From: a virus
Taxonomy: Duplodnaviria > Heunggongvirae > Uroviricota > Caudoviricetes
Length of the DNA: 64,000 nt
Direction: 5' to 3' (one strand)
IMG/VR virus record: IMGVR_UViG_3300010362_000014
Location: 10,740-74,739 of that record
Part shown: positions 1 to 64,000 of the stretch, piece after piece
How the letters are laid out: each line of letters opens with the position of its first letter
Position numbering within the stretch: position 1 is the first letter of the stretch
Notes under the pieces: model-generated
What the model was told of the DNA's origin: nothing
The model's input: the letters and a program-made list of their open reading frames with translations, nothing else
Databases searched by the model: none
Translations under genes and position numbers: made by a program

Positions 1-2
1 CT

Positions 3-761
3 GTGGCGGGTAACTTCTATCCCGGCGGCGATATAGAGATGGAATCATTGGAGGATGTAGTCATATACTTCCTATATAACTCAAGAGTGACGATTGTAAA
101 GTCCGGCACCACCAACTTTACTTATACAATTACACCAGCACCGAACGCCATTCCCATCAAGACAATGTCAATAACAATTGTTAGAAACGGTATAGTATTT
201 GGTTATACCGGGATGGTAACAGGAAGCTTCAGCTTTGGCATTAGCGATGGGTTGTTAACATTCCGCACTTCCATGCTTGGAAGAGATGAAGCTGTCCAAA
301 CACTTCCTACTGCTACTTGGCCAACCACTGTACCATTCGGCGCTGGTCAGTATTCAATCGAAGTTCCCACAGCGACGCCCGTTCTCGATACGGATACATT
401 CGAATTTAGTGTAGAAGATAATCCGGAAGCTCAATTTAGATTAAAATCCACTGGGCGTGGCGCTACGTTTATCAATTTTGGTGAAAGAAATTCTACGTTG
501 AATTTACAGCGCGATTTCCTTGATCGTACTGATTATGATGCCTTTAAGGCAACGACCTCGCAATCGATTACGCTTACTGCTTCTAAGGGTGCCAATAATT
601 CCATATCGATGCTCGCCCCAGTGGCGATTAAGGATAGTTATGAAGTCGGGCTATCCGGTGAAGGTGATCTAGTTCGGGCTAATATTCAATATCAGAATGT
701 TATTGATGGTACCGGTAAATCTTGGCAAATCACTCTGAAGACTCAAGAAAGTGTTACGTGA
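3..761 (+). CDS. putative major tail protein (ORF open to window start, possibly 5'-partial)
   Basis: Sits directly upstream of the chaperone pair and tape measure gene, the conserved siphovirus order. No diagnostic motif seen. Confidence 0.4.
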   Translation: MAGNFYPGGDIEMESLEDVVIYFLYNSRVTIVKSGTTNFTYTITPAPNAIPIKTMSITIVRNGIVFGYTGMVTGSFSFGISDGLLTFRTSMLGRDEAVQTLPTATWPTTVPFGAGQYSIEVPTATPVLDTDTFEFSVEDNPEAQFRLKSTGRGATFINFGERNSTLNLQRDFLDRTDYDAFKATTSQSITLTASKGANNSISMLAPVAIKDSYEVGLSGEGDLVRANIQYQNVIDGTGKSWQITLKTQESVT

Positions 762-1249
762 AATATGTTCTATTCGTAGTATATATTATACTGATATTAT
801 TGGCTATTGATAGCATTTATAATATTTTGTGCGGCTTAGTTAGTATAGTTAGGAAGAGTAGAATGCCGATTGCGGTGAATCTTGTCGATGACGGAACAAG
901 ATTTGAATTAAAATCAGCTCCTCCCGATGGATTTGTTGTTATTAAACGAATGACTTATGGTCAATTTGTGAAGAGATCTAATCTTGGTACCAAGTTTCGT
1001 ATGTCTGGAAGTTCTGGAAAAGACAATTTTGGTGGCGAGCTAGATATCTCAGAATTAACCGAGTCCCTGGCCTTATATGATTTCGCAAATTGTATCACTG
1101 AACATAATCTGACCGATGTTGATGGAAGATTGCTTAACTTTTCCGATACAAAAGATGTTAGAAAATTAGACGGAAATATAGGCCAGGAGATAGGTAAATA
1201 TATAGATGAGGTTAATAGTTTTGAGAGTGATGAAAACGTAAAAAACTAA
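722..1249 (+). CDS. tail assembly chaperone (G-like)
   Basis: Small acidic ORF between the major tail and tape measure genes. Ends in the slippery heptamer followed by TAA. Confidence 0.5.
   Translation: MANHSEDSRKCYVKYVLFVVYIILILLAIDSIYNILCGLVSIVRKSRMPIAVNLVDDGTRFELKSAPPDGFVVIKRMTYGQFVKRSNLGTKFRMSGSSGKDNFGGELDISELTESLALYDFANCITEHNLTDVDGRLLNFSDTKDVRKLDGNIGQEIGKYIDEVNSFESDENVKN
1240..1246 (+). promoter_or_regulatory. -1 programmed ribosomal frameshift slippery site A_AAA_AAC
   Basis: Reads gtA AAA AAC TAA in the ORF 722..1249 frame. A -1 slip enters the frame of ORF 1249..1497. This is the canonical X_XXY_YYZ heptamer at the chaperone G/GT position. Confidence 0.5.
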
Positions 1250-1497
1250 TGCATGAGGTGCGAAAAGTAATATTCGCACCTAAGATTCGAGTCGATAGAT
1301 TACAATATAGAGAAACTGTTCAGTTAATAAACGATATTGTCGTTTGTAGAGAGTTTCATATTCTTCCACGTGCTGGTGGTCTATACGATCAAGATTCATT
1401 TTTTGTATACGTACTCCAGCATTATATTAGCTGGATTAGCGAAAAAGAGGAGCTTGATACAAAAGCCGCGCAAGCGATGAATAGAGGCGGCCGTTAA
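1249..1497 (+). CDS. tail assembly chaperone frameshift extension (T-like part of GT)
   Basis: In the -1 frame relative to 722..1249. Immediately precedes the tape measure gene. Confidence 0.45.
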   Translation: MHEVRKVIFAPKIRVDRLQYRETVQLINDIVVCREFHILPRAGGLYDQDSFFVYVLQHYISWISEKEELDTKAAQAMNRGGR

Positions 1498-4400
1498 ATG
1501 CCATTCAGTGCAACCCGCGATCTATGGCTCGTTTTAAAGGCGCGAGATGAGGCGACTCGCGCCTTAAGGTCGTTCTCTACTAATATTCGTGATGTTGGGC
1601 GTCAAGCGCAAATGGCGGAGGCGATAGCTGCCCGTGCTGACGCGCAACGTCTGCTAAGAATGCAAAGAGCACAAGGCGCAACAAAAGAGCAGATAGCAGC
1701 TACTCAGGGTCTTATTGATAAATACGATGCTCAGGCAAAAGCCCTTCGAGTATTAGATATGCGCCAGGAAGAGCATCGCCGTAAGATGCTTATTCTCGGT
1801 CAACAAATGCAGAGTGTTTCTTCCGTTGCCGCAACTATGGGGCTTACCATAACTGCTGTAGGTATCGGTGGACTTATTGCAACAAAAAAGCTGGTTGATG
1901 CATCTATTGAATATAACAGACAAGTTAAGTTGACCTTAACACAGACCGATGGGTTCAAGACTTCTGTTGAAGAATTGGCAAAAATTGGTACGGATGTGGC
2001 GCGCAGAATTGCTGTACCATTTGAGCAAATTCAAACAACAATGTATGATATTTTCTCATCAACGAATGCTAATGTAGCGCAAGCTAAAAAGCTAATTGAG
2101 GCATTTTCAAAGACCGCTGTAGCCGGACAAGTAGATCTCCAGGCTGCTTCTCGTGGCACTATGGCTATTTTAAATGCATTCCATATACCAATTGAAAAAG
2201 TCAACGATGTTCTTGATATCGAATTTCAGTTAGTCAGAAAAGGTGTCGGCACCTATGAGGAATTCGCTAAAGTTATTGGTAGGGTAGCTCCATCTGCAAA
2301 CCGTGCAGGTCAGTCGCTCACTACAATGTCGGCGATGCTGGTATTCCTGACTCGTAACGGCTTATCTACTGCGATGGCCGCGGCTTCTGCTGCCAGAGCA
2401 CTTGATGCCTTCTCTAATCCAAAGGCGGTAAATCAATTAGAGCAAATGGGTATCAAGATGAAGGATGCCCGCGGAGAATTCCTGCCATTGGTTGATATTT
2501 TAAGACAACTTGAGTCCAGACTTGGTAAGCTTGCTGCACCTGAGCGCGCGAAAATTATCGCTAATATATTTAAAGGCGCGGGTGGAACGATTCAGGCTAG
2601 GCGTTTCATTGATCAAGTTCTTAAACCCGGCCAATTCGAAGCATTTATTGGATTCCTTACCGATATGCAGCACTCTACGGGACAATTTGAGGCTGCATAT
2701 CAGAAAATGGCAAATACAACGGCTGCCAAGACACAACTTTTATCAAACCGTTGGAATGTACTCAAAGTTCTTGCTGGTGACGCACTAATTCCTATTTTTA
2801 CAAAAGTCGTTGATGCAATGAGTAAGGTATTTGAGTGGTTTAATAAGCTCAGTCCGAGTCAACAGAAGATGGTAGTTACAACATTATCGTTAGTCACCGC
2901 GTTTTCTGCGATACTTGGCGTTATACTGCTTGTTGTTTCCGGACTTGCTGCACTGGCTGCCGCCATTACGGTTGCAGGAAGCGGGTTCTTCATTGCAATT
3001 GGTGCGATCGCGGGGTTTACAGCAGGTATTATAGCATTAGGTGCTGCTATATTTATAGCCTGGAAGAAGAGTGAAACCTTCAGAAAGGCCATAATAGCAA
3101 TTGGCAACAAGGTAAGTGATGTTTATCATAATGCAATTATTCCAGCCTTCAATGCGTTAAAACCTGCCATAGCAGGGGTAAGCAAAGTAGTTGTAGATCG
3201 TTTGCTGCCTGCATTTAAAGAAATTGTTAACTTCGTAAAGATGTTATTCCTAAAAGCGTTCACCGCAATATCTAATGTTATTAAAACAGTCGTTATACCA
3301 GCATTTGAATATCTTGCTAAATTCTACGAAAAGCACAAAGTAGCAATTGGACAACTAGTAACGGGGTTTATATTTTTTGGTAAATGGGCGCTGAAGATAT
3401 CAATTGTCATAGGAGCTATTCTTGTTGCGGCATTAGGCGCATTCGTAATTGCTACAGCACTAGTAGTTGCTGCTATTATTGGCGTTGTTATGCTTATTGT
3501 CAAACTTATCGAATGGACTAAGACTCTTATACACTGGTTCAAGGTTGAGATTCCCAAGGCATGGAGTGCTACAAAAGACTTCTTTATAAATATATGGAAT
3601 GCGATAGTAGGTTTCTTTGTAGATGTTTGGAATCGTATCGTCGACATCTTTAAAGGTTTCAAAGATTCCTTTAATAAAGTATGGAATGCCTTCTGGGATT
3701 CTGATATAATGCAGTTTCTACGTTCAATTATTAATCTTATAGTATCATTAGTCAAGCTTGCATTCAACTTTATGTTATTAGCGGTTGAAACATTTATTAA
3801 ATTATTCATGACCGGATGGCGGACTTTATGGAATTTTGTAAAGTCCGTTGCACTTAGTTTCTGGAATTGGGCATTTCCATTCTTTAAGTTTATATGGAAT
3901 ACAATAGTCTCGGTTTTCAACGCCATTAAGAATGCAGTAATGTCGGCTTGGAATTGGCTATGGGATAACGTTATAGGAAAAGCAATAGTTGGAGCAAAGG
4001 TCATTATAGATAAAATTAAGTCGATGTGGTCTACTGTATTTAGTCATACTAAGCAAATATTAGAAGGAGTTTGGAATTTCATAAGAGATAAATTTAATGG
4101 TATAGTGGATTTTGTTAAGGGTCTTGGAACTAAGTTGTTTGACGCCGGAGCTAATATAATCAAGTCGCTCATTAATGGCATAAAGAGCAAAATTGATGAA
4201 GTCACAAGTACTATTAGTAGCTTAGCGGATAAGATAAAAAGCTTCCTTCCATTCTCTCCTGCCAAACGTGGACCATTTGCCGGGATGGGCAATCCGTATT
4301 ATTCTGGACAAGCTATTGCTACATTGCTTGCTAAGGGTATGCGTAGCAGGATGTCAATGTTAACACAAACCACAAGTATGTTAGCTGGAGGGTTAAATAC

Positions 4401-4539
4401 CGGAATGAATTCGAGTATACTCGGAATGTCTGGTGGGGGCGGATCTGGAACTAATCAGGTATTTAATATTGCGACACAGGAAATCGATCCGAGAAGACAT
4501 GCTGAAGAACTTGGTTTCTTAATCTCCTCAAGAGGTTAA
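1498..4539 (+). CDS. tail tape measure protein
   Basis: 1013 aa. The N-terminus is coiled-coil-like (Ala/Gln/Arg-rich), the centre holds long hydrophobic/TM segments, and the C-terminus is W/F-rich. It lies downstream of the chaperone pair. Confidence 0.8.
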   Translation: MPFSATRDLWLVLKARDEATRALRSFSTNIRDVGRQAQMAEAIAARADAQRLLRMQRAQGATKEQIAATQGLIDKYDAQAKALRVLDMRQEEHRRKMLILGQQMQSVSSVAATMGLTITAVGIGGLIATKKLVDASIEYNRQVKLTLTQTDGFKTSVEELAKIGTDVARRIAVPFEQIQTTMYDIFSSTNANVAQAKKLIEAFSKTAVAGQVDLQAASRGTMAILNAFHIPIEKVNDVLDIEFQLVRKGVGTYEEFAKVIGRVAPSANRAGQSLTTMSAMLVFLTRNGLSTAMAAASAARALDAFSNPKAVNQLEQMGIKMKDARGEFLPLVDILRQLESRLGKLAAPERAKIIANIFKGAGGTIQARRFIDQVLKPGQFEAFIGFLTDMQHSTGQFEAAYQKMANTTAAKTQLLSNRWNVLKVLAGDALIPIFTKVVDAMSKVFEWFNKLSPSQQKMVVTTLSLVTAFSAILGVILLVVSGLAALAAAITVAGSGFFIAIGAIAGFTAGIIALGAAIFIAWKKSETFRKAIIAIGNKVSDVYHNAIIPAFNALKPAIAGVSKVVVDRLLPAFKEIVNFVKMLFLKAFTAISNVIKTVVIPAFEYLAKFYEKHKVAIGQLVTGFIFFGKWALKISIVIGAILVAALGAFVIATALVVAAIIGVVMLIVKLIEWTKTLIHWFKVEIPKAWSATKDFFINIWNAIVGFFVDVWNRIVDIFKGFKDSFNKVWNAFWDSDIMQFLRSIINLIVSLVKLAFNFMLLAVETFIKLFMTGWRTLWNFVKSVALSFWNWAFPFFKFIWNTIVSVFNAIKNAVMSAWNWLWDNVIGKAIVGAKVIIDKIKSMWSTVFSHTKQILEGVWNFIRDKFNGIVDFVKGLGTKLFDAGANIIKSLINGIKSKIDEVTSTISSLADKIKSFLPFSPAKRGPFAGMGNPYYSGQAIATLLAKGMRSRMSMLTQTTSMLAGGLNTGMNSSILGMSGGGGSGTNQVFNIATQEIDPRRHAEELGFLISSRG

Positions 4540-5417
4540 TGGTGGCACTTACCTCTAATTATACCTATCGTTTGGATACAGCTACCAGTACCGGTACTGT
4601 ACTCAATGATGATTCATTGTCATTTCCGTTTGTTGATATACAAAAAGTCGTAGGATTAGATTCAGCACCATACAGAGAAACAATACGTGATCATGAAGGT
4701 ACCGATGGTGGATTTATAGATGCAGAATTCGAAAAGGGACGCGATATAATACTTGAGGGATTGGTATACTGCGATCCTAGCAATGTAGAATCATACATGG
4801 ATACTCTGAAGCTTAACTATGCACCAGTTACTACGCCAGTGGAGTTTCACTTTAAAGGTCCAGGTATTAGTGAGAGACTATTATATGTAAAGCCACGAGG
4901 TGTCAGATACGATATAGAACAATTAAGAAGAATTGGCATAACAGCGGCACAATTCTTATTATACGCAGAAGACCCAAGAGTCTATGATGCCACACTTACC
5001 ACCGTAGTTATATCATATGGTGGAGACGCTGGCAACGGTTTTGCATTCAGCTTTGGATTCAATTTAGATTTCGGTGGTGGAGCATCACCGGCCGGGCAAT
5101 TTGTAACGAATAGTGGGAATAGACCAGCTCCAGCGACATTAACAATTCAGGGACCTGTACAAAATCCATTAATTGCTAACGATACAAATGGTGGTTTGAT
5201 ATCGTTTTCTAATACACTATCATTGACTGGATCTGATTCTGTTGTTATAGATTTAAAAAATAGAACGGCAATACAAAACGGAAGTACTAATGTGAGATCC
5301 AAGATGGTAACGGCTAATTGGTTTATGTTAGACGTTGGTTCCAACTTTATTAGATACGGTGGAACTAGTGGTACAGGTAGCACGCTGACTGTGGCCTACA
5401 GGAATGCATGGAGATAA
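4539..5417 (+). CDS. putative distal tail protein
   Basis: First gene after the tape measure protein. Start overlaps the TMP stop (ATGGTGG). Confidence 0.35.
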   Translation: MVALTSNYTYRLDTATSTGTVLNDDSLSFPFVDIQKVVGLDSAPYRETIRDHEGTDGGFIDAEFEKGRDIILEGLVYCDPSNVESYMDTLKLNYAPVTTPVEFHFKGPGISERLLYVKPRGVRYDIEQLRRIGITAAQFLLYAEDPRVYDATLTTVVISYGGDAGNGFAFSFGFNLDFGGGASPAGQFVTNSGNRPAPATLTIQGPVQNPLIANDTNGGLISFSNTLSLTGSDSVVIDLKNRTAIQNGSTNVRSKMVTANWFMLDVGSNFIRYGGTSGTGSTLTVAYRNAWR

Positions 5418-5420
5418 CAC

Positions 5421-6617
5421 ATGGCTGCACTAAATCCACCCGGCTTTCTGCAGAATGCTGGTGCTACCCATACTGCGGAGCAGATGCGAAATTGGCTATC
5501 ATTAGCCTTTGCAGGAAACGTTAGTGGAACCTCCCTTATCGCGCAGGGAGGTGTACACGGGGCGCTTGGTAATAAGCTTTCAGTTACCCAGGCTGGATCG
5601 CCAAATATGACAGTGATTGTCAAAAGCGGCGGTGCCATGATTCCTGGAACTGAAGGTTCCAAACAGGCAATGTATGCTGTGCTTAATGATGCAGATAATA
5701 CAGTTAACATTGCCGCGGCTGACCCGACACTACCAAGAATTGACATAATTGTATACAAGGTTCAGGATCAGGCGTATTCCGGTGGTACAAATACATCCTC
5801 AATTGTAGCTGTTACTGGAACTCCTGCGGCATCACCATCGCCGCCCGCGGCTCCGGCCAACTCGATAACGCTGGCTCAAGTTGCTGTTGCGGCAAATGCT
5901 ACATCTATCGTCAATGCGAATATCACCGATAAGCGTACGTACCTAAATGGCGTTTCCAAATTACCCGACGTTCAAAAATTCACCGCTGGTGGAACTTGGA
6001 CAATGCCAACCGGTGCGCGATGGGTACATATAAAATGTGTTGGTGATGGTGGAGGTGGCGGTAGTACTGCCGCAACTGGTGCTAGTGAGGCGGCAGAAAG
6101 TTCTGGAGGTGGTGGCGGAGGTTATGCAGAAGCGTGGTTTGATGCATCCGCATTAACATCTACCGTTGCGGTAACAATTGGTACAGGTGGTGCAGGGGGC
6201 GCAGCCACCGGATCGAATTCTGGATCTGCGGGAACCGGATCCAGTTTTGGAGCATTCTTAACCTCCAATGGTGGTGGTGGGGGAGCGGGTGGCACAAATA
6301 CTACTACAAATGCAATTGCTGGATCCGGAACAGGTGGTACCGCCAGTGTAACCGGTGGAATTTCCAGTATAGCAATAACTGGCGATGATGGCGGGAATGG
6401 CAGAGTAATTTCCGCGGGTCCAGTATATGCGAATTACGGTGGCGCTGGCCCTCTTTCATCTTTGAGAAGAGCTGGCGCTTCTGGTACTACTGCTGGAAGC
6501 GGTGGCAGAATATATGGTGGTGGCGGTACTGGTGCCCGTGCTGGTGCCTCTCAAAGTTCACAAGCGGGCGGTGCTGGAGCCGCTGGATTAGTCCTCGTTG
6601 ATACATATTTTGGATGA
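5421..6617 (+). CDS. glycine-rich minor tail protein
   Basis: C-terminal two-thirds are dominated by G/A/S/T runs (GGGGG, GTGG). Sits in the tail module. Confidence 0.4.
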   Translation: MAALNPPGFLQNAGATHTAEQMRNWLSLAFAGNVSGTSLIAQGGVHGALGNKLSVTQAGSPNMTVIVKSGGAMIPGTEGSKQAMYAVLNDADNTVNIAAADPTLPRIDIIVYKVQDQAYSGGTNTSSIVAVTGTPAASPSPPAAPANSITLAQVAVAANATSIVNANITDKRTYLNGVSKLPDVQKFTAGGTWTMPTGARWVHIKCVGDGGGGGSTAATGASEAAESSGGGGGGYAEAWFDASALTSTVAVTIGTGGAGGAATGSNSGSAGTGSSFGAFLTSNGGGGGAGGTNTTTNAIAGSGTGGTASVTGGISSIAITGDDGGNGRVISAGPVYANYGGAGPLSSLRRAGASGTTAGSGGRIYGGGGTGARAGASQSSQAGGAGAAGLVLVDTYFG

Positions 6618-6793
6618 GATATGATTTATCACGTAGCAAACGAAAATGGTATATTGTGCGGTCAGTACGGAAGATTTGTGCTTATGGAAAAAGCATTAGA
6701 CCCAGATTCAAATGAACATTTCAATTGCGTGGAATGTCATAAAATATTGACAGGCGGGAATAAACACATGAGGCCGCAAAATGAGGAAGAAGA

Positions 6794-7741
6794 ATGACAG
6801 CATATGGATGGGATACTTCGCATTACGATGATCCCCCCACGTCGCGTGATGGACTAAGTTTTTATACACATAAATGTACCGATGGTGCACATTTCTATGC
6901 GGATGCAGAGTATCAATCAAGTATGAATGCGGCTAAGAATCTAGGTATTCCGGTACTTGGTGCATATCACGTGCTGTGGGACTCGAACGTAACGGCCCAA
7001 ATAGATTGGTTTTATGAAAAGGTAAATACGCTTACTCCATGGTGGAAAACTCATCTTAGTCCTGTTGATGGGGAACTATATCCATTTATTTGGCAGTTAG
7101 ACTGTGAGCCCTTTGACTACAACGGCGGTAAGCCTAGTAAAACATCAATACAGAATGCAGTAAATTACATGCAAACAAAATATAATATAGAATTGGTGTG
7201 TATTGAGGGATATTGTCCGAAATGGGCATATCAAGATACGCTAACCGGATTAACATGCCGCCTGTGGGCGTCGAGCTATGTGAGCGGCTCCGGACCGTAT
7301 GAAGATTTATATCCGGGCGATAATTCAATACGTTGGTCTTCGTATTCCGGACAATCTCCGATTTTTCTACAGTATACATCTAGTGCGGTAATAGCGGGAC
7401 AAACAACATGTGATGCTAATGCCTATAGGGGTACGGAACAAGAGCTTATTGATTATCTTAGAGGAGGATCGGTGAGTACATTTTCTGACGTTTGGAAGAC
7501 GGATGCACTCAAAAATCCATATGGAGATTCGGCCACTAATCCTGTTATAACAGCGGAGACGTACCTTTATGATATCGCAAAAGATCTTATGGCTGTAAAG
7601 GTGAAAGTCGCCACTCTCAGCAATACTACCATTGATTATGATGCGCTGGCAGATGCCATCGTTGCGAAGCTTCCTCCTACGAGCTTGACCAAACAAGATG
7701 TAGTGGATGCCCTTAATGCTACTAAGCTCCAGGTTGGTTAA
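6794..7741 (+). CDS. GH25-family muramidase domain protein (tail-associated lysin or endolysin)
   Basis: N-terminus GWDTSHYDD...FYTHKCTDGAHFYADAEY resembles the GH25 pattern G-x-D-x-S-x-xQ...KATEG...D. Embedded among tail genes. Confidence 0.5.
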   Translation: MTAYGWDTSHYDDPPTSRDGLSFYTHKCTDGAHFYADAEYQSSMNAAKNLGIPVLGAYHVLWDSNVTAQIDWFYEKVNTLTPWWKTHLSPVDGELYPFIWQLDCEPFDYNGGKPSKTSIQNAVNYMQTKYNIELVCIEGYCPKWAYQDTLTGLTCRLWASSYVSGSGPYEDLYPGDNSIRWSSYSGQSPIFLQYTSSAVIAGQTTCDANAYRGTEQELIDYLRGGSVSTFSDVWKTDALKNPYGDSATNPVITAETYLYDIAKDLMAVKVKVATLSNTTIDYDALADAIVAKLPPTSLTKQDVVDALNATKLQVG

Positions 7742-8826
7742 TGTCAGAGTATCGTTATGTATTTTCAACTCTTCGTACGGAATCAGTTGTCGAAGAGATT
7801 GATTTATATGGCGTCTACATGGATATGCAATTAAACGATGGTGGCACCTTTACCGGAACGTTCCAGCTCGATCAGACTGGTAAGCGAAATTACGATTTAA
7901 TGGCTGCAACAATACCTGGATTTACATTTATCGCTGTCGAAAGAAATGACATTCCAATATGGGCAGGACCTATAGTATCAAGAGTATATCAATCTCAGTC
8001 TAAGTCATGTCAGTTGGCGGCCGTCACCTTTGAAAAATATCCAGATAGGCAGATAATTGATACAGATATTACATATAACAATACAGAACAGAGGAATATT
8101 TTCAGGAATTTATGGACAACCATGCAATCAATTCCAGAGCGAAATCTAAATATTAACGTTCCAAGCTCGTTTACCACTGCGATACTTAAAACGATAAGCG
8201 TTCTATCTACCGATATGAAATACTATGGCGAGGTAATGTCATCGCTCGCCGATGCAGATAATGGATTTGACTGGTATATAGCATTATCGAAATCAGCATC
8301 TGGATATTATCGTAAGGATCTTTTGATTGGGTACCCACAACTAGGAACATTTTCGGACGCAACTGTTGTGATGGAGTATCCTGGATCAATATTAAATTAT
8401 TATATGACTGAATCGATTTCGAATGCAGCAACTAATGTATTTGTTGTTGGTAATGGAGAAGGCTCCTCCATGATATTGGGAAAATCTACGCAGACAGCAA
8501 TGTTGAATGCCGGGTGGCCAAGATGGGATATAGATATTTCTCGTAAGGATGTAAACAGTCAGGTTCATATTAATGGATTAGCCAATCAAGAGGGAGCAAA
8601 AAGAAAGCCGCCAATGCCTATAATTAAGGCAACTCTAAAAGCTAATTTGATACCAGTTTTCGGAAGTTTTGGGCTAGGAGACAGTGTAAAGATACAAATC
8701 AAGGATCCTAGAAATCCGACAGGGTTTACTGCTACTTCTCGTATGGTACGATGGGAATTAACACCACAATCATCAGACTCAACTGAAGAAGTTAACTATA
8801 TCTTTGAAGGTGATCCAGATGTCTAA
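7741..8826 (+). CDS. minor tail protein
   Basis: Translationally coupled within the tail module. No motif seen. Confidence 0.35.
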   Translation: MSEYRYVFSTLRTESVVEEIDLYGVYMDMQLNDGGTFTGTFQLDQTGKRNYDLMAATIPGFTFIAVERNDIPIWAGPIVSRVYQSQSKSCQLAAVTFEKYPDRQIIDTDITYNNTEQRNIFRNLWTTMQSIPERNLNINVPSSFTTAILKTISVLSTDMKYYGEVMSSLADADNGFDWYIALSKSASGYYRKDLLIGYPQLGTFSDATVVMEYPGSILNYYMTESISNAATNVFVVGNGEGSSMILGKSTQTAMLNAGWPRWDIDISRKDVNSQVHINGLANQEGAKRKPPMPIIKATLKANLIPVFGSFGLGDSVKIQIKDPRNPTGFTATSRMVRWELTPQSSDSTEEVNYIFEGDPDV

Positions 8827-9643
8827 ATATAGAACAAGTCCAATACCTGACCTGGGCGAAATTATAGATGATTTGGAAAGAAGAATATCAAAATTGGAAC
8901 GTACGCCGCAATTGGAAAGTGCATCTATTGACGGTGGAGAATTAGATTTGCTAGGGGCAAATTTCGTAACAAAAACCATAGACGAGCCGCAATCCAATCC
9001 GCTCTTCTTCGAAAAAGGAATTATAGAATTTGGCTCTGACATGATTGTGGCGCCTGCGGGATCTATTACATTTCATACGGCCAGATCTCAGTCGGTAGAA
9101 TCTAATGACCCAGCCTTTCCAGGATTTATTTCTACGAGATTTTCCAATGATGATAATGCAGTTCCTAAGGTAAGAACTATAGAAATTTTTGATAAAAATG
9201 GATCTTATTTACTATCCGATTCTCAGGCGGCTAGACAGGGAATGTCCGATCCAACACTTTGCTATCAATGGTCAAATCCAAATTCTTACAGCACAACAAC
9301 TAGTGGAACGTTTGCAGGATTCGCCCAGACTTTCTGGTATCAATATCATCCTCATCTGCTAATCGAAGTTGTAGCTAACAATCCGGCCTCAACAACTAGT
9401 GAGATTCAGATAGTAGACTTACTTAATGGTTCTGCGGTATTGGATTTGGTAACGGGACCTGCTGGAGCGGTAACTAATATCGAATTGGTAGTTGCCCGAT
9501 CAGCGATGCAAAATGGTAATTTTCCTAATGGTAATCTCAACTGGGTCGAAGTTCAACATCGAAGAGCATCTGGCGCAGGAACATGCTCGACGCGGGTTTT
9601 ACAGATGGTTGGTATAGATAAATCATTGACTGATCCATTTTAG
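8804..9643 (+). CDS. minor tail / putative receptor-binding protein, paralog 1
   Basis: Shares the N-terminus (DLGEIIDDLERRISKLERTPQL) and C-terminus (VEVQHRRASGAGTC...GID.SL.DPF) with 9653..10471. Confidence 0.4.
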   Translation: MKVIQMSKYRTSPIPDLGEIIDDLERRISKLERTPQLESASIDGGELDLLGANFVTKTIDEPQSNPLFFEKGIIEFGSDMIVAPAGSITFHTARSQSVESNDPAFPGFISTRFSNDDNAVPKVRTIEIFDKNGSYLLSDSQAARQGMSDPTLCYQWSNPNSYSTTTSGTFAGFAQTFWYQYHPHLLIEVVANNPASTTSEIQIVDLLNGSAVLDLVTGPAGAVTNIELVVARSAMQNGNFPNGNLNWVEVQHRRASGAGTCSTRVLQMVGIDKSLTDPF

Positions 9644-9652
9644 GAGAATTAT

Positions 9653-10471
9653 ATGAGTGAAAAATATAGAAATTATTCCATACCAGATCTTTTGGATATT
9701 ATTAAGTCATTGCAAGATAGGGTTTCCAGATTAGAGCGTACACCACAATTAACAAGTTCGGCAGTTAATACAAGTGGAATTACCGTAACAGGAGGCAGTG
9801 TCATTGTTAGAATGCCTAACGATCCACTCGCCCTGCAGGGTATTATTAATATTGGTTCAAATGCAACAATATATGACGAAACCGGAATGTCGATATATAT
9901 AATAAGATCCAATGCTGTTGAGGGTGGTGCTGGAGCATATGGTTCACTCTTAATGGAACTATTGACGGTCGAAGGAAGTGCAGCACCAAAAAATTCTACT
10001 ATAAAATTCTATGATAAAACAGGATCGACGATCTTTTCAGATTCTTTGAATGCGAGGCAGGGATTTGATCACCCGAGGTTAACAAATACGTGGTGGGATC
10101 CCACCAACGGATATATTTCAACAACAAGCGGAACCTTTGCCGGTATTGCGGATATAAGGTGGTACCAATATCATCCACATATAAGAATCAGAGTATACAC
10201 CAGTAATCCAGCAACAACAACAAGTGAAGTAAGAATAGTCGATGTAAATAATAGTAATGCAGTGATCTCTGGTCCGCAGACTGGGCCGGCTAACGCTACT
10301 ACATTACTTGAATTTGTTGTTGCTAGATCATCTATGCTGAACGGAGCTAATATAAATGGTATAACGGAGCTTATTGAGGTCCAGCATAGACGTGCGTCAG
10401 GGGCTGGTACGTGTACTACATTAATGACGGAGGCTATAGGTATAGATCTGTCATTATCTAATCCGTTCTAA
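9653..10471 (+). CDS. minor tail / putative receptor-binding protein, paralog 2
   Basis: Paralog of 8804..9643 with conserved termini and a divergent centre. Confidence 0.4.
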   Translation: MSEKYRNYSIPDLLDIIKSLQDRVSRLERTPQLTSSAVNTSGITVTGGSVIVRMPNDPLALQGIINIGSNATIYDETGMSIYIIRSNAVEGGAGAYGSLLMELLTVEGSAAPKNSTIKFYDKTGSTIFSDSLNARQGFDHPRLTNTWWDPTNGYISTTSGTFAGIADIRWYQYHPHIRIRVYTSNPATTTSEVRIVDVNNSNAVISGPQTGPANATTLLEFVVARSSMLNGANINGITELIEVQHRRASGAGTCTTLMTEAIGIDLSLSNPF

Positions 10472-10488
10472 ATTAGGGCAAGGATCAT

Positions 10489-10704
10489 GTGGAGCGCTGG
10501 ATTAAGTCCTTTGTCATGCTTGTAGTGTTAATTATATGGTCGGTTTATATGGTTGCTAATATGGTCATTTACCTATTTGGGAGAGGCCCCCTACCGGAAC
10601 CAGCATTATGGGGGGTTCCTGGCGGTATATGGTTAGCACTTAATCCACCTTTTCCACCACTACGTAAGCAACCAGAGGCGGAGTCTAAGAGTGAATTACC
10701 TTGA
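10489..10704 (+). CDS. small membrane protein
   Basis: Hydrophobic N-terminal segment. Confidence 0.25.
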   Translation: MERWIKSFVMLVVLIIWSVYMVANMVIYLFGRGPLPEPALWGVPGGIWLALNPPFPPLRKQPEAESKSELP

Positions 10705-10763
10705 GCAATCAATACTCTGGATAATCGTTTTCCTCGTCTTAGGGGGAAGTGTTGGATTAGTTA

Positions 10764-11147
10764 TTGAAAAGAGGAGAAATGATAAGGAAAATTAAGCAAA
10801 TATTACTAAGCCAACAATTGGATTTTTTATTCAGAATTGCCATACTACTTACTTTAGCGGCAAGTTTGTGGTTCGCATTTAAAGCTAGAGAGATTCAAGT
10901 TAGGCAAGAACAATTGGCCAGATGTCAGCTTTCGTATAATATAACAAATAATCGTATATCGTCGCTTAGGAATACAATTGCGCAAGCGGACAGAGATGCT
11001 GTTGACAATATGATAAAAACCGTTACAAATGCCAAAAGTAGAGATGTGGTTAGAAATGCATTAACAACATATATAAAAACAAGGGAAAACAATGATAGAC
11101 TAAGAGACGCTCATCCGGTTCCTATCATCTCCGATTTTTGTGGGTGA
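10764..11147 (+). CDS. membrane-anchored hypothetical protein
   Basis: TM segment near the N-terminus (FLFRIAILLTLAASLWFAF). Confidence 0.3.
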   Translation: MKRGEMIRKIKQILLSQQLDFLFRIAILLTLAASLWFAFKAREIQVRQEQLARCQLSYNITNNRISSLRNTIAQADRDAVDNMIKTVTNAKSRDVVRNALTTYIKTRENNDRLRDAHPVPIISDFCG

Positions 11148-11150
11148 GAT

Positions 11151-11510
11151 ATGACCGCAACCCGCCATGACATAGTTATAGAACAGGGCTCCGCATTCAC
11201 TATGAATGTGCAAGCATTGAATGAAAATAAAACGGTCAAAGACTTAACTGGCTATGATGCCAGGATGCAGATTCGTAGTAGTATTACGTCCTCGGGCACT
11301 TTATTGAGTGCGACGACAAGCGGGGGACAGATTACGATAAATGCTCCGGGCGGCATTGTCATGGTGCGGGTTGGTGCGGATGTAACTGCAGTATTAACGT
11401 TCAATGATGCGGTATATGACCTTGAGGTTTACAAATCAGGGGATGTAACAGAAGTAATTAGACTCGTGGAAGGTTTTGTATCACTCAGTCCGGAGGTCAC
11501 TAGACCATGA
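11151..11510 (+). CDS. hypothetical structural protein
   Basis: ORF in the tail module. Confidence 0.3.
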   Translation: MTATRHDIVIEQGSAFTMNVQALNENKTVKDLTGYDARMQIRSSITSSGTLLSATTSGGQITINAPGGIVMVRVGADVTAVLTFNDAVYDLEVYKSGDVTEVIRLVEGFVSLSPEVTRP

Positions 11511-12367
11511 CAGCATTATTCGAATTAGCACGGCAGAAATTTCTAGGTGCCACTCTTGACTGGGATGGGCAGACATTCTCCGCCGTGCTGCTAGACTTGA
11601 CTCCAACAATTTCCGATGCCGGAGTTCGACAAATTTCTAGCTCAACAAACGCAACTCCTATTGTCGTGACTACTGCAGTTGCACATGGTTTCACAAACGG
11701 CGATATTGTATATGTAGATGGTATAGCCACCGGCACTAGTGGTAATGGCATATGGGCAATTACCGCTGCATCGGGCTCAGTATTCTCTCTTACCGATCCC
11801 GTGTCAGGGGCTAACGCCGTCGGTAATGGTGTTGGTTCTGGAGGATTTTGCTTTAATCTCGGTCCGTCCACATCTGGCGATTTCTTTGATGATTTCGATG
11901 CAGCCTTGATAGGATCTAAAGTTAACCTTACCGGAAATACCATTGTATCTGGTGTTGCCGATGCCAATGATGTCACCTTTACGTCTGTTTCTGGAAACTC
12001 AGTTGAAGCCTGGGCAATTATACGCGATACCGGTACCAACTCAACATCTGAAATGGTATGTATCAATACCGGCAAGTTTATTGTTACCTGTAATACTCTA
12101 CTATCGGCTGGTACAACTTTACTCGTCGAACCGTTAAGGGCCGGAATACCGAATGGTACAGTGCTTGCTTTTTCCTCTGGTCAAAGTGCGACTTTAAGTG
12201 CCCTGGCCAATGCTGGTGACCGCTCAATCACGGTATCATCGACTACAATTAATGCTGCCTCTCGCGCCCTAGCACCAGCTACGGGTTCAGGTTTACCGGT
12301 AACTCCAAATGGTGGCAATATTATTCTAACGTTCGACAATGGGGTCAATAAGATCTTCAAGTTGTGA
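11507..12367 (+). CDS. minor tail protein
   Basis: Coupled ORF, G/S/T-rich. Confidence 0.3.
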   Translation: MTALFELARQKFLGATLDWDGQTFSAVLLDLTPTISDAGVRQISSSTNATPIVVTTAVAHGFTNGDIVYVDGIATGTSGNGIWAITAASGSVFSLTDPVSGANAVGNGVGSGGFCFNLGPSTSGDFFDDFDAALIGSKVNLTGNTIVSGVADANDVTFTSVSGNSVEAWAIIRDTGTNSTSEMVCINTGKFIVTCNTLLSAGTTLLVEPLRAGIPNGTVLAFSSGQSATLSALANAGDRSITVSSTTINAASRALAPATGSGLPVTPNGGNIILTFDNGVNKIFKL

Positions 12368-12376
12368 GGAGTTCGT

Positions 12377-14626
12377 ATGGCTGACATCGTGCAATATAAA
12401 TCGGGTAGTATTGATAACGCGGCTTCTGCGACGATCACCTTTGATAATGCCACCGATGCCGGCAATACAATATTTATTATTGGCGGCTCCGGCATAAATG
12501 CTCCTACCGGAGTAGTTGGATTTACTACACCTACCGGTGGTGCAGGTTCGTTTAGCGAACAGCCATTTACCGGGTCTGGGTCATCAACGTCGCGTGTGCT
12601 TATTCAAGCTTGGGCACAAAAAAATGTAGCTGCGGGGGAAACGTCTTATACTCTTCCTGCGAATACCTTATTAAATACCGGCTGCTGGATAGCAGTGGAA
12701 GTTACTGGTCTATGGGATGGATCATTTAGTAATGGTGTAGCTAGTAGTACGCTGGAGCCGCCGTACTATTCCACTACCTCTAAAGATGCATCGGATGCAA
12801 CAGGCGAAGTATCTTCAATTACTTCTCCAAATGTTCCATCCGATCTTGATACATTACAATCCACTAGATTTTATTTGTCACTTGGAATTAGTGCATTTTT
12901 AGCTAATGAGCCATCGTCAACACAGCCAGTTATTTCTGGGTATTCTACCGGACAGAATGAGTTAACACAAGTATCCATGACAGCTACTGCAGGTCACAGT
13001 CTCACTCTAGCCGTTACCTATCGTAAACATTATGACTTGGGACGATTCAATGCTAGCGCGAATGTATCACCAACATCTTACTTCACCGCCAATGAATTAA
13101 TATGGGCAGATGCGACTTCCAAGCACGCGCCCATCTTTGATGTTATGACTGGATTTGAAATGGGAACTACATCCGGTCTAACCTCAGTTAGTACCGCTGT
13201 TGCTGGAACTGGACCATTTGATAGTTCAGCGGGCAGCCCTGAAATAGTATCGACGTTTAAGCGTACGGGTAATTATGCATTGAAGCTTTCTTCTACGTCA
13301 GCGGCCGAATGGGTGGCGTGGACTGATACTGGAGTGCTGAGTGTTTGGCAGCCGAATGTTGCTAATCCAGCAACTTGTGCCATTACTGCTTTAGATCATT
13401 TTTATTTTGATACCTCGCTTCCTGGCAGTGACGTTGAGCTATTTTCTGTTGAAGCAGGTTCAACTAGTAACTCAGTGACCATTTGGTATCGCAGTTCCAG
13501 CCAAAAAATTGGTGTAAAAGTAGGTACTGGCACCGAGCAATTATCAGATGCTACCATTTCTGCGGATAAATGGGTCCAAATCAATATGCGATATTATTCC
13601 CGATCTACTACCCATACGTGCGATTGGCAGATCCGCTACGATAGTCTTGATTCAGCAACTTCACCCGTAAGTCAAACGCAAGCCAGCGCTACTGGCATGA
13701 CGGATAGTATGCCAAGCGCAGTAGTAATAGGTTCGAAATCTGCTCGAACCGTAACTGTATACCACGACGATGTATTTGTATGCAAACAACTTGGGCCGTA
13801 TCCTCTGGGTGACAGGAGAATTTCACCAGTATTACCGGACCAGACTGGGACACCCACCATTTCTGGTACTACTGCTAATTTCCAAACTTATTCAAGCAAT
13901 GGTACCGGTACGGCATGGAATGCAACTACTGCGCGCAGTTCTATAGATGATATGCCGCCTACTGTTGGTGCATCCGCGGATGGTATTATGCAAATCACTG
14001 CAGCCTCAAGTGATTATGTAGACATTCCAATGGATACATTAAATCTTGGGCAAACTATGTCACCAAAGGCAATACGTTGGTATGTTCCTATTTGGGCAGC
14101 ATCTGGAACGGCAGCTACTTTAGGCATCAAGGCTGTCGACGGCTCAAATACCCTATTTGATAGTACGGTAGCAGATCATGGTCAGGATTCTTCGGCAACC
14201 TTGTGGATCTGCGGCATGCATAGGCTATCAAATAATGGTCTTATCGCCCGTCTGTGGCAGCTTACTAAGACGCGCCTTGATGCTCTTTCATTGCGATTTG
14301 GATTCTCGACCGATGCTAACCCAGATGTTGGGATACATGCAGTTCTTGCCGAAGTTGCATGGGCTCCACCTGTAGAATTTGTAGTATCCGATTCATATGA
14401 TTCTCTAAATGGAGTGCATCGTGCGATTTTGCGCCAGGATCCTACAAGTGGTTCTGCATTAGGATTCTTGGTATCCACTCCTAATAATGGCAAGGGTGCC
14501 ACTTTCTCATGGAATGTGGATGGCACAGACAACAACCATTACGTTGCCACAAACTCCACTTGGACCGTTGATCTTAATCTTGATGGTGTAGGAAATCTTT
14601 TGAGTTATGGTCTTATTCCAGACTAA
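12377..14626 (+). CDS. large minor tail / tail fibre protein
   Basis: 749 aa, S/T/G-rich, in the tail module. Confidence 0.4.
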   Translation: MADIVQYKSGSIDNAASATITFDNATDAGNTIFIIGGSGINAPTGVVGFTTPTGGAGSFSEQPFTGSGSSTSRVLIQAWAQKNVAAGETSYTLPANTLLNTGCWIAVEVTGLWDGSFSNGVASSTLEPPYYSTTSKDASDATGEVSSITSPNVPSDLDTLQSTRFYLSLGISAFLANEPSSTQPVISGYSTGQNELTQVSMTATAGHSLTLAVTYRKHYDLGRFNASANVSPTSYFTANELIWADATSKHAPIFDVMTGFEMGTTSGLTSVSTAVAGTGPFDSSAGSPEIVSTFKRTGNYALKLSSTSAAEWVAWTDTGVLSVWQPNVANPATCAITALDHFYFDTSLPGSDVELFSVEAGSTSNSVTIWYRSSSQKIGVKVGTGTEQLSDATISADKWVQINMRYYSRSTTHTCDWQIRYDSLDSATSPVSQTQASATGMTDSMPSAVVIGSKSARTVTVYHDDVFVCKQLGPYPLGDRRISPVLPDQTGTPTISGTTANFQTYSSNGTGTAWNATTARSSIDDMPPTVGASADGIMQITAASSDYVDIPMDTLNLGQTMSPKAIRWYVPIWAASGTAATLGIKAVDGSNTLFDSTVADHGQDSSATLWICGMHRLSNNGLIARLWQLTKTRLDALSLRFGFSTDANPDVGIHAVLAEVAWAPPVEFVVSDSYDSLNGVHRAILRQDPTSGSALGFLVSTPNNGKGATFSWNVDGTDNNHYVATNSTWTVDLNLDGVGNLLSYGLIPD

Positions 14627-14644
14627 TGTGGAAGGCGGTATAGT

Positions 14645-15421
14645 ATGGCCGGAATGCCAACCGTTATTGGAGTTAGCGCCTCCGCTGCGGCGGGACAAGC
14701 AGCTATTACTCCGGCGTTTCCGTCTGGCTATACCGCCACTACAAATGATATAGCAATTACATTCTGCGAAACAGAAAATACAGATACTGTTACTCCTCCA
14801 AGCGGATGGTCTGCGGTAACGAATTCTACTGTATCTAGTGGTACCGTGACGCGCCTATGGGCTATTTGGAGACGTATACAGGCTGGGGATACTGCGCCAT
14901 CTATTGCCGATGCAGGTGATCACAATATTGGCAGAATGATTATAGTACGTGGGTGTGCTACATCTGGCAACCCATGGGATGTACTCGGAACTAGCACTGA
15001 GTTGGTAGCCGACACATCTGTATCCATTCCCGGTGTTACCACAACAGTTTCGAATTGTTTAGTATTATATGCAGTGAGTACAGGTCAAGACGGATCATCG
15101 TCTACAGCTGCATATTCAGGATGGGCAGATGCGACATTAGCCAATATTACCGAACAGATGGACAACTATACCGCATCAGGTCTAGGGGGCGGTTTTGGAA
15201 TGGCATCCGGAGAGATGGCTAGCGCTGGTGCGACAGGTGCAATGACCGCAACCCTTGCATTAACCGCAAATTTTAAGGCCCTAATGACAATTGCCCTCAG
15301 GGAAGAGCCCCCCGCTGCGGAACCAACGCACCCAACTATTCGTTCGCCAAGACCAATTGAAAATCCAGCATGGTCAGCACCGTACATTCCGACAAATCCA
15401 TCCACCCTTCTTGGAGGATAA
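14645..15421 (+). CDS. minor tail protein
   Basis: ORF in the tail module. Confidence 0.3.
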   Translation: MAGMPTVIGVSASAAAGQAAITPAFPSGYTATTNDIAITFCETENTDTVTPPSGWSAVTNSTVSSGTVTRLWAIWRRIQAGDTAPSIADAGDHNIGRMIIVRGCATSGNPWDVLGTSTELVADTSVSIPGVTTTVSNCLVLYAVSTGQDGSSSTAAYSGWADATLANITEQMDNYTASGLGGGFGMASGEMASAGATGAMTATLALTANFKALMTIALREEPPAAEPTHPTIRSPRPIENPAWSAPYIPTNPSTLLGG

Positions 15422-15424
15422 GTA

Positions 15425-15865
15425 ATGCGCCAGTCAGCCGGATATCGCACAACTGGTGCTGGATCATCTACCTTACCTATGGCCAGCTTATATGCTTCAT
15501 CGACTGGTGGCCTATGGCTGGTAGAAGTTGGCATAACAAACACCACAACCACTGCATTCGAATGCTCGCTGAAACGAGTTAGTACTGCTGGAACTCAGGG
15601 TACTGCCCAAACAGTGGTATACGAAGAGAATGACGTCAACTTTACTGCCAAAGGCGATCCACGAGATACTCATACGGTTGCGCCCACGCTCGTGGCTGGC
15701 GAGGTACGACGTGCATCAATTGGAGCATCCATCGGATCGGGTATCATATGGACGTTTGGTGGACGCGGTCTATTAGTTCCTTCTGGTACCGCCAATGGCG
15801 TAGCAGTAATGCCAATGACCGGTACCGGTCAGATTAGCGATGTTTATTGGAGCTGGGACGCCTAA
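15425..15865 (+). CDS. hypothetical structural protein
   Basis: ORF in the tail module. Confidence 0.3.
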   Translation: MRQSAGYRTTGAGSSTLPMASLYASSTGGLWLVEVGITNTTTTAFECSLKRVSTAGTQGTAQTVVYEENDVNFTAKGDPRDTHTVAPTLVAGEVRRASIGASIGSGIIWTFGGRGLLVPSGTANGVAVMPMTGTGQISDVYWSWDA

Positions 15866-15868
15866 ACT

Positions 15869-17029
15869 ATGGCAATTGCTGTTCGTCGCGCACCAACTAG
15901 GCAACCGCTGCCTGCGAGTCGTTTAGGCACTAGGCTGCTGCGTCCTTCAGCTATGTCCGGTCCTCCAGATCAGAATCTGAATGCATTTGCTGTAACATCT
16001 GAGGAAAAGTTTGGTAGCTCATCCATAACGCAAAATCTTGTAGCTGTTGGCATAACTTCCGAAGAGCGTTTCGGATTCACTGCAGTAGCTATGGCCATAA
16101 GTGTTCCAGGCATAGTGTCTCAAGAAAAATTTGGCAATACGCTAGTCGCTCAAGCAATTACTACACCAGGCATTAGTTCTGAGGAAAAATTTGGAAACTT
16201 TGTTGTATCGACAACATATACAGTTACTGCTTTTGCTGTACAATCCGAAGAACGATTCGGAAGCGCTGCTGTTGGACAATCTATCGTTGCATTTGCTATA
16301 ACGTCTGAAGAAAAATTTGGTAGTTCATCAATTACACAGAATATTGTAGCTGTTGGCGTAGGCTCAGAAGAACGCTTTGGTATAACATTCACTAGTTCAG
16401 TTATAACTTCTGCATCCATAGCCGGAGCAGAGCGGTTCGGCAGTTCATCACTAGCTCAGGGCGTACTTGGTATATCAATTTATTCGGAAGAGAAACTTGG
16501 TAATTCATCAATAACATCAATATATACAATAAGTGCGATTCCTATAGTATCTGAAGAAAGATTTGGCAATACGCTAGTATCTGCGACATATAACGTTGCA
16601 GCGGCTAGTATTACATCTGCCGAACAATTTGGGAATGGTTCAATAACTCAGAATCTTATTGCATTCCCAATAAGATCAGAAGAAAAGTTTGGGAATGCTA
16701 ATACTGTATTGATAATAACGGCTACACCGATTGGACCATCCGAAAAATTTGGTGTATCGGTATTAACTGCGGGTTCGGTAACAATAACAGCAGCATCAAT
16801 TCAGTCTGAGGAACGTTTTGGATTAACCGTAACTAGTCTCGGATTCCTTCAATTAATAATACTACCATTTTCGATCAAGTCCGAGGAAAGATTTGGTCCC
16901 ACTACATATATAGGCAACAGAATTGATATTGATGTAATATATACGCCCGCTCCTATACTATCATGGATTGATACATCCTCACCAGTAATTTCCATAGTTG
17001 GTGAATCAGTAGCCGCACTAGTTACGTAA
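15869..17029 (+). CDS. tandem-repeat protein (about 17 copies of a 22-aa SEE(K/R)FG repeat)
   Basis: The protein is almost entirely ...SEEKFG(S/N)xxxxQxhhAhxI(T/S)... repeats. Last gene of the plus-strand block. Confidence 0.5.
   Translation: MAIAVRRAPTRQPLPASRLGTRLLRPSAMSGPPDQNLNAFAVTSEEKFGSSSITQNLVAVGITSEERFGFTAVAMAISVPGIVSQEKFGNTLVAQAITTPGISSEEKFGNFVVSTTYTVTAFAVQSEERFGSAAVGQSIVAFAITSEEKFGSSSITQNIVAVGVGSEERFGITFTSSVITSASIAGAERFGSSSLAQGVLGISIYSEEKLGNSSITSIYTISAIPIVSEERFGNTLVSATYNVAAASITSAEQFGNGSITQNLIAFPIRSEEKFGNANTVLIITATPIGPSEKFGVSVLTAGSVTITAASIQSEERFGLTVTSLGFLQLIILPFSIKSEERFGPTTYIGNRIDIDVIYTPAPILSWIDTSSPVISIVGESVAALVT
15990..16900 (+). repeat. 66-bp in-frame tandem DNA repeat (about 14-17 copies) encoding the SEEKFG repeats
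   Basis: Periodic gaagaaaaatttgg / gaagaacgttttgg motif visible every 66 nt. Confidence 0.5.
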
Positions 17030-17494
17030 TAGTTCCACTTTTTCATTGAACCAATTTTTATCGTTTTTCATTAACCATACACACAGCACTCTTACAGCAT
17101 CCATGCCATGGGATACTCCTCGCTTATAATATCCTATGGCCTTTAACTTTTCATTATTCCAAAACGCTTTATTTTCAGATGATGAAATAGATGAAATAGA
17201 ATCAATATTGATACTGGATTCTTGTGCAACGAGTCTGATAACCCCGATCATCTCGATTGCCGTCAGGACAATGCCAGTCATTCCCTGACGGAATCGAAAC
17301 TCTTCAAATGTGACAATGTTTGGATTCACATCCCTAATGAAATTAGATAATGTGAAGTGTGGGTATAAGGACTTGGGCAGAGTTAATTCATCAGCATTAA
17401 TTAGGCCGTTTTGATATATCGCATATCCTGTTGTTGCTCCTGGGTCCAGCGATAATATTCTCATGGAGTTCCTGGAGGTATCCTCCATTGCCAT
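17018..17494 (-). CDS. RuvC-like Holliday junction resolvase
   Basis: N-terminal ILSLDPGATTGYAIY matches the RuvC catalytic motif (G-[IL]-D-P-G-x-x-x-G-[WY]-A). Confidence 0.55.
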   Translation of the reverse strand: MAMEDTSRNSMRILSLDPGATTGYAIYQNGLINADELTLPKSLYPHFTLSNFIRDVNPNIVTFEEFRFRQGMTGIVLTAIEMIGVIRLVAQESSINIDSISSISSSENKAFWNNEKLKAIGYYKRGVSHGMDAVRVLCVWLMKNDKNWFNEKVELLRN

Positions 17495-17694
17495 CCTACC
17501 TGTTCAATATGTAATGCTTTATTAAGACAATCACCACATCCGCATATTTCCTCGACAGACATCGACATATGACACCTATAACAATGATGTCGTAAATTTG
17601 AATTATTTTTTGTTCTTTTTCTGAGATTGTAAGTACAGCATTTGCATTGTGAACAATCTAACAATATATCTTCACCATTAATAGAATATGTCAT
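17461..17694 (-). CDS. small zinc-ribbon protein
   Basis: Multiple CxxC pairs (CSQCKCC...CYRCH...CGCGDC). Confidence 0.3.
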   Translation of the reverse strand: MTYSINGEDILLDCSQCKCCTYNLRKRTKNNSNLRHHCYRCHMSMSVEEICGCGDCLNKALHIEQVGWQWRIPPGTP

Positions 17695-17918
17695 TTCACT
17701 AGACTCGCAGAACTATTATCTCCAACCTTCAACGAAGCAAGAGACATTAATATTGACAATGTCATTGCACCAAGACCGAACCCTACTAAGTTCATCCAGG
17801 TTGTTTCAAATATATTAAAAGGGCCGGTGTCACTTACACCTAAATTTAGAAGTACTCCTTGAGCAAACGATTTGATTGCACGTTCAGCCAAATCCATCCA
17901 AAATTTCTTACTCCACAT
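17691..17918 (-). CDS. putative holin-like small membrane protein
   Basis: 75 aa with two hydrophobic segments and a charged C-terminus. Not assigned to any holin family. Confidence 0.25.
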   Translation of the reverse strand: MWSKKFWMDLAERAIKSFAQGVLLNLGVSDTGPFNIFETTWMNLVGFGLGAMTLSILMSLASLKVGDNSSASLVK

Positions 17919-18405
17919 TTATCGCACCCTTGCTCGGATCCAATCTATTGGCTATGGAGCGAAGTATATTTGCCGCAGTTTTTGCATCTTCGGTACTCGC
18001 CTCATCGGTAGTAATCAATTCTTGAATTACGCTAGCACTTGGATGGTCGTTGTCTAAGATTCTCTTCCTGGATTCCTGAAAAACGATTCTATAGATAGTC
18101 ATCGCAAATTTTTCTGGATAAAGGAATTACCATTCATTAGGCATCCTAGATATAATTTGCTTGATTTCTAGATTTCTATGTCCCATCCACGGCCCGCCGC
18201 TGGTTACTTTATCCCAACCAGAGCCATCTTCATTGTCTATGTAGAACGTTTGACCGTTTTGATAAATCTCTACGGCAAACCTCTCTTGTCCTATATATGG
18301 ACGTGCCCAATATTGAGGGAATTGTGGAGCATCTGCAACTATAACAGTCACTCTCTGTGCTCTGGCTGGCTCCCAATTCCATTCTGTTTTCATAGGCATT
18401 TACTC

Positions 18406-18675
18406 CTATGGATATGGAGGGTTATCTCCTATTAGCCATATTGGCCTATTCATTTCATTTGATCTAGATCGTGGATTTTTAGGATTGAGCCCCCAGATAT
18501 ATCCGGGCCACAGGCAATCTTCATCCTCACAATGAATATCCCATGCCGAATCGCACGGCATACACGCAGCCCAGTGCCCATTTTGGAAAAATGTATGGCA
18601 AGTAAGAATCATGTGAGTTTGTTTATTACAGATTGGACATAATCCAAGATCTTCTATAGTTGTTACAATTTTCAT
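18406..18675 (-). CDS. Cys/His-rich hypothetical protein
   Basis: CPICNK...CH...CMPCD...HCEDEDC. Confidence 0.25.
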   Translation of the reverse strand: MKIVTTIEDLGLCPICNKQTHMILTCHTFFQNGHWAACMPCDSAWDIHCEDEDCLWPGYIWGLNPKNPRSRSNEMNRPIWLIGDNPPYP

Positions 18676-19133
18676 TTAATTTCCTTTATGGAACCACTTA
18701 TTATTGCGCTCCATCCCCTTTTCTCTCTACTTCTTACAAGTTCTATCATAACTTCGTCGAGCATTCGGAATTCTCTAAGGTACATATCCATTATCCATTC
18801 GATGGCTTTGTCGATAGTATTCAAATCGTTATCTTCGCTATTTAGTATCGTCGTACGTATCATATAGCACGATCCTTTTCTTTTGGTGGAGGCGATAGCA
18901 CCTTAAATCCTGACGACATGTCAGTGGTATATAACCTAAGTATCCTCCAAATATCTTCTTATGTATTTTTTCTAGAACTAACATTATGGGTGTGCTAGGT
19001 CGTTCCCACAGGTGATGATACGCCCACGCAATAACATAGTATCTTGTTGGCTGCGAGATGATTTGATAATAGTAATCCTTTTCCTTTTCGCCATCATTTA
19101 TTTTTGTTACTGAATAAAGTCTATCAAAGGTAA

Positions 19134-19466
19134 TCATGATAATCTTTGTATCTCGCTAGCTAGAAATTCGTTCCAATCTGCGTAGATTTCAGTTGCCGGA
19201 TGGCAATGAAATATATTCTCCCGCTCACCGATTACAATGATACGATACATGTTATTGAACGTATGCAGTGCGATTCCGATACCATGTTCTATGTGCCTAC
19301 CGCCCTTGCCGCCGTTGCCAGTGAAGGATACAATTGCACCTGCGGTCATAAGATCGTTCAAATCGTGACTGCCAAATTTCCAGCATCCTGCGGGTCTGCC
19401 GCTAATTCTTGCGGTGTAAAGGATGCTGTTAATCCTCCGGTTATATCCTGATGTATATCGATCCAT
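19134..19466 (-). CDS. hypothetical protein
   Basis: ORF only. Confidence 0.25.
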   Translation of the reverse strand: MDRYTSGYNRRINSILYTARISGRPAGCWKFGSHDLNDLMTAGAIVSFTGNGGKGGRHIEHGIGIALHTFNNMYRIIVIGERENIFHCHPATEIYADWNEFLASEIQRLS

Positions 19467-19643
19467 CGTGATATAACTCGTGCATTAGGAAATGTTGATA
19501 TTAATTCATCTCGATATTTACGTAATTCAGCATTGCGGGAATATCTACCAGCGAAGTAATACCACATCCACATCACTTATATTCTCCTCGATCAAATATA
19601 TTAATGATGTTCACTAGTTCCGAATAGTCGAGAGAATAATTAA

Positions 19644-21941
19644 TTACGAGCATTCCGCCCAATTCTTTCCAACTTTGACGTCAACAGTAAATGGAACGTA
19701 ATCTGTAAACTGGTTACCGGCGCCCGTCATGGATTTACACATCATATCTATTACGGTTTCTTGATCTTCTTCAAGGCATTCTGCGTACAGGGCATCATGA
19801 ACAGTAAGTCTAAGTTTTGCAACTCCACGCAACATACGTTCGAGATCTATGGCTGCGGTCAGGCATATGTCAGATGCAATGGATTGTGGCAGGAATGATA
19901 ATGCTTCATTGAGCACATCTGCCTTATTAGAATCTGTAATCAGGTAGAACGATCTCTTCCTACCAAACGGTGTAATGAGATCATTACCTGATAATACAGT
20001 GTGGGTGACCGATGCCTGCCACGCCACCGTCGCCGGTATGAGCGCCTTGAAGTTGCGAACAAGTTCACGGGATTCTGCCTCTGATATAGAGAGCTCTTGA
20101 GCGATTGCAACTGGACCACGACCATAAGCAAGACCATAAAATACGGTCTTAATTTTAACTCTTTCTTCTACCCCCCAGTTACTCAATCCCCAAATCTGAT
20201 CACAGAAATCATTAAATATATCTTTTGTCGGATCACTAAACAATACCGCTAAGTATTCATCACGTGCCAATGCCGTTATAACTCGCCCTTCGGCTTGTTT
20301 ATAATCTACTTGAATTAGTACATTGTTTTCATCTTCAACCGTGAATTGTCGCTTAATAGATTTGGATCGCTTAATATTCTGAAGATTAGGCGCCTTTGAT
20401 GAAAGCCGACCCGACGTCGTACTGTGCAGCGAATATGTAGTGAATATCTTTCCGTTATGTACTCGCTTTGCTAATCCCTTTACGTAAGTGCCGTATTCCT
20501 TTGCCTTGCGCCTGTGGAGCAGTAATAGCTCGGTGAAGGCTCTTGGATTGCCGTGCATATATGGCAGCACCGCATTTAGTGTGTCCGCGTCGGTAGAAGT
20601 TAAGGTCAATCCGCTGTCTGAATAATAGCGAAGTATCTGTTGCCAGGAATTTGGATTAATTGGCCTCTCGGCAGTTTCTTCAATTTCAGTGCGAATATTA
20701 AACAATTCGCCACTGTATTTTTTATTTAAATCTTCATTGTATTCAACATCAAATGTGATACCATTTCGTTCAATTTTTCTAAGTGTATTAGACGCGGCGA
20801 TCAGAAAGTTGTGTTCTTTTTGTGCTCTTTCATCCATATTGGCCAGGAAGTGCCAATATAAATCCCATGTGACGCAGACGTCCATGGCGTTGTAAGCATA
20901 TAATTTATCAGGCGGTATGTCAGCATAAGAGCCGCCTCTTGGTATATATTCCTTGATTTCTTTTTTCCAATTTGGAGCATTTAGTATCTCAATTCCAAGT
21001 TCTTCTAATGTATGGTGACCTGGTCTTTCATCCAACGTATAATGTTGCAGCATGGTATCGGCGAATAGTTCTAATTCGCCAAAGTGCGGATATAAGCCAG
21101 CTAAGTCTGATTTTCCGTTGTGAGCGATAATTGATTTTCTTCGTAGTAACTCACCGAAATCGTCGCCTGTGGCGCCCGATCTAATGAGATCTCCAGGGAA
21201 TACGATTGCCTTTCCGCTTGCAAAGCAGACTCCCACGCAGAGCAGATTATAGTTTTCTGCATGGTCGACAGTCGTGTCTTTGTCAAAGCCAGTTTCAATA
21301 TCAATAACGATAGGTCCTTCCAGCTCTGACAATCGCTGGATTGCTTTTCTAATATCAGCCTCAGTGAGAGGTACTGCGTATCTTGGTTTAAGGTAAGGTG
21401 CTCTGGAGGCATTTTCTAGCTTTCTAATATCATTGACGAAATCAATGAATGAATCCGGAGTACGAAGGCAAAATGCTGGATGCCAGGTACTGACAACTTC
21501 AATACTTTCGTCATTCTTATATGGCTGCGGCGGCCCTACCCTGATTTTGGTAATTTTTTGCTTCGTGTTAATAAGGTTGGTGGCCGCCGTACCACCCAGG
21601 GCAAGGATCTGTTCTATGCCGGCAGCGGCGATCTCATGGGCCAATCGTGGTGCACAGGCACGCACGGCGCTTGCCGGCGGATCGTCATTGTTGTCTGGGC
21701 GACACGAGCAAATATTGCTCACCATCAATTCGTTACGGTTATATCCATAATTGGATAGTACTTGATCTAGAAGCTTACCCGACGGTCCGGTGAATGGAAT
21801 TCCACGCTGTGCCTCATATGCACCCGGAGCTTCACCAATTACCGCCAACTTAATCTTTGGATTAAGATTTTGTGTTGGCACGTAAGGGGCATCGGCAAAC
21901 GGACATTTTTCGCATTCAGCTAATGGATGTTTCCTCACCAT
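19644..21941 (-). CDS. DNA polymerase I family (family A) with N-terminal uracil-DNA glycosylase family-4-like domain
   Basis: N-terminus GEAPGAYEAQRGIPFTGPSGKLL is the UDG family-4 motif. Pol A motif A is VDYKQAEGRV, motif B is KIKTVFYGLAYG, motif C is TVHDALYAE. Confidence 0.85.
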   Translation of the reverse strand: MVRKHPLAECEKCPFADAPYVPTQNLNPKIKLAVIGEAPGAYEAQRGIPFTGPSGKLLDQVLSNYGYNRNELMVSNICSCRPDNNDDPPASAVRACAPRLAHEIAAAGIEQILALGGTAATNLINTKQKITKIRVGPPQPYKNDESIEVVSTWHPAFCLRTPDSFIDFVNDIRKLENASRAPYLKPRYAVPLTEADIRKAIQRLSELEGPIVIDIETGFDKDTTVDHAENYNLLCVGVCFASGKAIVFPGDLIRSGATGDDFGELLRRKSIIAHNGKSDLAGLYPHFGELELFADTMLQHYTLDERPGHHTLEELGIEILNAPNWKKEIKEYIPRGGSYADIPPDKLYAYNAMDVCVTWDLYWHFLANMDERAQKEHNFLIAASNTLRKIERNGITFDVEYNEDLNKKYSGELFNIRTEIEETAERPINPNSWQQILRYYSDSGLTLTSTDADTLNAVLPYMHGNPRAFTELLLLHRRKAKEYGTYVKGLAKRVHNGKIFTTYSLHSTTSGRLSSKAPNLQNIKRSKSIKRQFTVEDENNVLIQVDYKQAEGRVITALARDEYLAVLFSDPTKDIFNDFCDQIWGLSNWGVEERVKIKTVFYGLAYGRGPVAIAQELSISEAESRELVRNFKALIPATVAWQASVTHTVLSGNDLITPFGRKRSFYLITDSNKADVLNEALSFLPQSIASDICLTAAIDLERMLRGVAKLRLTVHDALYAECLEEDQETVIDMMCKSMTGAGNQFTDYVPFTVDVKVGKNWAECS

Positions 21942-22464
21942 ACCTCGCTAATTTATAGTTTTGGGAATATGAAGATTTTACTCTTGATTTTATTTATAGA
22001 AGATCTAAGTCCAACTTCTATTTCTATAGCCAGACCACCGGCTTGAAATACCAATTCCCAAATTAGCGTAACTAGATGATTAGGCATGCTATGACGGGAA
22101 TTATGACGATACTTCTTATACCATGGTGTGTCGGTAACGGTCCATGTCCTTGCAGATGTCGCATACGAATGACTACTCATAATGACGTTTCCTTTACGGC
22201 GCCCATACAATATTCACCAGTATCTATTATGCATTCGGCCCAGACAACATCGTCATTGTTACCAAAGCGCTCTATGGCTCTTCCGGCCAATATTGAGCAA
22301 AATATGGCTGTATTTTTTCTTGATTCCCTCGCTGCTGGTTCTATTTCAACATCCATGAAATCTTTTAATTTTGTTACTTCAACGTTTGGTATTCCTGGAC
22401 CATGTAGCTTTATCTCTATGGTGATAGCATTTCTTTTATGCCTCACCCCAAGATAGGACATTAT

Positions 22465-24678
22465 TCACCTCATGTTATCCACATATCTATATTCTTTTCT
22501 CCAGCTTAATCTTCTAATTAGTCCCCTCTGTTCCATTGTAGTAAACAATAGATCAGCCCGTTTGGAATCTAAATGAAAAACCCGCATAAGCTCGGATCTT
22601 GGAATTCCTAGGTCTCCTGTATCGGAGATCATATTCATGAGAGAATCTATCATTCTCTCATCGTTAGTCTTTCCAACATTATTTACTATCTCGCTTGCAT
22701 ATTTAAACCAATTACGACAATAGTAAATGGCATGTATGAGATCTGCAAGCTCTACGGTTACCGAACCATTAAGAGTTCTGGAAGCAGCAATCAGAACTGC
22801 CGACTTCAAGGTCGACTTCGCAAGTCTATCATATACCGGTGTTAGGTGAAGTAATCCGGATTCCAACGCATTAGATGTCAATATTGTTTCTAGTTGATTA
22901 TATCTTATCCAAGCCTCTCTTGTTAATTTTACCTCAAATGAGGGAGCATTTTTCCCGATTCCAGAGAATATGACTGGTTCGTTATAGCGCTTATTGATAA
23001 CATGAAGTTCGTTTAATAACGACTCCCTAGCTTCATAATCTTCTTGGATTGGAGGTCCAACTGGTCTCACGTTTTGAATGTCGGGATTAGCAGTAATGAA
23101 GACAAATCTTGGTATAAATCCACTACTGATCATTTCTTCTGTTATAGTTAATTGCGTCTTCGTTTTGGGTCCACCAACAAACATAATAAATACGGGATCA
23201 GTTACTCTAATCTCTTCACGTCTTAATATCCGTTTTAAATCATCGCCATCGTACAATTTGGTGAACATTTCAGCCATACCAGACATGTATTCTTTGTGGA
23301 TCATAGAATCCAAGAGACCAGTAAATTCATCCTTATGATATACCGATGCCCGTTTTGGTCTACTAGATAATGCAGTTATTATTCCTTCTGGTGATCCATC
23401 GGTTGCGAATATTGCATCAGAATCTACCTCTTGTAATAGCCTGTTGCCTATCTTCATCGCTGTAGTTTTTCGCGTTACGGTGGAGTCGCCACATATATAA
23501 AACCATAAATTTGGTTTAATCGTACCAAATGATGTCGGAAGGTACACATTACTTGAGATGATGGAGCTAAGAATAATGAAAGCACTTGCTTGATGATATT
23601 GAACCGCCGCATCAGTTACTCCTGATGCATACTTGATATATCTTTCCACAAAAGTTTCGCGGAGTTGTGCCTCTTTTATTTCTTCTTCACTGATTATCTC
23701 TGGTATCTTTGCTGTGGGAGTCGGTATTAAATCTCTTTCTTGTAAGACTTCCAGATATGCTTTTCGTATCTCGATCCACAGATCTTCCTGCGGTCTTCCA
23801 TCTCGTTTATATTTATTGCATCCGGCATTCCATAATACCTTGAATGCTTCTTCTTGGGTTAATCCTGCTTCTGCAAACCATTTTTCAATACTCCATAGTA
23901 TTTCTGACCAGTCTTCTTCTCGATTTGGAATATCTCTGATTCTGCCGAAGATATCTACTGGTAATGATTTACTATAGCGTTTTAAAATTTCCTCAGGATC
24001 TTCATCTGGGAGATTTTCTGCATGTGGTAACTCTATCTTGAATGTTTTGAATACCTCAATTTCCGGATAGACTTTGAAGTCTGATGGCCTATAAAGAGAT
24101 GGAGATGTGGCTGTGACTATAACCACTGGGGCGGTGTTTATGTCGCCATATTTATAATTGGGTGTATATGGAATGCGGAGAATTCTTGATCTGTTCCAAC
24201 ATCCTTTATCTGAACCTTGATCGGAGTGGAAATATGCTATCTTTCGGGATATATCCTCTGCAACCTCAACGGGTTGAGTTTCCTCAAATCTCCACAAGGC
24301 TTGCCATCTGGCTCTCGATGTCTGGATAACAATACTTGGATCTACCTGCATCAATAATGGACTACAAGTATCGAGATCACACCAGGCGACTGTTGATTTA
24401 ACTATATTTGATTCATCTCTATTACGCTTTGGATTCTCTAGAAGATTAATGCCAAAGTATGCATGTATAAGATTTTGGCAATTGTCATCAATATCTTTGC
24501 ACATTCTATTGAGATGAACAGGATATTCATAATAATATTCTCCAGCCTTCTTACTAAGATGGCTGATGTACGTAATACAAACAAATCCGGTTTCTTCGCC
24601 GAAGACTAATCTGAAAAAGTCACGCCGCTGTTGCACGGTATGTTCAATAACATTCCGGAACGAGGCGTAATTTGCCAT
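22465..24678 (-). CDS. putative DNA primase/helicase (D5-like replication protein)
   Basis: 737 aa sitting between the polymerase and the RecA-like ATPase. Has a P-loop-like segment (ICGDSTVTRKTTA) and a C-terminal HTH-like region. Assigned by context and weak motifs only. Confidence 0.45.
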   Translation of the reverse strand: MANYASFRNVIEHTVQQRRDFFRLVFGEETGFVCITYISHLSKKAGEYYYEYPVHLNRMCKDIDDNCQNLIHAYFGINLLENPKRNRDESNIVKSTVAWCDLDTCSPLLMQVDPSIVIQTSRARWQALWRFEETQPVEVAEDISRKIAYFHSDQGSDKGCWNRSRILRIPYTPNYKYGDINTAPVVIVTATSPSLYRPSDFKVYPEIEVFKTFKIELPHAENLPDEDPEEILKRYSKSLPVDIFGRIRDIPNREEDWSEILWSIEKWFAEAGLTQEEAFKVLWNAGCNKYKRDGRPQEDLWIEIRKAYLEVLQERDLIPTPTAKIPEIISEEEIKEAQLRETFVERYIKYASGVTDAAVQYHQASAFIILSSIISSNVYLPTSFGTIKPNLWFYICGDSTVTRKTTAMKIGNRLLQEVDSDAIFATDGSPEGIITALSSRPKRASVYHKDEFTGLLDSMIHKEYMSGMAEMFTKLYDGDDLKRILRREEIRVTDPVFIMFVGGPKTKTQLTITEEMISSGFIPRFVFITANPDIQNVRPVGPPIQEDYEARESLLNELHVINKRYNEPVIFSGIGKNAPSFEVKLTREAWIRYNQLETILTSNALESGLLHLTPVYDRLAKSTLKSAVLIAASRTLNGSVTVELADLIHAIYYCRNWFKYASEIVNNVGKTNDERMIDSLMNMISDTGDLGIPRSELMRVFHLDSKRADLLFTTMEQRGLIRRLSWRKEYRYVDNMR

Positions 24679-24746
24679 GCATTGCCTCCCTCCGCAAAAA
24701 ATAACTGCCTATAACTTATATAGTTATAGGCAGTCATAAGCTTTAT

Positions 24747-25223
24747 TTATGGGAGGTATGAGCTATCTGCGCTTGCTCCTTGAGCCTTGGATGCCACAGT
24801 ATAGCCCTTTACTTCAAATCTCTCGGGCAGATCGTTACCATTGGCCGAAGTCGCAGGCTTCTTTTGGCCACGAACGTAGATTGATTCCTTCTTGTCAAGG
24901 AGATCATCAAGTGATGGTACTTGTAATTCGCCGGGTCCATTGACCTCATACCCATATGCACGAAGTAGCTGCACTAACGAATAAAGTGCGCCTTCGAAGA
25001 GCATTACGGTTGCGAAAATATTACGTCCTGCATGTGGACCCTCTTGCACAACGAATTGAAGACTCCAGAATGGCTTTCCGACGTGCTTGCGTCCTGGCTT
25101 TACCTCTCGAATTTGTCCGTCAACGAGATTGCAAAGATATTTACCAGTCGGCAAAGGGTCTAAAGTTCGCGACTCTGCTTCTTCTGATGTTAGATTAACT
25201 CTCATTGACATTGGAGACGTCAT
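24747..25223 (-). CDS. hypothetical protein (possible ssDNA-binding partner of the RecA-like ATPase)
   Basis: Overlaps the start of the RecA-like gene. No motif seen. Confidence 0.2.
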   Translation of the reverse strand: MTSPMSMRVNLTSEEAESRTLDPLPTGKYLCNLVDGQIREVKPGRKHVGKPFWSLQFVVQEGPHAGRNIFATVMLFEGALYSLVQLLRAYGYEVNGPGELQVPSLDDLLDKKESIYVRGQKKPATSANGNDLPERFEVKGYTVASKAQGASADSSYLP

Positions 25224-25962
25224 TTGGCGATCCTTCTCTTACCGCTTTCCAGATTTCAGACATTATTGGATTGGCTATTACAGTGGTCAATTTACCAGTT
25301 CTATCTTTAGCAACCGTATCTTCCGTTTGACCACATAATAACATTCGTGTATTTGTTCCGTCTATCTCCTTAAGGTATAAATAAGTGACGATGTCAAGGA
25401 AACCAGCTACCTCGTCTGCTACCTTACCAGACAAAGATGGCTTTCGTTTAATCGCTCCGGTTCTCAGGTTTTTGTCTGTTTTTACTAATGCGGTAAAAAT
25501 CGTATTTACGGGAAGGTCGCGAAATGCTCTTACAAATTTTCTTGTTTGTTCGATGTTAATGTTCCATTCACGGATTCCAGGAACATCAGCATCTCTATCT
25601 TCATATTCGTCCACAACTTTTTTCATAATGCGATCCATACTGATCTTCTGGGTTTCAGTAAGGCTATCAATTACTATTGTACTAAACCCATGGTTTCCAG
25701 CATAAAGCTCGTTGTAGACTTCCTGCATTTCTTGCCAGGATTTTACACGGACAACCTCAACGTCTGGATATGTTGCCTTGAGTGAGAGTGTGCCGCCCTC
25801 AATGTCAATGAATAAGACACGTCGCATCTGCGGCACAGCATCGGCAGAACCGGCTAGTGTAGTTTTTCCAGACCCAGATTCGCCATACACTAACATATTA
25901 AATTGATTCTGCCTTTGAGATACTCTACGAATTTCTAAACCCGCAATAGTAGCCAACGACAC
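25195..25962 (-). CDS. RecA-like recombination ATPase (Sak4-type)
   Basis: Walker A motif MLVYGESGSGKTTLAG. 255 aa. Confidence 0.65.
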   Translation of the reverse strand: MSLATIAGLEIRRVSQRQNQFNMLVYGESGSGKTTLAGSADAVPQMRRVLFIDIEGGTLSLKATYPDVEVVRVKSWQEMQEVYNELYAGNHGFSTIVIDSLTETQKISMDRIMKKVVDEYEDRDADVPGIREWNINIEQTRKFVRAFRDLPVNTIFTALVKTDKNLRTGAIKRKPSLSGKVADEVAGFLDIVTYLYLKEIDGTNTRMLLCGQTEDTVAKDRTGKLTTVIANPIMSEIWKAVREGSPNDVSNVNES

Positions 25963-26393
25963 ATTATTCCCTTTTGTCCCGATTTGTCCGAATATGTAGC
26001 ATCATTTAAAATAAATCGGATTGATTAGGACATCGTATCGCATGCCGGTTTGCTTGTCAAGACCTGGCGAGCCCTATTGATTGGTATCAATTCGTAAATA
26101 AACTAATCTCTTGCCCCAATGAGTAATCTGAATTTTAGTAAGGAATTCCTTACCGGAGGACTCATCCACGAAAGTCACTTTGTCTCCGGTCATTGGATAT
26201 ATTGGCGGATCGAAGTCATCAAATGATACGACAACAAAACTGCCAATAGTATTGTCGATATTCCCCTTGGCTCTATGCATCATCCTCCTCATTACAATCG
26301 CATGGATCATGCTCTAAACAACTATCACAATCCGCGCAGAATTCACAAAAACATGAACTATTATCTGGATATAGTTCACACTCTCCACAACAA

Positions 26394-26816
26394 TCAAGGA
26401 ATGGGTCCAACTCCAATTCCTGCACTGCATACCTCTTTTGCAATTTGAGTGAGTCCATCTTCTATGTCAAATAGCAGCTCATTGCAGGATATGCAATAGC
26501 ATAAGGTTGGATCTACATATTGTCTATATTCCGGTGTATGAGAGTCATGTACTTCCCGCTTAAATCTTTTCCTAGTCCACCATATATTCCTACAATAGAT
26601 ACCAGCTTCGCCGCATCTTTCGCATCTACATCCAAAGTCGAAATATCCGGCGCGAGTTCCATGTCGAGGATCATCGTTATTCAATGTGGTCTTATGAGAT
26701 CGTAGGCGTTGACGGCGCTTTTCTTTAGTATTTGCAGCAGTACAAATTTTACACCTACAACCATGAACGGTATACCCACGACGTCCATGACTGCGAATTT
26801 TTAGTTTACGTCTCAT
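26394..26816 (-). CDS. tandem zinc-ribbon module protein
   Basis: Two copies of HGT(R)xGYxxxGCRCxxCxxA(N). Paralogous to 27673..27957. Confidence 0.4.
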   Translation of the reverse strand: MRRKLKIRSHGRRGYTVHGCRCKICTAANTKEKRRQRLRSHKTTLNNDDPRHGTRAGYFDFGCRCERCGEAGIYCRNIWWTRKRFKREVHDSHTPEYRQYVDPTLCYCISCNELLFDIEDGLTQIAKEVCSAGIGVGPIP

Positions 26817-27117
26817 TATTATTCTCGTTTATAAATAAAGATGTTATCCATTTTCTTCGTTGTCGCTCAGCTCTACCACGCTGAATCTTAGTCTTCGCAC
26901 GTGCCATATGCCAGCCGCCGCACCAACGGCAGCAATACCTGATAACAGGATTATGATATGCTTTAGCCGCATTTAACTCCCTTACCCAATCGTCTGCTTC
27001 CTGAACGGATGAAAATCTTATCTTTCTGTTACAAGTTTCTCTACTCCGACCACACTGCCAGCAAATGTCAAATTCGCCAGAATGTTTAGACTTGTGATTT
27101 TGCTCGGGAGTCAACAT
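26806..27117 (-). CDS. Cys-rich small protein
   Basis: CWQCGRS...C...CCRWCGGWH. Confidence 0.3.
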   Translation of the reverse strand: MLTPEQNHKSKHSGEFDICWQCGRSRETCNRKIRFSSVQEADDWVRELNAAKAYHNPVIRYCCRWCGGWHMARAKTKIQRGRAERQRRKWITSLFINENNNET

Positions 27118-27672
27118 ATTTCATGCCGCAACAGCAAAAATGTTCATGTTCTTGTTCGTAAACAGCACTTCTTGCACAGCAGTGATCGTCCCAATGGAAA
27201 TTGCATATTGATGGATGTTCTGGACACCCATTTTCCGGAATTCTAAATTGCTTATAGTATCTTCCATTAACAAATGCATCCGCAATGGGAGTACATGTAC
27301 AGGTTTCCATGGTGTCACCTATATTCCATTACGAATTCTGATCGTTTGATATTTTTTGGCTCGATATCTTTTATGGCGGCAGTTATAGTTTCACACTCCG
27401 GATTATCACAACAGCAATAATAGATAGTACAATAGCCATTACGTATTATTTCTACCCGCTGAGCAATTATTGTTTTATTTCGTTGACTAGATTTCGTCTT
27501 CATCTATAGCTTCCTTTATACACTTAAAGAATTTGTTGGCCGCTGGGCTCCAACCATCATGAGGTTGCCAACATCTAAGGCTATCGTAAAGATCGCGTAA
27601 TTCGTCTCTATGTTCGAATGTCAAATGAATATCAATGGGGCTCGGTTGAATCACTATTACATATTCCATCTC

Positions 27673-27957
27673 TTAACTTTCTGTTAAGTTAGACTTATCT
27701 ATTCTTTTCTCTTTAAGCCGGATCCTTCTGGCTCGCTGATATTCAGTATTCGCCTTCTTACATCTTTCACATCTACATTTCATGTTCATATAGGCATTTC
27801 GCGTTCCGTGCAAATGTGAATCATCGGTAAGTTTGGCTAGCTTTCTAATACGCGATAACCGTAAGTAATCCGTATTCGCTGCTCTGCATTTATCACATCT
27901 ACACTTATATTTATTATAGGTACTTCTTTTGCCATGTTCACTTTCAGGAATCTCCAT
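27673..27957 (-). CDS. tandem zinc-ribbon module protein (paralog)
   Basis: YNKYKCRCDKCRAANTDY and HGTRNAYMNMKCRCERCKKANTEY. Confidence 0.4.
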   Translation of the reverse strand: MEIPESEHGKRSTYNKYKCRCDKCRAANTDYLRLSRIRKLAKLTDDSHLHGTRNAYMNMKCRCERCKKANTEYQRARRIRLKEKRIDKSNLTES

Positions 27958-27959
27958 AT

Positions 27960-29183
27960 CTATTCCGTAGATGGGGATTCAGTTTCATAGTAATGCTTTT
28001 CACGCCGTTCGAATAGTTCATTTAACAAGTACTGCGGATCGCCGCCGTCGTTGGCACTAATACATGGCTGTTGGAATAAACATGTAGGACAGCTAAACCG
28101 CCCCGGTTGTGGGTATATCCTGGGGTCCTGAACGATATCCATACATTCTAAAGCAATGTTTATGCCGGCATTTCTAAGTTCTGTCTCGTTACGGTGAATT
28201 TGATGGCGTTGAGTAAACTTTGGCCCTTCATCTTGCAGCCATGTTAAATAATCGTCATAATATCCCATAACATACGCTTCATAATCTTCATTACTTACTG
28301 TCCGTTTTACAAGTTTTGGCGTTGTCATGAATTGCTTATTAGTACTGAATCGCTTACCCTTGTAGGGACGAGCTAACAACTCAGGTGAGCGAGGATATGC
28401 CTTTTTAAATTCTACATAAACAAATCCGGCTACCTTGATTCCCATGGTCCATAGTGCCCAAGCGTATGAGGTAATTTGATCGTCAAGTTGGAGGAATGAT
28501 GATTCTTTATCTTCATCTAGGATTCTACTGGCACTCTTCCAATCGACCAGCCATAGTCTTTTTATCTCGTCTTCGAATATGGCATCTATTCTGCCACCAT
28601 AGGTTACCGGTAATCCTTGCCAATCACTCTGGATATGAGGACTTAACACATTATCCGGATACGGCTCGTTACCGCCAGCTTTTGTCCACCTTCTCCTACA
28701 TCTATTGCATTTACACATTAATGGTTCGTTAATACTTGGATCTATTACAGCTACTTCGAACGGAACTTCTACCTCTACTGGTGTCCAGTTTCTATCATAT
28801 GACGGAGCGACATCATTAAAATAATACTTTAACATGTTAAGACCAAGAGTAACTCTACTACTATAGTCTTCAATGATATCGTAACTTGGTTCTCCGTTTA
28901 ACTTCTTATAATTTCTAAATTGCTCATCACATGTTTGCTTAAACGCTACAAGAGCGAGTTGTGCGGATGTTTCCTTATCGTGCCATGTTTCTGGAGTATA
29001 GTATAATTCTAACGCTTTGTGGAAAGCAACACCAAATTCCAATGGAGGTGGGGTTACCATTGGATAGTACATCTGCCTATATGACCAATCCCAACGGCGC
29101 CGGCAACCTCTAAAAGCGCGCCGTTCAGAGGTATGAACTGAATGTGTTAATCCATTTTGTATGTACCATTGGACATCAATCAC
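27960..29183 (-). CDS. PD-(D/E)XK exonuclease, Cas4/RecB-like
   Basis: D...LWLVDWKS ((D/E)xK motif) plus a C-terminal Cys cluster (SCPTCLFQQPC) and an internal CKCNRC. This matches the Cas4-like Fe-S nuclease pattern. Confidence 0.6.
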   Translation of the reverse strand: MIDVQWYIQNGLTHSVHTSERRAFRGCRRRWDWSYRQMYYPMVTPPPLEFGVAFHKALELYYTPETWHDKETSAQLALVAFKQTCDEQFRNYKKLNGEPSYDIIEDYSSRVTLGLNMLKYYFNDVAPSYDRNWTPVEVEVPFEVAVIDPSINEPLMCKCNRCRRRWTKAGGNEPYPDNVLSPHIQSDWQGLPVTYGGRIDAIFEDEIKRLWLVDWKSASRILDEDKESSFLQLDDQITSYAWALWTMGIKVAGFVYVEFKKAYPRSPELLARPYKGKRFSTNKQFMTTPKLVKRTVSNEDYEAYVMGYYDDYLTWLQDEGPKFTQRHQIHRNETELRNAGINIALECMDIVQDPRIYPQPGRFSCPTCLFQQPCISANDGGDPQYLLNELFERREKHYYETESPSTE

Positions 29184-29605
29184 ATTTCACTTCCGTTGGA
29201 ATATACCTTCTAATAAGGTAGAATCCCTTATTATGCCATCTACCAATAGGCTTATAACCAATAACGCGCATTCTTTTGGTGATTTCTTGTTCTGCGCCCT
29301 TAACGCATTTTGATCTCAGAATCACCTCAATGTTCTTGGCGCCATAATATATTTTACCATATAAAAATTCATCTTTATAATGAATTGTAGCGTGAATCAC
29401 GATTGTCGTTCACTCTCCATAATCATACGGTCATAGGCATCACGTCCGTGATCTCCATATTCTCTGAATGCCAGCGTTCTATCGGTGGTGGGTGTAGCTG
29501 TCCAACCACAGCTACACCCAACCTGATATTGCCAAAGATGTGGCCCCAGATGTTCTTTAGATATTTCCATATTGTGAGTTTCCATAAATAGGGCCACTTT
29601 CTATA

Positions 29606-30172
29606 CTAATCTTCAACTAAGGCTATTTTCTCCATCATAGCCTTATCGGACTCTTTCCACGAACCGTCGCCATGTACTGCATGTGCCCATCCTTGAGTGT
29701 ATGAACAGCTAGGACATTTCCATCCATCAGACCTAGCGATGAGTTTTGGAGAATATTTACAATTTGGACATGTATATGGGTGGCCAAGACCGATCGTTTG
29801 ATAACTATTCAAATTTTCAACTACAGAATCGGACCATGGCGTAATTACCGAATGAAAATCTCCATCGGTTTGGAATACTACTTTTTGATTGTAGATATCG
29901 TCAGTGGTAATTACTGCAACTGGCTCATCAATACTAATATCCGGACTAACAACTTCAATTCTACTGGCAACAATGGAATTCCATTCATCACATTTCGTCC
30001 AAGACCTGCAATCGCAGCCTGGTGAATTGTTCATTGGATTCCAATGTGATGTTACGTGTTTTATCCAAACCTTGTCATACCCAAAAAATTCGGTAAGAAA
30101 ATCATACCAATGATCATTGGTAATCATAGAAGTACTTCTCCAATAGCTCACGCGCCATTTGAGATAATTCAC
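29606..30172 (-). CDS. hypothetical zinc-ribbon protein
   Basis: C-terminal CPNC...CPSC. Confidence 0.3.
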   Translation of the reverse strand: MNYLKWRVSYWRSTSMITNDHWYDFLTEFFGYDKVWIKHVTSHWNPMNNSPGCDCRSWTKCDEWNSIVASRIEVVSPDISIDEPVAVITTDDIYNQKVVFQTDGDFHSVITPWSDSVVENLNSYQTIGLGHPYTCPNCKYSPKLIARSDGWKCPSCSYTQGWAHAVHGDGSWKESDKAMMEKIALVED

Positions 30173-30496
30173 TATTATCCGAGGCGCGGATGTTTCGAAG
30201 TTCGTCTATTATGTTAGAACTTACCAAAGTAAATCCAAGCTCTTGCATTGTCTCAAATGCAATTGGGAAATCTTGAATCTGCTCATATGGGTTGGTAGTG
30301 GTCATCTATGGGATCCTCGTATATATGCCATGAGCGTATTACTTCTGGATGTCCGAGTTCGGAAATATCTATTTCACCCTTCTCTACATCCGCTCTATCA
30401 AGCTCCATGGCATCATTGATTGTTGTAATATTTTTGCTTTGATATACTTCGGAAGTTAAATCTGGAATATATACCACGATTCGTTGTTCAATAACT

Positions 30497-30892
30497 TTAA
30501 TCTTTAATGTCAAATTCGCCATCCTTAGCACCTAGCAGGAATGCCTCCCACTCGGCTTTGTTGAATTTTAATACAGGTCCGCTCGGGTCCTTACTGTCGC
30601 GCACCAATATAGCAAGTTCCTCAGGCCGATTAACTTCCACGCAACTAGCGCTATCAGCACTTGCTTCTGATTTTAACCAATCTCCACTAACCTGAAGACA
30701 CTCTCCGCCTGAATAACTAGATTTATTCCAGGCCCCCACTTCTACACAATTCCCATTACCGCCTGAATAACTAGATTTATTCCACACACCTATCTCCACA
30801 CAATCGCCAGGAACGCAGAAACTAGATTTTACCCAATCTACTTCTACGCAAGCTCCATTATCCGCTGAATAGCTGGATTTCCTAAAACTCAT
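30497..30892 (-). CDS. DUF397 (BldB-like) domain protein
   Basis: C-terminus SCVEVNRPEELAILVRDSKDPSGPVLKFNKAEWEAFLLGAKDGEFD matches the DUF397 consensus. The N-terminus holds 3 extra partial KSSYSGGNGNCVEV repeats. Confidence 0.65.
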   Translation of the reverse strand: MSFRKSSYSADNGACVEVDWVKSSFCVPGDCVEIGVWNKSSYSGGNGNCVEVGAWNKSSYSGGECLQVSGDWLKSEASADSASCVEVNRPEELAILVRDSKDPSGPVLKFNKAEWEAFLLGAKDGEFDIKD

Positions 30893-31191
30893 TTAACTAT
30901 CTCCTTTAATCTATTTGCGGATTCTTTTGCACGCGCAAGAGACTTATCCCATGAATCGTCAAGGCCCATTATTGGTGGATCTAATTCCTCGGCTATCACT
31001 GCATGGGCGAAATCAGCAATGTCCTTGACATCATCTGGTGTTACGGCCTGAGTCCATACATGCACAAAACATGCTTGTCTGATCCACCGCAGTCCAGATT
31101 TCAGACGCGATATCTCCGTGTCTCTCCGCTCAATCAATCTCCCTAATTGTTCAACTGAAGCATCAGTTTCTCTAATCATAATTACCACCAA
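30889..31191 (-). CDS. hypothetical protein
   Basis: Coupled ORF. Confidence 0.25.
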   Translation of the reverse strand: MVVIMIRETDASVEQLGRLIERRDTEISRLKSGLRWIRQACFVHVWTQAVTPDDVKDIADFAHAVIAEELDPPIMGLDDSWDKSLARAKESANRLKEIVK

Positions 31192-31392
31192 CTAAGTTTG
31201 CTTAAAAAGTTCTATCTCGTATATATTTGAACATATCCAGTCTTTAGTTGATTTGCCTTTTTTATTGTAAACACGTATCATCGCACGCTTATTGGACCCA
31301 TCGGGAAATATTTGGATACTTATTTTATAACCCGTGAATTCCTTTGTCACTGTTGTGGAATCACCAGCTCCATATACTGCAACCGCCCTCAT

Positions 31393-32742
31393 TTAATTGT
31401 CTCCTATTAACTTTTTGATCCATTCTCGCTTGAGGAGAATCTGATTGGCTCTTGAATTATCAATTGTATGTGCGGATTTAATGTGAATTACCTGGACTGC
31501 ATTCGCTTGGCCAATTCTATGACATCTGTCTTCAGCCTGGGAATTTATTGAATGTGACCAACTAAGATCAATAAATATAACCGTCGATGAACGAGTTAGG
31601 GTGATACCTACACCGCCAGCGCTTATTGTGCCAGCGAATACTTTAAGCTTTCCATCCTGAAAATCTTCGATTATTCTTTCACGTTCCTTAGCAGGTGTTT
31701 TGCCGATGTAAAGGCCATGTGGAATACCAGCTCTCTGCAGACGTTTTCCTAGTAGCTCGATCATTTGCGAGAACTGAGAAAATACTACTACTGGCTCTGT
31801 ACTTTCGTCAATAAGTTCCATCACCGCATCGAGCTTGCTCGATGGTTCGGTGAGTTTTACCTGACCTGTCTCCTCGTCAAATTCTGCAAATGCATCTGAA
31901 AATTGCTGAAGACGTGTCAGTTGTGCGATCACGACCGGTGCTGTTAGAGGTTCACGTTCATTTTCGCCCAACCAGGCTATCATAGTTTTACGCATAGACT
32001 CGTAGGCACGTTCTTGTTCCGTAGTTAAATCAACAACGATATCCGTATAATATTTATCTGGTAAGTCCGGAAGTACTTCTTCTTTCTTGCGACGAAGATA
32101 AAATCCGCTCATTAATGACTGAAGTTTCTCCGGATTTTGAATACCAACAATTTGCTTATATCCAGTGTGCTCTACAACAATTAGATATTCATTAACGTAG
32201 CGCCAATAACTGCTCCAATATCTTGGATATAGCCAATTCAGGATACTCCATAAATCGTCCGGTTTATCGAATGCTGGTGTTCCGGATAACCCAGTCTTGT
32301 AGTCCGTTTTAATCTTCTTAAATGCTATTGACTGCTTGGTTTTTCTATTTTGAATAGCATGTATCTCATCGCCAATAACATGAAACCAATGTCTATTTGC
32401 AAGTTCTGGAATTAAGCGAATAGCTTGCCAATGGCAGATATAGACATCGGCATCCCCGTTAACAACGGAATCCACGAACGGCGTCCTGTTTTTGTTGTTG
32501 ATTACTGATATTTTAAGGTGCGGTGCGAGCATTCGCCAGTGATTCGTCCAGGATCCTACCACAGCAAGCGGGGTGACAATAAGAGTCTTAGGAGAATCTT
32601 TTGGTAAAAGAAGGTTCCTACGTTCCAAATCCATTACAATGGCCTGTACCGTTTTTCCTAGACCCATGTCGTCGCCCAATAAAATGCATCTCGTTGTTTT
32701 AAAAGTGTCTACCCAATATTGCTGAAAGGGAAACAATTCCAT
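31393..32742 (-). CDS. SNF2-family DEAD/H helicase
   Basis: Motif I LGDDMGLGKTVQAI, motif II DEIHAIQN, motif VI QAEDRCHRIGQ. Confidence 0.8.
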   Translation of the reverse strand: MELFPFQQYWVDTFKTTRCILLGDDMGLGKTVQAIVMDLERRNLLLPKDSPKTLIVTPLAVVGSWTNHWRMLAPHLKISVINNKNRTPFVDSVVNGDADVYICHWQAIRLIPELANRHWFHVIGDEIHAIQNRKTKQSIAFKKIKTDYKTGLSGTPAFDKPDDLWSILNWLYPRYWSSYWRYVNEYLIVVEHTGYKQIVGIQNPEKLQSLMSGFYLRRKKEEVLPDLPDKYYTDIVVDLTTEQERAYESMRKTMIAWLGENEREPLTAPVVIAQLTRLQQFSDAFAEFDEETGQVKLTEPSSKLDAVMELIDESTEPVVVFSQFSQMIELLGKRLQRAGIPHGLYIGKTPAKERERIIEDFQDGKLKVFAGTISAGGVGITLTRSSTVIFIDLSWSHSINSQAEDRCHRIGQANAVQVIHIKSAHTIDNSRANQILLKREWIKKLIGDN

Positions 32743-33005
32743 CTTATTATCACCTCCTAAAAATCATAGTTACATGGATTTCCTAAAAATCTACAACATC
32801 GTCGTTCATATTATCTAGATTTTCTAGGTCATTCCATCTAAATGGTATCGGCCATGAAGCAGAAGCACATGCAAAATCTACTCTAATATCAAAGAAAAAT
32901 ACTCTGCTTTCGTCATCCACAATATCATAGTGAGATATTATTTCATCAACAACAAAATCGCACGATATAATATCATCTTCCCATTGATCTACATTTGTAA
33001 AATCG

Positions 33006-33314
33006 TTACCTACCTCTGACTTCATCCTTCCTCAATGTCTGCTCGTATAATCCCTGGTAGTAGTTTTGCCATTCATCTGTTCTATCAGCAACAGTCTTGA
33101 AGCTCTTATCATGACCCTGTGGCTGCACAATGGTACCATCGCGTCGAACTTGTACCACCCAACCTGATTTACGGTACCATTTGCAGCGTGCATTTAGACA
33201 TTCAAAAACATGTAGCATATCGCCGCGCCGCCCTGTGGGGCTAGCAGAGGCAAAGCGCCCCTGCTCGCCACATCTAGGACATCTCTTTGCTTCCTCCAGA
33301 GTTGTATCTGGCAT
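33006..33314 (-). CDS. small zinc-ribbon protein
   Basis: CPRCG...CLNARC. Confidence 0.3.
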   Translation of the reverse strand: MPDTTLEEAKRCPRCGEQGRFASASPTGRRGDMLHVFECLNARCKWYRKSGWVVQVRRDGTIVQPQGHDKSFKTVADRTDEWQNYYQGLYEQTLRKDEVRGR

Positions 33315-33852
33315 CTAACTCCGCCACCACCGATCTAATATCTTCTACTGCAATACGGAGGCCGTCAACTATTTGCCTCAATTGCTTTATCTCATCCGTA
33401 AGATTTATTATTTTTGCCTTTTGATCGGTTTGTTGCTGCAGAATTACATTTGTACGACTCGGATGTACCCTTGGAGTATCTCTAATTTGCTTCTGGTGAA
33501 CTTTTTCAATCTGAGTTATTGTTGGTCTGAAATTTAATTGTATTATGCCGGGTAAGATACGGTTCGACGCAGATAATCTAGTCATGGCTCCAACGTCGTA
33601 AAGATGCTTTGCGACCTGAGTAGCCTGCAGCGGTTTTAACCCAAGCTTTGCTGCAGTAGCTTTGATGTAGCCATCAAAAATTCTAATATCCGCGCTTGGC
33701 TGATTTTGTGGATAATTTATACCAATCAGATCAATTGGCTTAACAAGTTTTGATTCAGAATATAGCATGTCCCATAATTGGACGGCTGTCTGAATAGTTA
33801 ATAATGGTTGTTTATCGGGCATTTTCTGCCCAACCAATTGGACGTATAACAC
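33274..33852 (-). CDS. hypothetical protein
   Basis: ORF, C-terminus coiled-coil-like. Confidence 0.25.
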   Translation of the reverse strand: MLYVQLVGQKMPDKQPLLTIQTAVQLWDMLYSESKLVKPIDLIGINYPQNQPSADIRIFDGYIKATAAKLGLKPLQATQVAKHLYDVGAMTRLSASNRILPGIIQLNFRPTITQIEKVHQKQIRDTPRVHPSRTNVILQQQTDQKAKIINLTDEIKQLRQIVDGLRIAVEDIRSVVAELDARYNSGGSKEMS

Positions 33853-34723
33853 CTTGACTACGGTTCCAGTTCATTTGGAACCGTCGTACTCCATTTACAT
33901 AATCATTCCAGCCCTTGATATAGCAGAAAAAGTGCTTGAATGATTGTCTAGTCCTTATCGTTTTGTGTTGAGAGTTACGGATCATATATTCGCGAAGTGA
34001 GAAGATTGGATTGCCCTTGAGATTCTCAGGACTATCTTCGTATTCACCATTTTTAAGTTGGTCGATAAATTTTTCGTGTGGACCATCCGGTAGCGCCCTA
34101 TGGCATACGTGCATGGCCGCTACTGCGGATGATATAATCATCCCAACTCGTCCGACACCGTTCGCATCGTATAGATAATCGCCGAGATTTTCCTGTTGTG
34201 TAAGCTCACGAATATCGTGAGGTGTAATGAGTGCCCTATTCCATTGAGTAATCTCTGGGTAGTTATCGAATAGACTAACTATCCGGCCTGCTGCCCCCAA
34301 GGTTGTACCATTGCGGACTCCAGACATGGCAAGTATCTGACCGGTAGTGCGGTTTCGTCCGACATCAATATGATCAAAGACATCAGGCTGAAGTCCGCGA
34401 GTCACTAAAGTGGTAAATGTAATGTTGGGATCTGGTTCAAGTCCTCGAACAGTCTCGGTTGCTGCCATAACGAGTGCCATTAATCTTTGCTGACCATCGG
34501 TAAGATCGCCATTAATATCAAACCCGATGCCCTGTGGAGTTAATTTCCACTGGCCCCGCCGCATGTCAAAGGCATAACGCTGGATAGAAGTCATGCTGAT
34601 CGGACGGTTAGTACGTTCGGTATTATCGTAGGAAAAAAGTTTGTTATGCTCAAGATATTCAAGAGCTTTCTTCAGGCTGATTACCTCAACCCTTGTTTGA
34701 GTTTGCATCCTCACTGCTTTCAT
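33812..34723 (-). CDS. ParB-like nuclease domain protein
   Basis: GDLTDGQQRLMAL resembles the ParB/Srx DGxHR box. Confidence 0.5.
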   Translation of the reverse strand: MKAVRMQTQTRVEVISLKKALEYLEHNKLFSYDNTERTNRPISMTSIQRYAFDMRRGQWKLTPQGIGFDINGDLTDGQQRLMALVMAATETVRGLEPDPNITFTTLVTRGLQPDVFDHIDVGRNRTTGQILAMSGVRNGTTLGAAGRIVSLFDNYPEITQWNRALITPHDIRELTQQENLGDYLYDANGVGRVGMIISSAVAAMHVCHRALPDGPHEKFIDQLKNGEYEDSPENLKGNPIFSLREYMIRNSQHKTIRTRQSFKHFFCYIKGWNDYVNGVRRFQMNWNRSQGVIRPIGWAENAR

Positions 34724-34910
34724 ATATTTTTATAAGCCAATATATCTTAGGTCTAGTCATCCCGAATAACCTTGATAGATCGCTTGGGTTTGTACCTAGG
34801 CGAATTAATGATTTTAATGCTCTTCCCGCATCTATTCTAGCGTTTTCTATATCTCTTTCTAATCGCTGCAATCTATATACTGTCTCCCTATGTGTAGTCT
34901 GTTTATCCAT
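34686..34910 (-). CDS. small HTH DNA-binding protein
   Basis: LSRLFGMTRPKIYWLIK is helix-turn-helix-like. Confidence 0.3.
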   Translation of the reverse strand: MDKQTTHRETVYRLQRLERDIENARIDAGRALKSLIRLGTNPSDLSRLFGMTRPKIYWLIKIYESSEDANSNKG

Positions 34911-34914
34911 AGTA

Positions 34915-35439
34915 TCAGCTCACTGAGAATTCATTAGAAATCAAATTATTAATCTGTTCTAAATCCGTCGGAAAGTCTTCAGTGAGCTCATCTAAACTCT
35001 CATAAAATGGAACATTGAAACATTCCGAAACGAGTTTAGTTCCGTCTCGAATCCAAGTAAAATTCGGAGCAAGCGCAACCACTCTCGCCTTCTCCGCACG
35101 AAATCCGGATGTTCCAAGGATAATTCTTCCATAAGCTTCAATTACCCCGAATACAGGAATCCTTGTTGTTGGTATAATAGGCGGCATATACAGTCCATAC
35201 AATCCACATTTACATGCAAGTTCAGGAGCTAGAGTGTCATGATATAAACAACGTTCATAAAAATTCGATGTAGACCTATAATAGCGAGAATGACAATGCG
35301 CCAAATTTTCGCCTATGGACCATATATTAATGGGATATCCACCAATAGACATTAATTTATTGTCCCGCAAGAACCAGCTTCTATATCCTCTGAGTACCCC
35401 AGGAATGAGTTCTATTTCTTTATTGCTATATTCAGACAC
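34915..35439 (-). CDS. hypothetical protein, RGYR-W/GFRAE family paralog A
   Basis: Shares LxPGxLRGYRxW, CxCGxYGxY and ILGxSGFRAExA blocks with 37223..37972. Confidence 0.4.
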   Translation of the reverse strand: MSEYSNKEIELIPGVLRGYRSWFLRDNKLMSIGGYPINIWSIGENLAHCHSRYYRSTSNFYERCLYHDTLAPELACKCGLYGLYMPPIIPTTRIPVFGVIEAYGRIILGTSGFRAEKARVVALAPNFTWIRDGTKLVSECFNVPFYESLDELTEDFPTDLEQINNLISNEFSVS

Positions 35440-35685
35440 TAACAGGTTCCTTTTCCGTTTCAGGAACTACCGGCTCAGGGTCTTGAATGGGCTCAGGAAT
35501 CTCGATCGGTTCGAATTCCACCTCTTTGATGATTTCGCCTATATTCATTTCTTACCTCCATTATTATGAGAGCCATTGATATTATAGCGATATATACATA
35601 TGCAATCTTGATATACCAAGCATGGGCTGATAGTATACAAAAGATACTAAATCCTAATGCTAAAATGAATCCCATCATTTTAGCA

Positions 35686-36297
35686 TTAATGGAACCAATT
35701 ATAATAGTTTTCACGTTCCTCGAACCTTATGAACGTCGGTTGTGTGCCTTGTAACATCTGTTGGTGCCACATAAGCATTCTACCAACTCTACCATTACCA
35801 TCTATGAATGGATGAATTTTCTCAAATTCAATATGTAAAATTTTTGGATCTTCACCAGAATTGTACAACTTGATCCAGTCGTCCATAAGATCTGGAATAT
35901 CATTCGGATCTGCCACTCTGGATTGAGTCCCAGTTATATAAACCTTACACTTACGATATTGGCCTATTTCCGGTCCGTGAAGGAAATTAAGCATAATTAG
36001 GCGATGAACTCTTAGTATTATTTCTGTTGTTAGAGTCTTACGTATCCTAAGATAAAACCATGCATCTAGACTTTGATCAATTTCCTTAAGGGAAACAACT
36101 CCCTCAATCATATTAGAATGGCGAATAAGGCTTGCCATATCTGGACCGTTTGTCTTAATCGGCATCGACCTATAGCTTCCATCTGGATTGACAAATGCTC
36201 TTGTTGGCCGATGACAGCATGGCTTTACCCACAAGTTGAGATAATGCGAATATGCAAAACCGAAGCTTGGCTTTGCACAACTACACCATGAAGTCAT
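35686..36297 (-). CDS. Fic/Doc family protein
   Basis: Canonical Fic motif HPFIDGNGRVGR. Confidence 0.75.
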   Translation of the reverse strand: MTSWCSCAKPSFGFAYSHYLNLWVKPCCHRPTRAFVNPDGSYRSMPIKTNGPDMASLIRHSNMIEGVVSLKEIDQSLDAWFYLRIRKTLTTEIILRVHRLIMLNFLHGPEIGQYRKCKVYITGTQSRVADPNDIPDLMDDWIKLYNSGEDPKILHIEFEKIHPFIDGNGRVGRMLMWHQQMLQGTQPTFIRFEERENYYNWFH

Positions 36298-36565
36298 CTC
36301 TTTCCAAAAAATTTTCTAAGTAATTTCTGAGAGCTATTCCATCTGGGAGATCACCAATATCATACATTAGATTTTTCAATTTTTTAGCAGATATCCATCC
36401 CAGGTCATATTCTTCCGGAAAATAAATATCAGGTTCTATTAGAACTCTTACTTTCCGTTTACTCCAAAATCTCTTATATGTTAGTATAAGTATCCCTACG
36501 TTTTCTTTGGGTATTTCGTAACTTTTATGGAATAGGTCGTACCATATATACCTCATCCATTTCAT
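36281..36565 (-). CDS. small protein upstream of and overlapping the fic start (possible Fic partner)
   Basis: 17-nt overlap with the fic start codon region. 94 aa. Confidence 0.3.
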   Translation of the reverse strand: MKWMRYIWYDLFHKSYEIPKENVGILILTYKRFWSKRKVRVLIEPDIYFPEEYDLGWISAKKLKNLMYDIGDLPDGIALRNYLENFLERDDFMV

Positions 36566-36587
36566 TTTGCCTCCTATTTCTATCTTG

Positions 36588-36660
36588 CGCCCCTAGTAGG
36601 ACTCGAACCTACAGCCTACGGATTAGAAGTCCGTTGTTCTATCCCTTGAACTATAGAGGC
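36588..36660 (-). tRNA. tRNA-Arg (anticodon TCT)
   Basis: Hand-folded cloverleaf. Acceptor GCCTCTA/TAGGGGC, D stem GTTC/GAAC, anticodon stem ACGGA/TCCGT with loop CTTCTAA, T arm GTAGG-TTCGAGT-CCTAC. Confidence 0.75.
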
Positions 36661-36674
36661 ACTGAATCCATATT

Positions 36675-36968
36675 CTATCCTAACGTTATATTTGCTCCAT
36701 AATGACTACTAAGTTCTTCTTGATACATATCACGCTCACGTTCCATAGATTCCGCTAGCGCTTCGAAGTACTCTTCTTGTGTAATTATTCCCCTAGCCAT
36801 GAGGACTGCGACTAACGCCGAATGGTCCACCATTGCCGAATTTACACCAACTCTAAGATGCTTTGGCGATGTTTCTGCCCCATCAAGTTCCATCTTTGCT
36901 GTTACACCGGATTGCATCGCATGCAGAGCATCATGGTACCTTTGTATAGAGGATTCCATATCCGTCAT
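36675..36968 (-). CDS. hypothetical protein
   Basis: ORF. Confidence 0.3.
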   Translation of the reverse strand: MTDMESSIQRYHDALHAMQSGVTAKMELDGAETSPKHLRVGVNSAMVDHSALVAVLMARGIITQEEYFEALAESMERERDMYQEELSSHYGANITLG

Positions 36969-37222
36969 TCGCTCTCCTTCCCACCACCAGCATCAATGAT
37001 AAGCAATAGGTTATCAGGCTCGCCAAGCCTTTTCCACCAACTCTTCCTGATGTAAATTGTATCAACAACCGGATAAGTCTCATCATCTATGACGGCCTTA
37101 AACTGTACTGTATTCTTCGTTTCCTTCTGCCAAACCATAGTAACTTCTGCAGCACTTTTCATATCTAATCAATCCTTAGTTCCTTAGTTCCTTACATGCT
37201 ACAAGTACAATTCATTAGTTTC

Positions 37223-37972
37223 TTAATATGGTAGTCTATTAATCAATGGCATACGATATCCACAATTTCTACAAACAATACAAGAAACCGCCATCGTCGA
37301 TTCAATCTCTTTTTGTGATTGATACGACACCAAGCCACACCTACATTTGCGACTAATTATATCATGTTCGGACTCGTGTTTAGGTTCGGATAGAATCGCA
37401 TTGATATTTTGTAGAGGAAATTCCGTTTCTAAGTATCTGAGTCCCAGATAACACGGGACCTTATATAGCCCGGCAATATGCCGGAGTAGTGAACCTTGCG
37501 TATTATTACCACAAATGGCCGTAATTTTAGCATATTCGGCTCTGAATCCACTTTCACCTAATATTACCTTTCCCCACGCATCAAAGCATCCATATATTGC
37601 ATACGGGCTCCTACAATGCGCAAAAATATTAGTGGGATTATAAACACCATATACACCACAAGTGCAATCTATTGCAGGAGCAGGATGGTCAAAGTGTGGA
37701 TTATTACGATTCTTTCCAGAAGCGTACAAGCACCTAGCCTTTATTTTTGTAACTGGCCACTTAATCCGATAATCGTTGACAGACGTTAGATAGGAATATT
37801 CTCCCCATGAAGTATGATCCCATGGGATATGATCCCAATCCTGGGCATCCCAATAGGACTTCACATCAAGGTGTTGTAGCTTTGGCATCCATGCCCGATA
37901 TCCTCGTAGCTTGCCTGGGACTAATAATCTCTCTGGTCCGGTAAATGTCATTAGATATCCCTTAGATTTCAT
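37223..37972 (-). CDS. hypothetical protein, RGYR-W/GFRAE family paralog B with C-terminal zinc ribbon
   Basis: Paralog of 34915..35439, plus a C-terminal CRCG...CIVCRNCG. Confidence 0.4.
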   Translation of the reverse strand: MKSKGYLMTFTGPERLLVPGKLRGYRAWMPKLQHLDVKSYWDAQDWDHIPWDHTSWGEYSYLTSVNDYRIKWPVTKIKARCLYASGKNRNNPHFDHPAPAIDCTCGVYGVYNPTNIFAHCRSPYAIYGCFDAWGKVILGESGFRAEYAKITAICGNNTQGSLLRHIAGLYKVPCYLGLRYLETEFPLQNINAILSEPKHESEHDIISRKCRCGLVSYQSQKEIESTMAVSCIVCRNCGYRMPLINRLPY

Positions 37973-38396
37973 ATTTTTCTTTAAATCGGACCTGCTGGCC
38001 TCCCGTTACGCCTATTACCAAGCCCGTGATCGGTAAATTGGACTAAGTAACCAGCAGATCCTTTATTTTGAGAGGGGGAAATAATAGGTTAATCTAGAAT
38101 CCCCTACCATCCAGGGCGCCCGCCCAAAGTTTGCCTGTCAAGATTCGAACTTGAATTTTCAGATCCATGATCTCAGGCAAATACCTTAGACGCTGATCTT
38201 ATGTATAGAACATTCATTTTCCGGATCAAGCATGTCGATATATAGGCTACGCCCGGTTTCGTCATCTGGAATAAATACTATTGGACATATACACTTGGGA
38301 TTCTTAATTCTATAAATCATCTCTTGGACTTCATCGAGTCTATCGTGAATTTTATCGATATAATCTAATGAACTGTAATTAAATAAATCGAGAAAC

Positions 38397-38939
38397 CTAC
38401 GTAACCTTTGAAACATAATTTTCCATCGCTATCTCGAATTGTTCCGGAAGATCCCAACCTAACTCTATAAGTCTTCTTATTGCCTTAACTGTTGCGCCGG
38501 CGCCTTGACCGTCGAAAACAGCACTGTTCATTACGTAATCTAGGGCATCGGTATATCCGCGATCTATAACCAGGAACGGTAGCACATTATGAAGTATTAC
38601 TGCCATTGATGCGCCAGTCATTGTCCACTTAGATGTATTTACTATTCCGCCTTTGGCAAGAAATGGATATTCATCATGCATTGCCCATACATGCACATGA
38701 GGCTCGGGACAATGTTCGTTACATGCCCGCCGCATCCAATCCTTGGTAGCTCTCGACTCAGAAATCTCCGGTTTTGTTCCAGTAAGCGACGAGAGTTTGC
38801 GAACCACGGCAAGCTCTTTAGTTTGAACATATAAAGTTAACTGTCTTGTATTACGTGTTTTATTTCGTTTTTCGACAATTCTTCCTTTAAGGTCGATGAC
38901 TCCTGCCATCCACCCAAGCTGTTGAGCTGGAATACTCAT
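38397..38939 (-). CDS. hypothetical protein
   Basis: ORF. Weak resemblance to LAGLIDADG (GWMAGVIDLKG) is not relied on. Confidence 0.25.
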   Translation of the reverse strand: MSIPAQQLGWMAGVIDLKGRIVEKRNKTRNTRQLTLYVQTKELAVVRKLSSLTGTKPEISESRATKDWMRRACNEHCPEPHVHVWAMHDEYPFLAKGGIVNTSKWTMTGASMAVILHNVLPFLVIDRGYTDALDYVMNSAVFDGQGAGATVKAIRRLIELGWDLPEQFEIAMENYVSKVT

Positions 38940-39477
38940 GTCTTCTCAATCTTATTTTCCGTCTTCCAAGAATTGAAGGTATCACTGGATACCCTTCTGG
39001 GTATCATTACATCACCATATACATACATGAGCAGCCAATACTCACCGCACTCACACTGCCAAATAGTTCTATCTTCTCTATTGCTGATTCCTGATACATC
39101 GCACTTATGCAATTTTCCTATTATCTTACCGCTCATTTGCCCATCTTCTTTAACAGGACCTGTGATAGTATAACTTTCAGGCGATTCTTTTTCTCATCAT
39201 CATCGAGATGAATGCCAGAATTATCTATAGCGTATGATAATGCTAGATCCAATAACTGCAAGTCCTGGTAATCCAGATTCGCAAGCTTGTATCGTTTACC
39301 GATCATTCATGCCTCGATCTACTTTTCATTTTTTCTTGTATTTTCACTATCCGATCTAGATCTACAGGTAGCGTAGATCTAAACTCTACCGGAGCATAGT
39401 TGAAATAGAAGTCTATGATACTTACGAGTGCCCTTACATCATCTTTGGTTAAACTTAAACTCAATCTATCGGTCATG

Positions 39478-39551
39478 TGGGACAGGTGAGACTTGAACTC
39501 ACGATTACCATTTTATAAGAATGGGGCCTTAACCATCTTGGCCACTGTCCC
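39478..39551 (-). tRNA. tRNA-Ile (anticodon TAT)
   Basis: Hand-folded. Acceptor GGGACAG/CTGTCCC, anticodon stem CCATT/AATGG with loop CTTATAA, T arm GTGAG-TTCAAGT-CTCAC. Confidence 0.65.
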
Positions 39552-39862
39552 TGGGCTAGCCTAAGCTAGCTTTTAATCATATAAATGCTTGTATTTCCGT
39601 CTAACTTGGCGTCTAATCTTACGCTTAAGTCTAAAAACTCTAAACTTTCGTAACAGGTAGTATCCATATGCTACTATAATTATCATAGTAGCAACAAATA
39701 CAGCCTGGAGTACGCTCACTTACGCTTCTTCGATTTTGACAAAAAACTCGGTGCCATCTTGTGTTTCCACCGCGATCTCGTTTTCACTAATGATTTCAAC
39801 AGTGTTGAGTTGATTTGAATCAAGTAGAAGACTCTCCAATTCCCTAAGTAGCTGCTTTAACG

Positions 39863-40342
39863 TCATCTTAGACAACCAATCTGTTCGACCTTCTCAGATA
39901 GCGTAGGAGCCTGTCTCGGAACATCAGGTGGCTTGACTAGCTTTGCCTTGAAAGCATTTGCAAGTTCGGCATTGTATCTAGCCTGTATGCTATTGTAGTT
40001 TGCTTCTCGCGCTAATGTTTGCGAAACTCGCTGTACTTTGATAGCCGGATCTGTCTCTGCATCTTCGGCCTTCTTAGCCGAACACCAATTCAGCGCCGAT
40101 GCCGTCAATGACTTATCGTAGGTGTAAGCAAAATCCCATTCAGAACTGACATGCTGTGGACTTATGATGTTTGCACCCGTGCTAAACCAACCACTAAGTA
40201 ATCCGATTACGGTAAATATTATACCAAAAATCAGAAATACTCCAATAGTTTTAAAGAGTAATCCAATTGGAGTCTGACGACGAAACCACCCAACTTCAGA
40301 CGAGTACTCATCGTCATGCATTTGTCCGAATGTTCTACCCAC
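39863..40342 (-). CDS. membrane protein
   Basis: N-terminal TM helix (IGVFLIFGIIFTVIGLLSGWF). Confidence 0.35.
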   Translation of the reverse strand: MGRTFGQMHDDEYSSEVGWFRRQTPIGLLFKTIGVFLIFGIIFTVIGLLSGWFSTGANIISPQHVSSEWDFAYTYDKSLTASALNWCSAKKAEDAETDPAIKVQRVSQTLAREANYNSIQARYNAELANAFKAKLVKPPDVPRQAPTLSEKVEQIGCLR

Positions 40343-40988
40343 TATGCACCAACCCTAGCAGTGCCGCCGCAGCAGGACATGGTGAGTCTGGCCTTGGATC
40401 TTTTGCCCTACACTTCTTTAATTCCGTCTGAACTTGTGCATCAATCGTATGCAAATCTACACCAGATGATACGGTAATATCAATCTTTGTAGACTGTTTT
40501 TGAATCACATCTGGAACATTGGTGCAATACATTTCTAGATTTGTAAAATCGTGATAGTTCCCGGCAGGGTCATATCCATATCTATATTCAGAACTTGTTC
40601 CATACATGCCTTGATCGTCAGGCAGTTCAGGATTGTACTTATATAGATAAGTGTTGTTATCTCCGTTATCGACCTCAGTAGTTGGCTTAGGCCGCTTATT
40701 GCTTGATGTTAACTTTCCAGCAATTGGCACTGTAAATGCTGCTGCATTTGGATTAGATGGATATGCAGTACACCAAATTAGTGCTGATGGATCATCAGAT
40801 TGAATGAGACGTGCGTTGTAATTGTGACCTTCGACATCATTCTTTGGTATATAATTCTTTCGATTATCTGCTACGTCCTTCGCTGTTGGGTTTTTAACAG
40901 TGTTATCCGATGTGCAAGCGCAACTAACCGTCAATAAAATTGGGATAGATGCTACTGCCACAATTTTCATCAATCTCGCAATGTTCAA
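40335..40988 (-). CDS. putative lipoprotein
   Basis: Signal peptide with a lipobox-like LTVSC(AC). Confidence 0.4.
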   Translation of the reverse strand: MNIARLMKIVAVASIPILLTVSCACTSDNTVKNPTAKDVADNRKNYIPKNDVEGHNYNARLIQSDDPSALIWCTAYPSNPNAAAFTVPIAGKLTSSNKRPKPTTEVDNGDNNTYLYKYNPELPDDQGMYGTSSEYRYGYDPAGNYHDFTNLEMYCTNVPDVIQKQSTKIDITVSSGVDLHTIDAQVQTELKKCRAKDPRPDSPCPAAAALLGLVHSG

Positions 40989-40991
40989 GTT

Positions 40992-41912
40992 CTATCCTTT
41001 TGTCGTTGGTACGTTCACTAATCCACTATTCATCATACAAAGACCGGGCGCAATTCCCATCTCCCGAGAATATTCAATACACTTGTTCTGGACATATTCG
41101 GGTGTTAGAACCGGACGCAGTTTGTCCGATACTGCCTTTTCCTTGTCAGCATTCAATCTCTGCTGATCAAGAATTCTCGATTGTAGAACAACATCCTGGA
41201 ATTTCTTGATGTTCTCTTCAGTCTTGGCGTCATGATGCACAATGGGAATAGCAACTGTATAAATTTTAATGCCAAATTGCTCAACTGCCTCAGACAGCCG
41301 CCGCTTCATGTCCTCTGCAAGTTTAGCACCATCGAACGTAGTTTGTCCAGTACGAATGTCAACTTGGGCCAATGGGTTATAAGTTGCAAAAGTAGCATTT
41401 AGGGCATTTTGAATTTCTAGATCTACAAAGTTTGCCTTAAGGTTATTAAAATCTCCCTTATATGTCTTATACAAAATCGGGGCCTGATCGCCTACTACCT
41501 GCCACTGAATCCGATTTTCTACACATGCAGTGGCAAGAGAACCGATACGAACTACCGTACAGCCATGATCCCAATCACCAATATGGTTTTCAGTGATCCT
41601 AGACGCATCAAAGTCAGCGACTCGCTGCCACGGCCATACAAACTTTAGTCCATTACCTGTTACGCGACCTGTTGGAGCGCTAAAACTAGTAACAATTCCA
41701 ATGTTGTTGACCGGTACTTGATAAGCACATGCAAAGAATAGAAAAATTACCGCGATGAATCCCAAACCTAATGATACAATTTTGCTGGTAGATTTCCATG
41801 GAATATCGTCTCTACGACTTCTTTCTTCATCTGGCTTCGCCTTAATCGCAACACTTACAAAAGCTACGGCTAAAATAAGAAAGAATATGAATGCAATGAA
41901 TTCAAATGACAT
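40992..41912 (-). CDS. SPFH/band-7 (prohibitin/HflK-like) domain membrane protein
   Basis: N-terminal TM segments followed by VPVNNIGIVTSFSAPTGRVTGNGLKFVWPWQRV, which is SPFH-like. Confidence 0.55.
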   Translation of the reverse strand: MSFEFIAFIFFLILAVAFVSVAIKAKPDEERSRRDDIPWKSTSKIVSLGLGFIAVIFLFFACAYQVPVNNIGIVTSFSAPTGRVTGNGLKFVWPWQRVADFDASRITENHIGDWDHGCTVVRIGSLATACVENRIQWQVVGDQAPILYKTYKGDFNNLKANFVDLEIQNALNATFATYNPLAQVDIRTGQTTFDGAKLAEDMKRRLSEAVEQFGIKIYTVAIPIVHHDAKTEENIKKFQDVVLQSRILDQQRLNADKEKAVSDKLRPVLTPEYVQNKCIEYSREMGIAPGLCMMNSGLVNVPTTKG

Positions 41913-42263
41913 TTGTGGTCGTTTTCTCCTTATTGTATTATAGCCCGATTTGACTATAGTAGGCCGCCAGGGTATTGATCCCTGTTCTCTAGATTAAAAG
42001 TCTAGAGCATCACCTTAATGCTTGCGGCCCAATCAAATTATGAGTTAAATGGATTTACGTACCCATTCGGGTCCTGCGTCATTAATATCATATTCGATTT
42101 TTCCTTCGACGCCGGTTATGCCTCTGAAAGCCGCTGTAGCAGGTTCATCTGGCCTATCCATTGTATTATGAAATCCAGCATTACGCTCGATTCTAACGTA
42201 TTCTTCTTTGGGAACTTCCATCCATTCCAAATCGGTTGAAATTTTTATAAAATATTTATTCAT

Positions 42264-42985
42264 TTATTCTTCTCGTTCCTTCTTGTGCTCTTCTTCAAAG
42301 AAGTCTACTACCGCTGCACCTGTACTCTGCCCACTAGCATATGATTTTGTGGCAGACCTTAACGTTGTAAATGTTGTATTATATGATGCAGCACTTCCGG
42401 TTGTACCAACGGTATTTGCTGCACCAACCAGGCCAACACCTTGACTCCAAGCATCTGCCCCGGCACCTAGATAAACGAATGTCCACTTATCGGTTGCCTG
42501 AAGCTCACTAATCAACTTGCGAACCGTATCAAAGTCATATTCCTGACTTGCATTTTCCAAGCCGTCTGTCTGGATAACAACAAGAACTTTATCATCGTCT
42601 TGTAATACGGTAGATTTACGGAATTCATTTATCGTTTTGCCTACCGCATCGAATAATGCGGTAAAACCGGCGGAACATAATTACTATTATTTAATTCAGG
42701 CACTTCAGCTGGAACCTTGTTCATGCATAAAGTTACAAAATCAGTATCAAATAACGTTGCCGTAACTAAGCATTCAGTTTGGTCCTCAATAAGACCTTTA
42801 ATATATGAATTGAAGCCACCTCGAACATCCTTCGCCACAGGCGACATGGATCCTGACATATCAGTGATGGTTAAAATATAGGTTGTCATATTATCTCCAT
42901 TCAATATTTTCCTTAGATGGAAAGAATGTGGGCGATCGTGTTTCCAGTTCACGAGTATCCAAAATATCTTCTTCCCAACGATCAA
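42264..42985 (-). pseudogene. von Willebrand factor A domain gene split into two ORFs (42641..42985 N-terminal part with the MIDAS motif DMSGSM, and 42264..42560 C-terminal part)
   Basis: The MIDAS motif is in the upstream ORF and the rest of the vWA-like fold in the downstream ORF. The two are separated by an 80-nt frame break. Confidence 0.4.
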
Positions 42986-43632
42986 CGATTTTTCGAATTA
43001 TTTCCATATCGACAACGCGAATAGCTCCTCGAAATCCGTCATAGTTAACATCGAAGACTTGACGAACGAATTTCATACGTGCTTCATTATCCATCTTTAT
43101 TCTCTTCTAATTTGGATTCGTATACAACTTCCGGAAGGGGCTCACGCGCTTCGTACATAATTTATTCCGTTATCGAGCCACATATCAAAGTGAATCGCCT
43201 GACCATCCGTCAAGTAGCAGCACAGCCATATACGATCGTTATCCATCCGTTCCATACGGAATGTCTCAACATAGTTTATAACGACATCATCGAGGCCGAG
43301 ATCATCATACCTTAGCGCAATTCGATAGTCATCACTCATCTTTATCCTTATTCGGATCTAATGAGTCGCTAGATGGTATTTTTGTAGTATTCACTTCTTG
43401 CCATATCTCAATCAGATGTCTAGCTTCGTCAATGGCAATCAAATGGTGATCAGGGGATCCTGCTTCATCACACAGGTCATAGTAGATCCGTAACATTAAT
43501 GGTAATAGCTTGTCTTGTGCTCGAAATACTACAACTGGTTCGTCATCCGCAATGGTTCCGCGTTCTGTTGTTACGCTTCCATATTTCGAATCAATTGCCA
43601 CTACTTTCCTCATTTCTCTTAGTACGTGTTTG

Positions 43633-43705
43633 TACCCCTGACAGGATTTGAACCTGCGACATGCGATTTAGGAAACCGCTGCTCTATCCACTGAGCTACA
43701 GAGGT
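43633..43705 (-). tRNA. tRNA-Arg (anticodon CCT)
   Basis: Hand-folded. Acceptor ACCTCTG/CAGGGGT, D arm GCTC-AGTGGATA-GAGC, anticodon stem GCGGT/ATCGC with loop TTCCTAA, T arm GCAGG-TTCAAAT-CCTGT. Confidence 0.75.
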
Positions 43706-43886
43706 AGTGCTAGAATGAATCTCATCGAGGTGGCACCTGTATCAGAATGCGCAACGAGGCTTACGATCCATTCTAGCTTTAGAAGCAAAATCTTAGCCTT
43801 TACTACAAGAGCAACCGAATACAAGACAATCGAAATTGCTTCTAGCTTCAATCGTCCGTTTTATGTATCTATATCGTTTAGATTGC

Positions 43887-43945
43887 TACATATGATGAGG
43901 TTATAACTACATATGATGAGGTTATAACTACATATGATGAGGTTC
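43887..43945. repeat. tandem repeat, about 2.8 x 21 bp (ctacatatgatgaggttataa)
   Basis: Read directly. Overlaps the stop codon of 43928..44305. Confidence 0.75.
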
Positions 43946-44305
43946 TAGATAGAAACGCCTCTTTGGTAGAGAACTTCCTATATGATTACATTTGTAGAAC
44001 GATTTTGCATTACAGCATGGGCGAATTCCATCAATCATGGTAGTACCATGTTCGTCAATAACAGAAATCTTGACGATATAATTTCCACCTTGACTTATTA
44101 TTATAGGTAGATTCTTGTTGTTCTTAGCTCTGCGCTCGGCGGCTTGGGTTAGTTTTAATTCATGACCCGTCGGCTCACCACGGGTACGGGCAGTTTTATT
44201 AGCGGCCTCACGAAGCTCCTGAGCGGCCTTGCGCTGTGCCTTACGAGCCGCAGTGTGCGCACGTGCCTGCGCCGCGTCCTTCTTTTTCGGTGGATTATTT
44301 GCCAT
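43928..44305 (-). CDS. basic (K/R/A-rich) protein, possible DNA-binding
   Basis: The N-terminal 60 aa are highly basic. Confidence 0.3.
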   Translation of the reverse strand: MANNPPKKKDAAQARAHTAARKAQRKAAQELREAANKTARTRGEPTGHELKLTQAAERRAKNNKNLPIIISQGGNYIVKISVIDEHGTTMIDGIRPCCNAKSFYKCNHIGSSLPKRRFYLEPHHM

Positions 44306-44766
44306 ATATGATCAATTCCTTTCAAGAATTATAGTTTTCTATTGATTCGTAATATTATTAAACCAATTAATACTCCTAAGATAAAGGCTATTGCATCAAT
44401 AACTATTCGTTCTAGAGTCATTTTATTACCGGCTCTCATAATCCGGCTAATTGGCTTTGGCTGCAGGAAGTCAATCCAACCTTATCCTTTTCGTGTATGG
44501 CAATCTGGCTAACTATCTCCATCGCTAACCTTTCCAGTCGTAAAATATACATTCTACGAAATGTATATTCTAGCCTGTCAGGCAATCTCTTTCGCCGCCA
44601 AGTAGTTGCCTAATCACCTTGATCTCCGCCAATCTCGGAGGACAAATCCTCTTTAGAAGTTAAAACATTACCCCCCTAGAAGATAAATCTTCCAGACTGT
44701 AACTGCGACGCATATGTTATTTATGCCTACACTATTAAGACTGACATATATTATTTAAGCATTTAT

Positions 44767-45249
44767 TTATGTCCTAATGCCTAATTTTTCTAATTCTATC
44801 AGATACTGCTGACGTACTGCTCGTGCGATCACGAAAATTTCTTCTTCATACTCCGGAAGGAGAGTTACATCTTCGAATTTCGGATCACTTCGCGATTCAA
44901 GAGCCGCCAACGATGTTGTATTGCTAAGATTCACGGCCACGTGTGGCACACCGTCCGGAATGAAAATAGACTCATATTTCCCATGAATCATGGAAATCCA
45001 TTTTTTATCATCAAAAATTAATGTTGCTGCTGTGCCCTCTAAACAGGTAACTATAATTTCACTATGCTCATGAACATGAGCCTTAGATACACCCCCAGGT
45101 TGCATAATGATTAACCCCTGAGAGATAAATTCAGATCCAGATGTTTCTTCAGTAATTAAAGGGTAAACCTTTTGCCCCTGTGGAGATGTAACCGGTTGAA
45201 TCTTGTGTGCTGAAATTATAGTTACTCGTTTAGTCATGGTTTTATCCAA
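44767..45249 (-). CDS. cupin-domain protein
   Basis: G(x)5HxH(x)3E ... G ... H ... N pattern (QPGGVSKAHVHEHSE ... PDGVPHVAVN). Confidence 0.5.
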   Translation of the reverse strand: MDKTMTKRVTIISAHKIQPVTSPQGQKVYPLITEETSGSEFISQGLIIMQPGGVSKAHVHEHSEIIVTCLEGTAATLIFDDKKWISMIHGKYESIFIPDGVPHVAVNLSNTTSLAALESRSDPKFEDVTLLPEYEEEIFVIARAVRQQYLIELEKLGIRT

Positions 45250-45638
45250 TCCGTTAAAGTTGCTAATTAGCTCATTCGTCGTCTACATTCATCTTCACCC
45301 AAATCGGATTCCAATATACACGATCCCATTGAAGATTACCATCTTCGTCATAACCGCGGAGAGTTATGCGTTTATTTTTGGCTCTCCATCTAATATTATA
45401 CGCGGAAAGGTTGACGACTTCTAGAACAACTACAGATTTGTAAAAAAGCTTAACTCTCATATTTACTTATACTCCACAATCGGTACAAAGATTGGTATCA
45501 AATTCTAAATCCTATCTTTTTCACCTTAAGCTATTACTCACGGTCAGCCCCCGGAGTTGTTGTTAAACTTCTCCATAGACCTAATAGCACCAGCCGGCTT
45601 TTGTATAAGGTCCGAAAAGATAGGGAGAAACGTGGCAG

Positions 45639-45721
45639 CGGAAGATAAAGGAATCGAACCCTCATGTTGTTAACATGGCACGGTTTTCAAGACCGATTGA
45701 GCACCTTGCTCGCTATCTTCC
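45639..45721 (-). tRNA. tRNA-Ser (anticodon TGA), type II
   Basis: Acceptor GGAAGAT/ATCTTCC with a G discriminator, D stem GAGC/GCTC, anticodon stem CGGT/ACCG with loop CTTGAAA, long variable arm CATGTT-AAC-AACATG, and a TTCGATT T loop. Confidence 0.6.
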
Positions 45722-45988
45722 TAATATGGTTCTTCATATCGTGGTATTATATCCTGAAATTGTATGGACAGAATATTAGACAAAATATTCTCCACTATTT
45801 TAGCTTACTAATAATTTCTGTCATATTCCTTCCCTAATAAATTTCTCATACTCTTTGGCTGCATCTAGTACCTTATTCATAAGCTGAATCGAATTCAGCT
45901 GATTCGCATTTCCAGATAGTGCTATTGCAGCTACCCTTAACGCGATAGCTCTAATTTTTTGATCTGTCATATCTAATCCAATCCAATT

Positions 45989-46050
45989 ATATTTATTCGT
46001 GATTTAGTCATAATCTTCCTATATTTATTCGTGATTTAATCATAATCTTC
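45989..46050. repeat. 30-bp direct repeat, 2 copies with 1 mismatch (atatttattcgtgatttaRtcataatcttc)
   Basis: Read directly. Intergenic, downstream of 46036..46329. Confidence 0.7.
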
Positions 46051-46329
46051 AAATCCTGATGTGAACTCATCAGGATTTACTTTTATAGCTCGACAAATTT
46101 TTACCCAAAACTCATTTGCATGTTTCGTACATAAATCTCGATGATGTTTATAGTTCACGCATAGCTCCGGATTTAAGTAAATAATAAGCTCTTGTCGATC
46201 ATCATTATCATCATATGGATCATCAGATATATCAGTACCACATACATCACATTTATATGTGGCTTCCTTGACATAAATAGTCTCAACTTTCTCGGAAATT
46301 CTGATCTGCCGACTCATACTATTCCTCAA
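46036..46329 (-). CDS. small zinc-finger protein
   Basis: CDVCG...C...H...C. Confidence 0.3.
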   Translation of the reverse strand: MRNSMSRQIRISEKVETIYVKEATYKCDVCGTDISDDPYDDNDDRQELIIYLNPELCVNYKHHRDLCTKHANEFWVKICRAIKVNPDEFTSGFEDYD

Positions 46330-46645
46330 GATTATTTGTTCGATCCGTATGTCTATCCACCCATGACCAGAAAAGGTTAGTATTACTTATGAGATTCAAT
46401 CCCCAATGACCATTCTTCATGTATCTCCACTGGGGTCTAGTTTCCGTTTTATGAGTTTTAGAATCCCATTTATATAATCTGCCATATCTAGGAATGTTAT
46501 TTAATATGCCAATTAAGTTGACAATTTTATCTTGAGTCCGTATACTACATTTTTCTTCAATTTCGTTCGCAACATATGTGATTATCGGTTGAGTTAGCTT
46601 ACGGGGAGTTCTTAATATTATACTTAATATACGATTGAAATTCAT
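46319..46645 (-). CDS. hypothetical protein
   Basis: ORF. Confidence 0.25.
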   Translation of the reverse strand: MNFNRILSIILRTPRKLTQPIITYVANEIEEKCSIRTQDKIVNLIGILNNIPRYGRLYKWDSKTHKTETRPQWRYMKNGHWGLNLISNTNLFWSWVDRHTDRTNNLEE

Positions 46646-47565
46646 CTCAATCTCGATCTAATCGGCAAGCAAGCCTCACCCTGCTCAGATATCAATCTAG
46701 ACATTGCCGATCTTTTAATCTTTGCACATCCGTTTATTCCCCAACCTGGTCCCCACGAATTATGTAAGATATAGCAATCTTCCTTGAGATTGATACCCTT
46801 GGCCAAAATACAATGTCCGCCGGCCAATGATCCTGTGGGCTTTATATAGCCATTAATATCTGGCTTGAACATTCCCGTATACCAATTTATGCCAAGAACT
46901 ACTGGACCATGGTATGCAATTGCAGATGCAATCTCTTGTTCGGTATCTGCCCAGTGATACGACAAATAAAAGCTTAATGATGTCAAGACTTTGGCACCAG
47001 CAAGTACAGAGGTGCCTTCATAGAAGGGCACGGCGCCGGGATATGCACCGCCTGGCCATTCATCATTTTGTTGGAATTGAAAATAAAGCGCATTATTCTT
47101 AATAAGATTTGATACCGTATCAAATTTGACCAGGACTGGTCTAGCTAGAAGCTCATGTGAAAATCCATATTGGACACATGTGCCTTCATTACCTTGGTCT
47201 AGATGATATTGGTTTACTTTACTAAAACCAACCGACCAAGTGTAAGACCTAAGTGGAGCTGCAACATCTATGATAGCCGATATTCTGAAATTCCGGCTAC
47301 GAATGTCGGATTGCAAGATTCTACCAAGACGAGGATCAGAAACTACAGATCCATCCTTCAGTCTGGTTCCAGTTCTAGCCATTCTGACCAAGATTCTATC
47401 AAATAGGACCAAGAATTCATATAATATAAAGTGACTACCCCAACGATTGGGGGACTCAGCCTGGGGACAACTGGTATAATCGTTGGGGTAGTCACGTCTT
47501 GTTGTTACTATTCGTAATCTGTCCAATTTGATATGATATTCTGGAAGAATTAATATTCCATGCAC
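46642..47565 (-). CDS. papain-like cysteine peptidase (C1 family-like)
   Basis: Order of triad segments: NEGTCVQYGFSH (Cys) ... GGHCILAKG (His) ... ILHNSWGPGWGINGCAKI (Asn-Ser-Trp-Gly...Trp-Gly). Confidence 0.5.
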   Translation of the reverse strand: MHGILILPEYHIKLDRLRIVTTRRDYPNDYTSCPQAESPNRWGSHFILYEFLVLFDRILVRMARTGTRLKDGSVVSDPRLGRILQSDIRSRNFRISAIIDVAAPLRSYTWSVGFSKVNQYHLDQGNEGTCVQYGFSHELLARPVLVKFDTVSNLIKNNALYFQFQQNDEWPGGAYPGAVPFYEGTSVLAGAKVLTSLSFYLSYHWADTEQEIASAIAYHGPVVLGINWYTGMFKPDINGYIKPTGSLAGGHCILAKGINLKEDCYILHNSWGPGWGINGCAKIKRSAMSRLISEQGEACLPIRSRLR

Positions 47566-47729
47566 GACATTTGGAAGTATAGCGAGATCATCGCGAAGAG
47601 CACCTTGTTGATATATTGAGACATCGTTTAATCTTTACCATCTAATTAAAGTGTATCATTTGATTAAGACAGGTTTACTAGAGCTCAATCCTTTTCACTC
47701 AGTAACACGCTCTCCCTCGCTATACTTCG

Positions 47730-47801
47730 AGACCCTGACAGGATTTGAACCCGCATAAAGACGATTTGCAATCGTCTGCCTATCCATTCGGCCACAGGAT
47801 C
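47730..47801 (-). tRNA. tRNA-Cys (anticodon GCA)
   Basis: Acceptor GATCCTG/CAGGGTC with discriminator U, D arm GCC-GAATGGATA-GGC, anticodon stem GACGA/TCGTC with loop TTGCAAA, and a TTCAAAT T loop. Confidence 0.65.
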
Positions 47802-48145
47802 ATAGTTGTCCGGCAGATCTAACTCCCAGAAATAAATCTTATTTCTGATCATGACTAGTCTTGGCTTAGGAGGGTGCTTTAACCAGACAACGTTGTACTA
47901 CCACATTGATGTACTCAGACCGCAGACCAGCGAGGGCCTACGTCTAATATTGTCCATTTTATTGTTCGTTATCCGTTTTATTATCCACAATTTCTGATGT
48001 TATTCTAGCATAATTCTGGAATTGACTATCTGTCAGGGTTCTAATCTTTTTACCAAGTTCGTTTTGCCGTCTAGTTAGTAGATTTTCTGCTCGAATAACA
48101 AGTCTGAAAGCCTCAACGGCATTTGCAACTTCAGGATCCATCATG

Positions 48146-48229
48146 TGCGGACGACGAGACTTGAACTCGTATGCTCTCTAGAGCGGAAACTTTTAAGGTT
48201 TCTGTGTATGCCGATTCCACCACGCCCGC
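48146..48229 (-). tRNA. tRNA-Leu (anticodon TAA), type II (bldA-like specificity)
   Basis: Acceptor GCGGGCG/CGTCCGC with discriminator A, anticodon stem GAAAC/GTTTC with loop CTTAAAA, variable arm GCTCT-AGA-GAGC, and T arm ACGAG-TTCAAGT-CTCGT. Confidence 0.7.
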
Positions 48230-48710
48230 AGTTATATATTTTTACTGGCTTTGGCGGGGAGGAGCCGATACCCTTCGACCCCTCCCCTTTTTCTCGGATA
48301 AGAAACTATGATTTTCTACCGAAAATTGGGTCAGTATCCCACCAACGCCGTTTAAAGATGCAAATCAATCTTTAAGACTTTGCGTACTGCCATTATACGA
48401 TTTCCCCATGGGTATAGTCTTTAGAGTATATGAATATAATTTTGCAGGAATGAATATAATTTTGGAGGGGAAACCAGGATTCGAACCTGGACACAAATGT
48501 CACTGTATGCATCTGCTCGATTTGGTGTTCGTGCCTTTGTTACCACGAGACTAGAGCGATAATCTCAATCTTACATGGATTTATTTTGCCAATTAAACTA
48601 CTGCGGCACGACTTAAAGCCGCAGGATGGATTCGAACCACCATCTAATCCTGATGAGTTAGACTGATAATGAGTCTAACTATGTAACCCGTGCGCTCTAA
48701 TCACGGGAGT

Positions 48711-49448
48711 CTATGCGAAAAGATATCCAAAGACTACGTTAGATACCTTGACATTATCAACTTCTGTTGAATTTGCTCGTTCTCTGGCTACCTTTACGGC
48801 ATCGGTAAGCTTACGTACTCGTTCAAGTAATTCACTTGAACGAGTAGCCGGAATAGCACCCGAGAATCGTGTGGTATCCCAATAGCCGACGAGCACGTCT
48901 TCTTGATAGGGCTGAACCTGAGCCGGATGTTTTTCGGTCGCCTCATAGAGCACAAAAGCTTTCGGTACTTTCTTGCTTTTAACAGTAGTAGTTACCGGGG
49001 AGCGGTATGTTCCGGTAGTAGAATCAAATTCCCATTCAACCGAAGGATCAAGAAGTGGAAGCTTACTAACGAATGTGCTAATATCAACCAGCTTCTTTTC
49101 CAAGAAGAGAAGATATGTCACCGGCACATTTGCTAATAAAACGGTGCCGTCGATGATAACATCGGCTTTAGCTGCTGTATTACCAGTCTCTAAGGTGGCC
49201 GTCAAATCGAAAAGTCGAGAAAGTGACTTTGATGCTCTATCTAAAAGATTATCTACCGTTATCTGAACCGCATTGCCCTCATTTGGATAGACATCGCCCT
49301 CGTCATCCTTACGACGATAGACTCTGGTCAGTCCGCTTAGTGGTTCTGCCCGCTGTGAATCGTGGTGAACTTTGGTAAATGATGTTTCTGCTCTGTTCTT
49401 TTCACCCTTAACTAGGGCGATAACCTGATTAAGTAAGGCCATTCTCAT
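48711..49448 (-). CDS. hypothetical protein
   Basis: 245-aa ORF. Confidence 0.35.
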   Translation of the reverse strand: MRMALLNQVIALVKGEKNRAETSFTKVHHDSQRAEPLSGLTRVYRRKDDEGDVYPNEGNAVQITVDNLLDRASKSLSRLFDLTATLETGNTAAKADVIIDGTVLLANVPVTYLLFLEKKLVDISTFVSKLPLLDPSVEWEFDSTTGTYRSPVTTTVKSKKVPKAFVLYEATEKHPAQVQPYQEDVLVGYWDTTRFSGAIPATRSSELLERVRKLTDAVKVARERANSTEVDNVKVSNVVFGYLFA

Positions 49449-49654
49449 CCTTATCCAATAACAATTTTAAATTAATCGTATGGTACATCGTAGCCTCGCC
49501 GGGAATCGAACCCGGTCTTAACGCAGACCGACAGAGCGCAAAGCTAACCAATACTCAACAAGGCCAAGCGGCTAATATAGTGGCAGGCAGTCCCACTCAT
49601 CCTGCACTTTGGGCAAGGGCTAATTAGGAATCCCCTCGCACTATATTAGCCTCG

Positions 49655-49728
49655 TGGCTGGTAAGAGAATCGAACTCCTAACGTCCACCGTTCATAAACG
49701 GATTTGACGCCTCACCCAATATCCAGCC
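49655..49728 (-). tRNA. tRNA-like gene, anticodon arm non-canonical (possible tRNA pseudogene or unusual tRNA)
   Basis: Acceptor GGCTGGA/ACCAGCC, D stem TTGG/TCAA and T arm AGGAG-TTCGATT-CTCTT are fine. The anticodon region CCGTT-TATGA-AACGG gives a 5-nt loop. Confidence 0.3.
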
Positions 49729-49841
49729 TGTTCTCGGGTAGCGAGTATAACGCTGGTGCCGGCCAAAATTCCCATACCCGAATAGGGGACCCTCATGAAT
49801 TTCACATATTTCCCCACCTTCTCAGATGAGAGTTCTATATA

Positions 49842-50258
49842 TTACAGATTTGCAACAAGTCCATTAGTTGTATCGGTCACGGTAATATCTACAAAACTAA
49901 CCGTCATGGGAGGATCGCAGCTAGGACTAAGTTCCGCAGTTAAAGTCAAGGTAAAGTCCGCTTTTCCGTTTTGTACCGGGAAATCGCCTTCTGCTGTAAG
50001 ATCTTCTTTGTTAACTGCTTTAGGATGGTTACCGCCACCGTTTATACATAATGCCGTAGCGCTTACTACAACATGAATTTGTTCTTCATCGCCGAGACCT
50101 GCTTCTTTGCCGACCACAGTCAATGTGGTGTCTGTTTGTGTTGCTGAGAAAGCCGAGTCGATGAAATGTGGACTTCCAGCGAACGCCGGGATTGGAACGA
50201 GCAGGACCATGATTATACCAGAAATCATGATTAGTCCGACTCGACCGATACCTTTCAT
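49842..50258 (-). CDS. secreted/exported protein with N-terminal signal peptide
   Basis: MKGIGRVGLIMISGIIMVLLVPIPAFA followed by a T/S-rich beta-like sequence. Confidence 0.4.
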   Translation of the reverse strand: MKGIGRVGLIMISGIIMVLLVPIPAFAGSPHFIDSAFSATQTDTTLTVVGKEAGLGDEEQIHVVVSATALCINGGGNHPKAVNKEDLTAEGDFPVQNGKADFTLTLTAELSPSCDPPMTVSFVDITVTDTTNGLVANL

Positions 50259-50296
50259 AGAGCCTCCATATAGTATATGAAGGAGAAATCCTTCGT

Positions 50297-50370
50297 GGCG
50301 GGTAACGGATTTGAACCGCTGATCTTCGGCTTATGAGGCCGACGGGAACGACCGAGCTTCCCCAACCCGC
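50297..50370 (-). tRNA. tRNA-Met (anticodon CAT; initiator, elongator or Ile-lysidine type not resolved)
   Basis: The 3' half GTCGGCCTCATAAGCCGAAGATCAGCGGTTCAAATCCGTTACCCGCCA closely parallels bacterial tRNA-fMet. Anticodon stem TCGGC/GCCGA with loop CTCATAA, D stem GGAA/TTCC. End coordinates are +/-2 nt. Confidence 0.6.
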
Positions 50371-50494
50371 TTTGAGGTAGTCAATTAGATTGCCTACCGA
50401 ACTGCGCCACCCCGCTTTGGATTAATTCACGGTATTATTTATACTATAATCTTTGATTAATATTATGTGATTGAATCGAATACTTATATTTGCT

Positions 50495-50749
50495 TTACCA
50501 CCATAGCCACTGCGCGATATGACGGTGTTGATAAGATGGCGTTTCTATATCAGTTTCACTGTTTGCTCTATAATCCTTGATTGCATTTACTACATCTATG
50601 CGCACCTTCGCACGCTGCGGGCCGTACCATACGTGATTTATGTACCATTTCGGTGGGCTTCGAAACCAATGATATGGATAGACTTCTCTGTTTCTAAGAC
50701 GATATGGTACATCTTTGTCTGTTCTGGACATAACGTAGGCTCCTTTCAT
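50495..50749 (-). CDS. hypothetical protein
   Basis: ORF. Confidence 0.25.
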   Translation of the reverse strand: MKGAYVMSRTDKDVPYRLRNREVYPYHWFRSPPKWYINHVWYGPQRAKVRIDVVNAIKDYRANSETDIETPSYQHRHIAQWLWW

Positions 50750-50764
50750 GAACCTTACGTCATA

Positions 50765-51109
50765 TCAATCACCTCCAAGGTCTATATTACCATGAACTGA
50801 ACACGCCTCTTTAGGACAAAGGAAATTGTCATCATCAGGCCATAGTTTATTCGCTACTTCGCAGGGATTAGAAATTGGTTGTCTATAACGAAGTTTTTCG
50901 TATTTACATTCCAGACTCATGGCTGCGGATATTATACGCCATCCTATGTAATCCAAGAATTGAATTTTATAGGGTAGTTTCATTAATGAATTACATTGCG
51001 AACACAATATTTTTTCTGTTAGATACGAAACCGTGAGAGCCCAAAATGGAACATCGACAATTCTAATATCGGCGCCATCTTTATGATATGATACGTGAAC
51101 CTTTAGCAT
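50765..51109 (-). CDS. hypothetical Cys-rich protein
   Basis: ORF. Confidence 0.3.
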   Translation of the reverse strand: MLKVHVSYHKDGADIRIVDVPFWALTVSYLTEKILCSQCNSLMKLPYKIQFLDYIGWRIISAAMSLECKYEKLRYRQPISNPCEVANKLWPDDDNFLCPKEACSVHGNIDLGGD

Positions 51110-51120
51110 ATAAAACCCCT

Positions 51121-51194
51121 ATTTAACCCCAACTAGACACAGATTGTGGTTTAACTAACCCTACCGCCCATGGAGATCTGTGTCTAGTTGGGGA
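51121..51194. terminator. perfect 18-bp inverted repeat hairpin (CCCCAACTAGACACAGAT ... ATCTGTGTCTAGTTGGGG)
   Basis: Read directly from the sequence, immediately upstream of (5' to) the minus-strand gene 50765..51109. Terminator versus operator role is unresolved. Confidence 0.4.
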
Positions 51195-51590
51195 GTGTAT
51201 CATTTCTGTATACTTTGGTACATATTAATTATGTGTGGGACCAGGCCAATCATATGTCGGGCCGGGCCAGTCAGTGAATTCCCAATCCATAATAATCCTT
51301 AAAGTTAACATTAATATTATAGCCGCTTTACATTACGTTGGGTTCTCCACGAATGGATTTACAATTCAGACTTTTTGGGTCTAATGAGCCTCAATTATAA
51401 AGGGAAATAGGTGTGGTGGTGCCATTCCTAACCCCTACCTGTAAAAAGCTACCTTATTCATCCTAAGCTTGTTCTTAATTTATCCTAAATCAAGCCCCGC
51501 ACGAAAGGAATACATTATTCAATCGCAGAGGTTTAAACAAGCTCCTGTCCGGCATTTGTATAGGATCCGAAAGATAGCAAAACGTGAACG

Positions 51591-51665
51591 AGCCTTGCGT
51601 GAGGTTCGAACTCACAACCTAATCCCTACAATGGATTTGCTCTGACCAATTAGAGCTAGCAAGGC
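51591..51665 (-). tRNA. tRNA-Thr (anticodon TGT)
   Basis: Acceptor GCCTTGC/GCAAGGC, D arm GCTC-TAATTGGTCA-GAGC, anticodon stem AATCC/GGATT with loop ATTGTAG, T arm GTGAG-TTCGAAC-CTCAC. Confidence 0.75.
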
Positions 51666-53243
51666 AGCGTCCAGATGGCGATATAGAGCCCTAGCAGTCA
51701 TACGAAGGATAATCGCCATCTGGACTAATCCGGATCATATGCCAGGGAGAGCACGGATCCGGAAACTTACTTGTGGTAATCCACTAAGACCGACTGAGAA
51801 TCAGTCTTAGGATGCGGTGTTCGGATTATTCCTATGCACCTATATCTACAGCGGTATCCCTTGTCTCTAGTATTTCTTAGAAACAAGGATGGTGGGCACA
51901 CATTTGTCGTTTAAGACAGGCATACTGGCGATCAACCCTTCTGCCAGCCCCCACCATGAAATCTCATTGATAAATGAGATTCCTGAAACCTAACCCCAGA
52001 AGAAGTTAGGTGGTAAACCTGTTTTAGATGTCTGAGATCAATGTGATTTCCGGTCTGTAGTATTCTTTAACAGAGAAGTAGCCGTTAATCTTCACACCAG
52101 ACACCTAAAGTTGTTCAATATATTTGGGTTCTCAAAGTTGAGGGTGGGTGGGGATATATCAAGAGTAGTGGTTCTCGATACATTGCCCCACCCTGGATGA
52201 AATTAGATTCACTGTTTCCATAAAATGGAACCCCTCACAAAATTTATGAAAACAGCAGGGCCAGACCTCCATAATTTCATCCATCTGGGTGAAGAACATC
52301 ATATTCACGTGTGGTAGCAGCCATACGTGAATATACCAAACAGATGATATCTTCACCCATTTGATGAAGATATGCACTCACTTATTCGGTTCCACGAAAC
52401 CACGAATTTCGTGGAGGGTGTGATCCGGGTATAAGCAGTGTCCAACCATATCTTCATCTTGGTAATGCTAAGGACCGGACATAATAGTCCCAGGCATCAC
52501 CCAGACACGGTCGCGACTGATGAATGTAAAACGGACAGAAAAACATTCAACGCGGCTGACCGTATCATCAACAAAAGCTTTTTACAATCTAGAAATCTTA
52601 TTTATCCGTTTTATATAAAGATGTCGCACATGGAATTATCAAGTAGACAAGTCGATGCCGGGAGTAAGCCGATCAGGTCTGTCCTTCCCGTCGACGCCAT
52701 CAGTCTACCAAGGTGATCATGGTCTGTCAATGGTCTGACAAAATGTCCGAAAAATGATGATTTGTTCCATGATTTCTATATCTATTTCCTCATTTCTCTA
52801 ATTCTGATAGGAATTGTCTTTATTGGTTTGTGTCCGCCATTATCGGGGTTCTTATCACACTTACGATGACCCATGGAGTCAGTCCAATAGGTAAAATCTG
52901 CTCCGATTCGGATATCAACACCACAATATTGACATTGGCTAATTGGTCTTGCCAATTTCACCTCCTGGCGAAAATTGCCTCATTTGATCAAAAAAGGCAG
53001 CACCGATCTTTGATGCTATACTCACATTATGAGCTAGCTCCTCTAATCTGGTTGAATCACCAGATCCTTCATACAAATCCATATCATGCTCCAATAGACT
53101 TATTATATAACTCGCTTCATCTACAGTTAATACCAAATGTAAATTCATATAATCTCCTTAAGATTCTATTTCTTATAAACAATCGTAACCATAGACATAC
53201 TATTTTGTATATCTATGATTAAAACTATTCACATCCAAACTTA

Positions 53244-53603
53244 TTATAAATCACGTTCGATTATATTTGCTATTTCCTCGAACGATGCTCCAGAGTCATT
53301 AAATCCTGCTAATGTATTGCTCGAATTAGCGATCCATGGATTATTAGATCTTAACTCAGCCCAATCAATAACTTCATCTGGCAGATAGGAATGAGATTTA
53401 GAACTACCATAATTCCCGTCATAATCATCCATTGGTGACAGACTCGAATTAATAACACCATCCGCTACCGCGATTTCATACAGGACTCCGAGGCAGCAAT
53501 AATGATATGATCCATCCTGGAACTCTGCAAGATAACCATCACCTTGTTTGTATTCTCCGCTTCTTAGAGCTGCAATCCAACGTTGCTTAATATTCTGATT
53601 CAT
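53244..53603 (-). CDS. hypothetical protein, tandem paralog 1 (IKQRWIAALRSG...CCLGVL family)
   Basis: Shares the N-terminus and the C-terminal FEEIANII motif with 53634..53981. Confidence 0.4.
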   Translation of the reverse strand: MNQNIKQRWIAALRSGEYKQGDGYLAEFQDGSYHYCCLGVLYEIAVADGVINSSLSPMDDYDGNYGSSKSHSYLPDEVIDWAELRSNNPWIANSSNTLAGFNDSGASFEEIANIIERDL

Positions 53604-53633
53604 ATTTTATCCTTCTTATATCTATTTATATAT

Positions 53634-53981
53634 CTATAATTCCGAATCGATCAGGTTAGCTATCTGCTCGAATGTATATCCAGCATCATTAATTGCTGCA
53701 AGAGTATTTTCCTCGGTCTCGATATATGGATCGTCAGAATCTAAACCCGCCCACCGTTGAACAGCCGCGGGAAGTGTTGTGCATTCTTCATCGTAATTAT
53801 TACCATACCAGCGGATGTTGCTAATATCGTCGTATTTATTAATAATTACGTCTGCGACTGCCAATTCGCATAGCACACCAAGACAGCAAAATTTATGTCC
53901 GGTAGCAAGATACCCTTTACCTTGAGCATAATCTCCGGATCTCAGCGCTGCTATCCATCTTTGTTTAATATCATCTTTCAT
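53634..53981 (-). CDS. hypothetical protein, tandem paralog 2
   Basis: Paralog of 53244..53603. Confidence 0.4.
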   Translation of the reverse strand: MKDDIKQRWIAALRSGDYAQGKGYLATGHKFCCLGVLCELAVADVIINKYDDISNIRWYGNNYDEECTTLPAAVQRWAGLDSDDPYIETEENTLAAINDAGYTFEQIANLIDSEL

Positions 53982-54349
53982 ATTTCACCTCTGCGAATTT
54001 TAACAACTCGTATCCATTTTTCTTGCAATAATGTCCACGGTGTTTGCCAACCGTTGCTTCGTGACCATTCAACAAGCTCATTATTATATGCAACAAGCCA
54101 ATTATCCATGCCAAAGGATGCCGCACTATGTTCTGACATCCCAGCCATAGCTAGTGTATGAGTATAATCTTCGCGCTGAGGATCATCTTCATCGACGAAA
54201 ATTTGAGTCAATAGTCCGTTTCCGTCCTCAGATGCCAAATCAAGTGCGAATAAATTTACTCTATTCCACCACTGCTGCGGACCGTGCTCGTCTAGCCAAC
54301 ATACGCCGTCGTAGACTGATTGGGCGACCAGTTCTTCTACCGTCTTCAT
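53978..54349 (-). CDS. hypothetical protein
   Basis: Coupled ORF. Confidence 0.3.
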   Translation of the reverse strand: MKTVEELVAQSVYDGVCWLDEHGPQQWWNRVNLFALDLASEDGNGLLTQIFVDEDDPQREDYTHTLAMAGMSEHSAASFGMDNWLVAYNNELVEWSRSNGWQTPWTLLQEKWIRVVKIRRGEI

Positions 54350-54777
54350 ATTTCATCTCCCTCTCTAAGTTCTCTATTCGTTTAATTAGATCGTAAATCT
54401 TTCCGGATAATCTTTCTATCTCGGCTGTATGCACCAAGGTGGTTCTATATACCATCTCGGGATCTATAAGCTCTTTCAACAAGAACCTCCCTTTTAGGAA
54501 TAGGATAATGATTTTTCTATAATACTCCTATTAATTTTATCATCGAATCTCGAAATCTCCCACCTACTGATAATTATATATTATCTTTCATTCTCCTCAT
54601 TATCCAAGTCTTCGATAAATCTGCGCTGATCATCTCTAAGGTATTCAGCAGTTTCAGTTCGAGAGAAACCAATCTTTACTTTGGTTTTATGTCCAGGACG
54701 CGAATAGTCAGGACAATATTTCTTATGAGTAATGAAACCGTCATTTTCTCGCTCGAAGCATATTATACATCTCTGCA

Positions 54778-55122
54778 TTATTCATTTTCTCCTTCGGGAT
54801 CTCCTGTTTTAAAATTAGAGTTATACGGAATAACGTAATTATTCAAATACGCAACTTCTGCGGATAATAGCAATGACCACATATTTGCACGAGCCGTATA
54901 AAACTGATTATCAGAGATATATCCATTACGCTCTGCATCATCTGCAGCCACGGCCATGCGCTTGGCTTGAGTTACCGATAACTTAGGATAATCTGTTGTA
55001 ATAACCGCAATTTGTTGCATAAGTCTTCTATTAGCACGTTGTCTAAATTCTTCAGCCTTAATCGTACACCAATGTGCTTGTTTGCGTAAATAATCTAAGC
55101 TGTAGAACTTATGGATTGTCAC
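54778..55122 (-). CDS. hypothetical protein
   Basis: ORF. Confidence 0.3.
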   Translation of the reverse strand: MTIHKFYSLDYLRKQAHWCTIKAEEFRQRANRRLMQQIAVITTDYPKLSVTQAKRMAVAADDAERNGYISDNQFYTARANMWSLLLSAEVAYLNNYVIPYNSNFKTGDPEGENE

Positions 55123-55300
55123 ATCTATGTCCGATTCTCAGGAGAATTAGCATTGAGCTTGAGTTCTATGATAATAGCATCATCTTCAGCTATAATCTCT
55201 ATAATATCATAGTCGAGGACCCATCTAGCTTTGACCTGAGAAATCCATGATCCAGTTTCCTGAAGTCTTTTGATAAGCTCATCCCTGGTCAATTTCTACT

Positions 55301-55351
55301 CCATACCTATTTCTAGCCCATACCTATTTCTAGCCCATACCTATTTCTAGC
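55301..55351. repeat. perfect tandem repeat, 3 x 17 bp (ccatacctatttctagc)
   Basis: Read directly. Confidence 0.8.
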
Positions 55352-55693
55352 CTCATCTAACGCGGCATTGTAGGCCGATCCCCACGTCTCACCGACATCC
55401 TGAAAAGCCTGTGCAACATCTAAAATGTTACAAAGTTCACTCGGCAATCCAAGATCAAGGCAAATCCAAAAAGCTGATCTGTTTTCGAAACGAATAAGCT
55501 CGTCAAGAGTTAGCGTTCCGGCAGTAATAAGAACGTGGCCGATGAGGCAATGCGGTTCACCATCATACACATATTTGCATCTACCGTGTATGGTTTGATA
55601 TACGTAATCCTCACCAAACTCTGGTAATTCAATAATTCCCTTCATAATACCCAGATAAAATATAATTTCGTCTTTCGTCTTCTGTGAAATCAT
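55313..55693 (-). CDS. hypothetical protein whose C-terminus is encoded by a 17-bp x3 tandem repeat
   Basis: The C-terminal GLEIGMG... is encoded by the repeat 55301..55351. Confidence 0.3.
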   Translation of the reverse strand: MISQKTKDEIIFYLGIMKGIIELPEFGEDYVYQTIHGRCKYVYDGEPHCLIGHVLITAGTLTLDELIRFENRSAFWICLDLGLPSELCNILDVAQAFQDVGETWGSAYNAALDEARNRYGLEIGMG

Positions 55694-55955
55694 AGTAATA
55701 TACTCCTGTCTTGACCTTTGGTTTGTTTACCCATATAATATTTGGATTGTCTAGAATTGAATCTGGAAATACATAATAGCCGGAATTCAGGTTTATATGA
55801 TGTTCGCTGATAAACCAGTAATAAAATTCACCCAAATCTAGGCTAAATTGCCCATTTTCGAATGCACAAATACCATCATCGTCTATGATCCAAAGGACAT
55901 TACCGCATACATCATAACCACTATAAATTGCGTCGACAATCATGGCTTTGATCAT
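55629..55955 (-). CDS. hypothetical protein
   Basis: ORF. Confidence 0.3.
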   Translation of the reverse strand: MIKAMIVDAIYSGYDVCGNVLWIIDDDGICAFENGQFSLDLGEFYYWFISEHHINLNSGYYVFPDSILDNPNIIWVNKPKVKTGVYYYDFTEDERRNYILSGYYEGNY

Positions 55956-56826
55956 TTATACTCCATAAATTCCAATTTGGCTTGTGTTTATAATAGTTTG
56001 AATCTCATTTATGTCTTATAATTCCAGGACCGTGAGATCCGCTACCAAGACGCGAACATGCTGCTTGCCATAAATTAGAAATATCAAAAGGGATTCTTCC
56101 GAATTCAAAAGGGATTCTTCTAAATCCGCATTGAGATACTAAGTCTAATCCTAGATAAAATGTCATGTCTCCTCGTCTTCGTGATTCCTGTGTTCGGTCC
56201 AACCTGTATAGAATCCAAAACAAAATCCCACTAGACTAGAGATAATTATCCAAAATGCCAACCAAACAGCATTTGCATTAATCATATCTCATTCTTTCTG
56301 ACGATACTTAGATTAATCATGTTTTATTCTTCCTGATCAAGTTAGGTTTTTGTTCGACAACTCTACGCTCGACTTCCTGACGTACTTGCGCCACAGGAGG
56401 GGCAGTTAACGCAGAAATGACGCCGCAATCTGCTTCGAGATAATGCTGCATTCTAAGGGATAGACTAGCATTATGATCATATTGAAGCTGACAAATTCTT
56501 GCATCTAGTGACTAGGTCTATATAGTTTGAATTCATTATTTTCCTTGATATTTGTTATATTCAAATACATAACGATATAGTCGAACACATTACAATTATG
56601 TAAGTTGGCTCAACTATGCCGTTAAATATTTGATATAAATTCTTATGTTTAATATTTACGTACTTTTAATTATTGTTGGACGTAGTTTTCCAATTTTCTA
56701 ATACTATTTGTATTTTTTCGGTACTCTGCGTTAACCTTGTAATTGTAAGGATAATTGAAATTAACTCATCCTTTGAATACTGTAGAAGTGTTATCGCTAA
56801 TGTTTTCTCAATCTCACTCAAATCCA

Positions 56827-57126
56827 TTAATATCTACGCACCTTTAGTTTGGCCGCATCCAGGTCGGCCGCGCGGCGGACTTTCCACTCATGCTCCACAG
56901 GAACGGGGATCATGTAGGCCATTCTTGCATCTGCATGATTGCAATTCTCATTCAAACAATGGCGAACCTGTATAAGCTGAGTATACTTATGGTGGTACAT
57001 GTTGGCCTCAAATCCGGGTAGTCCAGTTTCTTGTTCAACCCAGAAATCTTCCCACGCAGACCAACCAGGCAACCGCCCCCGCGCGCCGCATGATGGACAT
57101 TTATGACGTTTTCTAAACATGCTCAT
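56827..57126 (-). CDS. small zinc-ribbon protein
   Basis: CPSCG...C...C. Confidence 0.3.
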   Translation of the reverse strand: MSMFRKRHKCPSCGARGRLPGWSAWEDFWVEQETGLPGFEANMYHHKYTQLIQVRHCLNENCNHADARMAYMIPVPVEHEWKVRRAADLDAAKLKVRRY

Positions 57127-57549
57127 GGTCTATGTCCGTTTTATCATTCATGAACAATCGACCATATACGGTACATCTATGTCCTTTATTAGAAAATCGA
57201 CGGGTCTCTACTAATAGAAACTTATCATCTCCTATTGATATACGGTCGTATTTCTGTGGGACATCCTCGGCTAATGGCCAAGTTTCTAATTGCTTTGTTC
57301 CTGAGTCGTATATTGCAACGATATCTACTCTCATGTCCGTTTTATCCTATTCGTCTAGATATGAATGATTACATATTGTCGAAAGTATAGAACTCCCATA
57401 TGATCAAAACAAGTACCCGCCGGAAGGCCAGGCACTGGGGCCAGCGCTTACACGCCATGGGTTCCTGGGGCCAATGCGACAGATCCGGGCAAACCGCTGC
57501 CGAGGTGGGCACTTAAAGACACCGCACACTCCCGGGGGCACTTAATAAA

Positions 57550-57840
57550 CTAGTCATCCTTGCAATGTTGTGAGATATGAGTACCACGTGACCTAAGAAG
57601 ATACTCCAAATAGTCTACTCTGGCTTCTGGAGAAATAGACTTAGCCACATAAGGCGAATCCCCCGCCACCTGTGGAGATCTGTCTACATGATGTGATCGA
57701 GAATTCCTACAATCTTCACATCTAAACTGCGGTCTGCCACGTGTGATCCTAACAGTGAATGTATTTGGACAATCCACACACTGTCTGGTTTCATATCTGG
57801 GTTCTGATTTCTTGATATTTATTGTTTTACGAGTGACCAT
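57550..57840 (-). CDS. small zinc-ribbon protein
   Basis: CVDCPN...CEDC. Confidence 0.3.
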   Translation of the reverse strand: MVTRKTINIKKSEPRYETRQCVDCPNTFTVRITRGRPQFRCEDCRNSRSHHVDRSPQVAGDSPYVAKSISPEARVDYLEYLLRSRGTHISQHCKDD

Positions 57841-57866
57841 TTTTTATGCTCCTTATATTATGTATA

Positions 57867-58508
57867 TTAGAAATCCTTAGTCTTGATTTTAACCATAATT
57901 CTATCGCCAGATCTGTCTAGTAGACCGATTGAGGTTACACCTACTAGTCCTTCGATTACTTGGTCTGAATTTGAATTTGAATTTATGGTAATCTTTTTAG
58001 ATTTTACTGCACTAATTGCTTCATGAATTGTTCCAACTTTAGAAATATCCATGATGGGAACACAATCTATGCCAAGACTTTTGGCTATATCTTCTATCGA
58101 GCTTCGAAGTAGCCAGAACCCTCCAATTAGTACATCAAATAAAATAAAGCTCATATCGGGTCGATAAACTCCACCCTTTTGTATACCGGCTCCATAACCC
58201 TCACCGTAAAGAATTGCCGAAGTATTCCCAAAGGTTTGCTCTAGCAATTCCTCCGGAAGAAGAGAATCTAGAACGGTAATGAGCTTGGCTGGTATCTGCG
58301 CATTATCCGTACGACCACCATAGGTAATCTTATAACCATCCCAGGATATGCGTATGTTGGTACCGTCAATTTTTTCTGTCCAAACCCAGTTGCTATTTTG
58401 TAGATATTCGAGTTCTGGAGTTGCCCAATCGCCTATAATAAACTTATTACGATTGGGACCATCGGTATGTCTTTTATATGGACTAGGAATCTTTGGATAT
58501 GTTCTCAT
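57867..58508 (-). CDS. putative RNA ligase (nucleotidyltransferase KxDG superfamily)
   Basis: Motif I WTEKIDGTNIR (K-x-D-G) near the N-terminus. Size and motif spacing resemble small Rnl-type ligases. A DNA ligase is not excluded. Confidence 0.45.
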   Translation of the reverse strand: MRTYPKIPSPYKRHTDGPNRNKFIIGDWATPELEYLQNSNWVWTEKIDGTNIRISWDGYKITYGGRTDNAQIPAKLITVLDSLLPEELLEQTFGNTSAILYGEGYGAGIQKGGVYRPDMSFILFDVLIGGFWLLRSSIEDIAKSLGIDCVPIMDISKVGTIHEAISAVKSKKITINSNSNSDQVIEGLVGVTSIGLLDRSGDRIMVKIKTKDF

Positions 58509-58547
58509 TTTATTCTCCTTATTCGAGATTCTTAGTTGTATTCTGTA

Positions 58548-59702
58548 CTAGATATGACAATCCAGCATTACGATGATTGTATCCTTGGGCAAGGATTCTA
58601 AGTACCGATTGGCGAATTCCTTGTAATTTCTAGTGGAGTCTTCGGTCGCATCGCTTATTGCCCAAAAGCCCATCTTGCCAGCTTCGGCCCATTTGCCATC
58701 AAGTGTTATCAGTGCCCAACCAGGTACAGCATCACGGCGAGCGTTATCTGCAAATTCATCCCGATTGAGACCAAATTCCTCTTCTGGGCTTCTAGACATG
58801 AAACTGTAGATTTCTGCTTTTCCAGCAGCAACAATTGCCGGATGCTCATTATATAGCCTACGTGCATCGTCGATTTCCATCTCGCCAACTTCGACGAGAG
58901 ATCGTAAATGTTGCCACGCCGGCGGACTGCCGTGCTGAGCAACAATGCTTTGCCATGTATCGTATCGCTCTAATTGTCTAGTTGCTTCATTTTCGCGTAT
59001 TGTATGAAAATCAAGCAACTCAACAGGTCCGCCATCGCAGAAAATTCTATTATCAGAGTCTAAATATGGATTGTCATTATCTCCGAATACGCCTGGTACG
59101 CCGTGAATAAGCAAATGTGGATCTGCGTCAGAAATACTGACGAGGCTACGCTGCCAACGTCCACCAATAAGCCACCAATCCCACTTGCTATCGGGATTAT
59201 ATGTACTCATTGTATAAGCTCTATCTAGTTCCTCGTCATAATACAGTCTGTCACTATCATTTTCGCTGTTGTTGTCGGGGGGATATAGTGATAAAGCAGA
59301 GGAATAGTATCGCTCATTTTGGAGTTCGACGACATCTTTCCAGGTTGGATTATCGCCCAACTTCGTATCATAGCTTGCGTCTTCTTCCCATTCGCCGGAT
59401 TGCTCAATGGCAGCGATTCCTTTTTCCATAGTATCTTCGCGCCAGTTTACTACTTTATTTTCCAAACGACGGCGTACTAATTCGCATGGACCCAGTTCTT
59501 GTAGGGCTCTAAAGCTCTCGGCACCACGCCGCATCGACGATACAAACCAGTGATCTGATGGCGATCCCTCTTCATATACACGATAGGGCTCGACATCTTT
59601 ATTTTCATCGTACGGTGCTAATATAGCGTTGAGAGCATGCACTATGCCAAGCTCAGATACGATTTTAGGATCTAGGCATGCTGTTACGGTGAAGTGACTC
59701 AT
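58548..59702 (-). CDS. hypothetical protein adjacent to the ligase
   Basis: 384-aa ORF, acidic, no motif recognised. Confidence 0.3.
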   Translation of the reverse strand: MSHFTVTACLDPKIVSELGIVHALNAILAPYDENKDVEPYRVYEEGSPSDHWFVSSMRRGAESFRALQELGPCELVRRRLENKVVNWREDTMEKGIAAIEQSGEWEEDASYDTKLGDNPTWKDVVELQNERYYSSALSLYPPDNNSENDSDRLYYDEELDRAYTMSTYNPDSKWDWWLIGGRWQRSLVSISDADPHLLIHGVPGVFGDNDNPYLDSDNRIFCDGGPVELLDFHTIRENEATRQLERYDTWQSIVAQHGSPPAWQHLRSLVEVGEMEIDDARRLYNEHPAIVAAGKAEIYSFMSRSPEEEFGLNRDEFADNARRDAVPGWALITLDGKWAEAGKMGFWAISDATEDSTRNYKEFANRYLESLPKDTIIVMLDCHI

Positions 59703-60390
59703 TTACGTCCAATCTTAGTGTGTTTATGGTTCATATGTTATATCCATTTACGATAGCGTATATAATAGTAACAATAACTACAATCGCAAAATAGCCTATA
59801 TCCCTTATTATAATTTAGATCATGAGGTTCTCTATCGGTCTTGGTTTTGATAATATCATGCCAAAATTTAGAGCGAGATATTATCTCATCACCTCGTGCT
59901 AGATACCATGTATCCAGATACTTAGCGATTCTAAACTTTGGCATCATACTACCTCCAGAAGATGCTGCTATTCTGGCCACAAGTCCGTCTTGATCGGTTT
60001 TTCCTTAGGTATGTCCTTAGATGTAACAGATATCAACTCGCCATATATATTATTAATATATTGCAGTAGCGCAGCCTTGTTATATGACCAAATATCACCT
60101 ATCCATGGAATGGATATCGCATAATATACTTGACCACTTGAGTCCTTATCGACTATAACCTCAAAACCAAATACATTCTTACCTGTAATCTCATACCCAG
60201 TATCTGGCATAATAATACCTTTCCATTTTGTATATTATTTTTGCCGGTTATTTTAGACTATCGGCAAGTCTTATAAGTATTGTTCTTGATTGTACATGAC
60301 GATATACATTCTGGAACCGCCGCCTCGACCGCGTTAGCATCTCCTTGGAGTCTCACCGTCGTCGACTAGGGCGTGGATCGCACTTGTGCG

Positions 60391-61209
60391 TCACGACCGT
60401 ACTTTTGTCGCCCATTCCTCATCGAGCGCCTTGCGGAGTTGCCTGACAAACGTGGTCGGGTCATCGCGCTCGAAAATCTGGCGACCATACGCGACGCCAG
60501 CAGCGCCCGCTTGGATCGCAGATCGCGCCTTTGCGATGGCTGCGCCGGCGTCGACGAGCGCTTCGCCTGCGATTACGAGCGGCACTCCCATCGCGGCGTC
60601 GATCACCGTCCGGAAGGACTCCACGGAACCGGTGTACATGGTCTTCACGACACTCGCGCCCAGTTCTACCGAGGTTCGTACGCAGTGGCGGACCAGCCTC
60701 GCGTAGGAATCTGGATCGTCCGATCGCAGCTCGAGGTAGTTGTTGTCGCCACCGTCAGACGTGCGACCCCGTGGGTACGCCATCGCAACGACGGGGATGT
60801 CCACTCCGGTCGCCTTGCTGGCCAGCTGAGCGAGCTGCCGAGTCGCCTGTCGTTCGTACGGCGAGGTGTAGTTCACGTGAAAGGCGACGGCGGCTGCGTC
60901 GAGCCGTACCGCATCTCTCATTCGGCCGATCGGCACCTTTTGCGTGTGTTCGACGAGCGTGGTGCTGCCACTCATGTTGAGGATGAGGGGAACGTCCAGC
61001 AGCTGGTCGGCGCAGGCGGCAAAAGTACCTCGGAAGCCGATGACAGCATCGATGTGGTGGACGAGTTCGGCTTGAAGTAGGACGCGTGGGCGGCGCAGGC
61101 CTACTTCCGGACCGGCGATCAGTGAATCATCAAGCGGAAGCCAAAGGGCAGCTTGTCCTGCCGGCAGCAGCCGATGGAGTCGTCGTCGGACCCCAGTCGC
61201 ATCTGACAC
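60391..61209 (-). CDS. class I aldolase, DhnA/FbaB-type (DeoC/LacD TIM-barrel aldolase family)
   Basis: 272 aa with overall similarity to the archaeal-type fructose-bisphosphate aldolase / ADH synthase family (VVAMAYPRG, VKTMYTG Lys region, VIAGEA). Local GC is about 65% against a flanking value near 40%. Confidence 0.6.
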   Translation of the reverse strand: MSDATGVRRRLHRLLPAGQAALWLPLDDSLIAGPEVGLRRPRVLLQAELVHHIDAVIGFRGTFAACADQLLDVPLILNMSGSTTLVEHTQKVPIGRMRDAVRLDAAAVAFHVNYTSPYERQATRQLAQLASKATGVDIPVVAMAYPRGRTSDGGDNNYLELRSDDPDSYARLVRHCVRTSVELGASVVKTMYTGSVESFRTVIDAAMGVPLVIAGEALVDAGAAIAKARSAIQAGAAGVAYGRQIFERDDPTTFVRQLRKALDEEWATKVRS

Positions 61210-61566
61210 GGAATCTCCTCATTCCTGTAATGGGTCTACCTTCATGTCGTAGGCAGCAAATAATACCAATGCATTAATCGGACATGATAGTATACATTCT
61301 GTCAAAGAATGTATACTGTCAAATCTAACTAATCCGTTTTTATGTCCTCACGCAGTTCCGGAATCGAATTACGTCTCTTATGCTTCAAGATTTCCTCAGC
61401 TAATTTTACGAGTTGATCTCCAAATTGCTCATGTAGATTCCTGTTCGTTTATTCTAACAGATAAGGATTCTCTAGATCCGTTTAGTCAAACATAGCAAAA
61501 TAGGGGTTCTTATGAACCCCTATTCTACTAAACTCGACTAACCATGAGGTGTCAAGTTTGTGTCAC

Positions 61567-62337
61567 CTATTCGTCAGAATTGTCTGAACTGTCAGACTTC
61601 TCGCCGTTACGGCCCTCTTTGGCATCGACCTTAGCTTGCTCAGCCTCTGCGAAACTGCGCTTAGCGTTAGTTTCAAGCTCATCAATCTCAGCAGCGGTAA
61701 TACCAGCCTCACGCATCCAGCGACGATATTTCTCGACTAGACCGCGCTTTGTGGTAGCTCGCTGTTCCCACAGGTCGGCGCGGGATTCGGCATACAGTGC
61801 CTGAGCCACCGGACCCGTATCGGGCCGAACAAACAGCTCACGCAGCTCATCAGGAGTGCGCTTAGAAGCACTCACCCCGGTAGCCGAGCCACGGGTAGAA
61901 AGCCGTTGCGCACGCTCGGTCCAGAAATCCAATCCTTGAGGCATCAGAACGTAAATAGTTGGCTTTACGTCTGGGCCATCATCGGGGTGGCGAACCTTAA
62001 CATGCGGAAGAGGCTCACGCTTGGCATTAGCAGCCTGATATACATTAGGCGGCAAAACCATACCAAACTTGTGCTTGCCATCATCACCCACATAATAGGT
62101 CAGAAACTCGGCAAACTCGCCAACCTTCATACTACCTTCGGGTGCCTGCGGCAATACCTCTTCTGTTTCATCGGCTTCTTGCTCATCATTATCTGAGACA
62201 GAATCCTCGGCTTCGTCGAAGCCATCGCCGTTATCTTCATCAGGAGTAGTATCCTGAATCTGAGTTTGCTGCGGACCAACGAGTTCATCAAAAACAGCAT
62301 CCACAGACGATAGGGTGTTATCCATGATTATCTCCAA
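61567..62337 (-). CDS. acidic hypothetical protein
   Basis: ORF with D/E-rich termini. Confidence 0.35.
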   Translation of the reverse strand: MEIIMDNTLSSVDAVFDELVGPQQTQIQDTTPDEDNGDGFDEAEDSVSDNDEQEADETEEVLPQAPEGSMKVGEFAEFLTYYVGDDGKHKFGMVLPPNVYQAANAKREPLPHVKVRHPDDGPDVKPTIYVLMPQGLDFWTERAQRLSTRGSATGVSASKRTPDELRELFVRPDTGPVAQALYAESRADLWEQRATTKRGLVEKYRRWMREAGITAAEIDELETNAKRSFAEAEQAKVDAKEGRNGEKSDSSDNSDE

Positions 62338-62641
62338 TTTAATTAAGAAATGACTAGAAAGTTAAAAAGTTGAAATTACTAAAACTAGTAGGGATAAAAC
62401 TATATTACTATAACCTGTCCGTTACACGGTAGGTGTGCTGGTGCACTGCACCACAGGCGATACGGGTTTAGGTGTTAATCCTTGTTATGCTAGTTTGGGT
62501 ATAATATGTTAATATCGCCCGTATGTCTAGTTTGTACTATATGTCATGTATGTGCACCTTGGACAACCCACCGGCAGGAGGTTGTGGTGTACACCACATC
62601 CACCCGGCGCCGGCTGGATCATCCGAGCTACACATCTAATT

Positions 62642-63724
62642 CTAACTCGCTAACCAACCTTTGTCAACAAGCTCAGACAGGAAATTCTTTCCATTTTCGT
62701 TGATCATGAGTGCCAGTTTGGCCCGTCCACGTGTGCCATCCCGAATGGTACGCACGTCAAGTAAACCGTAGCGAGCAAGGCTACGCCAGTCTGTACGTGC
62801 CTTACCCACACCAAGAGAGGCAACCGTTACGTAGGTGATGATCTCGTCTGCTGGACTACGAACAATCAGAGGTTTCATGTCCTCAACATAGTATTTCCTA
62901 TCGGATTGTTCAATAACCCCAGAACCTATGATACCACTATTTAACTGCCTAATATAGTTTAATGCAAATTCTGATGTCATGACTTGAGCTGTATCAGATG
63001 TTAGTAAATCATGTGAAACAGTCCCGGACTCAGTATTAGCTGAGTGGTCTATCGGATTTGGAATTATGGTAATTCCTTCTAGTTCCTCTAGGTCCATCTG
63101 ATATTCTTGTTGTTGTTGAGTATTTGTAGTATCAGATGTTAGTAAGTCAGATTCTGGTATATCTGAAACATCTTGCTGTTGTGAATCCTGTATATAGCTT
63201 TGTGCCATCTTAGCATAGAACTTCTTTACCGCACGAGATATCGCCAAGTCTAGTACTTGGAGCAAATATACCGCTCTCCAAGTTATCTCGGCATTTATCA
63301 TCATGTGCTCAATCTCGCCCTGTGAACTCTGAGGGTTCTGTGAGTCCTGAGTATTAGCATTATATAGTGTTGATGTAGAGCTTGTATTTTTGCAAGCTAT
63401 CTTAATATCGTGCACCTGCTCGGCGACCCTGGCGCCGTAGGGGGTTAGGTCACGTCCCACAGAGGCAAGGGGTAATTTATAACATCTTGTTGCGGCAAAA
63501 TGAGATCTCAGAGAAATTGGGTTGACTTCACGCTTGATCCTATTGAGTAGATTTTGTTGCATTTCAGGGTTGGGTGCACTATTAGCAATATTGTATGCAT
63601 CTAGCCAATAGAACATCTCTCTGGACATACCTATGAGGTCAGTTCTTACTGCTTCATCTCCAAAAATAGGATTAATGATTACCAAGCCTTCTGGTTGACG
63701 ATAGACAGGCATTTTAGCTACCAA
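62642..63724 (-). CDS. hypothetical protein
   Basis: 360-aa ORF. Confidence 0.35.
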   Translation of the reverse strand: MVAKMPVYRQPEGLVIINPIFGDEAVRTDLIGMSREMFYWLDAYNIANSAPNPEMQQNLLNRIKREVNPISLRSHFAATRCYKLPLASVGRDLTPYGARVAEQVHDIKIACKNTSSTSTLYNANTQDSQNPQSSQGEIEHMMINAEITWRAVYLLQVLDLAISRAVKKFYAKMAQSYIQDSQQQDVSDIPESDLLTSDTTNTQQQQEYQMDLEELEGITIIPNPIDHSANTESGTVSHDLLTSDTAQVMTSEFALNYIRQLNSGIIGSGVIEQSDRKYYVEDMKPLIVRSPADEIITYVTVASLGVGKARTDWRSLARYGLLDVRTIRDGTRGRAKLALMINENGKNFLSELVDKGWLAS

Positions 63725-64000
63725 TCTCGTTATACGTTGATGATCTTGGATGCCTCACGGCCGAGTTGCAGAGAGTGACGGTAGTACGAGGTATAAAGTA
63801 CAGAGTACATCGTGAGGCCAAAACAGGGTAGTCAGCCGAACGGCTTGATAAGGCTGTTTAAATTAGAAAATGTCCTAGGACAAACCTGGCAAACTGGGGC
63901 CTTACTATATATAAACAACCGTCGATATAGGCTGACTACCACGGATGATCTTTAAATCAGGGTAGTCAGAAGTATAAATTCAAAGTTTGAGGTTGAAAAT

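Follow-up and report, generated by a model that had tools for sequence, protein, structure and literature searches.

Proteins of the DUF397/BldB family are among the most expanded regulator-associated proteins of actinomycetes that produce antibiotics, where the median number of copies in a genome is 19-26, and the key role of BldB in development has been recognised since the 1990s. To our knowledge, neither a biochemical activity nor a structure is known for DUF397/BldB proteins. What, then, does a tailed phage do with a member of this family, and on what could the protein act when the regulator that usually accompanies it is missing? This question is raised by a gene in the 64-kb stretch of phage DNA analysed here (the window). 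The gene lies on the minus strand at 30497..30892, stop codon included, starts with ATG and encodes a protein of 131 aa.

The initial annotation had assigned the gene to DUF397 and suggested an HMM search, which bore the assignment out. Pfam PF04149 (DUF397) matched with E=1.9e-36 and 124.5 bits against a gathering cut-off of 24. The match falls into four stretches, the best of which runs from residue 71 to 123 and takes in positions 2-55 of the 55-position profile. PHROG 10815, a family with no function assigned, was also recovered (E=1.4e-29), and neither NCBIfam nor PADLOC matched the protein or its neighbours. DUF397 is characterised by two motifs, CxE in strand 2 and RDS where strand 3 ends (PMC7159879). 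Both are kept in the phage protein, as C84-V-E86 and R98-D99-S100. Within an alignment of 92 sequences (A1) D99 never varies and R98 hardly does, and R46 and D47 are invariant in alignment A2. All named relatives that we found agree with the proposal that the family is confined to actinomycetes, and so does the literature (PMC7159879, PMC10294661).

The protein consists of a complete DUF397 domain preceded by copies of its first beta-hairpin. Using the hairpin pattern 'W.KSS.S...C[VL][EQ][VI]' we found five occurrences in the 131-aa protein and none in 20000 shuffles of it, hence the repeats are not due to chance. Tandem Repeats Finder returned no repeat in the DNA of the gene, since the hairpin repeats are too diverged. 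Three extra N-terminal units had been counted before; there are four, plus a fifth within the domain, all encoded on the minus strand. Unit 1 (residues 3-18, FRKSSYSADNGACVEV, 30839..30886) is identical to the family hairpin consensus at 12 of 17 positions and unit 2 (residues 20-34, WVKSSFCVPGDCVEI, 30791..30835) at 9 of 17. Unit 3 (residues 37-52, WNKSSYSGGNGNCVEV, 30737..30784) is the most canonical of the five (17/18). It forms a DNA repeat with unit 4 (residues 55-68, WNKSSYSGGECLQV, 30689..30730), with a 54-nt period, 80% identity and 26 identical nucleotides in common, which points to a recent duplication. The complete domain (residues 72-128, 30509..30679) comprises unit 5 (residues 72-87, WLKSEASADSASCVEV), the VRDSKDP strand, the VLKF strand and the helix AEWEAFLLGAKDGEFD. 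Unit 5 is the most degenerate of the hairpins (8/18 against the family consensus), and the complete domain may for this reason fold in a non-canonical way.

The usual form of DUF397 is a single small domain of at most 100 aa (PMC10294661), from which the phage protein departs with its length and its four extra hairpins. In this respect the earlier description of a non-standard architecture was right, but it overlooked that multi-hairpin forms are frequent among relatives. Two units are present in 59 of 96 database relatives, three in 11, four in 6, and five in one, which is the phage protein itself; 18 have a single unit. Arrays of ~6-10 units exist as well (P0169, P0208, P0263, P0174). Since multi-hairpin members are so frequent in the databases, the 131-aa form is a variant and not a case for exclusion from the family. 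We conclude that the gene is a new multi-hairpin, stand-alone variant of the known but poorly understood DUF397 family.

Structure prediction allowed a limited view of how the hairpins are arranged. AF2 modelled the full chain with a mean pLDDT of 55; the model is confident in residues 90-125 only and its N-terminus is not interpretable. For residues 53-131, modelled from a well-aligned set of 75 sequences of which most have two hairpins, the core strands 2-4 and the helix reached pLDDT values of 63-92. Four beta-strands followed by a C-terminal helix are expected for the family, whereas strand 1 of the modelled core is a 2-residue bridge only. In the same model the extra hairpin stayed below a pLDDT of 50, and packing of the extra hairpins on the monomer is on this ground not predicted. 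This would fit arms that are flexible and might pair with strands in neighbouring molecules. A sequence search of the PDB with the DUF397 protein gave no match and thus no solved homologue. The simple topology of the modelled core resembles that of the dimeric folds with four strands and a helix seen in PC4/Sub1, PUR and the KhtT N-domain.

That the gene is encoded by a phage, here an uncultured one, as claimed before, is evident from its surroundings. The window holds genes for a tape measure protein, Dit, minor tail proteins, an endolysin and a holin. It also encodes a family A DNA polymerase fused to UDG and exonuclease domains, a primase, AAA_24, an SNF2 helicase and a PD-(D/E)XK nuclease, together with an RNA ligase, a Fic protein, an SPFH protein and 11 tRNAs. 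No integrase was seen in the 64 kb. Megablast of the 6 kb around the DUF397 gene against GenBank phages (50,697 records) gave no match. An identical protein (P0001) sits in a soil-type metagenome contig of 88.6 kb, which extends ~24 kb beyond the window.

Within this genome the DUF397 gene is part of a tightly packed early/replication operon in a long minus-strand array. A Shine-Dalgarno sequence, AAGGAG (30901..30906, minus strand), is found 8 nt 5' of its ATG. The stop codon of an upstream open reading frame (30889..31191, minus strand, 96-100 aa) overlaps the start codon in the sequence ATGA. This overlap and the tight packing suggest that the gene is probably translated jointly with its operon neighbours. 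Sites resembling promoters or terminators were no commoner around the gene than in shuffled sequence. Its GC content is 44.4%, it contains two TTA codons, and its GC3 (36.4%) is the same as the mean of the phage (36.5%). The composition is thus that of a long-term resident and not of a recent capture.

Cellular DUF397 genes commonly have a WhiJ-like XRE/HTH_31 gene immediately upstream, often with an overlap, but here an ORFan stands in this place. The upstream frame contains no XRE or HTH domain, has no Pfam family above cut-off and no PADLOC or NCBIfam match, and a database search returned only the frame itself. We considered it as a conserved DUF397 partner and rejected this, since it is an ORFan and an unrelated Cys-rich protein occupies that place on L004, a phage-like locus discussed below. 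Pfam scans of essentially all minus-strand (non-structural) open reading frames of the window revealed no HTH_31/XRE, AbaA-type HATPase_c or WhiB domain. An AbaA-like HATPase_c gene lies near about half of the XRE-DUF397 loci. Also phmmer searches with three WhiJ-like XRE proteins of cultured phages found none in the 64-kb window, with all positive controls recovered. Within the window the phage gene is therefore an orphan with no recognisable partner; the ~24 kb of the 88.6-kb contig that lie outside could in principle encode one.

How does this arrangement compare with that of the relatives? Among 1.84 billion cluster representatives 5449 relatives were found at E<=0.001, and E<=1e-30 was reached by the phage protein alone. 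The protein is a singleton at the 50% identity level, its best relative being ~53% identical. A scan of IMG/VR viral contigs with the DUF397 protein found no relative. The closest cellular relatives fall into the class of XRE-DUF397 pairs, such as WhiJ9-BldB9, Scr1/Scr2 (SCO4441/4442) and 14 other pairs of S. coelicolor. DUF397 proteins with 3-4 hairpins and 31-48% identity to the phage protein occur in cultured Amycolatopsis (A. rhabdoformis), Actinomadura and Streptosporangiaceae. When cellular multi-hairpin loci were searched with the three phage XRE proteins, a WhiJ-like XRE gene ended at the DUF397 start in 18 of 20, and such multi-hairpin proteins are hence ordinary members of XRE-DUF397 systems. 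The phage gene differs from these pairs by the lack of an XRE gene, by the unrelated ORFan upstream and by a phage GC content of 41% against 63-70% at the cellular loci. With BldB of S. coelicolor and S. venezuelae the phage protein shares a DUF397 domain with CxE and RDS in a small soluble protein, a likeness at the level of the family domain. Like the phage gene, canonical bldB is not adjacent to whiJ or abaA (PMC10294661). The phage protein has five hairpins and is encoded by a 41%-GC phage, whereas BldB is one domain of at most 100 aa.

Other phages carry DUF397 genes as well. In the 50,697 GenBank records we found them in about six distinct phages: PIS 136, Success, Picard, Mojorita, Darolandstone and Samy. 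The proteins of these cultured temperate actinophages (Picard gp24, Mojorita, Darolandstone gp25, Success gp7, Samy and PIS_119 of Saccharomonospora phage PIS 136) are 62-73 aa long and 38-41% identical to the protein described here. In PIS 136, Success and Picard an HTH gene of 278-324 aa lies directly upstream of DUF397 with a 4-nt overlap; in Mojorita, Darolandstone and Samy the DUF397 match overlaps or adjoins a gene annotated as DNA-binding. The pair of Success is located near a recombinase gene. In contrast to these, the protein of the present, tRNA-rich phage is an orphan with five hairpins. Orphans were recovered from uncultured phage contigs, where P0025 (L033), P0021 (L034), P0041 (L032) and P0003 (L004) have 2-4 hairpins and no adjacent XRE gene. 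Like the gene here, they are placed among small phage genes on one strand. A terminase gene is found near the orphan in L033 and L034, and L004 and L032 are phage-like loci. L033 shares with the window an SPFH protein, a Cys-rich protein and a DUF8296-like protein. These contigs differ from the present phage in a GC content of 63-70%, and their proteins are only 40-52% identical to the one described here. Judged from gene context, there are thus two kinds of phage DUF397, namely XRE-DUF397 pairs in temperate phages and stand-alone copies in early-gene arrays. Of the stand-alone phage DUF397 genes found, the one described here has the most hairpins and by far the highest AT content.

The likely host has to be deduced from genes of different history. 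The GC content of 41% throughout the window is odd for an actinophage and lies ~20-30 points under that of every genome with a close relative of the DUF397 protein. The minor tail protein has homologues only in Streptomyces, Arthrobacter and Microbacterium phages and in one record named only Actinomycetia. For the lysin the only homologues are in Mycobacterium, Rhodococcus, Gordonia and Saccharomonospora phages, and most primase homologues belong to actinophages. One gene stands out by its composition. A DeoC/DhnA-type class I aldolase resembling ADH synthase (60391-61209, minus strand) has 63% GC, a GC3 of 69% and no TTA codon, and the named proteins that match it with 55-60% identity all come from genera of the Micromonosporaceae (Phytohabitans, Actinoplanes, Catenuloplanes, Paractinoplanes). 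It was probably captured recently from the host lineage and is a possible auxiliary metabolic gene. An actinobacterial host of low GC content was considered but is not supported, since the DUF397 relatives are all on DNA of 56-70% GC and the atypical aldolase has 63% GC and Micromonosporaceae homologues. We infer that the host is a high-GC filamentous actinomycete, possibly of the Micromonosporaceae. Streptomyces is not established as the host, and the sole host-like gene points to Micromonosporaceae. A phage with 41% GC and many tRNAs, whose conserved genes, together with a single recently acquired one, all point to hosts of ~70% GC, is of interest in its own right.

The tRNA genes (36587-51665, minus strand; ARAGORN) read codons ending in A or U, with Leu-UAA, Ile-UAU, Lys-UUU, Arg-UCU, Arg-CCU, Ser-UGA and Thr-UGU among them. 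One of them, tRNA-Leu(UAA) (48145..48229, minus strand), decodes TTA, the commonest leucine codon of the phage with 377 occurrences in 95 of 123 open reading frames. In Streptomyces TTA is read by the developmentally regulated bldA tRNA, and the tRNA-Leu(UAA) and TTA usage of the phage may be tied to this aspect of host biology. Amid the normal tRNAs, ARAGORN also reported a tRNA-like gene at 49654-49728 (minus strand) as 'tRNA-???', with an abnormal two-base anticodon loop.

What could a stand-alone BldB-family protein do in an infected actinomycete? BldB does not bind DNA; it forms strong hetero-oligomers with most of its paralogs and acts via WhiJ9 on a sporulation inhibitor, and BldB-WhiJ fusions exist (PMC10294661). 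DUF397 genes overexpressed alone altered antibiotic production and differentiation and were not toxic (PMC10364602; bioRxiv 10.64898/2026.06.17.732583). Infection by phages sets off sporulation and the production of metabolites, responses that may restrict the spread of the phage (PMC10276819). Since the phage supplies no WhiJ-type XRE of its own, its DUF397 protein would most likely act via protein-protein contacts with host components. Candidate targets would be the many hetero-oligomerising DUF397 paralogs of the host and their WhiJ-like XRE partners, for which the repeated hairpins might offer several binding surfaces on one chain. As a result, the WhiJ/BldB-controlled programmes (aerial growth, sporulation, antibiotic production), which infected filamentous actinomycetes switch on, would be expressed in an altered way. 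We therefore tentatively favour the reading that the multivalent BldB-family protein of the phage, which stands alone, binds DUF397 paralogs of the host or its WhiJ-type regulators and thereby resets developmental and antibiotic programmes during infection, which makes it a candidate interferer with both. A phage copy with no XRE partner and with one hairpin multiplied would amount to a minimal, dominant form of the family made by nature. It might serve as bait for DUF397 binding partners or as a genetic tool to perturb development and wake silent gene clusters, and it is relevant to the ways in which phages deal with the sporulation and the chemical responses of infected Streptomyces-like hosts.

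A bolder version would give a virulent phage, with a GC content very low for its apparent host, two tools against the developmental checkpoint of a filamentous actinomycete: the tRNA-Leu(UAA), which would free it from bldA-type TTA control, and a stand-alone, five-fold multivalent BldB mimic, which would titrate BldB paralogs or WhiJ regulators. Both tools together would block the sporulation and the antibiotic response by which infection is normally contained. We regard this combination as rather improbable. If true, it would provide the first case of a viral effector directed at the Bld/Whi network and would also hint at what DUF397 proteins bind.

The same orphan could instead be directed against host defence. 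Phages often carry orphan mimics of defence components, and the gene here is an orphan in an early-gene array. It might thus mimic the cellular DUF397 part to jam XRE-DUF397 systems of the toxin-antitoxin or abortive-infection kind, or conflict systems of the VMAP type. Indeed, XRE-DUF397 pairs were predicted to be type II toxin-antitoxin systems (PMC2701414), and ~4% of VMAP ternary conflict systems have a linked DUF397 gene (PMC7159879). However, 14 S. coelicolor DUF397 proteins and Scr2 were non-toxic and the pairs behaved as regulators (PMC10364602, PMC6262351), the literature searched describes no anti-phage defence by an XRE-DUF397 pair, and no family of PADLOC-DB matched the phage protein at E<=0.01. 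A decoy of this kind is therefore unlikely.

A role within the phage itself is suggested by the translational coupling of the gene to an ORFan in a long one-strand operon, and by the temperate Streptomyces phages, whose XRE-DUF397 pairs are kept near lysogeny genes as if for regulation on the phage side. The protein would then work with another phage protein, for instance one of the many small ORFans or Cys-rich zinc proteins, to time phage gene expression or to exclude superinfecting phages. Yet the window encodes no recognisable DNA-binding partner, and the neighbouring genes are not conserved beside DUF397 on other phage contigs, which leaves this role quite unlikely.

DUF397 was proposed by Makarova et al. 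2009 to be the toxic half of a toxin-antitoxin pair (PMC2701414). No XRE 'antitoxin' gene adjoins the phage gene, as would suit a toxin used alone to arrest the host but departs from a type II system, in which the antitoxin is adjacent. No catalytic motif is known for DUF397, and the lack of toxicity of 14 overexpressed proteins (PMC10364602) makes host shutoff by a toxin very unlikely. It is just as hard to believe in a functionless passenger, picked up from the host and drifting with repeats made by slippage, for which the degenerate unit 5 within the complete domain, the recent duplication of units 3 and 4 and the singleton status at 50% identity might speak, since the reading frame is intact with a strong ribosome-binding site, the nearly invariant residues of the family are all kept, the fully phage-adapted composition implies long retention and orphan DUF397 genes recur in other phages.

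Several further genes of the window deserve mention. The Fic-domain protein (35686-36297, minus strand; Pfam Fic, E=6.5e-18) is matched by the SoFic and PDC-S04 models of PADLOC with E values down to 2.5e-23. A minor-tail-like protein (15869-17029, plus strand; PHROG 13352) contains ~16 tandem repeats of ~20 aa, each with 'SEE[KR]FG'. Two paralogous pairs lie on the minus strand. The first (34915-35439 and 37223-37972) has 'LRGYR.W ... C.CG.YG ... G.SGFRAE' in common and the second, DUF8296-like pair (53244-53603 and 53634-53981) 'KQRWIAALRSG.Y.QG.GYL'. Accessory genes on the same strand encode a papain-like C1 peptidase (46642-47565), a cupin (44767-45249), the RNA ligase (57867-58508) and a DUF7873 protein (48711-49448, E=1.3e-94). 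Two small basic proteins (26394-26816 and 27673-27957, minus strand) have duplicated 'G.R..Y...CRC..C' Cys motifs and no Pfam match; similar ones are encoded just upstream of DUF397 in L004 and L033. The SPFH/Band_7 membrane protein (40992-41912, minus strand) has a 26%-identical homologue (6297-7166) that adjoins the orphan DUF397 gene on the 65-kb, high-GC contig L033.

Two observations concern the relatives. In PIS 136 (L009, 1698-3563) the XRE-DUF397 pair adjoins two genes for protein-L-isoaspartate methyltransferases. This context recalls the imiditide/graspimiditide RiPP clusters, which were reported to co-occur with XRE-DUF397 pairs (PMC13097080; bioRxiv 10.1101/2024.10.02.616296). On a cellular contig of 56% GC (L007/L008, 3768-4349) a 193-aa DUF397 protein with four hairpins and a second half-domain at its C-terminus is encoded divergently from nusA. 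Its 'GEFDL.PELE.EL' tail is common to the long relatives P0002, P0006, P0169 and P0174, which suggests a distinct subfamily.

Follow-up and report, generated by a model that had tools for sequence, protein, structure and literature searches.

The Fic gene and the two Cys/His paralogs on either side of it are not one cassette; the region is made up of at least three separate units. These would belong to a stretch of accessory genes within the early/replication arm of a siphovirus with low GC content, the host of which is probably a member of the Actinomycetota. Our full explanation, to which we give a probability of about 45%, combines these units, a class II Fic protein, and a module in which a micropeptide gene is joined to parA, coding for a metal-binding, ADP-ribosyltransferase (ART)-like enzyme that would use NAD+.

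Organization of the region

In the window, by which we mean the whole 64-kb stretch of DNA analysed, the Fic/paralog region has the following features, all of them on the minus strand.

33812..34723, minus: 303-aa protein termed ParB-like, matching phrog_5931 in PHROGs
34686..34910, minus: 74-aa small protein with homologs in loci L002, L008, L009 and L014
34915..35439, minus: parA (174 aa, GTG start), the Cys/His family copy that is linked to the micropeptide
35432..35548, minus: micropeptide gene (38 aa plus stop, MNIGEIIKEVEFEPIEIPEPIQDPEPVVPETEKEPVSV) with GGAGG 5 nt upstream
35493..35714, minus: 73-aa hydrophobic ORF of doubtful reality
35654..35689, minus: perfect hairpin of 14-15 bp (dG -21.5 kcal/mol)
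35686..36297, minus: Fic protein (203 aa, Pfam Fic PF02661)
36281..36565, minus: 94-aa ORFan with a strong Shine-Dalgarno sequence (AGGAGG)
36587..36660, minus: tRNA-Arg(TCT), outermost of the phage's 11 dispersed tRNA genes
36675..36968, minus: 97-aa ORFan with a strong Shine-Dalgarno sequence
36965..37162, minus: 65-aa ORFan with no Pfam, PHROG or PADLOC match and no homolog in related loci
37223..37972, minus: parB (249 aa), paralog of parA and orphan member of the Cys/His family

The first unit would be parB, an orphan member of a protein family that evolves fast. The second would comprise the run of ORFans (the 97-aa protein has no match in Pfam, PHROGs, PADLOC or related loci), tRNA-Arg, the 94-aa ORFan and the Fic enzyme, and would terminate at the hairpin. 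The hairpin begins at the Fic stop codon, is followed by a partly U-rich tail, and is probably a terminator or attenuator dividing Fic from the downstream micropeptide-parA unit. The third unit would be a conserved functional module, in which a translated 38-aa micropeptide gene is translationally coupled to parA. The 73-aa ORF spans the hairpin and extends 56 nt into the micropeptide gene; it was not found to be conserved across orthologous loci.

The original prediction described a cassette bracketed by the paralogs, with tRNA-Arg(TCT) between them. The tRNA gene is where it was said to be, but the bracketing is better described as lineage synteny. In a comparison of orthologous loci, Fic adjoins a family member in the window, L002, L008, L009 and L014, and this adjacency occurs only in phages that share the ParB-like protein, p74 and p102. 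Within the window phage lineage the 303-aa ParB-like protein is the most conserved syntenic marker, and the gene for the 74-aa protein, which by its sequence is probably a helix-turn-helix protein, comes after the family member in every phage. Family members occur without Fic in the other phages and in all cellular loci compared, and at 80 loci where a related small Fic gene is present, no Cys/His family member lies within 3 kb. A host-manipulation or anti-defence role is possible for individual genes.

The Fic protein and its upstream neighbour

The Fic ORF matches PF02661 with E=7e-19 (68.9 bits, cutoff 24) and PDB Fic proteins with E down to 4e-12. Its catalytic loop HPFIDGNGRVGR (residues 162-173, window 35779-35814) fits the signature of AMPylation-competent enzymes, HxFx(D/E)GNGRxxR (PMC3667792), and the Fic motif previously read from this ORF is thus borne out. 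The ORF matches the PADLOC models SoFic and PDC-S04, and its best PDB and PADLOC matches are class II Fic proteins (SoFic, C. difficile Fic 4x2c/4x2e, FICD). The inhibitory motif (S/T)xxxE(G/N), which had been proposed as a check in cis and in trans, was found in the Fic chain itself as SNMIEG (residues 61-66, window 36100-36117), with the counterpart SNLIE(G/N/D) in four Fic orthologs. Since the motif lies in cis, its sequence places Fic in class II (cis N-terminal inhibition) and not in class I, as these classes are defined in PMC3667792. The protein would then be a self-inhibited AMP-transferase. Like other class II enzymes it combines a Pfam Fic domain, a canonical loop and an N-terminal inhibitory motif on the same chain; it differs from them in its very small size (∼ 159-aa core), in being phage-encoded and in an N-terminal Cys-rich fusion of 44 residues. 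This fused 'CxC' domain (residues 1-44, window 36166-36297) corresponds to a separate, overlapping gene upstream of Fic in sister phages. The Fic gene by itself is routine, but the CxC-Fic fusion is a Rosetta-stone clue to targeting or regulation in this small phage Fic clade. The SNMIEG motif in cis, the Cys-rich N-terminus and the 38-aa micropeptide gene had all been overlooked in the original prediction.

GyrB, ParE and EF-Tu are precedents as targets of Fic enzymes, and Fic-type proteins function in toxin-antitoxin (TA) systems and phage defence. It had been proposed that the 94-aa ORF and Fic are such a TA pair, or an effector and its chaperone, and that together with the paralogs they form one host-manipulation or anti-defence cassette. 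An independent gene caller run on the source contig makes the same calls for both ORFs, and the 17-nt overlap of the 94-aa ORF with the Fic start is genuine. Homology to CxC proteins supports Met1 as the start of Fic, the PADLOC match to SoFic suits the proposal, and L002 likewise has a family member on either side of Fic. However, overlaps are the local norm, being found at 23 of 47 gene junctions and reaching at least 10 nt in 12 of the 23. The 94-aa ORF lacks the (S/T)xxxE(G/N) motif, which Fic carries itself; it has no homolog in orthologous loci, Pfam, PHROGs, PADLOC or PDB, and unrelated genes stand in its place at the orthologous loci. The hairpin between Fic and the parA unit, the Fic loci devoid of the Cys/His family and the many family loci devoid of Fic argue in the same direction. 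A role of the 94-aa ORF as antitoxin or chaperone of Fic is not supported, and the cassette proposal is largely refuted; we consider it very improbable. Assignment of Fic to class I, with an antitoxin acting in trans, was rejected, as the upstream ORF lacks the motif and is not conserved.

The Cys/His family

The products of parA and parB are paralogs, as had been proposed (BLASTP E=4e-23, 32% identity), and share the motifs LxPGxLRGYRxW, CxCGxYG and ILGxSGFRAE. In parB the core is formed by LRGYRAW (37889-37909), C81 (37730-37732), H96..C103xC105GxY108 (37649-37687) and GFRAE (37535-37549), and a Cys-rich C-terminal extension (CRC...CIVCRNC) occupies 37223-37357. The independent caller starts parB at Met8 (37951), which is likely to be the real start. 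No micropeptide gene was found upstream of parB, and there is no third family copy within the 64-kb window. As stated earlier, the paralogs cannot be placed in a known family: they have no match in Pfam, PHROGs, NCBIfam, PADLOC or PDB sequences. None of 120 family members matches a PADLOC model, and we found no curated family, structure or literature trace. The family is large and undescribed, with thousands of diverged members and 2,751 representatives; the Streptomyces phages BRock and GiJojo are among its carriers.

Orthologs in this family diverge very fast relative to neighbouring genes and occur in one to four tandem copies. Together with a location among early accessory genes, this would fit a non-catalytic, zinc-stabilized binder, for instance one with which a phage inhibits a host factor or a defence protein, with the micropeptide as a structural co-subunit and the cellular copies domesticated or prophage-derived. 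The alternation of E and Q at position 146, unusual for an essential catalytic residue, also favours a binder. Yet some 20 positions are near-invariant among 150 very diverged sequences, and they include Arg, Tyr and the kind of Gly-rich turns that characterize ligand pockets; moreover, no prophage context was found at the cellular loci. We judge a purely binding role to be quite unlikely.

A proposed ART-like fold

The only consistent structural match to the AF2 model of parB (pLDDT 78.7), and also the best one, is the ART superfamily. The family domain may thus have an ART-like fold, and C81, H96, C103 and C105 would bind a metal. R26, Y108 and E/Q146 (97%, 99% and 93% conserved in the family alignment) are a candidate triad: they follow one another from strand to strand as the residues of the ART triad do. 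R26 on strand 1, Y108 on the G-x-Y strand and E/Q146 at the strand start that follows a G-x-x-G turn may occupy the NAD-binding and catalytic positions. If fold and triad-like residues are correctly assigned, the enzyme would use NAD+ in modifying a protein or nucleic acid of the host. No described ART Pfam family was matched at E<=10 among 120 family members, nor was any PDB sequence, and the canonical triads (H-Y-E, R-S-E or H-H-h on strands 1, 2 and 5) are absent from the family.

The G-x-Y motif belongs to the H-Y-E clade of ARTs, and when the family is set against the superfamily (Tpt1/KptA, BC2332-like, DarT, Rhs ART toxins, PARPs) its G-x-Y-(A/G) strand resembles this motif. The phage T4 proteins Alt, ModA and ModB are paralogous ADP-ribosyltransferases. 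As in T4, several diverged paralogs, here putative ARTs, would lie among the early genes of one phage genome and presumably modify host factors; unlike T4, which has no micropeptide partner, the window family has one, and there is no detectable sequence relationship.

A second point of comparison is DUF7666 (PF24703), represented among others by ES18 gp53, Acinetobacter phage fLi-Aba02 Gp30c and PspYZU05_55. Foldseek matches DUF7666 proteins with probabilities of 0.82-0.98 (E 9e-3 to 0.2), and hhalign gives E=0.0021 at a probability of 13.6%; the PF24703 model matches none of 120 family members, even at E<=10. Both families consist of early or accessory phage genes and have the pattern Cys...His-x6-Cys-x-(C/S)-G-F-(Y/H)-A followed by a β-hairpin. 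The window family has in addition an LRGYRxW strand at the N-terminus, an insert, and a helix region with FPPxDV at the C-terminus, whereas DUF7666 proteins have repeat-rich C-termini and no micropeptide, and their hosts are Proteobacteria and Firmicutes rather than Actinomycetota. According to PMC7354433, one DUF7666 member is a predicted ADP-ribosyltransferase toxin paired with a small upstream protein.

The micropeptide and its enzyme

The micropeptide gene overlaps the GTG start of parA by 8 nt. A peptide of ∼ 40 aa overlapping a family member is found in many actinophages. In Actinomycetota chromosomes the pair forms a two-gene operon that stands alone, and the enzyme appears to have two membrane helices at its C-terminus. 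The genes overlap by 4-8 nt at loci, phage as well as cellular, whose neighbouring genes are unrelated. The peptides have a conserved 16-residue N-terminus with the motif M(D/G/N)IGxExxxVxFEP, followed by a hypervariable, Pro/Glu-rich tail. We propose that the invariant motif docks onto the invariant surface of the enzyme and that the docked peptide would be either a cognate inhibitor, similar to an antitoxin, or an acceptor substrate by way of its Glu-rich tail. Additional copies in phages, parB for example, and the tandem arrays elsewhere would share the peptide or forgo it.

The module has the layout of a type II TA system, with two small neighbouring genes that run in the same direction, are coupled in translation and occur in variable or mobile contexts. 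In comparison with TA modules whose toxins have an ART fold (DarTG; RES-Xre: MbcT/MbcA, ParT/ParS), the partner is only ∼ 40 aa long, has no DNA-binding or macro domain, and shows at its N-terminus a conservation far above that of the enzyme, a pattern not usual among antitoxins.

The same layout, a conserved leader and a variable core encoded directly upstream of the enzyme and coupled to it, resembles that of a RiPP precursor. The family could then be metal-dependent enzymes that modify or cleave the peptide and make no use of NAD. The invariant Cys and His residues would suit this, as would the apparent membrane anchoring of the cellular enzymes, which would be compatible with export. On the other hand, the tails contain few modifiable Cys, Ser or Thr residues, and tandem enzyme copies have a single peptide in common. 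There is no transporter, protease or known RiPP enzyme among the conserved neighbours, no known RiPP family matches the enzyme, and the fold search ranks ART above peptidase and RiPP-enzyme folds. A RiPP-like system is therefore rather unlikely.

A tentative possibility is that micropeptide and Cys/His protein represent an undescribed two-component system, widespread in Actinomycetota and their phages, whose zinc-bearing, highly divergent ART-like enzyme is switched by the peptide or modifies it covalently, and that phages have captured and amplified the enzyme for host takeover or counter-defence. ADP-ribosylation of the Glu-rich tail and peptide-gated toxin activity are examples of how such a system might work.

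Significance

The value of the region lies in the Cys/His family next to Fic rather than in Fic itself. The micropeptide M-x-I-G-x-E-x-x-x-V-x-F-E-P is very sharply conserved and coupled to this family in actinobacterial chromosomes and actinophages alike. If the predicted ART-like fold and metal binding are correct, the family would be a new branch among the NAD-dependent modification enzymes, one that has a peptide as its partner. It would then matter for the conflict between phages and their Streptomyces, Nocardioides and Mycobacteriales-type hosts, and for the biology of the small proteins commonly overlooked by annotation pipelines.

The Fic enzyme and its neighbours

The original prediction described a Fic gene coupled to a small partner and bracketed by two paralogs. 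All of its elements, including the tRNA-Arg(TCT) gene, were found in place, on the minus strand throughout.

Features of the Fic region in the window and of related phages
34915-35439 (-), parA, Cys/His family
35432-35548 (-), micropeptide gene, 38 aa; GGAGG 5 nt before the ATG, 8-nt overlap with the parA GTG
35493-35714 (-), 73-aa hydrophobic ORF, enclosing the hairpin
35654-35689 (-), 14-15-bp perfect hairpin (dG -21.5 kcal/mol), beginning on the Fic stop codon
35686-36297 (-), Fic ORF
36166-36297 (-), CxC domain, residues 1-44 of Fic
36281-36565 (-), 94-aa ORF, overlapping Fic by 17 nt
36587-36660 (-), tRNA-Arg(TCT)
37223-37972 (-), parB, Cys/His family
37223-37357 (-), C-terminal extension of parB
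L008 4271-4576, ~100-aa Cys-rich, acidic-tailed gene just upstream of Fic
L009 4881-5240, the same
L014 6327-6641, the same

The Fic ORF carries HPFIDGNGRVGR and matches Pfam Fic (E = 7e-19), and a second, independent gene caller predicted both this ORF and the overlapping 94-aa one. In class I Fic proteins the inhibitory helix sits on a separate antitoxin; in classes II and III it lies in cis, at the N- or C-terminus respectively (PMC3667792). SNMIEG is present in the window Fic at residues 61-66, with the catalytic histidine ~100 residues further downstream, and because this inhibitory motif is N-terminal and in cis the protein is, by sequence, of class II. The motif is kept in four Fic orthologs of related phages and in 71 of 80 metagenomic relatives. 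The nearest solved structures (C. difficile Fic, FICD and SoFic) are likewise class II, and the protein matches the PADLOC models SoFic and PDC-S04. It would act as an autoinhibited AMP-transferase, whose activity would need relief of Glu65 inhibition.

The proposed toxin-antitoxin or chaperone-like coupling with the 94-aa ORF found no support. This ORF contains no inhibitory motif that could act in trans, has no match in Pfam, PHROGs, PADLOC or PDB and no homolog in any related locus, and is a lineage-specific ORFan. The 17-nt overlap carries no signal, since overlaps occur at 23 of 47 neighbouring gene junctions in the surrounding part of the contig and span 10 nt or more at 12 of these. In the sister phages L008, L009 and L014 the gene overlapping the Fic start is conserved, and its ~100-aa product is rich in Cys at the N-terminus (KPWCNCHTTGKW...LWVHxRCxKPS) and has a tail of acidic character; in the related locus L002 this gene stands one gene further upstream. 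Residues 1-44 of the window Fic (MTSWCSC...LWVKPCCHRPTR) match this N-terminus at all invariant positions. Their profile score was reached by one of 2,000 shuffles, and the combined motif occurs in one of 1,870 window ORFs, the Fic alone. From these matches we conclude that in the window a CxC domain has been joined to Fic, a gene fusion (Rosetta-stone) event. The fusion supports Met1 as the Fic start codon and shows that the companion conserved in this Fic clade is the CxC element and not the 94-aa ORF; the domain would contribute targeting or regulation. Downstream, the hairpin probably ends the Fic transcription unit, and because it lies inside the 73-aa hydrophobic ORF, the latter is doubtful as a real gene.

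Paralogs do lie on both sides of Fic, but comparison of the loci indicates that the bracket reflects a gene order kept within a single lineage and does not form a functional unit. Fic stands next to a Cys/His-family member only in the low-GC (41-43%) lineage that has the ParB-like, p74, p102 and p192 genes in common with the window; elsewhere, in other phages and in every cellular locus, family members occur without a Fic gene. At 80 loci with related Fic genes, neither a family member nor the micropeptide nor the CxC element lies within 3 kb. L002 has one member on each side of Fic, as in the window, and the upstream one of these matches parB best. With a partner devoid of motif and homologs and a bracket that reflects lineage gene order, the Fic/antitoxin cassette model is largely refuted.

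The Cys/His family

The two flanking genes, the only copies in the window, are true paralogs (BLASTP E = 4e-23, 32% identity); for parB, the gene caller and the ribosome-binding-site context both speak for a start at Met8 (37951). A word-indexed search with a family protein returned only itself. When 1.84 billion cluster representatives were searched exhaustively with a profile, 2,751 members scored E ≤ 1e-3, and 379 reached E ≤ 1e-10. That the paralogs fit no known family was borne out: 0 of 120 members matched Pfam, PHROGs or PADLOC, NCBIfam gave one stray match, the profile matched no PDB sequence, and no published literature on the family was found within the searches that could be framed.

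Near-invariant residues (parB numbering) are L22-R-G-Y-R26-x-W28, W72, A79-x-C81, H96-x-x-P99, C103-x-C105-G-x-Y108, G128, G134, G139, G142-F-R-A145 and P186; among 150 sequences, position 146 holds Glu 82 times and Gln 58 times. The Cys and His positions seldom vary; when they do, Cys is replaced by His, and His by Asp, Glu, Asn or Ser. This fits metal ligands rather than a nucleophile, and we infer a C-H-C-C metal site. A non-catalytic binding protein is a rival reading of the family. The C-terminal extension of parB (CRC...CIVCRNC; weak UPF0547 match, E = 0.62), missing in parA and most relatives, is likely an extra zinc ribbon. Members P0122, P0150, P0151 and P0056 are extended at the N-terminus by an unrelated stretch of ~140 aa (starting MDLGxLYVAP...), which matched no Pfam family.

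Phage genomes hold 1-4 copies, strongly diverged even among sister phages. On the high-GC contigs L007 (5509-8157, four copies) and L003 (5887-7142, two copies) these are tandem and overlapping, behind a single micropeptide gene.

A micropeptide precedes the family

In the DNA upstream of members, taken from all fetched loci, lies a small ORF whose end overlaps the member's start codon. Its product reads M(D/G/N)IGxExxxVxFEP, followed by a Pro/Glu/Val/Ala-rich tail (25% Pro, 19% Glu). The window copy, before parA, was also called by the contig's gene caller and is absent from the original prediction. The micropeptide is present in L002-L009, L011, L012, L014 and all cellular loci, and absent upstream of parB and of the downstream copies in tandem arrays. 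A profile of 16 micropeptides retrieved at least 781 database proteins at E ≤ 0.01 (median 40 aa), every one annotated as hypothetical; the peptide has no match in Pfam or NCBIfam. Such peptides stand ahead of a Cys/His-family gene in actinophages as well as in Actinomycetota chromosomes. For three independently chosen micropeptides the next gene was a family member in each case (4-nt overlap, HMM E 1e-42 to 1e-51). Conservation acts at the protein level, since loci ranging from 41 to 77% GC between them use all four synonymous codons for the invariant Gly, Pro and Val, and a Shine-Dalgarno sequence accompanies almost every copy. The micropeptide would be a cognate inhibitor or an acceptor substrate of the Cys/His-family enzyme; alternatively, the two could form a RiPP-like peptide-processing pair.

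Cellular members come from Nocardioidaceae and other Actinomycetota MAGs, a Mycobacteriales MAG and Geodermatophilus pulveris. Their loci (L013/L017, L027, L031) occupy unrelated chromosomal neighbourhoods, with no conserved neighbour gene besides the micropeptide. The cellular proteins have a hydrophobic C-terminal tail, resembling two membrane helices, that is lacking in phage copies.

The phage and its host

An 88.6-kb metagenomic contig (ENA ERZ27257142, k141_588889) contains the window, as the reverse complement of its positions 31-64030. The phage (~41% GC) is of siphovirus type, encoding tail tube, tape measure and Dit, together with DNA polymerase A, a DUF3987 primase-helicase, AAA_24, PDDEXK and SNF2 proteins, a holin and 11 tRNAs.

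Further features of the window and related loci
about 30300-30700 (= L025 3787-4182), DUF397-type small proteins; also L002 1661-1849
36587-51665 (-), the 11 tRNA genes, dispersed among small ORFs
40992-41912 (-), Band_7 (SPFH) membrane protein; also L014 1458-2474, conserved upstream of the region in both phages
57867-58508 and about 60391-61209 (-), RNA ligase (PF09414) and DeoC

The host is probably actinobacterial, as suggested by the DUF397 gene, by distant matches to Streptomyces phages only and by where the families are distributed. DUF397 is a domain typical of Streptomyces, and such proteins in phage genomes of 41% GC support this host despite the GC mismatch. Most tRNA anticodons read A/U-ending codons (TCT, TAT, TTT, TAA, TGA, TGT), consistent with compensation, by a phage of 41% GC, for an actinobacterial host of high GC. 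The tRNA called at 49654-49728 ("tRNA-???") has an abnormal two-base anticodon loop.

Fold of the Cys/His family

Foldseek against viral models returned the paralog's own family first and then DUF7666 proteins (probability 0.82-0.98). The DUF7666 consensus (seven proteins) and the Cys/His family share Cys...His-x6-Cys-x-(S/C)-G-F-(H/Y)-A and the following hairpin, and hhalign reproduced the same alignment (E = 0.0021, but a probability of only 13.6%). One DUF7666 protein was annotated by its authors, by prediction and not experiment, as an ADP-ribosyltransferase (ART) toxin with a small upstream antitoxin (PMC7354433). Taken together, these data make an ART-like fold the best available reading and the family a candidate member of the ART superfamily. 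In Vibrio phage 1.185.O (L038 1569-1786), the depositors' "CRISPR spacers" lie within the repeat-rich C-terminal half of a DUF7666 gene and are probably an artefact of NTGxxSAAS coding repeats. Because Tpt1 was the top fold match, RNA-repair genes near tRNA-rich regions may be of interest; HAD_PNKP and RlaP are encoded on another phage contig with the micropeptide module (L028 803-1225).

On the ART-like reading, the family would comprise metal-stabilised enzymes, probably NAD-using, with R26, Y108 and E/Q146 as candidate pocket residues; at best, it is a very divergent variant of ART-like enzymes. The interesting part of the region is this uncurated, widespread two-gene module of Cys/His-family protein and micropeptide.

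Follow-up and report, generated by a model that had tools for sequence, protein, structure and literature searches.

tRNA genes for host-rare codons in a low-GC siphovirus with a probable high-GC actinobacterial host

Introduction

A group of low-GC Streptomyces phages with many tRNA genes has been described (PMC7453282, PMC7650747), and 28 low-GC Streptomyces phages carry 36–46 tRNAs (PMC7453282). The cultured Streptomyces phage Coruscant has 48% GC, against 72% for its host, and carries 41 tRNAs; Hardy et al. give counter-defence as an alternative explanation for this phage. A tRNA set for host-rare codons is a well-known viral strategy, and the set reported here is therefore ordinary, though real. 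Every anticodon that we found, including Leu-TAA, Ile-TAT, Arg-TCT and Arg-CCT, is already present in Coruscant, so that the set is not novel. The idea that a phage tRNA-Leu(UAA) might bypass bldA is likewise not new.

Results and discussion

The stretch of DNA analysed (64,000 nucleotides, hereafter the window) comes from an uncultured siphovirus contig of 88.6 kb and forms one of its ends. Structural and replication genes (portal, protease, tail tube, tape measure, holin, PolA and primase) identify the element as a phage, as originally assigned; this siphovirus is new, is 88.6 kb or longer and has 41% GC and a GC3 of 35%. Between 36587 and 51665 ARAGORN located 11 tRNA genes. All of them lie on the minus strand, interspersed with small ORFs, in the early/middle arm of the phage; a further 16 kb or so of the contig, outside this tally, may carry more tRNAs.

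36587–36660, minus: tRNA-Arg(UCU), reads AGA (ARAGORN; Rfam tRNA 71.9 bits)
39477–39551, minus: tRNA-Ile(UAU), reads AUA (ARAGORN; Rfam 63.8 bits)
41959–42030, minus: tRNA-Lys(UUU), reads AAA (ARAGORN; Rfam 49.2 bits)
43632–43705, minus: tRNA-Arg(CCU), reads AGG (ARAGORN; Rfam 66.1 bits)
45638–45721, minus: tRNA-Ser(UGA), class II, reads UCA (ARAGORN)
47729–47801, minus: tRNA-Cys(GCA), reads UGC/UGU (ARAGORN; Rfam 54 bits)
48145–48229, minus: tRNA-Leu(UAA), canonical class II, reads UUA (ARAGORN; Rfam 51.3 bits)
49490–49565, minus: aberrant tRNA-like 'Asp(GUC)' (ARAGORN; Rfam 36.4 bits)
49654–49728, minus: aberrant tRNA-like gene with a 6-nt anticodon loop, UUAUGA (ARAGORN, 'tRNA-?', Ile or His)
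50295–50371, minus: tRNA-Met(CAU), initiator-like (ARAGORN; Rfam 53.1 bits)
51590–51665, minus: tRNA-Thr(UGU), reads ACA (ARAGORN; Rfam 51.8 bits)

Nine of the 11 calls lie above the gathering score of the Rfam tRNA model (36–72 bits, E 3e-14 to 2e-4), and this many matches within 15 kb far exceeds chance. Eight tRNAs had originally been folded by hand; ARAGORN recovers all of them on the minus strand with the same anticodons, TAA, TAT, TCT and CCT included, and adds Lys-TTT, the Asp-GTC call and the tRNA-like gene at 49654–49728. The nine Rfam-supported calls comprise seven of the eight together with Lys-TTT and Asp-GTC; Ser-TGA matches tRNA-Sec best among the Rfam models, with a score (42.1 bits) under that family's cutoff. 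The earlier statement that all but Met-CAT read A/U-ending codons holds for most of the eight and is not quite right, since Arg-CCT reads the G-ending AGG and Cys-GCA reads UGC besides UGU.

The region thus holds nine canonical tRNA genes, all with ordinary 7-nt anticodon loops, and two aberrant tRNA-like genes. tRNA-Leu(UAA) folds into a cloverleaf with A73, a D loop of 11 nt and a variable arm whose stem is 4 bp long; the gene is 80% identical to the Leu-TAA of IMG/VR contig L025. tRNA-Ser(UGA) has a long variable arm and G73, and a 45-nt motif on its 3′ side recurs behind Thr-TGT. In Met-CAT, A1 and C72 are unpaired and G11 pairs with C24; its anticodon arm is UCGGC-CUCAUAA-GCCGA, its T loop UUCAAAU, and its start, AGCGGGTT, is identical to that of a CAT tRNA in Coruscant. 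The anticodon arm of 'Asp(GUC)' is defective, with either a 9-nt loop, CUGUCGGUC, or a stem containing C.C and U.U mismatches; where the Asp-GTC genes of relatives combine G73 with a normal loop, this gene has A as its discriminator. The second aberrant gene has no Rfam tRNA match and hits tRNA-Sec alone (18 bits, E 1.3).

Relatives were located by using as anchor a gene downstream of the tRNA region:

31393–32742, minus: SNF2 helicase (Pfam)

In 18 IMG/VR relatives, whose SNF2 helicases are 41–67% identical, tRNAs lie upstream on the same strand. Thr-TGT (8 relative loci) is the most recurrent, tied with Lys-TTT, and the Lys-TTT of relative L042 is 88% identical to that of the window. The same anticodons recur, often on tRNAs that are unrelated in sequence: the relatives' Leu-TAA genes are class I-like and 72–77 nt long, whereas that of the window is class II and 85 nt. 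Such a pattern suggests that the same decoders have been selected for repeatedly.

The codons read by these tRNAs are in heavy use. Per 1000 codons the phage uses 19.1 TTA, 25.8 ATA, 20.5 AGA, 26.1 AAA, 22.9 ACA and 15.8 TCA; TTA is present in 75 of 92 ORFs, and there are 300-plus UUA codons overall. For comparison we compiled a table of 33,103 codons from eight Micromonosporaceae loci of 70–73% GC, in which TTA, ATA and AGA occur at 0.27, 0.54 and 0.76 per 1000; its ORFs were chosen with GC3 above 0.85, so the resulting over-use by the phage (67-fold for UUA, 46-fold for AUA and 27-fold for AGA) is somewhat overstated. By phage/host ratio these three rank 1, 2 and 4 among 61 codons, which bears out the predicted enrichment of the matching codons, and for UUA, AUA, AGA, AAA, ACA and UCA together phage use is 10 to 67 times that of the host family. 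The window anticodons rank 1, 2, 3, 5, 7, 9, 14, 17, 24 and 27 of 44 (Mann–Whitney p 6e-4), and anticodon frequency in the 18 relatives tracks the same ratio (Spearman 0.65, p 2e-6). The tRNA set is therefore at the top of demand over supply, which supports codon supplementation. Scarcity does not explain Arg-CCT (ratio 2.9), Cys-GCA (2.1), Met-CAT (1.2) or the Asp-like gene (1.0), and the window lacks a tRNA for CTA, CCA, GTA, CAA, GCA, GAA and GGA, seven codons that end in A and have ratios of 4.7 to 15. TTA also occurs in genes that are transcribed ahead of the tRNAs; some host decoding is thus still required.

Megablast gave no matches, and no spacer match, prophage or cultured relative was found for the phage. 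Three genes served as host markers:

30497–30892, minus: DUF397 protein (Pfam 1.9e-36)
60391–61209, minus: DhnA-type class I aldolase in a GC-rich island (Pfam DeoC)
17691–17918, minus: holin (phrog_443, 1e-17)

The DUF397 gene, noted originally as a sign of a Streptomyces host, is indeed present and encodes five copies of the N-terminal WxKSSYS..G.CVEV motif. DUF397 is, however, general to Actinomycetota: all named homologues of the protein belong there, the best-named being spread over Streptomyces, Pseudonocardiaceae, Nocardiopsis and Amycolatopsis. DUF397 genes also adjoin tRNAs in three relatives (L032, L037 and L042). The one clearly host-derived gene, the aldolase, further weakens the case for Streptomyces. 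Its best named homologues (55–60% identity) are Micromonosporaceae without exception, the nearest being in Actinoplanes, Catenuloplanes and Phytohabitans. With 63% GC, a GC3 of 69% against 35% for the phage, and neither TTA nor ATA codons, the island is as expected for recent import from a GC-rich genome. The holin is 45% identical to that of Coruscant, whose RNA ligase also resembles the one in the window, DUF7873 and Band-7 modules are common to the phage and to Rhodococcus and Gordonia phages, named cellular DUF7873 homologues are mostly from Actinomycetota, and L025, the source of the nearest Leu-TAA, carries a WhiB-like gene. Judged from these genes the host is most likely a high-GC actinobacterium; our best single guess is a Micromonosporaceae-like organism, with Streptomyces also possible.

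Several other genes lie among or beyond the tRNAs:

40992–41912, minus: Band-7/SPFH protein, downstream of tRNA-Lys (Pfam 2e-15)
48455–48690, minus: conserved structured RNA with two T-arm-like hairpins, just downstream of DUF7873
48711–49448, minus: DUF7873 protein (Pfam 6e-96)
57867–58508, minus: RNA ligase (Pfam PF09414, 1.3e-13)

In L057 and in Rhodococcus phage NiceHouse, too, Lys-TTT is followed by a Band-7 gene; in NiceHouse gp121 occupies this position. The DUF7873 gene recurs within the phage tRNA arrays of NiceHouse, Phendrix, L057 and Rhizobium phage RHph_TM21B, and adjoins a Ro60/TROVE gene in L057 and a JGI contig; its AF2 model is confident (pLDDT 91), and no fold match to the model was found. 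We observe that the gene is followed by the structured RNA, with homologous elements after it in L057, Phendrix and NiceHouse. This RNA gives a weak Rfam tRNA match (18.6 bits, with an 80-nt insert), and a four-sequence alignment has compensatory changes in 16 of 38 pairs.

Such neighbours bear on the idea that the phage tRNAs mainly replace host tRNAs cleaved or depleted during infection, whether by anticodon nucleases, VapC/MazF-type toxins, retron/PARIS effectors or phage-induced shut-off. The nearby RNA ligase (29% identical to that of Coruscant's tRNA region) and the Ro60/Y-RNA-like module of relatives would then act in RNA repair. tRNA arrays, Ro60/TROVE and RNA ligase genes are combined in relatives and Coruscant, a conserved tRNA-like RNA adjoins DUF7873, and one member of the set is Lys-UUU, a tRNA that nucleases classically attack. 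Published work on mycobacteriophages and T5 supports tRNA replacement (PMC10264068, PMC11555353). The nine canonical tRNAs have the ordinary anticodon loops noted above, however, neither a polynucleotide kinase nor, within the window, a Ro60 gene was found, and codon demand over supply predicts the choice of anticodons well, which replacement does not require. We regard this explanation as unlikely.

The original proposal of a Streptomyces host, in which tRNA-Leu(UAA) would serve escape from bldA-dependent developmental control of UUA decoding, seems to us decidedly improbable. The UAA anticodon, class II shape and A73 make the tRNA a plausible leucine acceptor, UUA is the codon most over-used relative to actinobacterial DNA, and the phage has a DUF397 gene and a Coruscant-like holin. 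According to the literature, Streptomyces phages usually lack UUA, and phage genes that contain this codon could be tied to bldA (PMC10732093, PMC13350457). A bldA bypass is plausible in principle, but the only clearly host-derived gene indicates Micromonosporaceae and the best-named DUF397 homologues are not confined to Streptomyces. Moreover, at least six tRNAs, Leu-TAA among them, obey the same scarcity rule, and Leu-TAA therefore requires no special explanation. Against what we take to be the bldA sequence, an approximate reference, 60 of 84 positions are identical. To our knowledge, bldA-type developmental control is documented in Streptomyces only.

Two tRNAs of the window directly abut an ORF:

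39303–39476, minus: 57-aa ORF with its ATG right behind C74 of tRNA-Ile
47959–48144, minus: 61-aa ORF with its ATG right behind C74 of tRNA-Leu(UAA)

The 3′ end of tRNA-Ile (A73, C74) adjoins the ATG of the first ORF, a start also picked by the gene caller of the public collection, and no anti-SD complementarity was detected upstream of it (dG 0.0). A search of 1.8 billion representative proteins gave no homologue of the second ORF, which is therefore an ORFan. Start codons abutting tRNA position 74 occur in this phage clade far above chance. An ATG or GTG at offset 0 opening an ORF of at least 40 aa follows 2 of 11 window tRNAs and 27 of 127 tRNAs from the window, the relatives and three other sources (Coruscant, L025 and L017), against a mean of 1.5 at other offsets (Poisson p 2e-24). 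This suggests that tRNA processing may release leaderless mRNAs at these junctions. The tRNAs might then be no less important as signals for RNA processing than as decoders: cutting them out would divide a long early transcript and create mRNAs that begin at the AUG or GUG after position 74. The junction ORFs lack an SD signal, and C74 is encoded in 63 of 66 tRNAs of relatives, CCA in just one. In T5 and a Rhizobium phage, by contrast, the tRNAs encode CCA, ORFs start at least 10 nt later and no abutting starts occur. A 5′ ATG or GTG is necessary and sufficient for leaderless initiation in mycobacteria (PMC4633059). Even so, the window has two junctions only, one of them with an ORFan, and most of its tRNAs precede ordinary SD-led starts or long gaps; after tRNA-Arg(UCU), which encodes C74 without CCA, the next ORF starts 21 nt downstream with a Shine–Dalgarno (SD) sequence. 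A candidate nuclease cutting after C74 would also be required, and a processing role leaves the choice of anticodons unexplained; we consider it very improbable as the principal function.

That there is no mismatch at all, the host itself being low-GC and the tRNAs adding copies of already common decoders, is barely credible: the phage and its relatives have 40–55% GC and the host is placed only by marker genes, but every taxon-informative gene indicates Actinomycetota, the aldolase island fits import from a GC-rich genome, and cultured phages with a GC gap of at least 24 points are precedent.

Conclusions

Supplementation, in which the phage tRNAs boost decoding of codons scarce in a high-GC actinobacterial host, is in our view the probable explanation. 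Host RNases would excise the tRNAs from transcripts shared with neighbouring genes; as the tRNA genes encode C74 but not the rest of CCA, a host CCA-adding enzyme would be needed to complete their 3′ ends before charging by host synthetases. The host is expected to hold just rare tRNAs for UUA, AUA, AGA, AAA, ACA and UCA, and the phage genes would raise the supply of decoders for these six codons. Translation of the phage's many UUA codons, and of the others, would thereby be freed from scarce host tRNA-Leu(UAA), tRNA-Ile(AUA) and tRNA-Arg(AGA). A low-GC virus of a probable high-GC actinobacterial host would thus bring its own tRNAs for codons that it uses heavily and its host almost never.

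Results and discussion

tRNA genes

In the window, ARAGORN called 11 tRNA genes; they lie between 36587 and 51665 and are all on the minus strand. The original prediction had folded eight of these by hand (Arg-TCT, Ile-TAT, Arg-CCT, Ser-TGA, Cys-GCA, Leu-TAA, Met-CAT and Thr-TGT), and all eight were recovered at the same positions with the same anticodons. Three further calls, a lysine tRNA and two neighbouring aberrant genes, had been overlooked.

41959-42030, minus strand: tRNA-Lys(TTT), called by ARAGORN
49490-49565, minus strand: aberrant 'Asp-GTC', whose anticodon arm shows a 9-nt loop when aligned by Rfam or two stem mismatches when folded by ARAGORN
49654-49728, minus strand: aberrant tRNA-like gene with a 6-nt anticodon loop and without Rfam support

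Nine of the 11 genes score 36-72 bits against the Rfam tRNA model RF00005, which has a gathering score of 29. Ser-TGA is a class II tRNA, also called by ARAGORN; its best Rfam match is to tRNA-Sec at 42 bits, under the cutoff of that family. A regular 5-bp anticodon stem and seven-base loop are found in nine genes and not in those at 49490-49565 and 49654-49728. This adjacent pair could be pseudogenes, decoys or something else. The odd anticodon arm of the Asp-like gene was checked for conservation; its 18-mer occurs in six IMG/VR contigs, in none of them within a tRNA, and because this count fits chance the loop is judged not to be conserved. CCA is encoded by none of the 11 genes, C74 by all of them, and position 75 is never C. 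The function of these tRNAs would thus depend on the CCA-adding enzyme of the host. On the minus strand at 38130-38180, the Rfam tRNA model gives a short match of low score (23 bits, E 0.84), possibly the remnant of a tRNA.

In the Met-CAT gene (50295-50371, minus strand) A1 and C72 do not pair, G11 pairs with C24, and both the anticodon arm and the T loop resemble those of an initiator. Of the three G:C pairs at the base of the anticodon stem, only two are oriented as in an initiator. The gene possibly encodes an initiator tRNA with an unusual A1/C72 mismatch. The CAT tRNA of the cultured Streptomyces phage Coruscant begins with the same AGCGGGTT and has GGG:CCC in its anticodon stem.

Neither sigma-70 promoters (35 sites, 51 in shuffles) nor terminators (10, 11 in shuffles) are in excess in the tRNA region, and its 40 small ORFs have almost no Pfam or PHROGs matches. 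A motif of about 45 nt, CACGTTT..CTATCTTTCGGAYCYTATACAAA.GCCGG, directly follows both tRNA-Ser (45600-45635) and tRNA-Thr (51555-51587) on the minus strand; the two tRNAs are followed by long stretches without coding sequence, of 177 and 480 nt. In or close to intergenic DNA there are also short tandem repeats, at 55292-55352, 43886-43948 and 45988-46050 (units of 17 nt three times, 21 nt three times and 32 nt twice). A Fic/DOC-family protein (35686-36297, minus strand) is encoded about 300 nt downstream of tRNA-Arg(TCT) with one small ORF between them. Two adjacent paralogous DUF8296 ORFs (53244-53603 and 53634-53981, minus strand) are 75% identical over their first 81 nt, and DUF8296 homologues adjoin tRNAs in two jumbo IMG/VR contigs.

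The virus

The window is one end of an 88,602-bp metagenome contig (ENA ERZ27257142 k141_588889). Its GC content is about 41% throughout and the GC3 of its 92 ORFs is 35%. The recognisable genes are as follows.

1-17029, plus strand: tape measure, Dit, glycine-rich and minor tail proteins
minus strand: replication and nucleic-acid genes, namely PolA fused to a uracil-DNA glycosylase domain, DUF3987 primase, PD-(D/E)XK nuclease, SNF2 helicase and RNA ligase
minus strand: holin, Fic protein, Band-7, cupin, papain-like protease, DUF7873 and aldolase

No tRNA lies in the 8.5 kb to the left of the window, where genes for portal, protease, the capsid region and the tube are found; this part of the contig also has a small Acb5-like (anti-CBASS) gene (L004, 422-634). 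The uracil-DNA glycosylase domain is at the N-terminus of DNA polymerase A (19644-21941, minus strand). This polymerase is at most 32% identical to any protein of 50,697 phage records and a scan of 185,579 genomes gave no relative of it; megablast of 16 kb against the same phage records gave no nucleotide match, and a Band-7 scan of IMG/VR returned nothing. In one related contig (L001, 10001-14215) the match to the polymerase is split into three parts with gaps between them, suggesting that elements have been inserted.

Codon supply and demand

The phage ORFs use TTA, ATA, AGA, AAA, ACA and TCA at 19.1, 25.8, 20.5, 26.1, 22.9 and 15.8 per 1000 codons; TTA occurs 327 times and in 75 of the 92 ORFs. 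As host reference we used 77 long ORFs (33,103 codons) from eight Micromonosporaceae loci of 70-73% GC, with the caveat that the ORFs were chosen for GC3 above 0.85. In this reference TTA, ATA and AGA are found at 0.27, 0.54 and 0.76 per 1000. When all 61 codons are ordered by phage/host ratio, TTA is first (67-fold), ATA second (46-fold) and AGA fourth (27-fold). The codons ranked in between end in T and are read through wobble by abundant GNN tRNAs. The six of the 14 A-ending codons that have a phage tRNA are those rarest in the host reference (p 0.01), and the anticodons of the window take ranks 1, 2, 3, 5, 7, 9, 14, 17, 24 and 27 of 44 (p 6e-4), both tests being conditional on the inferred host group. 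The TAA, TAT, TCT and CCT anticodons are confirmed by ARAGORN and the matching codons are enriched in the phage ORFs relative to the Micromonosporaceae reference, by the factors given for TTA, ATA and AGA. The codon-supplementation idea therefore survives its own test.

The fit is partial. The over-used A-ending codons CTA, CCA, GTA, CAA, GCA, GAA and GGA have no phage tRNA in the window, and scarcity does not account for Arg-CCT, Cys-GCA, Met-CAT or the Asp-like gene. It had been claimed that every tRNA other than Met-CAT reads A- or U-ending codons; this stands for the others of the original eight and fails for Arg-CCT, which reads AGG, and for Cys-GCA, which also reads UGC. The eight Micromonosporaceae loci contain no tRNAs. 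We consider that supplementation of codons neglected by a high-GC actinobacterial host is the best explanation of the set and that it is somewhat probable.

The tRNAs might also serve in defence or repair, a role which has contextual support and does not exclude supplementation. The RNA ligase of the window, the Ro60 and Y-RNA-like elements of its relatives and the tRNA-like RNA adjoining DUF7873 are all in keeping with such a role; which anticodons are present does not, however, follow from it, and the anticodon loops of the nine canonical tRNAs are ordinary. A low-GC host, for which the phage codons would not be rare, is contradicted by all the taxon markers.

Host assignment

The DUF397 gene that had been cited in support of a Streptomyces-type host is real (30497-30892, minus strand; Pfam 1.9e-36), and its named homologues are all from Actinomycetota (Streptomyces, Pseudonocardiaceae, Nocardiopsis and Amycolatopsis). 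The DUF397 protein has an N-terminal WxKSSYS..G.CVEV motif in five tandem copies. Its closest homologue (47% identity; L017/L018, 2879-3358) is encoded midway along an array of 14 tRNAs on a contig of 66% GC, and DUF397 genes lie beside tRNAs in three relatives (L032, L037 and L042). The aldolase gene (60391-61209, minus strand) is a compositional island with 63% GC, a GC3 of 69% as against 35% for the phage, and neither TTA nor ATA. Its best named homologues (55-60% identity) are all from Micromonosporaceae; in a scan of one genome per species, the eight close relatives were from Actinoplanes, Paractinoplanes, Catenuloplanes and a Micromonosporaceae MAG. The GC-rich island extends over 60391-62337 (minus strand) and includes a neighbouring acidic 256-aa ORF with a GC3 of 48% and no family match. 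Taken together, the aldolase and this ORF seem to have been acquired recently from the host.

Coruscant encodes a holin with 45% identity to that of the window and an RNA ligase with 29%. Proteins of Rhodococcus, Arthrobacter and Gordonia phages share about 50% identity with DUF7873, whose named cellular homologues are mostly from Actinomycetota. The WhiB-like gene on the contig with the closest Leu-TAA gene is in line with this. DUF397, aldolase, holin and the DUF7873 and Band-7 synteny are either confined to Actinomycetota and their phages or have their nearest counterparts there. No direct link to a host was obtained by nucleotide match (50,697 phage records) or through a relative of the polymerase (185,579 genomes). 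Since all informative genes point to Actinomycetota, we infer that the host is a high-GC actinobacterium; a Micromonosporaceae-like organism is our best guess. Streptomyces is possible but not indicated, as the DUF397 homologues are spread across Actinomycetota and the aldolase is closest to Micromonosporaceae.

Leu-TAA and bldA

The ARAGORN structure of Leu-TAA is that of a regular class II leucine tRNA with a UAA anticodon, a four-pair variable arm and A73. It resembles bldA of S. coelicolor, the tRNA-Leu(UAA) to which it had been compared, in anticodon, class II shape and A73, and differs in being phage-borne. bldA is developmentally regulated; nothing in the window points to such regulation or to a Streptomyces host. 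Alignment with an approximate bldA sequence gave 60 of 84 positions identical, which means little. BLAST of the same approximate sequence against phages matched no Streptomyces phage tRNA. With Leu-TAA itself as query, the best phage match was 76% identical and in unrelated phages; the closest gene (80% identity) is on an IMG/VR contig carrying a WhiB-like gene. UUA is the rarest sense codon in the Micromonosporaceae sample. The occurrence of UUA in Streptomyces phage genes has already been discussed in relation to bldA (PMC10732093; PMC13350457), and since Coruscant carries Leu-TAA, a phage-borne tRNA-Leu(UAA) in a Streptomyces phage is not new either. The Streptomyces/bldA framing of this tRNA is therefore not new, and it is unproven.

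Relatives and known systems

With the SNF2 helicase as anchor we located 18 related IMG/VR contigs (41-67% protein identity, 40-55% GC). Many of them have scattered tRNAs upstream of the helicase and on the same strand, as in the window. Their anticodons are TGT (Thr) and TTT (Lys) at eight loci each, TCT (Arg) and CTT at six, TAT (Ile), GTT and TTG at five, TGC and CAA at four and TAA (Leu) at three. Anticodon frequency in the relatives correlates with the demand/supply ratio (Spearman 0.65). The tRNAs of the relatives are often not orthologous, and it would seem that the same decoders were acquired repeatedly; Leu-TAA, for example, is 85 nt long (class II) in the window and 72-77 nt in three other contigs (L030, L032 and L042). 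A closer relative of 46% GC, L057, was found through DUF7873. It has seven of the anticodons of the window in similar order (Met-CAT, Ser-TGA, Leu-TAA, Thr-TGT, Ile-TAT, Lys-TTT and Arg-TCT); DUF7873, Band-7 and SNF2 keep a similar order too.

The textbook example of codon supplementation is the tRNA cluster of phage T4, an AT-rich E. coli myovirus whose host is more GC-rich. Its eight tRNAs form a single compact cluster and include decoders for UUA, AUA, AGA, ACA and UCA, codons which the phage uses often and the host seldom. The tRNA genes of the window are by comparison dispersed, encode only C74 of the CCA end and belong to a putative actinophage.

The window virus can be likened to the lytic low-GC Streptomyces phages of cluster BE (for example Coruscant, MT711976), and also to BK and BRock; these infect an actinobacterium of about 70% GC. 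Streptomyces phages below 53% GC, of which 28 have been described, carry 36-46 tRNAs (PMC7453282). Coruscant (48% GC, host 72% GC) has 41, for which its authors suggested codon usage or the counteracting of a tRNA-based defence (PMC7650747). As in the window, its tRNAs are interspersed with small ORFs across many kb, and the region also encodes an RNA ligase. The 24-kb tRNA region includes Leu-TAA, Ile-TAT, Arg-TCT, Arg-CCT, Lys-TTT, Ser-TGA, Cys-GCA, Thr-TGT, Asp-GTC and Met-CAT, as well as a tRNA with a two-base anticodon, the RNA ligase and a Ro-like protein. The two viruses share a related holin and RNA ligase and the tRNA-C74/ATG junctions described below. They have no nucleotide similarity, however, and their tRNAs are only 52-68% identical. 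The replication modules also differ, PolA-UDG and a DUF3987 primase in the window as against DnaE, DnaB and a primase in Coruscant. Whereas Coruscant-type phages have 36 to 41 tRNAs, the window has a selective set of 9 to 11, at 41% GC rather than 48%.

The Rhodococcus phage NiceHouse (MT521992) and the Gordonia phage Phendrix (MN096369) resemble the window in having DUF7873 inside the tRNA array, followed by a conserved RNA. NiceHouse shares with the window the order tRNA-Lys(TTT) then Band-7, and Phendrix the order tRNA-Asp, DUF7873, tRNA-Leu. Their DUF7873 proteins are only 49-52% identical to that of the window, the remaining genome is unrelated and their genomes are larger (121-143 kb) with at least 30 tRNAs.

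DUF7873 and the adjoining RNA

DUF7873 (48711-49448, minus strand) is found inside tRNA arrays in NiceHouse, Phendrix, L057 and the Rhizobium phage RHph_TM21B, and is often beside a Ro60/TROVE gene. A cyanophage DUF7873 has no tRNAs nearby, thus the association with tRNAs is not universal. The AF2 model of the protein is confident (pLDDT 91) and matched no known fold. Immediately downstream of DUF7873, four actinophage-type genomes have a conserved structured RNA of about 230 nt.

48455-48690, minus strand: conserved RNA, window
9090-9325: conserved RNA, contig L057
12828-13056: conserved RNA, contig L055
20870-21105: conserved RNA, contig L053

The RNA comprises two T-arm-like hairpins, a 7-bp stem and a D-arm-like hairpin, and compensatory changes occur at 16 of 38 pairs when the four sequences are aligned. 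A likeness to Y RNA is possible. The tRNA arrays of relatives are reminiscent of bacterial Ro60 (Rsr)/Y RNA (YrlA) modules in holding TROVE/Ro60, tRNA-like RNAs and RNA ligase; these tRNA-like RNAs match YrlA below threshold. The window differs from such modules in that it keeps a tRNA-like structured RNA at the syntenic spot with neither a Ro60 gene nor a YrlA match in its sequence.

tRNA/start-codon junctions

In the window, two tRNAs abut an ORF on the minus strand, Ile-TAT (39476/39477) and Leu-TAA (48144/48145); in both, A73-C74 is followed directly by the ATG of a 57- or 61-aa ORF. We considered 127 tRNAs, taken from the window, Coruscant, the 18 relatives and two further contigs; in 27 of them an ATG or GTG that opens an ORF of at least 40 aa comes exactly after C74 (Poisson p 2e-24). 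Control offsets of 1-60 gave a mean of 1.5 and a maximum of 5. Within the 18 relatives, ATG or GTG is at the junction in 27 of 66 tRNAs; C74 is encoded in 63 of these 66 and CCA in one. The junction is also found in NiceHouse (2 of 31 tRNAs), in Phendrix (1 of 30) and, at Ile-TAT again, in L057. The relatives considered for this pattern are L027-L044, L057, L026, L053 and L055. It is absent from T5 (0 of 23) and the Rhizobium phage (0 of 20), in which the tRNAs encode CCA and ORFs start at least 10 nt later.

The acceptor strand was considered as a Shine-Dalgarno sequence for the junction ORFs and rejected, the junction tails being no more Shine-Dalgarno-like than others (p 0.97); the tails of the two window junction tRNAs contain no such sequence. 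On comparison, the ORFs after the Ile and Leu tRNAs are not paralogues. The 61-aa ORF, the one of the two that was searched, has no homologues.

In mycobacteria, leaderless translation requires an ATG or GTG at the 5' end of the mRNA, and such a codon suffices for it; in E. coli the reporters performed poorly (PMC4633059). The same two start codons are used at the junctions. Excision of the tRNA would leave an mRNA that starts at, or within 1 nt of, the start codon, a form which actinobacterial ribosomes translate without a leader; the excised tRNA would be completed by CCA addition. We tentatively suggest that in a clade of low-GC actinophage-like viruses tRNA genes double as punctuation, releasing leaderless mRNAs, a reading that we hold to be somewhat less likely than not. 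The arrangement recalls mitochondrial tRNA punctuation, in which tRNAs also lie flush against coding sequences without an untranslated spacer; unlike in mitochondria, the putative phage punctuation would involve only a minority of the tRNAs. A search of the literature for tRNA excision yielding leaderless phage mRNAs found no description.

Conclusions

That AT-rich phages carry decoders for codons neglected by GC-rich hosts is an established rule, to which the window adds an extreme case, a phage of about 41% GC against a host of about 70%. Because the phage carries only a small, selective group of tRNAs, the set indicates which host tRNAs are probably in short supply in high-GC actinobacteria, those for UUA, AUA and AGA first, then AAA, ACA and UCA. 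The work also brings to light at least 18 related viral contigs that share this layout and form an uncultured clade, and in DUF7873 and its RNA an unannotated element that is present in GenBank phage genomes. Should the junction pattern prove real, phage gene expression would offer a connection between tRNA maturation and leaderless translation.

Follow-up and report, generated by a model that had tools for sequence, protein, structure and literature searches.

The window, by which we mean the whole 64-kb stretch of DNA that was analysed, carries a papain-family cysteine peptidase gene in an early/accessory, tRNA-rich region, on the same strand as the replication genes. The mechanical open reading frame (ORF) runs over 46642..47565 (minus strand) and encodes 307 aa counted from a GTG, and an earlier note on this DNA had assigned that whole span to the peptidase. 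The gene itself stands, but its extent has to be shortened; the true coding sequence is most likely 46642..47382 (minus strand), with an ATG at 47382 and 246 aa. The ATG start is preferred because a called database protein, P0001, is identical in sequence to the 246-aa form, because homologs are 230–260 aa long and place their first residue 2–7 positions before a conserved LKDG, and because the 61 codons from the GTG up to the ATG have no equivalent in any homolog. No Shine-Dalgarno motif was found at the GTG or at the ATG start, as is likewise the case for about one third of the confident genes in the window. The upstream stretch is probably an untranslated leader, and a promoter and terminator scan around the peptidase gene returned nothing exceeding shuffled expectation. 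The features at the locus are as follows.

46642..47382, minus strand: gene for a C1A (papain-family, xylellain-type) cysteine peptidase, 246 aa plus stop
47383..47565, minus strand: in-frame upstream extension of the ORF to the GTG, possessed by no homolog and without a Shine-Dalgarno motif; the probable leader
46319..46645, minus strand: 108-aa ORF downstream, overlapping the peptidase stop (ATGA), with no family match
36587..51665, minus strand: dispersed array of 11 tRNA genes around the peptidase gene, from ARAGORN, 7 of them confirmed by Rfam

The nearest tRNA genes are those for tRNA-Cys (47729–47801) and tRNA-Ser (45638–45721). An RNA ligase gene lies near the peptidase gene. The genes for helicase, exonuclease, primase and polymerase are downstream of the peptidase gene, and the structural genes in the window are distant from it. 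Its immediate neighbours are soluble proteins and tRNAs; no holin or other lysis gene and no membrane protein adjoins it. The 108-aa ORF was considered as a conserved partner and rejected, as it bears no similarity to the genes downstream of homologs. All-against-all clustering of the neighbours at 74 non-redundant loci yielded no family present in more than five loci, and a PADLOC search with the peptidase and its neighbours gave no match. At the nucleotide level, relatives in the phage collection amounted to tRNA matches only. The DNA polymerase, queried for lineage and host, returned best matches of at most 30% identity, with unrelated hosts; from the holin and lysin A matches described below, we infer that the host belongs to the Actinobacteria.

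A short C1A peptidase with its own N-terminal segment

With near certainty, the product is a C1A cysteine endopeptidase of the short xylellain type, 246 aa long, with a single domain and no signal sequence, and it belongs to a clade found mainly in tailed phages. The earlier note had proposed a papain-like C1 cysteine peptidase with Cys, His and Asn-Ser-Trp in the papain order. This proposal was borne out, with Pfam, PHROG, PDB, profile and fold searches all giving C1A at a level that chance would not produce, and all three segments that the note had quoted are present, in the order DQGNEGTCVQYGFSH, GGHCILAKG and HNSWGPGWG. The Peptidase_C1 HMM and fold searches that it had suggested were run, and an unrelated fold was not obtained.

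The Pfam profile PF00112 (Peptidase_C1) was matched at E=1.6e-8 and 35.3 bits (35–36 across searches) against a gathering score of 20.7, the match being limited to profile positions 121–206 and to the C-terminal half of the phage protein. Several members of the clade score below the PF00112 threshold, which makes the clade a divergent subfamily. The protein also matched phrog_16701 ‘peptidase’ (E=3.8e-46, aa 79–304), and phmmer against the PDB reached cathepsin B at ~2e-6, or 1e-12 with the family profile, aligning the His and Asn-Ser-Trp region to its cathepsin B counterpart. Fold searches returned a two-lobed papain fold, for which C1A was a closer match than C1B or the remaining families of clan CA. 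An NCBIfam search with the peptidase gave no match, and neither a hydrophobic segment nor a signal peptide was found in the 246-aa protein (maximum KD19 = 1.02). Four segments of the gene carry the residues discussed below.

47245..47361, minus strand: conserved, family-specific N-terminal segment, aa 8–46, LKDG..DPRLGRI.Q.D.RSRNF, defined by sequence conservation
47176..47196, minus strand: Gln63 (47194–47196, oxyanion hole) to catalytic Cys69 (47176–47178), motif DQGNEGTC, invariant
47035..47052, minus strand: GGAYPG segment, aa 111–116, with G111 invariant and G112, Y114, P115 and G116 at least 90% conserved
46753..46815, minus strand: His190 (46813–46815, GGHC) and Asn208-Ser209-Trp210 (46753–46761, HNSWGPGWG), invariant

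Gln63, Cys69, His190, Asn208, Ser209 and Trp210 are invariant in alignment A1, which comprises 35 homologs at 45–57% identity; in the distant homolog from DrLupo, Gln replaces the catalytic Asn. The oxyanion-hole Gln63 lies six residues upstream of Cys69, and in the predicted model Cys69 begins the central helix (residues 69–78). We take the GGAYPG segment to be the counterpart of the papain Gly65-Gly66-Tyr-Pro substrate-binding strand. By analogy with the family, the Cys69 thiolate and His190 imidazolium pair would attack the peptide bond; Asn208 would orient His190, Trp210 would shield the Cys-His pair, Gln63 would form the oxyanion hole and the Gly111-Gly112 strand would bind the substrate backbone. 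Where inteins occur in homologs, they are inserted exactly before the catalytic Cys.

A pro-region of about 120 aa, which the earlier note had envisaged at the N-terminus, could not be upheld: the ATG start leaves 68 residues before the catalytic Cys, of which only a segment of ~45 aa is conserved, and Inhibitor_I29 gave no match to the peptidase even at E≤1. On these grounds a cathepsin L-like I29 pro-region (~100 aa, ERFNIN/GNFD) is ruled out. Within the conserved segment, L19 and R21 are invariant in alignment A1, and R21, D26 and S29 are invariant among homologs down to 27% identity. The segment is kept inside multidomain fusions, including those that join the C1 domain to a GH25 domain, and the best fold matches of the peptidase are xylellain and zymogen forms. 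In the structure of xylellain the pro-segment reportedly occupies the active-site cleft. The phage segment is possibly a short xylellain-like pro- or regulatory segment; more speculatively, it may keep the peptidase inactive while still cytoplasmic, the part ascribed to the pro-segment in xylellain.

Xylellain (Xylella fastidiosa, PDB 3OIS), the archetype of the short prokaryotic C1A peptidases, is ~20% identical to the phage protein. It is encoded by a bacterial chromosomal gene, whereas the phage clade has its own N-terminal motif (R21, D26, S29) and YEGTSVLAG. With papain and cathepsins B, L and K, the phage protein shares the Gln-Cys...His...Asn-Ser-Trp arrangement and the two-lobed fold, but it lacks the signal peptide, the I29 (ERFNIN) prodomain, the occluding loop and the conserved disulfide cysteines (‘CGSC’ becoming ‘EGTC’).

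The family is already known from PHROGs, from RefSeq/SEA-PHAGES records (‘peptidase’, ‘cysteine protease’, ‘C1 family peptidase’) and from a 2023 papain-family survey. Nearly every bacterial and archaeal phylum contains C1A peptidases, and xylellain-type members have been acquired by Myoviridae and Siphoviridae (PMC10380794). The phage-type clade comprises 1,484 clusters (E≤1e-30, clustering at 50% identity), and the family was found in 236 IMG/VR contigs and 51 isolate records, with hosts that are both Gram-positive and Gram-negative. These numbers run counter to the description of C1 peptidases, in the earlier note, as eukaryote-dominated and rare in phages.

Wall-module fusions, lysis cassettes and a proposed role in lysis

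The domain of this clade is found in independent fusions to cell-wall modules, namely Glyco_hydro_25 (three clusters), GH25 together with G5, VanY, PG_binding_1 and SLH. The C1 domain of the fusions is 38–50% identical to the window protein over the full length, and the window protein itself is a single domain. In the metagenomic GH25-C1 fusions P0139, P0149 and P0226 the identity of the C1 half is 39–42%, again over the full length; in P0139 and P0149, a Pro-rich linker and a hydrophobic segment lie between the modules. The SLH-fused homolog has no obvious lysis cassette around it.

Stand-alone members of the family occur in lysis cassettes. In the Gordonia phages Aleemily, GMA2, Lilbeanie and Sixama the gene order is lysinA-lysinA-125aa-C1-holin, and in Arthrobacter phage Mufasa8 it is holin-C1. 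The proteins concerned (Aleemily gp29, GMA2 Orf38, Lilbeanie gp40, Sixama gp109 and Mufasa8 gp26) match the window protein at 27–29% identity across no less than 90% of the length and share with it the catalytic residues, the N-terminal motif and the PHROG; their genes lie in lysis cassettes directly upstream of the holin, but the window gene does not. The small protein whose gene precedes C1 in the Gordonia phages was considered as a holin and rejected, as it is soluble. The order TM-TM-GH25-C1-TM-TM was found on a metagenomic contig (L071, 44% identity) and GH25-4TM-C1 at locus L089 (54% identity). The GH25-C1 fusion sits in the TerS-TerL slot, where stand-alone C1 genes are found at L065, L069 and L082, and this shared slot explains the terminase-adjacent contexts of C1 genes.

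Two genes elsewhere in the window are candidates to act with the peptidase.

6794..7741, plus strand: GH25-like muramidase of the lysin A type, proposed functional partner, from homology to the GH25 half of P0226 and to lysin A
17691..17918, minus strand: 75-aa membrane protein resembling holins, proposed to act as release factor, from a hydrophobic segment and holin homology

The first is called GH25-like on the strength of its homology to P0226 and to proteins annotated as lysin A. It shares 32% identity (E=2e-18) with the GH25 half of P0226, a half verified by Pfam, and is ~25% identical, at no less than 90% coverage, to actinophage proteins annotated ‘lysin A, glycosyl hydrolase domain’, and it matched phrog_3084 ‘endolysin’ at E=7e-22; Pfam and PDB sequence searches gave no direct identification. 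The protein consists of the GH25-like domain and a C-terminal region. A peptidase module is present in many actinophage lysins, and none was detected here, which we count in favour of a lysis role for the separate peptidase. The second product is 44–45% identical to annotated actinophage holins (535 records) and resembles the Lilbeanie holin; that its gene is on the same strand as the peptidase gene is likewise counted in favour. Each half of P0226 has a homolog in the window (GH25, 32%, E=2e-18; C1, 39%), encoded by two distant genes where the fusion is one polypeptide, and this constitutes a Rosetta-stone link between the peptidase and the GH25-like muramidase.

Taken together, the fusions, the lysis-cassette synteny and the Rosetta-stone link suggest, at the level of sequence, that a C1A catalytic module serves in phage lysis. 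Among the roles listed in the earlier note, lysis gained support from the fusions and the synteny, and virion maturation gained little. We therefore favour, with somewhat better than even confidence, a model in which the window protein is a holin-dependent cell-wall endopeptidase, an endolysin-type module carried as its own gene. The peptidase would build up in the cytoplasm until the holin (17691..17918) permeabilised the membrane; it would then reach the wall and cut peptide links, in peptidoglycan stems or cross-bridges and possibly in wall-anchored proteins. The separate GH25-like muramidase (6794..7741) would cut the glycan strands.

Several observations count against the lysis role: i) the window gene is outside a lysis cassette, in the early tRNA-rich region, ~29 kb from the holin gene and ~39 kb from the GH25-like gene, ii) the closest homologs, P0002 and P0003, are encoded among helicase, UDG and small early genes, iii) cluster-H mycobacteriophages carry the C1 gene in the replication arm, and iv) recognisable lysins are nearby in a minority of the sampled loci. 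Adjacency to membrane proteins is enriched only mildly (17% vs ~9%). We know of no C1-family enzyme that hydrolyses peptidoglycan. A literature search found neither a paper linking Peptidase_C1 to endolysins nor one in which a member of the family had been assayed; the XacN1 homolog is merely listed as a ‘potential lytic enzyme’. Lysin modules with a papain fold do exist in other families, among them CHAP, NlpC/P60, the ‘C39’ and ‘N5’ modules of lysin A and the Pei pseudomurein endoisopeptidases. Kinship with the lysin A modules was rejected at hhalign probabilities of 0.2% (BetterKatz gp29, N5) and 10% (Aleemily gp26, C39), and in the Gordonia cassettes the C1 gene is present besides a C39 lysin A module.

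The identification of the gene is in itself ordinary; what is added is a testable function for a family of ~1,500 clusters (50% identity). Were the lysis role true, C1A would be a new class of enzymatically active domain for endolysins, relevant to engineered lysins, and C1A enzymes would be shown to act on bacterial cell walls.

Alternative roles

The genomic position of the window gene invites a different reading, which we consider unlikely at perhaps one chance in four: an intracellular effector protease, cytoplasmic in early or middle infection, acting on host targets (takeover or counter-defence) or phage targets and co-regulated with the tRNA/RNA-ligase island. The gene is on the replication strand amid 11 tRNA genes, with the genes for helicase, exonuclease, primase and polymerase downstream of it and an RNA ligase nearby. 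Its homologs recur in tRNA arrays, 14 of 84 loci having at least two tRNA genes within 3 kb, and tRNA density drops with distance from the homologs, from 0.41 per kb to ~0.09 per kb; the closest homologs lie in early or nucleotide-metabolism regions. However, at module boundaries (BillNye, L082) tRNA arrays and terminase genes are found together with C1 genes, so the tRNA link may reflect insertion hot-spots only. The missing signal peptide would suit an effector, but canonical endolysins also accumulate in the cytoplasm without one. An effector role leaves the GH25, VanY, PG-binding and SLH fusions and the lysis-cassette synteny without explanation, and neither a PADLOC or other defence-related match nor a conserved partner or substrate gene was found. 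A more specific form, in which a latent cytoplasmic effector belonging to the tRNA/RNA-ligase island would cleave a host anti-translation factor (e.g. an anticodon nuclease or other defence factor) or a regulator, is doubtful. If this form were true, the recurrent embedding of the family in tRNA arrays would reflect that function, and phages would have their first example of a papain-family protease used for counter-defence or takeover.

A variant of the lysis model changes only the substrate, the enzyme degrading an S-layer or other wall-anchored protein at lysis. C1A enzymes are protein endopeptidases, and the SLH fusions would put the enzyme at the site of S-layer anchoring, but the domain is fused mostly to modules that hydrolyse or bind peptidoglycan (GH25, VanY, PG_binding_1, G5), in the pattern of multi-activity endolysins, and the family has a wide range of hosts, both Gram-positive and Gram-negative. 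We judge this variant improbable.

A morphogenesis-associated protease, active in head or virion maturation or packaged in the virion, is very improbable. At least 16 of the 74 non-redundant loci do have head or packaging genes no further than 5 kb away, in every case on the same strand, and the C1 gene lies between the decoration protein and major capsid genes at L001 and adjoins terminase and portal genes at L002 and in BillNye, but the fold is papain-like and not of the HK97 (S78), ClpP (S14) or Mu gpI prohead-protease type, L001 has a separate Mu-type prohead protease, the window gene is far from the structural and head genes, the XacN1 homolog is absent from the reported virion proteins, and the GH25-C1 lysin in the same TerS-TerL slot is a simpler account of the adjacency.

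Among isolate phages, the closest relatives of the window protein are the ‘peptidase’ of the Streptomyces phage BillNye group (YP_009622657) and a hypothetical protein of Caudovirales GX15bay, both at 39% identity. The BillNye gene adjoins a tRNA array, as in the window, but comes after the terminase. In GX15bay the C1 gene stands alone on the opposite strand, beside glycosyltransferase and glycanase genes.

Gene extent and identity of the window peptidase

The stretch 46642-47565 on the minus strand is one ORF that begins with GTG and encodes 307 residues. Its translation carries all three catalytic segments listed in an earlier note, in papain order: DQGNEGTCVQYGFSH, GGHCILAKG, and HNSWGPGWG. 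The papain-like C1 fold proposed there was correct, with Pfam, PHROG, and PDB matches in agreement: Peptidase_C1 was matched at 35.3 bits (gathering score 20.7; E=1.6e-8), PHROG 16701 (‘peptidase’) matched residues 79-304 of the 307-residue ORF (E=3.8e-46), and phmmer returned cathepsin B among PDB sequences at ~2e-6, a match that a family profile raised to 1e-12. Judged by sequence, the papain-family match is beyond chance.

The ORF is probably over-long at its 5′ end, and the predicted true start is an ATG at 47382:

46642-47382, minus strand: C1A (papain-family, xylellain-type) cysteine peptidase, 246 aa

The product from this ATG is identical to P0001, a called protein in a large protein database. 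Homologs are 230-260 residues long and start a few residues ahead of a conserved ‘LKDG’; none has a counterpart to the 61 codons between GTG and ATG. A Shine-Dalgarno motif is absent at both starts, as it is from about one-third of the confident window genes. Residues are numbered here on the 246-residue protein. In an alignment of 35 homologs (45-57% identity), Gln63, Cys69, His190, Asn208, Ser209, and Trp210 were invariant, as was Gly111 of a GGAYPG segment whose other positions were at least 90% conserved; we take this segment to be papain’s Gly65-Gly66-Tyr-Pro. Neither a hydrophobic segment nor a signal peptide was detected in the peptidase, which, unlike secreted papains, lacks disulfide cysteines. 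These results show the window protein to be a cysteine peptidase of the papain family, its catalytic apparatus complete and its site of synthesis the cytoplasm; structural statements about it refer to a predicted model.

A pro-region of ~120 residues, suggested earlier, was not borne out. No I29 prodomain was found, and the N-terminal ~45 residues form a family-specific segment in which R21, D26, and S29 do not vary even at 27% identity. Because this segment is kept where the C1 domain stands mid-protein in multidomain homologs, we regard it as part of the domain and not as a classical propeptide. In xylellain and procathepsins, the pro-segment plugs the cleft; that the N-terminal segment confers latency on the window peptidase is speculative.

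Spread, inteins, and genomic contexts of the family

The earlier note called C1 peptidases rare in phages, which does not hold for this family. It was detected by tblastn in 51 isolate phage records (hosts Mycobacterium, Gordonia, Streptomyces, Arthrobacter, Stenotrophomonas, and Xanthomonas; annotated as ‘peptidase’, ‘cysteine protease’, or ‘papain family cysteine protease’) and by pattern scan in 236 IMG/VR contigs, and when 1.84 billion cluster representatives were searched exhaustively with a profile, 1,484 clusters passed E≤1e-30 and 3,580 passed E≤1e-10. Among 185,579 species-representative genomes, a clear full-length relative turned up in only ~40, which belong to several phyla without concentration in any and often lie on MAG contigs; set against the many phage matches, this implies a mainly phage-borne clade. 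The closest viral structures in BFVD are phage proteins already named ‘Peptidase C1A’. A 2023 survey placed C1A peptidases across nearly all bacterial and archaeal phyla and reported that Myoviridae and Siphoviridae gained short xylellain-type members horizontally (PMC10380794). The literature searched held no functional study of any phage family member. Within this known and already annotated family, the window gene is a divergent new member whose nearest relatives are 39% (isolate) and 58% (metagenomic) identical.

An intein-like insertion of ~340 residues interrupts six of the 150 best cluster representatives. At site A (P0125, P0146, P0148, P0242) it lies directly before the catalytic Cys, which is the +1 residue (EGA|C...HN|CV), and at site B (P0135, P0165) before the YEGTSV motif (...GN|S); the P0125 insertion holds a LAGLIDADG endonuclease domain. 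The sites map to window positions 47176-47178 (A) and about 47020 (B); the window gene has no intein. To our knowledge, inteins are unusual in peptidase genes, and their positions mark the most conserved sites of the peptidase.

The window is that of a siphovirus-like phage for which a close sequenced relative was not found:

1-17 kb, plus strand: tape measure, Dit, and tail genes
~64 kb down to 17.5 kb, minus strand: accessory region (RNA ligase, 11 tRNAs at 36.5-51.7 kb, numerous small ORFs), then helicase, exonuclease, primase, and DNA polymerase

The peptidase gene sits in the tRNA-rich part, with a tRNA-Cys 347 nt upstream of its ATG and a translationally coupled 108-residue ORF of no assigned function downstream.

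We looked at 80 of the 236 viral loci, using crude ORF calls. No neighbor family was conserved in more than five of 74 non-redundant loci; four contexts recurred, namely lysis cassettes, packaging/head modules, tRNA arrays, and early/replication regions. The last is the context in cluster-H mycobacteriophages and also that of the two closest homologs of the window peptidase. In at least 16 of the 74 loci, a same-strand packaging/head gene was no farther than 5 kb away (all counts of neighboring terminase, portal, and lysin genes are lower bounds), and in three lineages the peptidase stands between TerS and TerL. At least two tRNAs lay within 3 kb in 14 of 84 loci, some in arrays of 12-37 genes, and tRNA density, 0.41 per kb in the first kilobase around the gene, dropped to ~0.09 per kb beyond 5 kb (at 5-10 kb). 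This association may stem from insertion hot-spots shared at the borders of modules, or the two may be linked in function. Embedding in or adjacency to tRNA arrays was seen in the window (36587-51665, minus strand) and in homolog-bearing loci L004, L008, L009, L014, L022, L023, L030, L035/L040, L049, L073, L077, L081, and L082.

Lysis cassettes, domain fusions, and a candidate role

Among the lysis cassettes, one gene order (lysin A, lysin A, soluble 125-residue protein, C1, multi-TM holin) is common to Gordonia phages Aleemily, GMA2, Lilbeanie, and Sixama; the cassette of Arthrobacter phage Mufasa8 runs holin, metallopeptidase, holin, C1. Metagenomic locus L071 (44% identity) reads two membrane proteins, GH25, C1, two membrane proteins, and L089 (54% identity) GH25, 4-TM protein, C1. 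The soluble protein always precedes C1 in the Gordonia cassettes and has no counterpart in the window; GMA2’s authors named it ‘putative lysin’, and within that branch it might act alongside the peptidase or regulate it.

Soluble ~125-residue protein, no Pfam match
L085: 4630-5013
L086: 4606-4977
L087: 4618-4989
L178: 3609-3980

Long representatives of the clade are fusions, with a C1 part 38-50% identical to the whole window protein.

Domain fusions by Pfam
Glyco_hydro_25 + C1: P0139, P0226
Glyco_hydro_25 + G5 + C1: P0149
VanY + C1: P0221
C1 + PG_binding_1: P0121
C1 + SLH: P0049, P0109, P0142

Further long members have SNase, DUF1353, a Zn-ribbon-like tail, or segments that are hydrophobic or contain a lipobox. 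P0025, P0086, and P0208 have a common C-terminal extension, FHDSH.GI....Y....EA...G.RPC..C.P, weakly like the Ada Zn-binding domain (21.6 bits, where the gathering score is 23). Modular endolysins likewise combine several catalytic modules with wall-binding modules and lack a signal peptide.

Two window genes are the proposed partners:

6794-7741, plus strand: lysin-like protein, 315 aa, resembling actinophage ‘lysin A, glycosyl hydrolase domain’ proteins (phrog_3084)
17691-17918, minus strand: holin-like protein, 75 aa, 44-45% identical to annotated actinophage holins

Their isolate matches are all Actinobacteria phages, save two Lactococcus phage records (holin), so the host is probably a low-GC actinobacterium. 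These candidates are dispersed, the lysin within the tail module and the holin homolog in the replication operon, at its 3′ end, where it adjoins a Zn-ribbon ORF and an ORF (17018-17494) that appears RuvC-like by eye, with a LSLDPGATTGYA motif; the peptidase gene lies ~29 kb beyond the holin homolog.

The lysin-like protein consists of a GH25-like domain and a C-terminal region, and its alignment to the Pfam-verified GH25 half of P0226 spans residues 1-218 (32% identity, E=2e-18); the C1 half of P0226 is 39% identical to the window peptidase. As both halves match window proteins, modules fused in P0226 and adjacent in L071 are two distant genes here. Whereas many actinophage lysin A proteins or gene pairs include a peptidase module, none was detected in the window lysin-like protein.

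We lean modestly towards a lysis role for the window peptidase, as a wall endopeptidase that depends on the holin and complements the GH25-like muramidase. Cytoplasmic at synthesis, the enzyme would reach the wall via the holin and cut peptidoglycan peptides. A variant in which it would cleave wall-anchored proteins is improbable. We know of no C1 enzyme that cleaves peptidoglycan, which counts against the lysis role. So does the finding of recognizable lysins near only a minority of sampled loci, by an insensitive phmmer search with a handful of seeds. The chief evidence against a lysis role is gene position: in the window, as in the nearest homologs, the surrounding DNA is early, accessory, or tRNA-rich, and no holin adjoins the gene. 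This placement would suit an intracellular effector protease linked to the tRNA island, an unlikely reading. A morphogenesis role, as packaging/head neighbors might suggest, is the least probable; P0226 is itself encoded between TerS and TerL, and because this GH25-C1 fusion fills the slot that C1 alone occupies in related phages (L065, L069, and L175, with a common conserved 49-residue downstream gene), the terminase-adjacent context is compatible with lysis. If the lysis role is right, the peptidase would be a separate module type, since it has no detectable kinship with the lysin A cysteine-protease modules N5 and C39. The identity of the gene is routine; the family merits experiment for its convergent C1A lysis-module evidence, unexplained tRNA-array link, and inteins at the catalytic Cys.

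Other genes of the window

An aldolase-like gene (60391-61209, minus strand; DhnA-type class I, MJ0400/LsrF family, E=2e-28 to PDB 2QJG) is likely an auxiliary metabolic gene. It lies within a GC-rich patch at 60-62 kb (52% vs ~41%), a base composition that suggests recent acquisition. An RNA ligase (Pfam RNA_ligase, E=1e-13) and, beside it, a 384-residue protein (phrog_10079) are encoded upstream of the tRNA array, at 57867-58508 and 58548-59702 (both minus strand); the pair may serve tRNA repair. A strongly conserved, full-length DUF7873 protein (48711-49448, minus strand; E=6e-96) is encoded between tRNA-Leu and tRNA-Asp, and ARAGORN called a tRNA-like gene, labeled ‘tRNA-???’ for its undetermined two-base anticodon-loop call, at 49654-49728 (minus strand), where Rfam gave no match at the gathering threshold. 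An envelope-protein cluster occupies 39573-41912 (minus strand):

40992-41912, minus strand: SPFH/Band-7 protein, two N-terminal hydrophobic segments
40335-40988, minus strand: predicted lipoprotein, LTVSC lipobox
39863-40342, minus strand: single-TM protein, 159 aa
39573-39719, minus strand: TM peptide, 48 aa

Three pairs of apparent paralogs were recognized by eye: IKQRWIAALRSG.Y..G.GYLA proteins (53244-53603 and 53634-53981, minus strand), PG.LRGYR.W proteins (34915-35439 and 37223-37972, minus strand), and tail-module proteins with common N- and C-termini (8804-9643 and 9653-10471, plus strand). A minor-tail-like protein (15869-17029, plus strand) contains ~15 tandem repeats of ~22 residues with SEE(K/R)FG.
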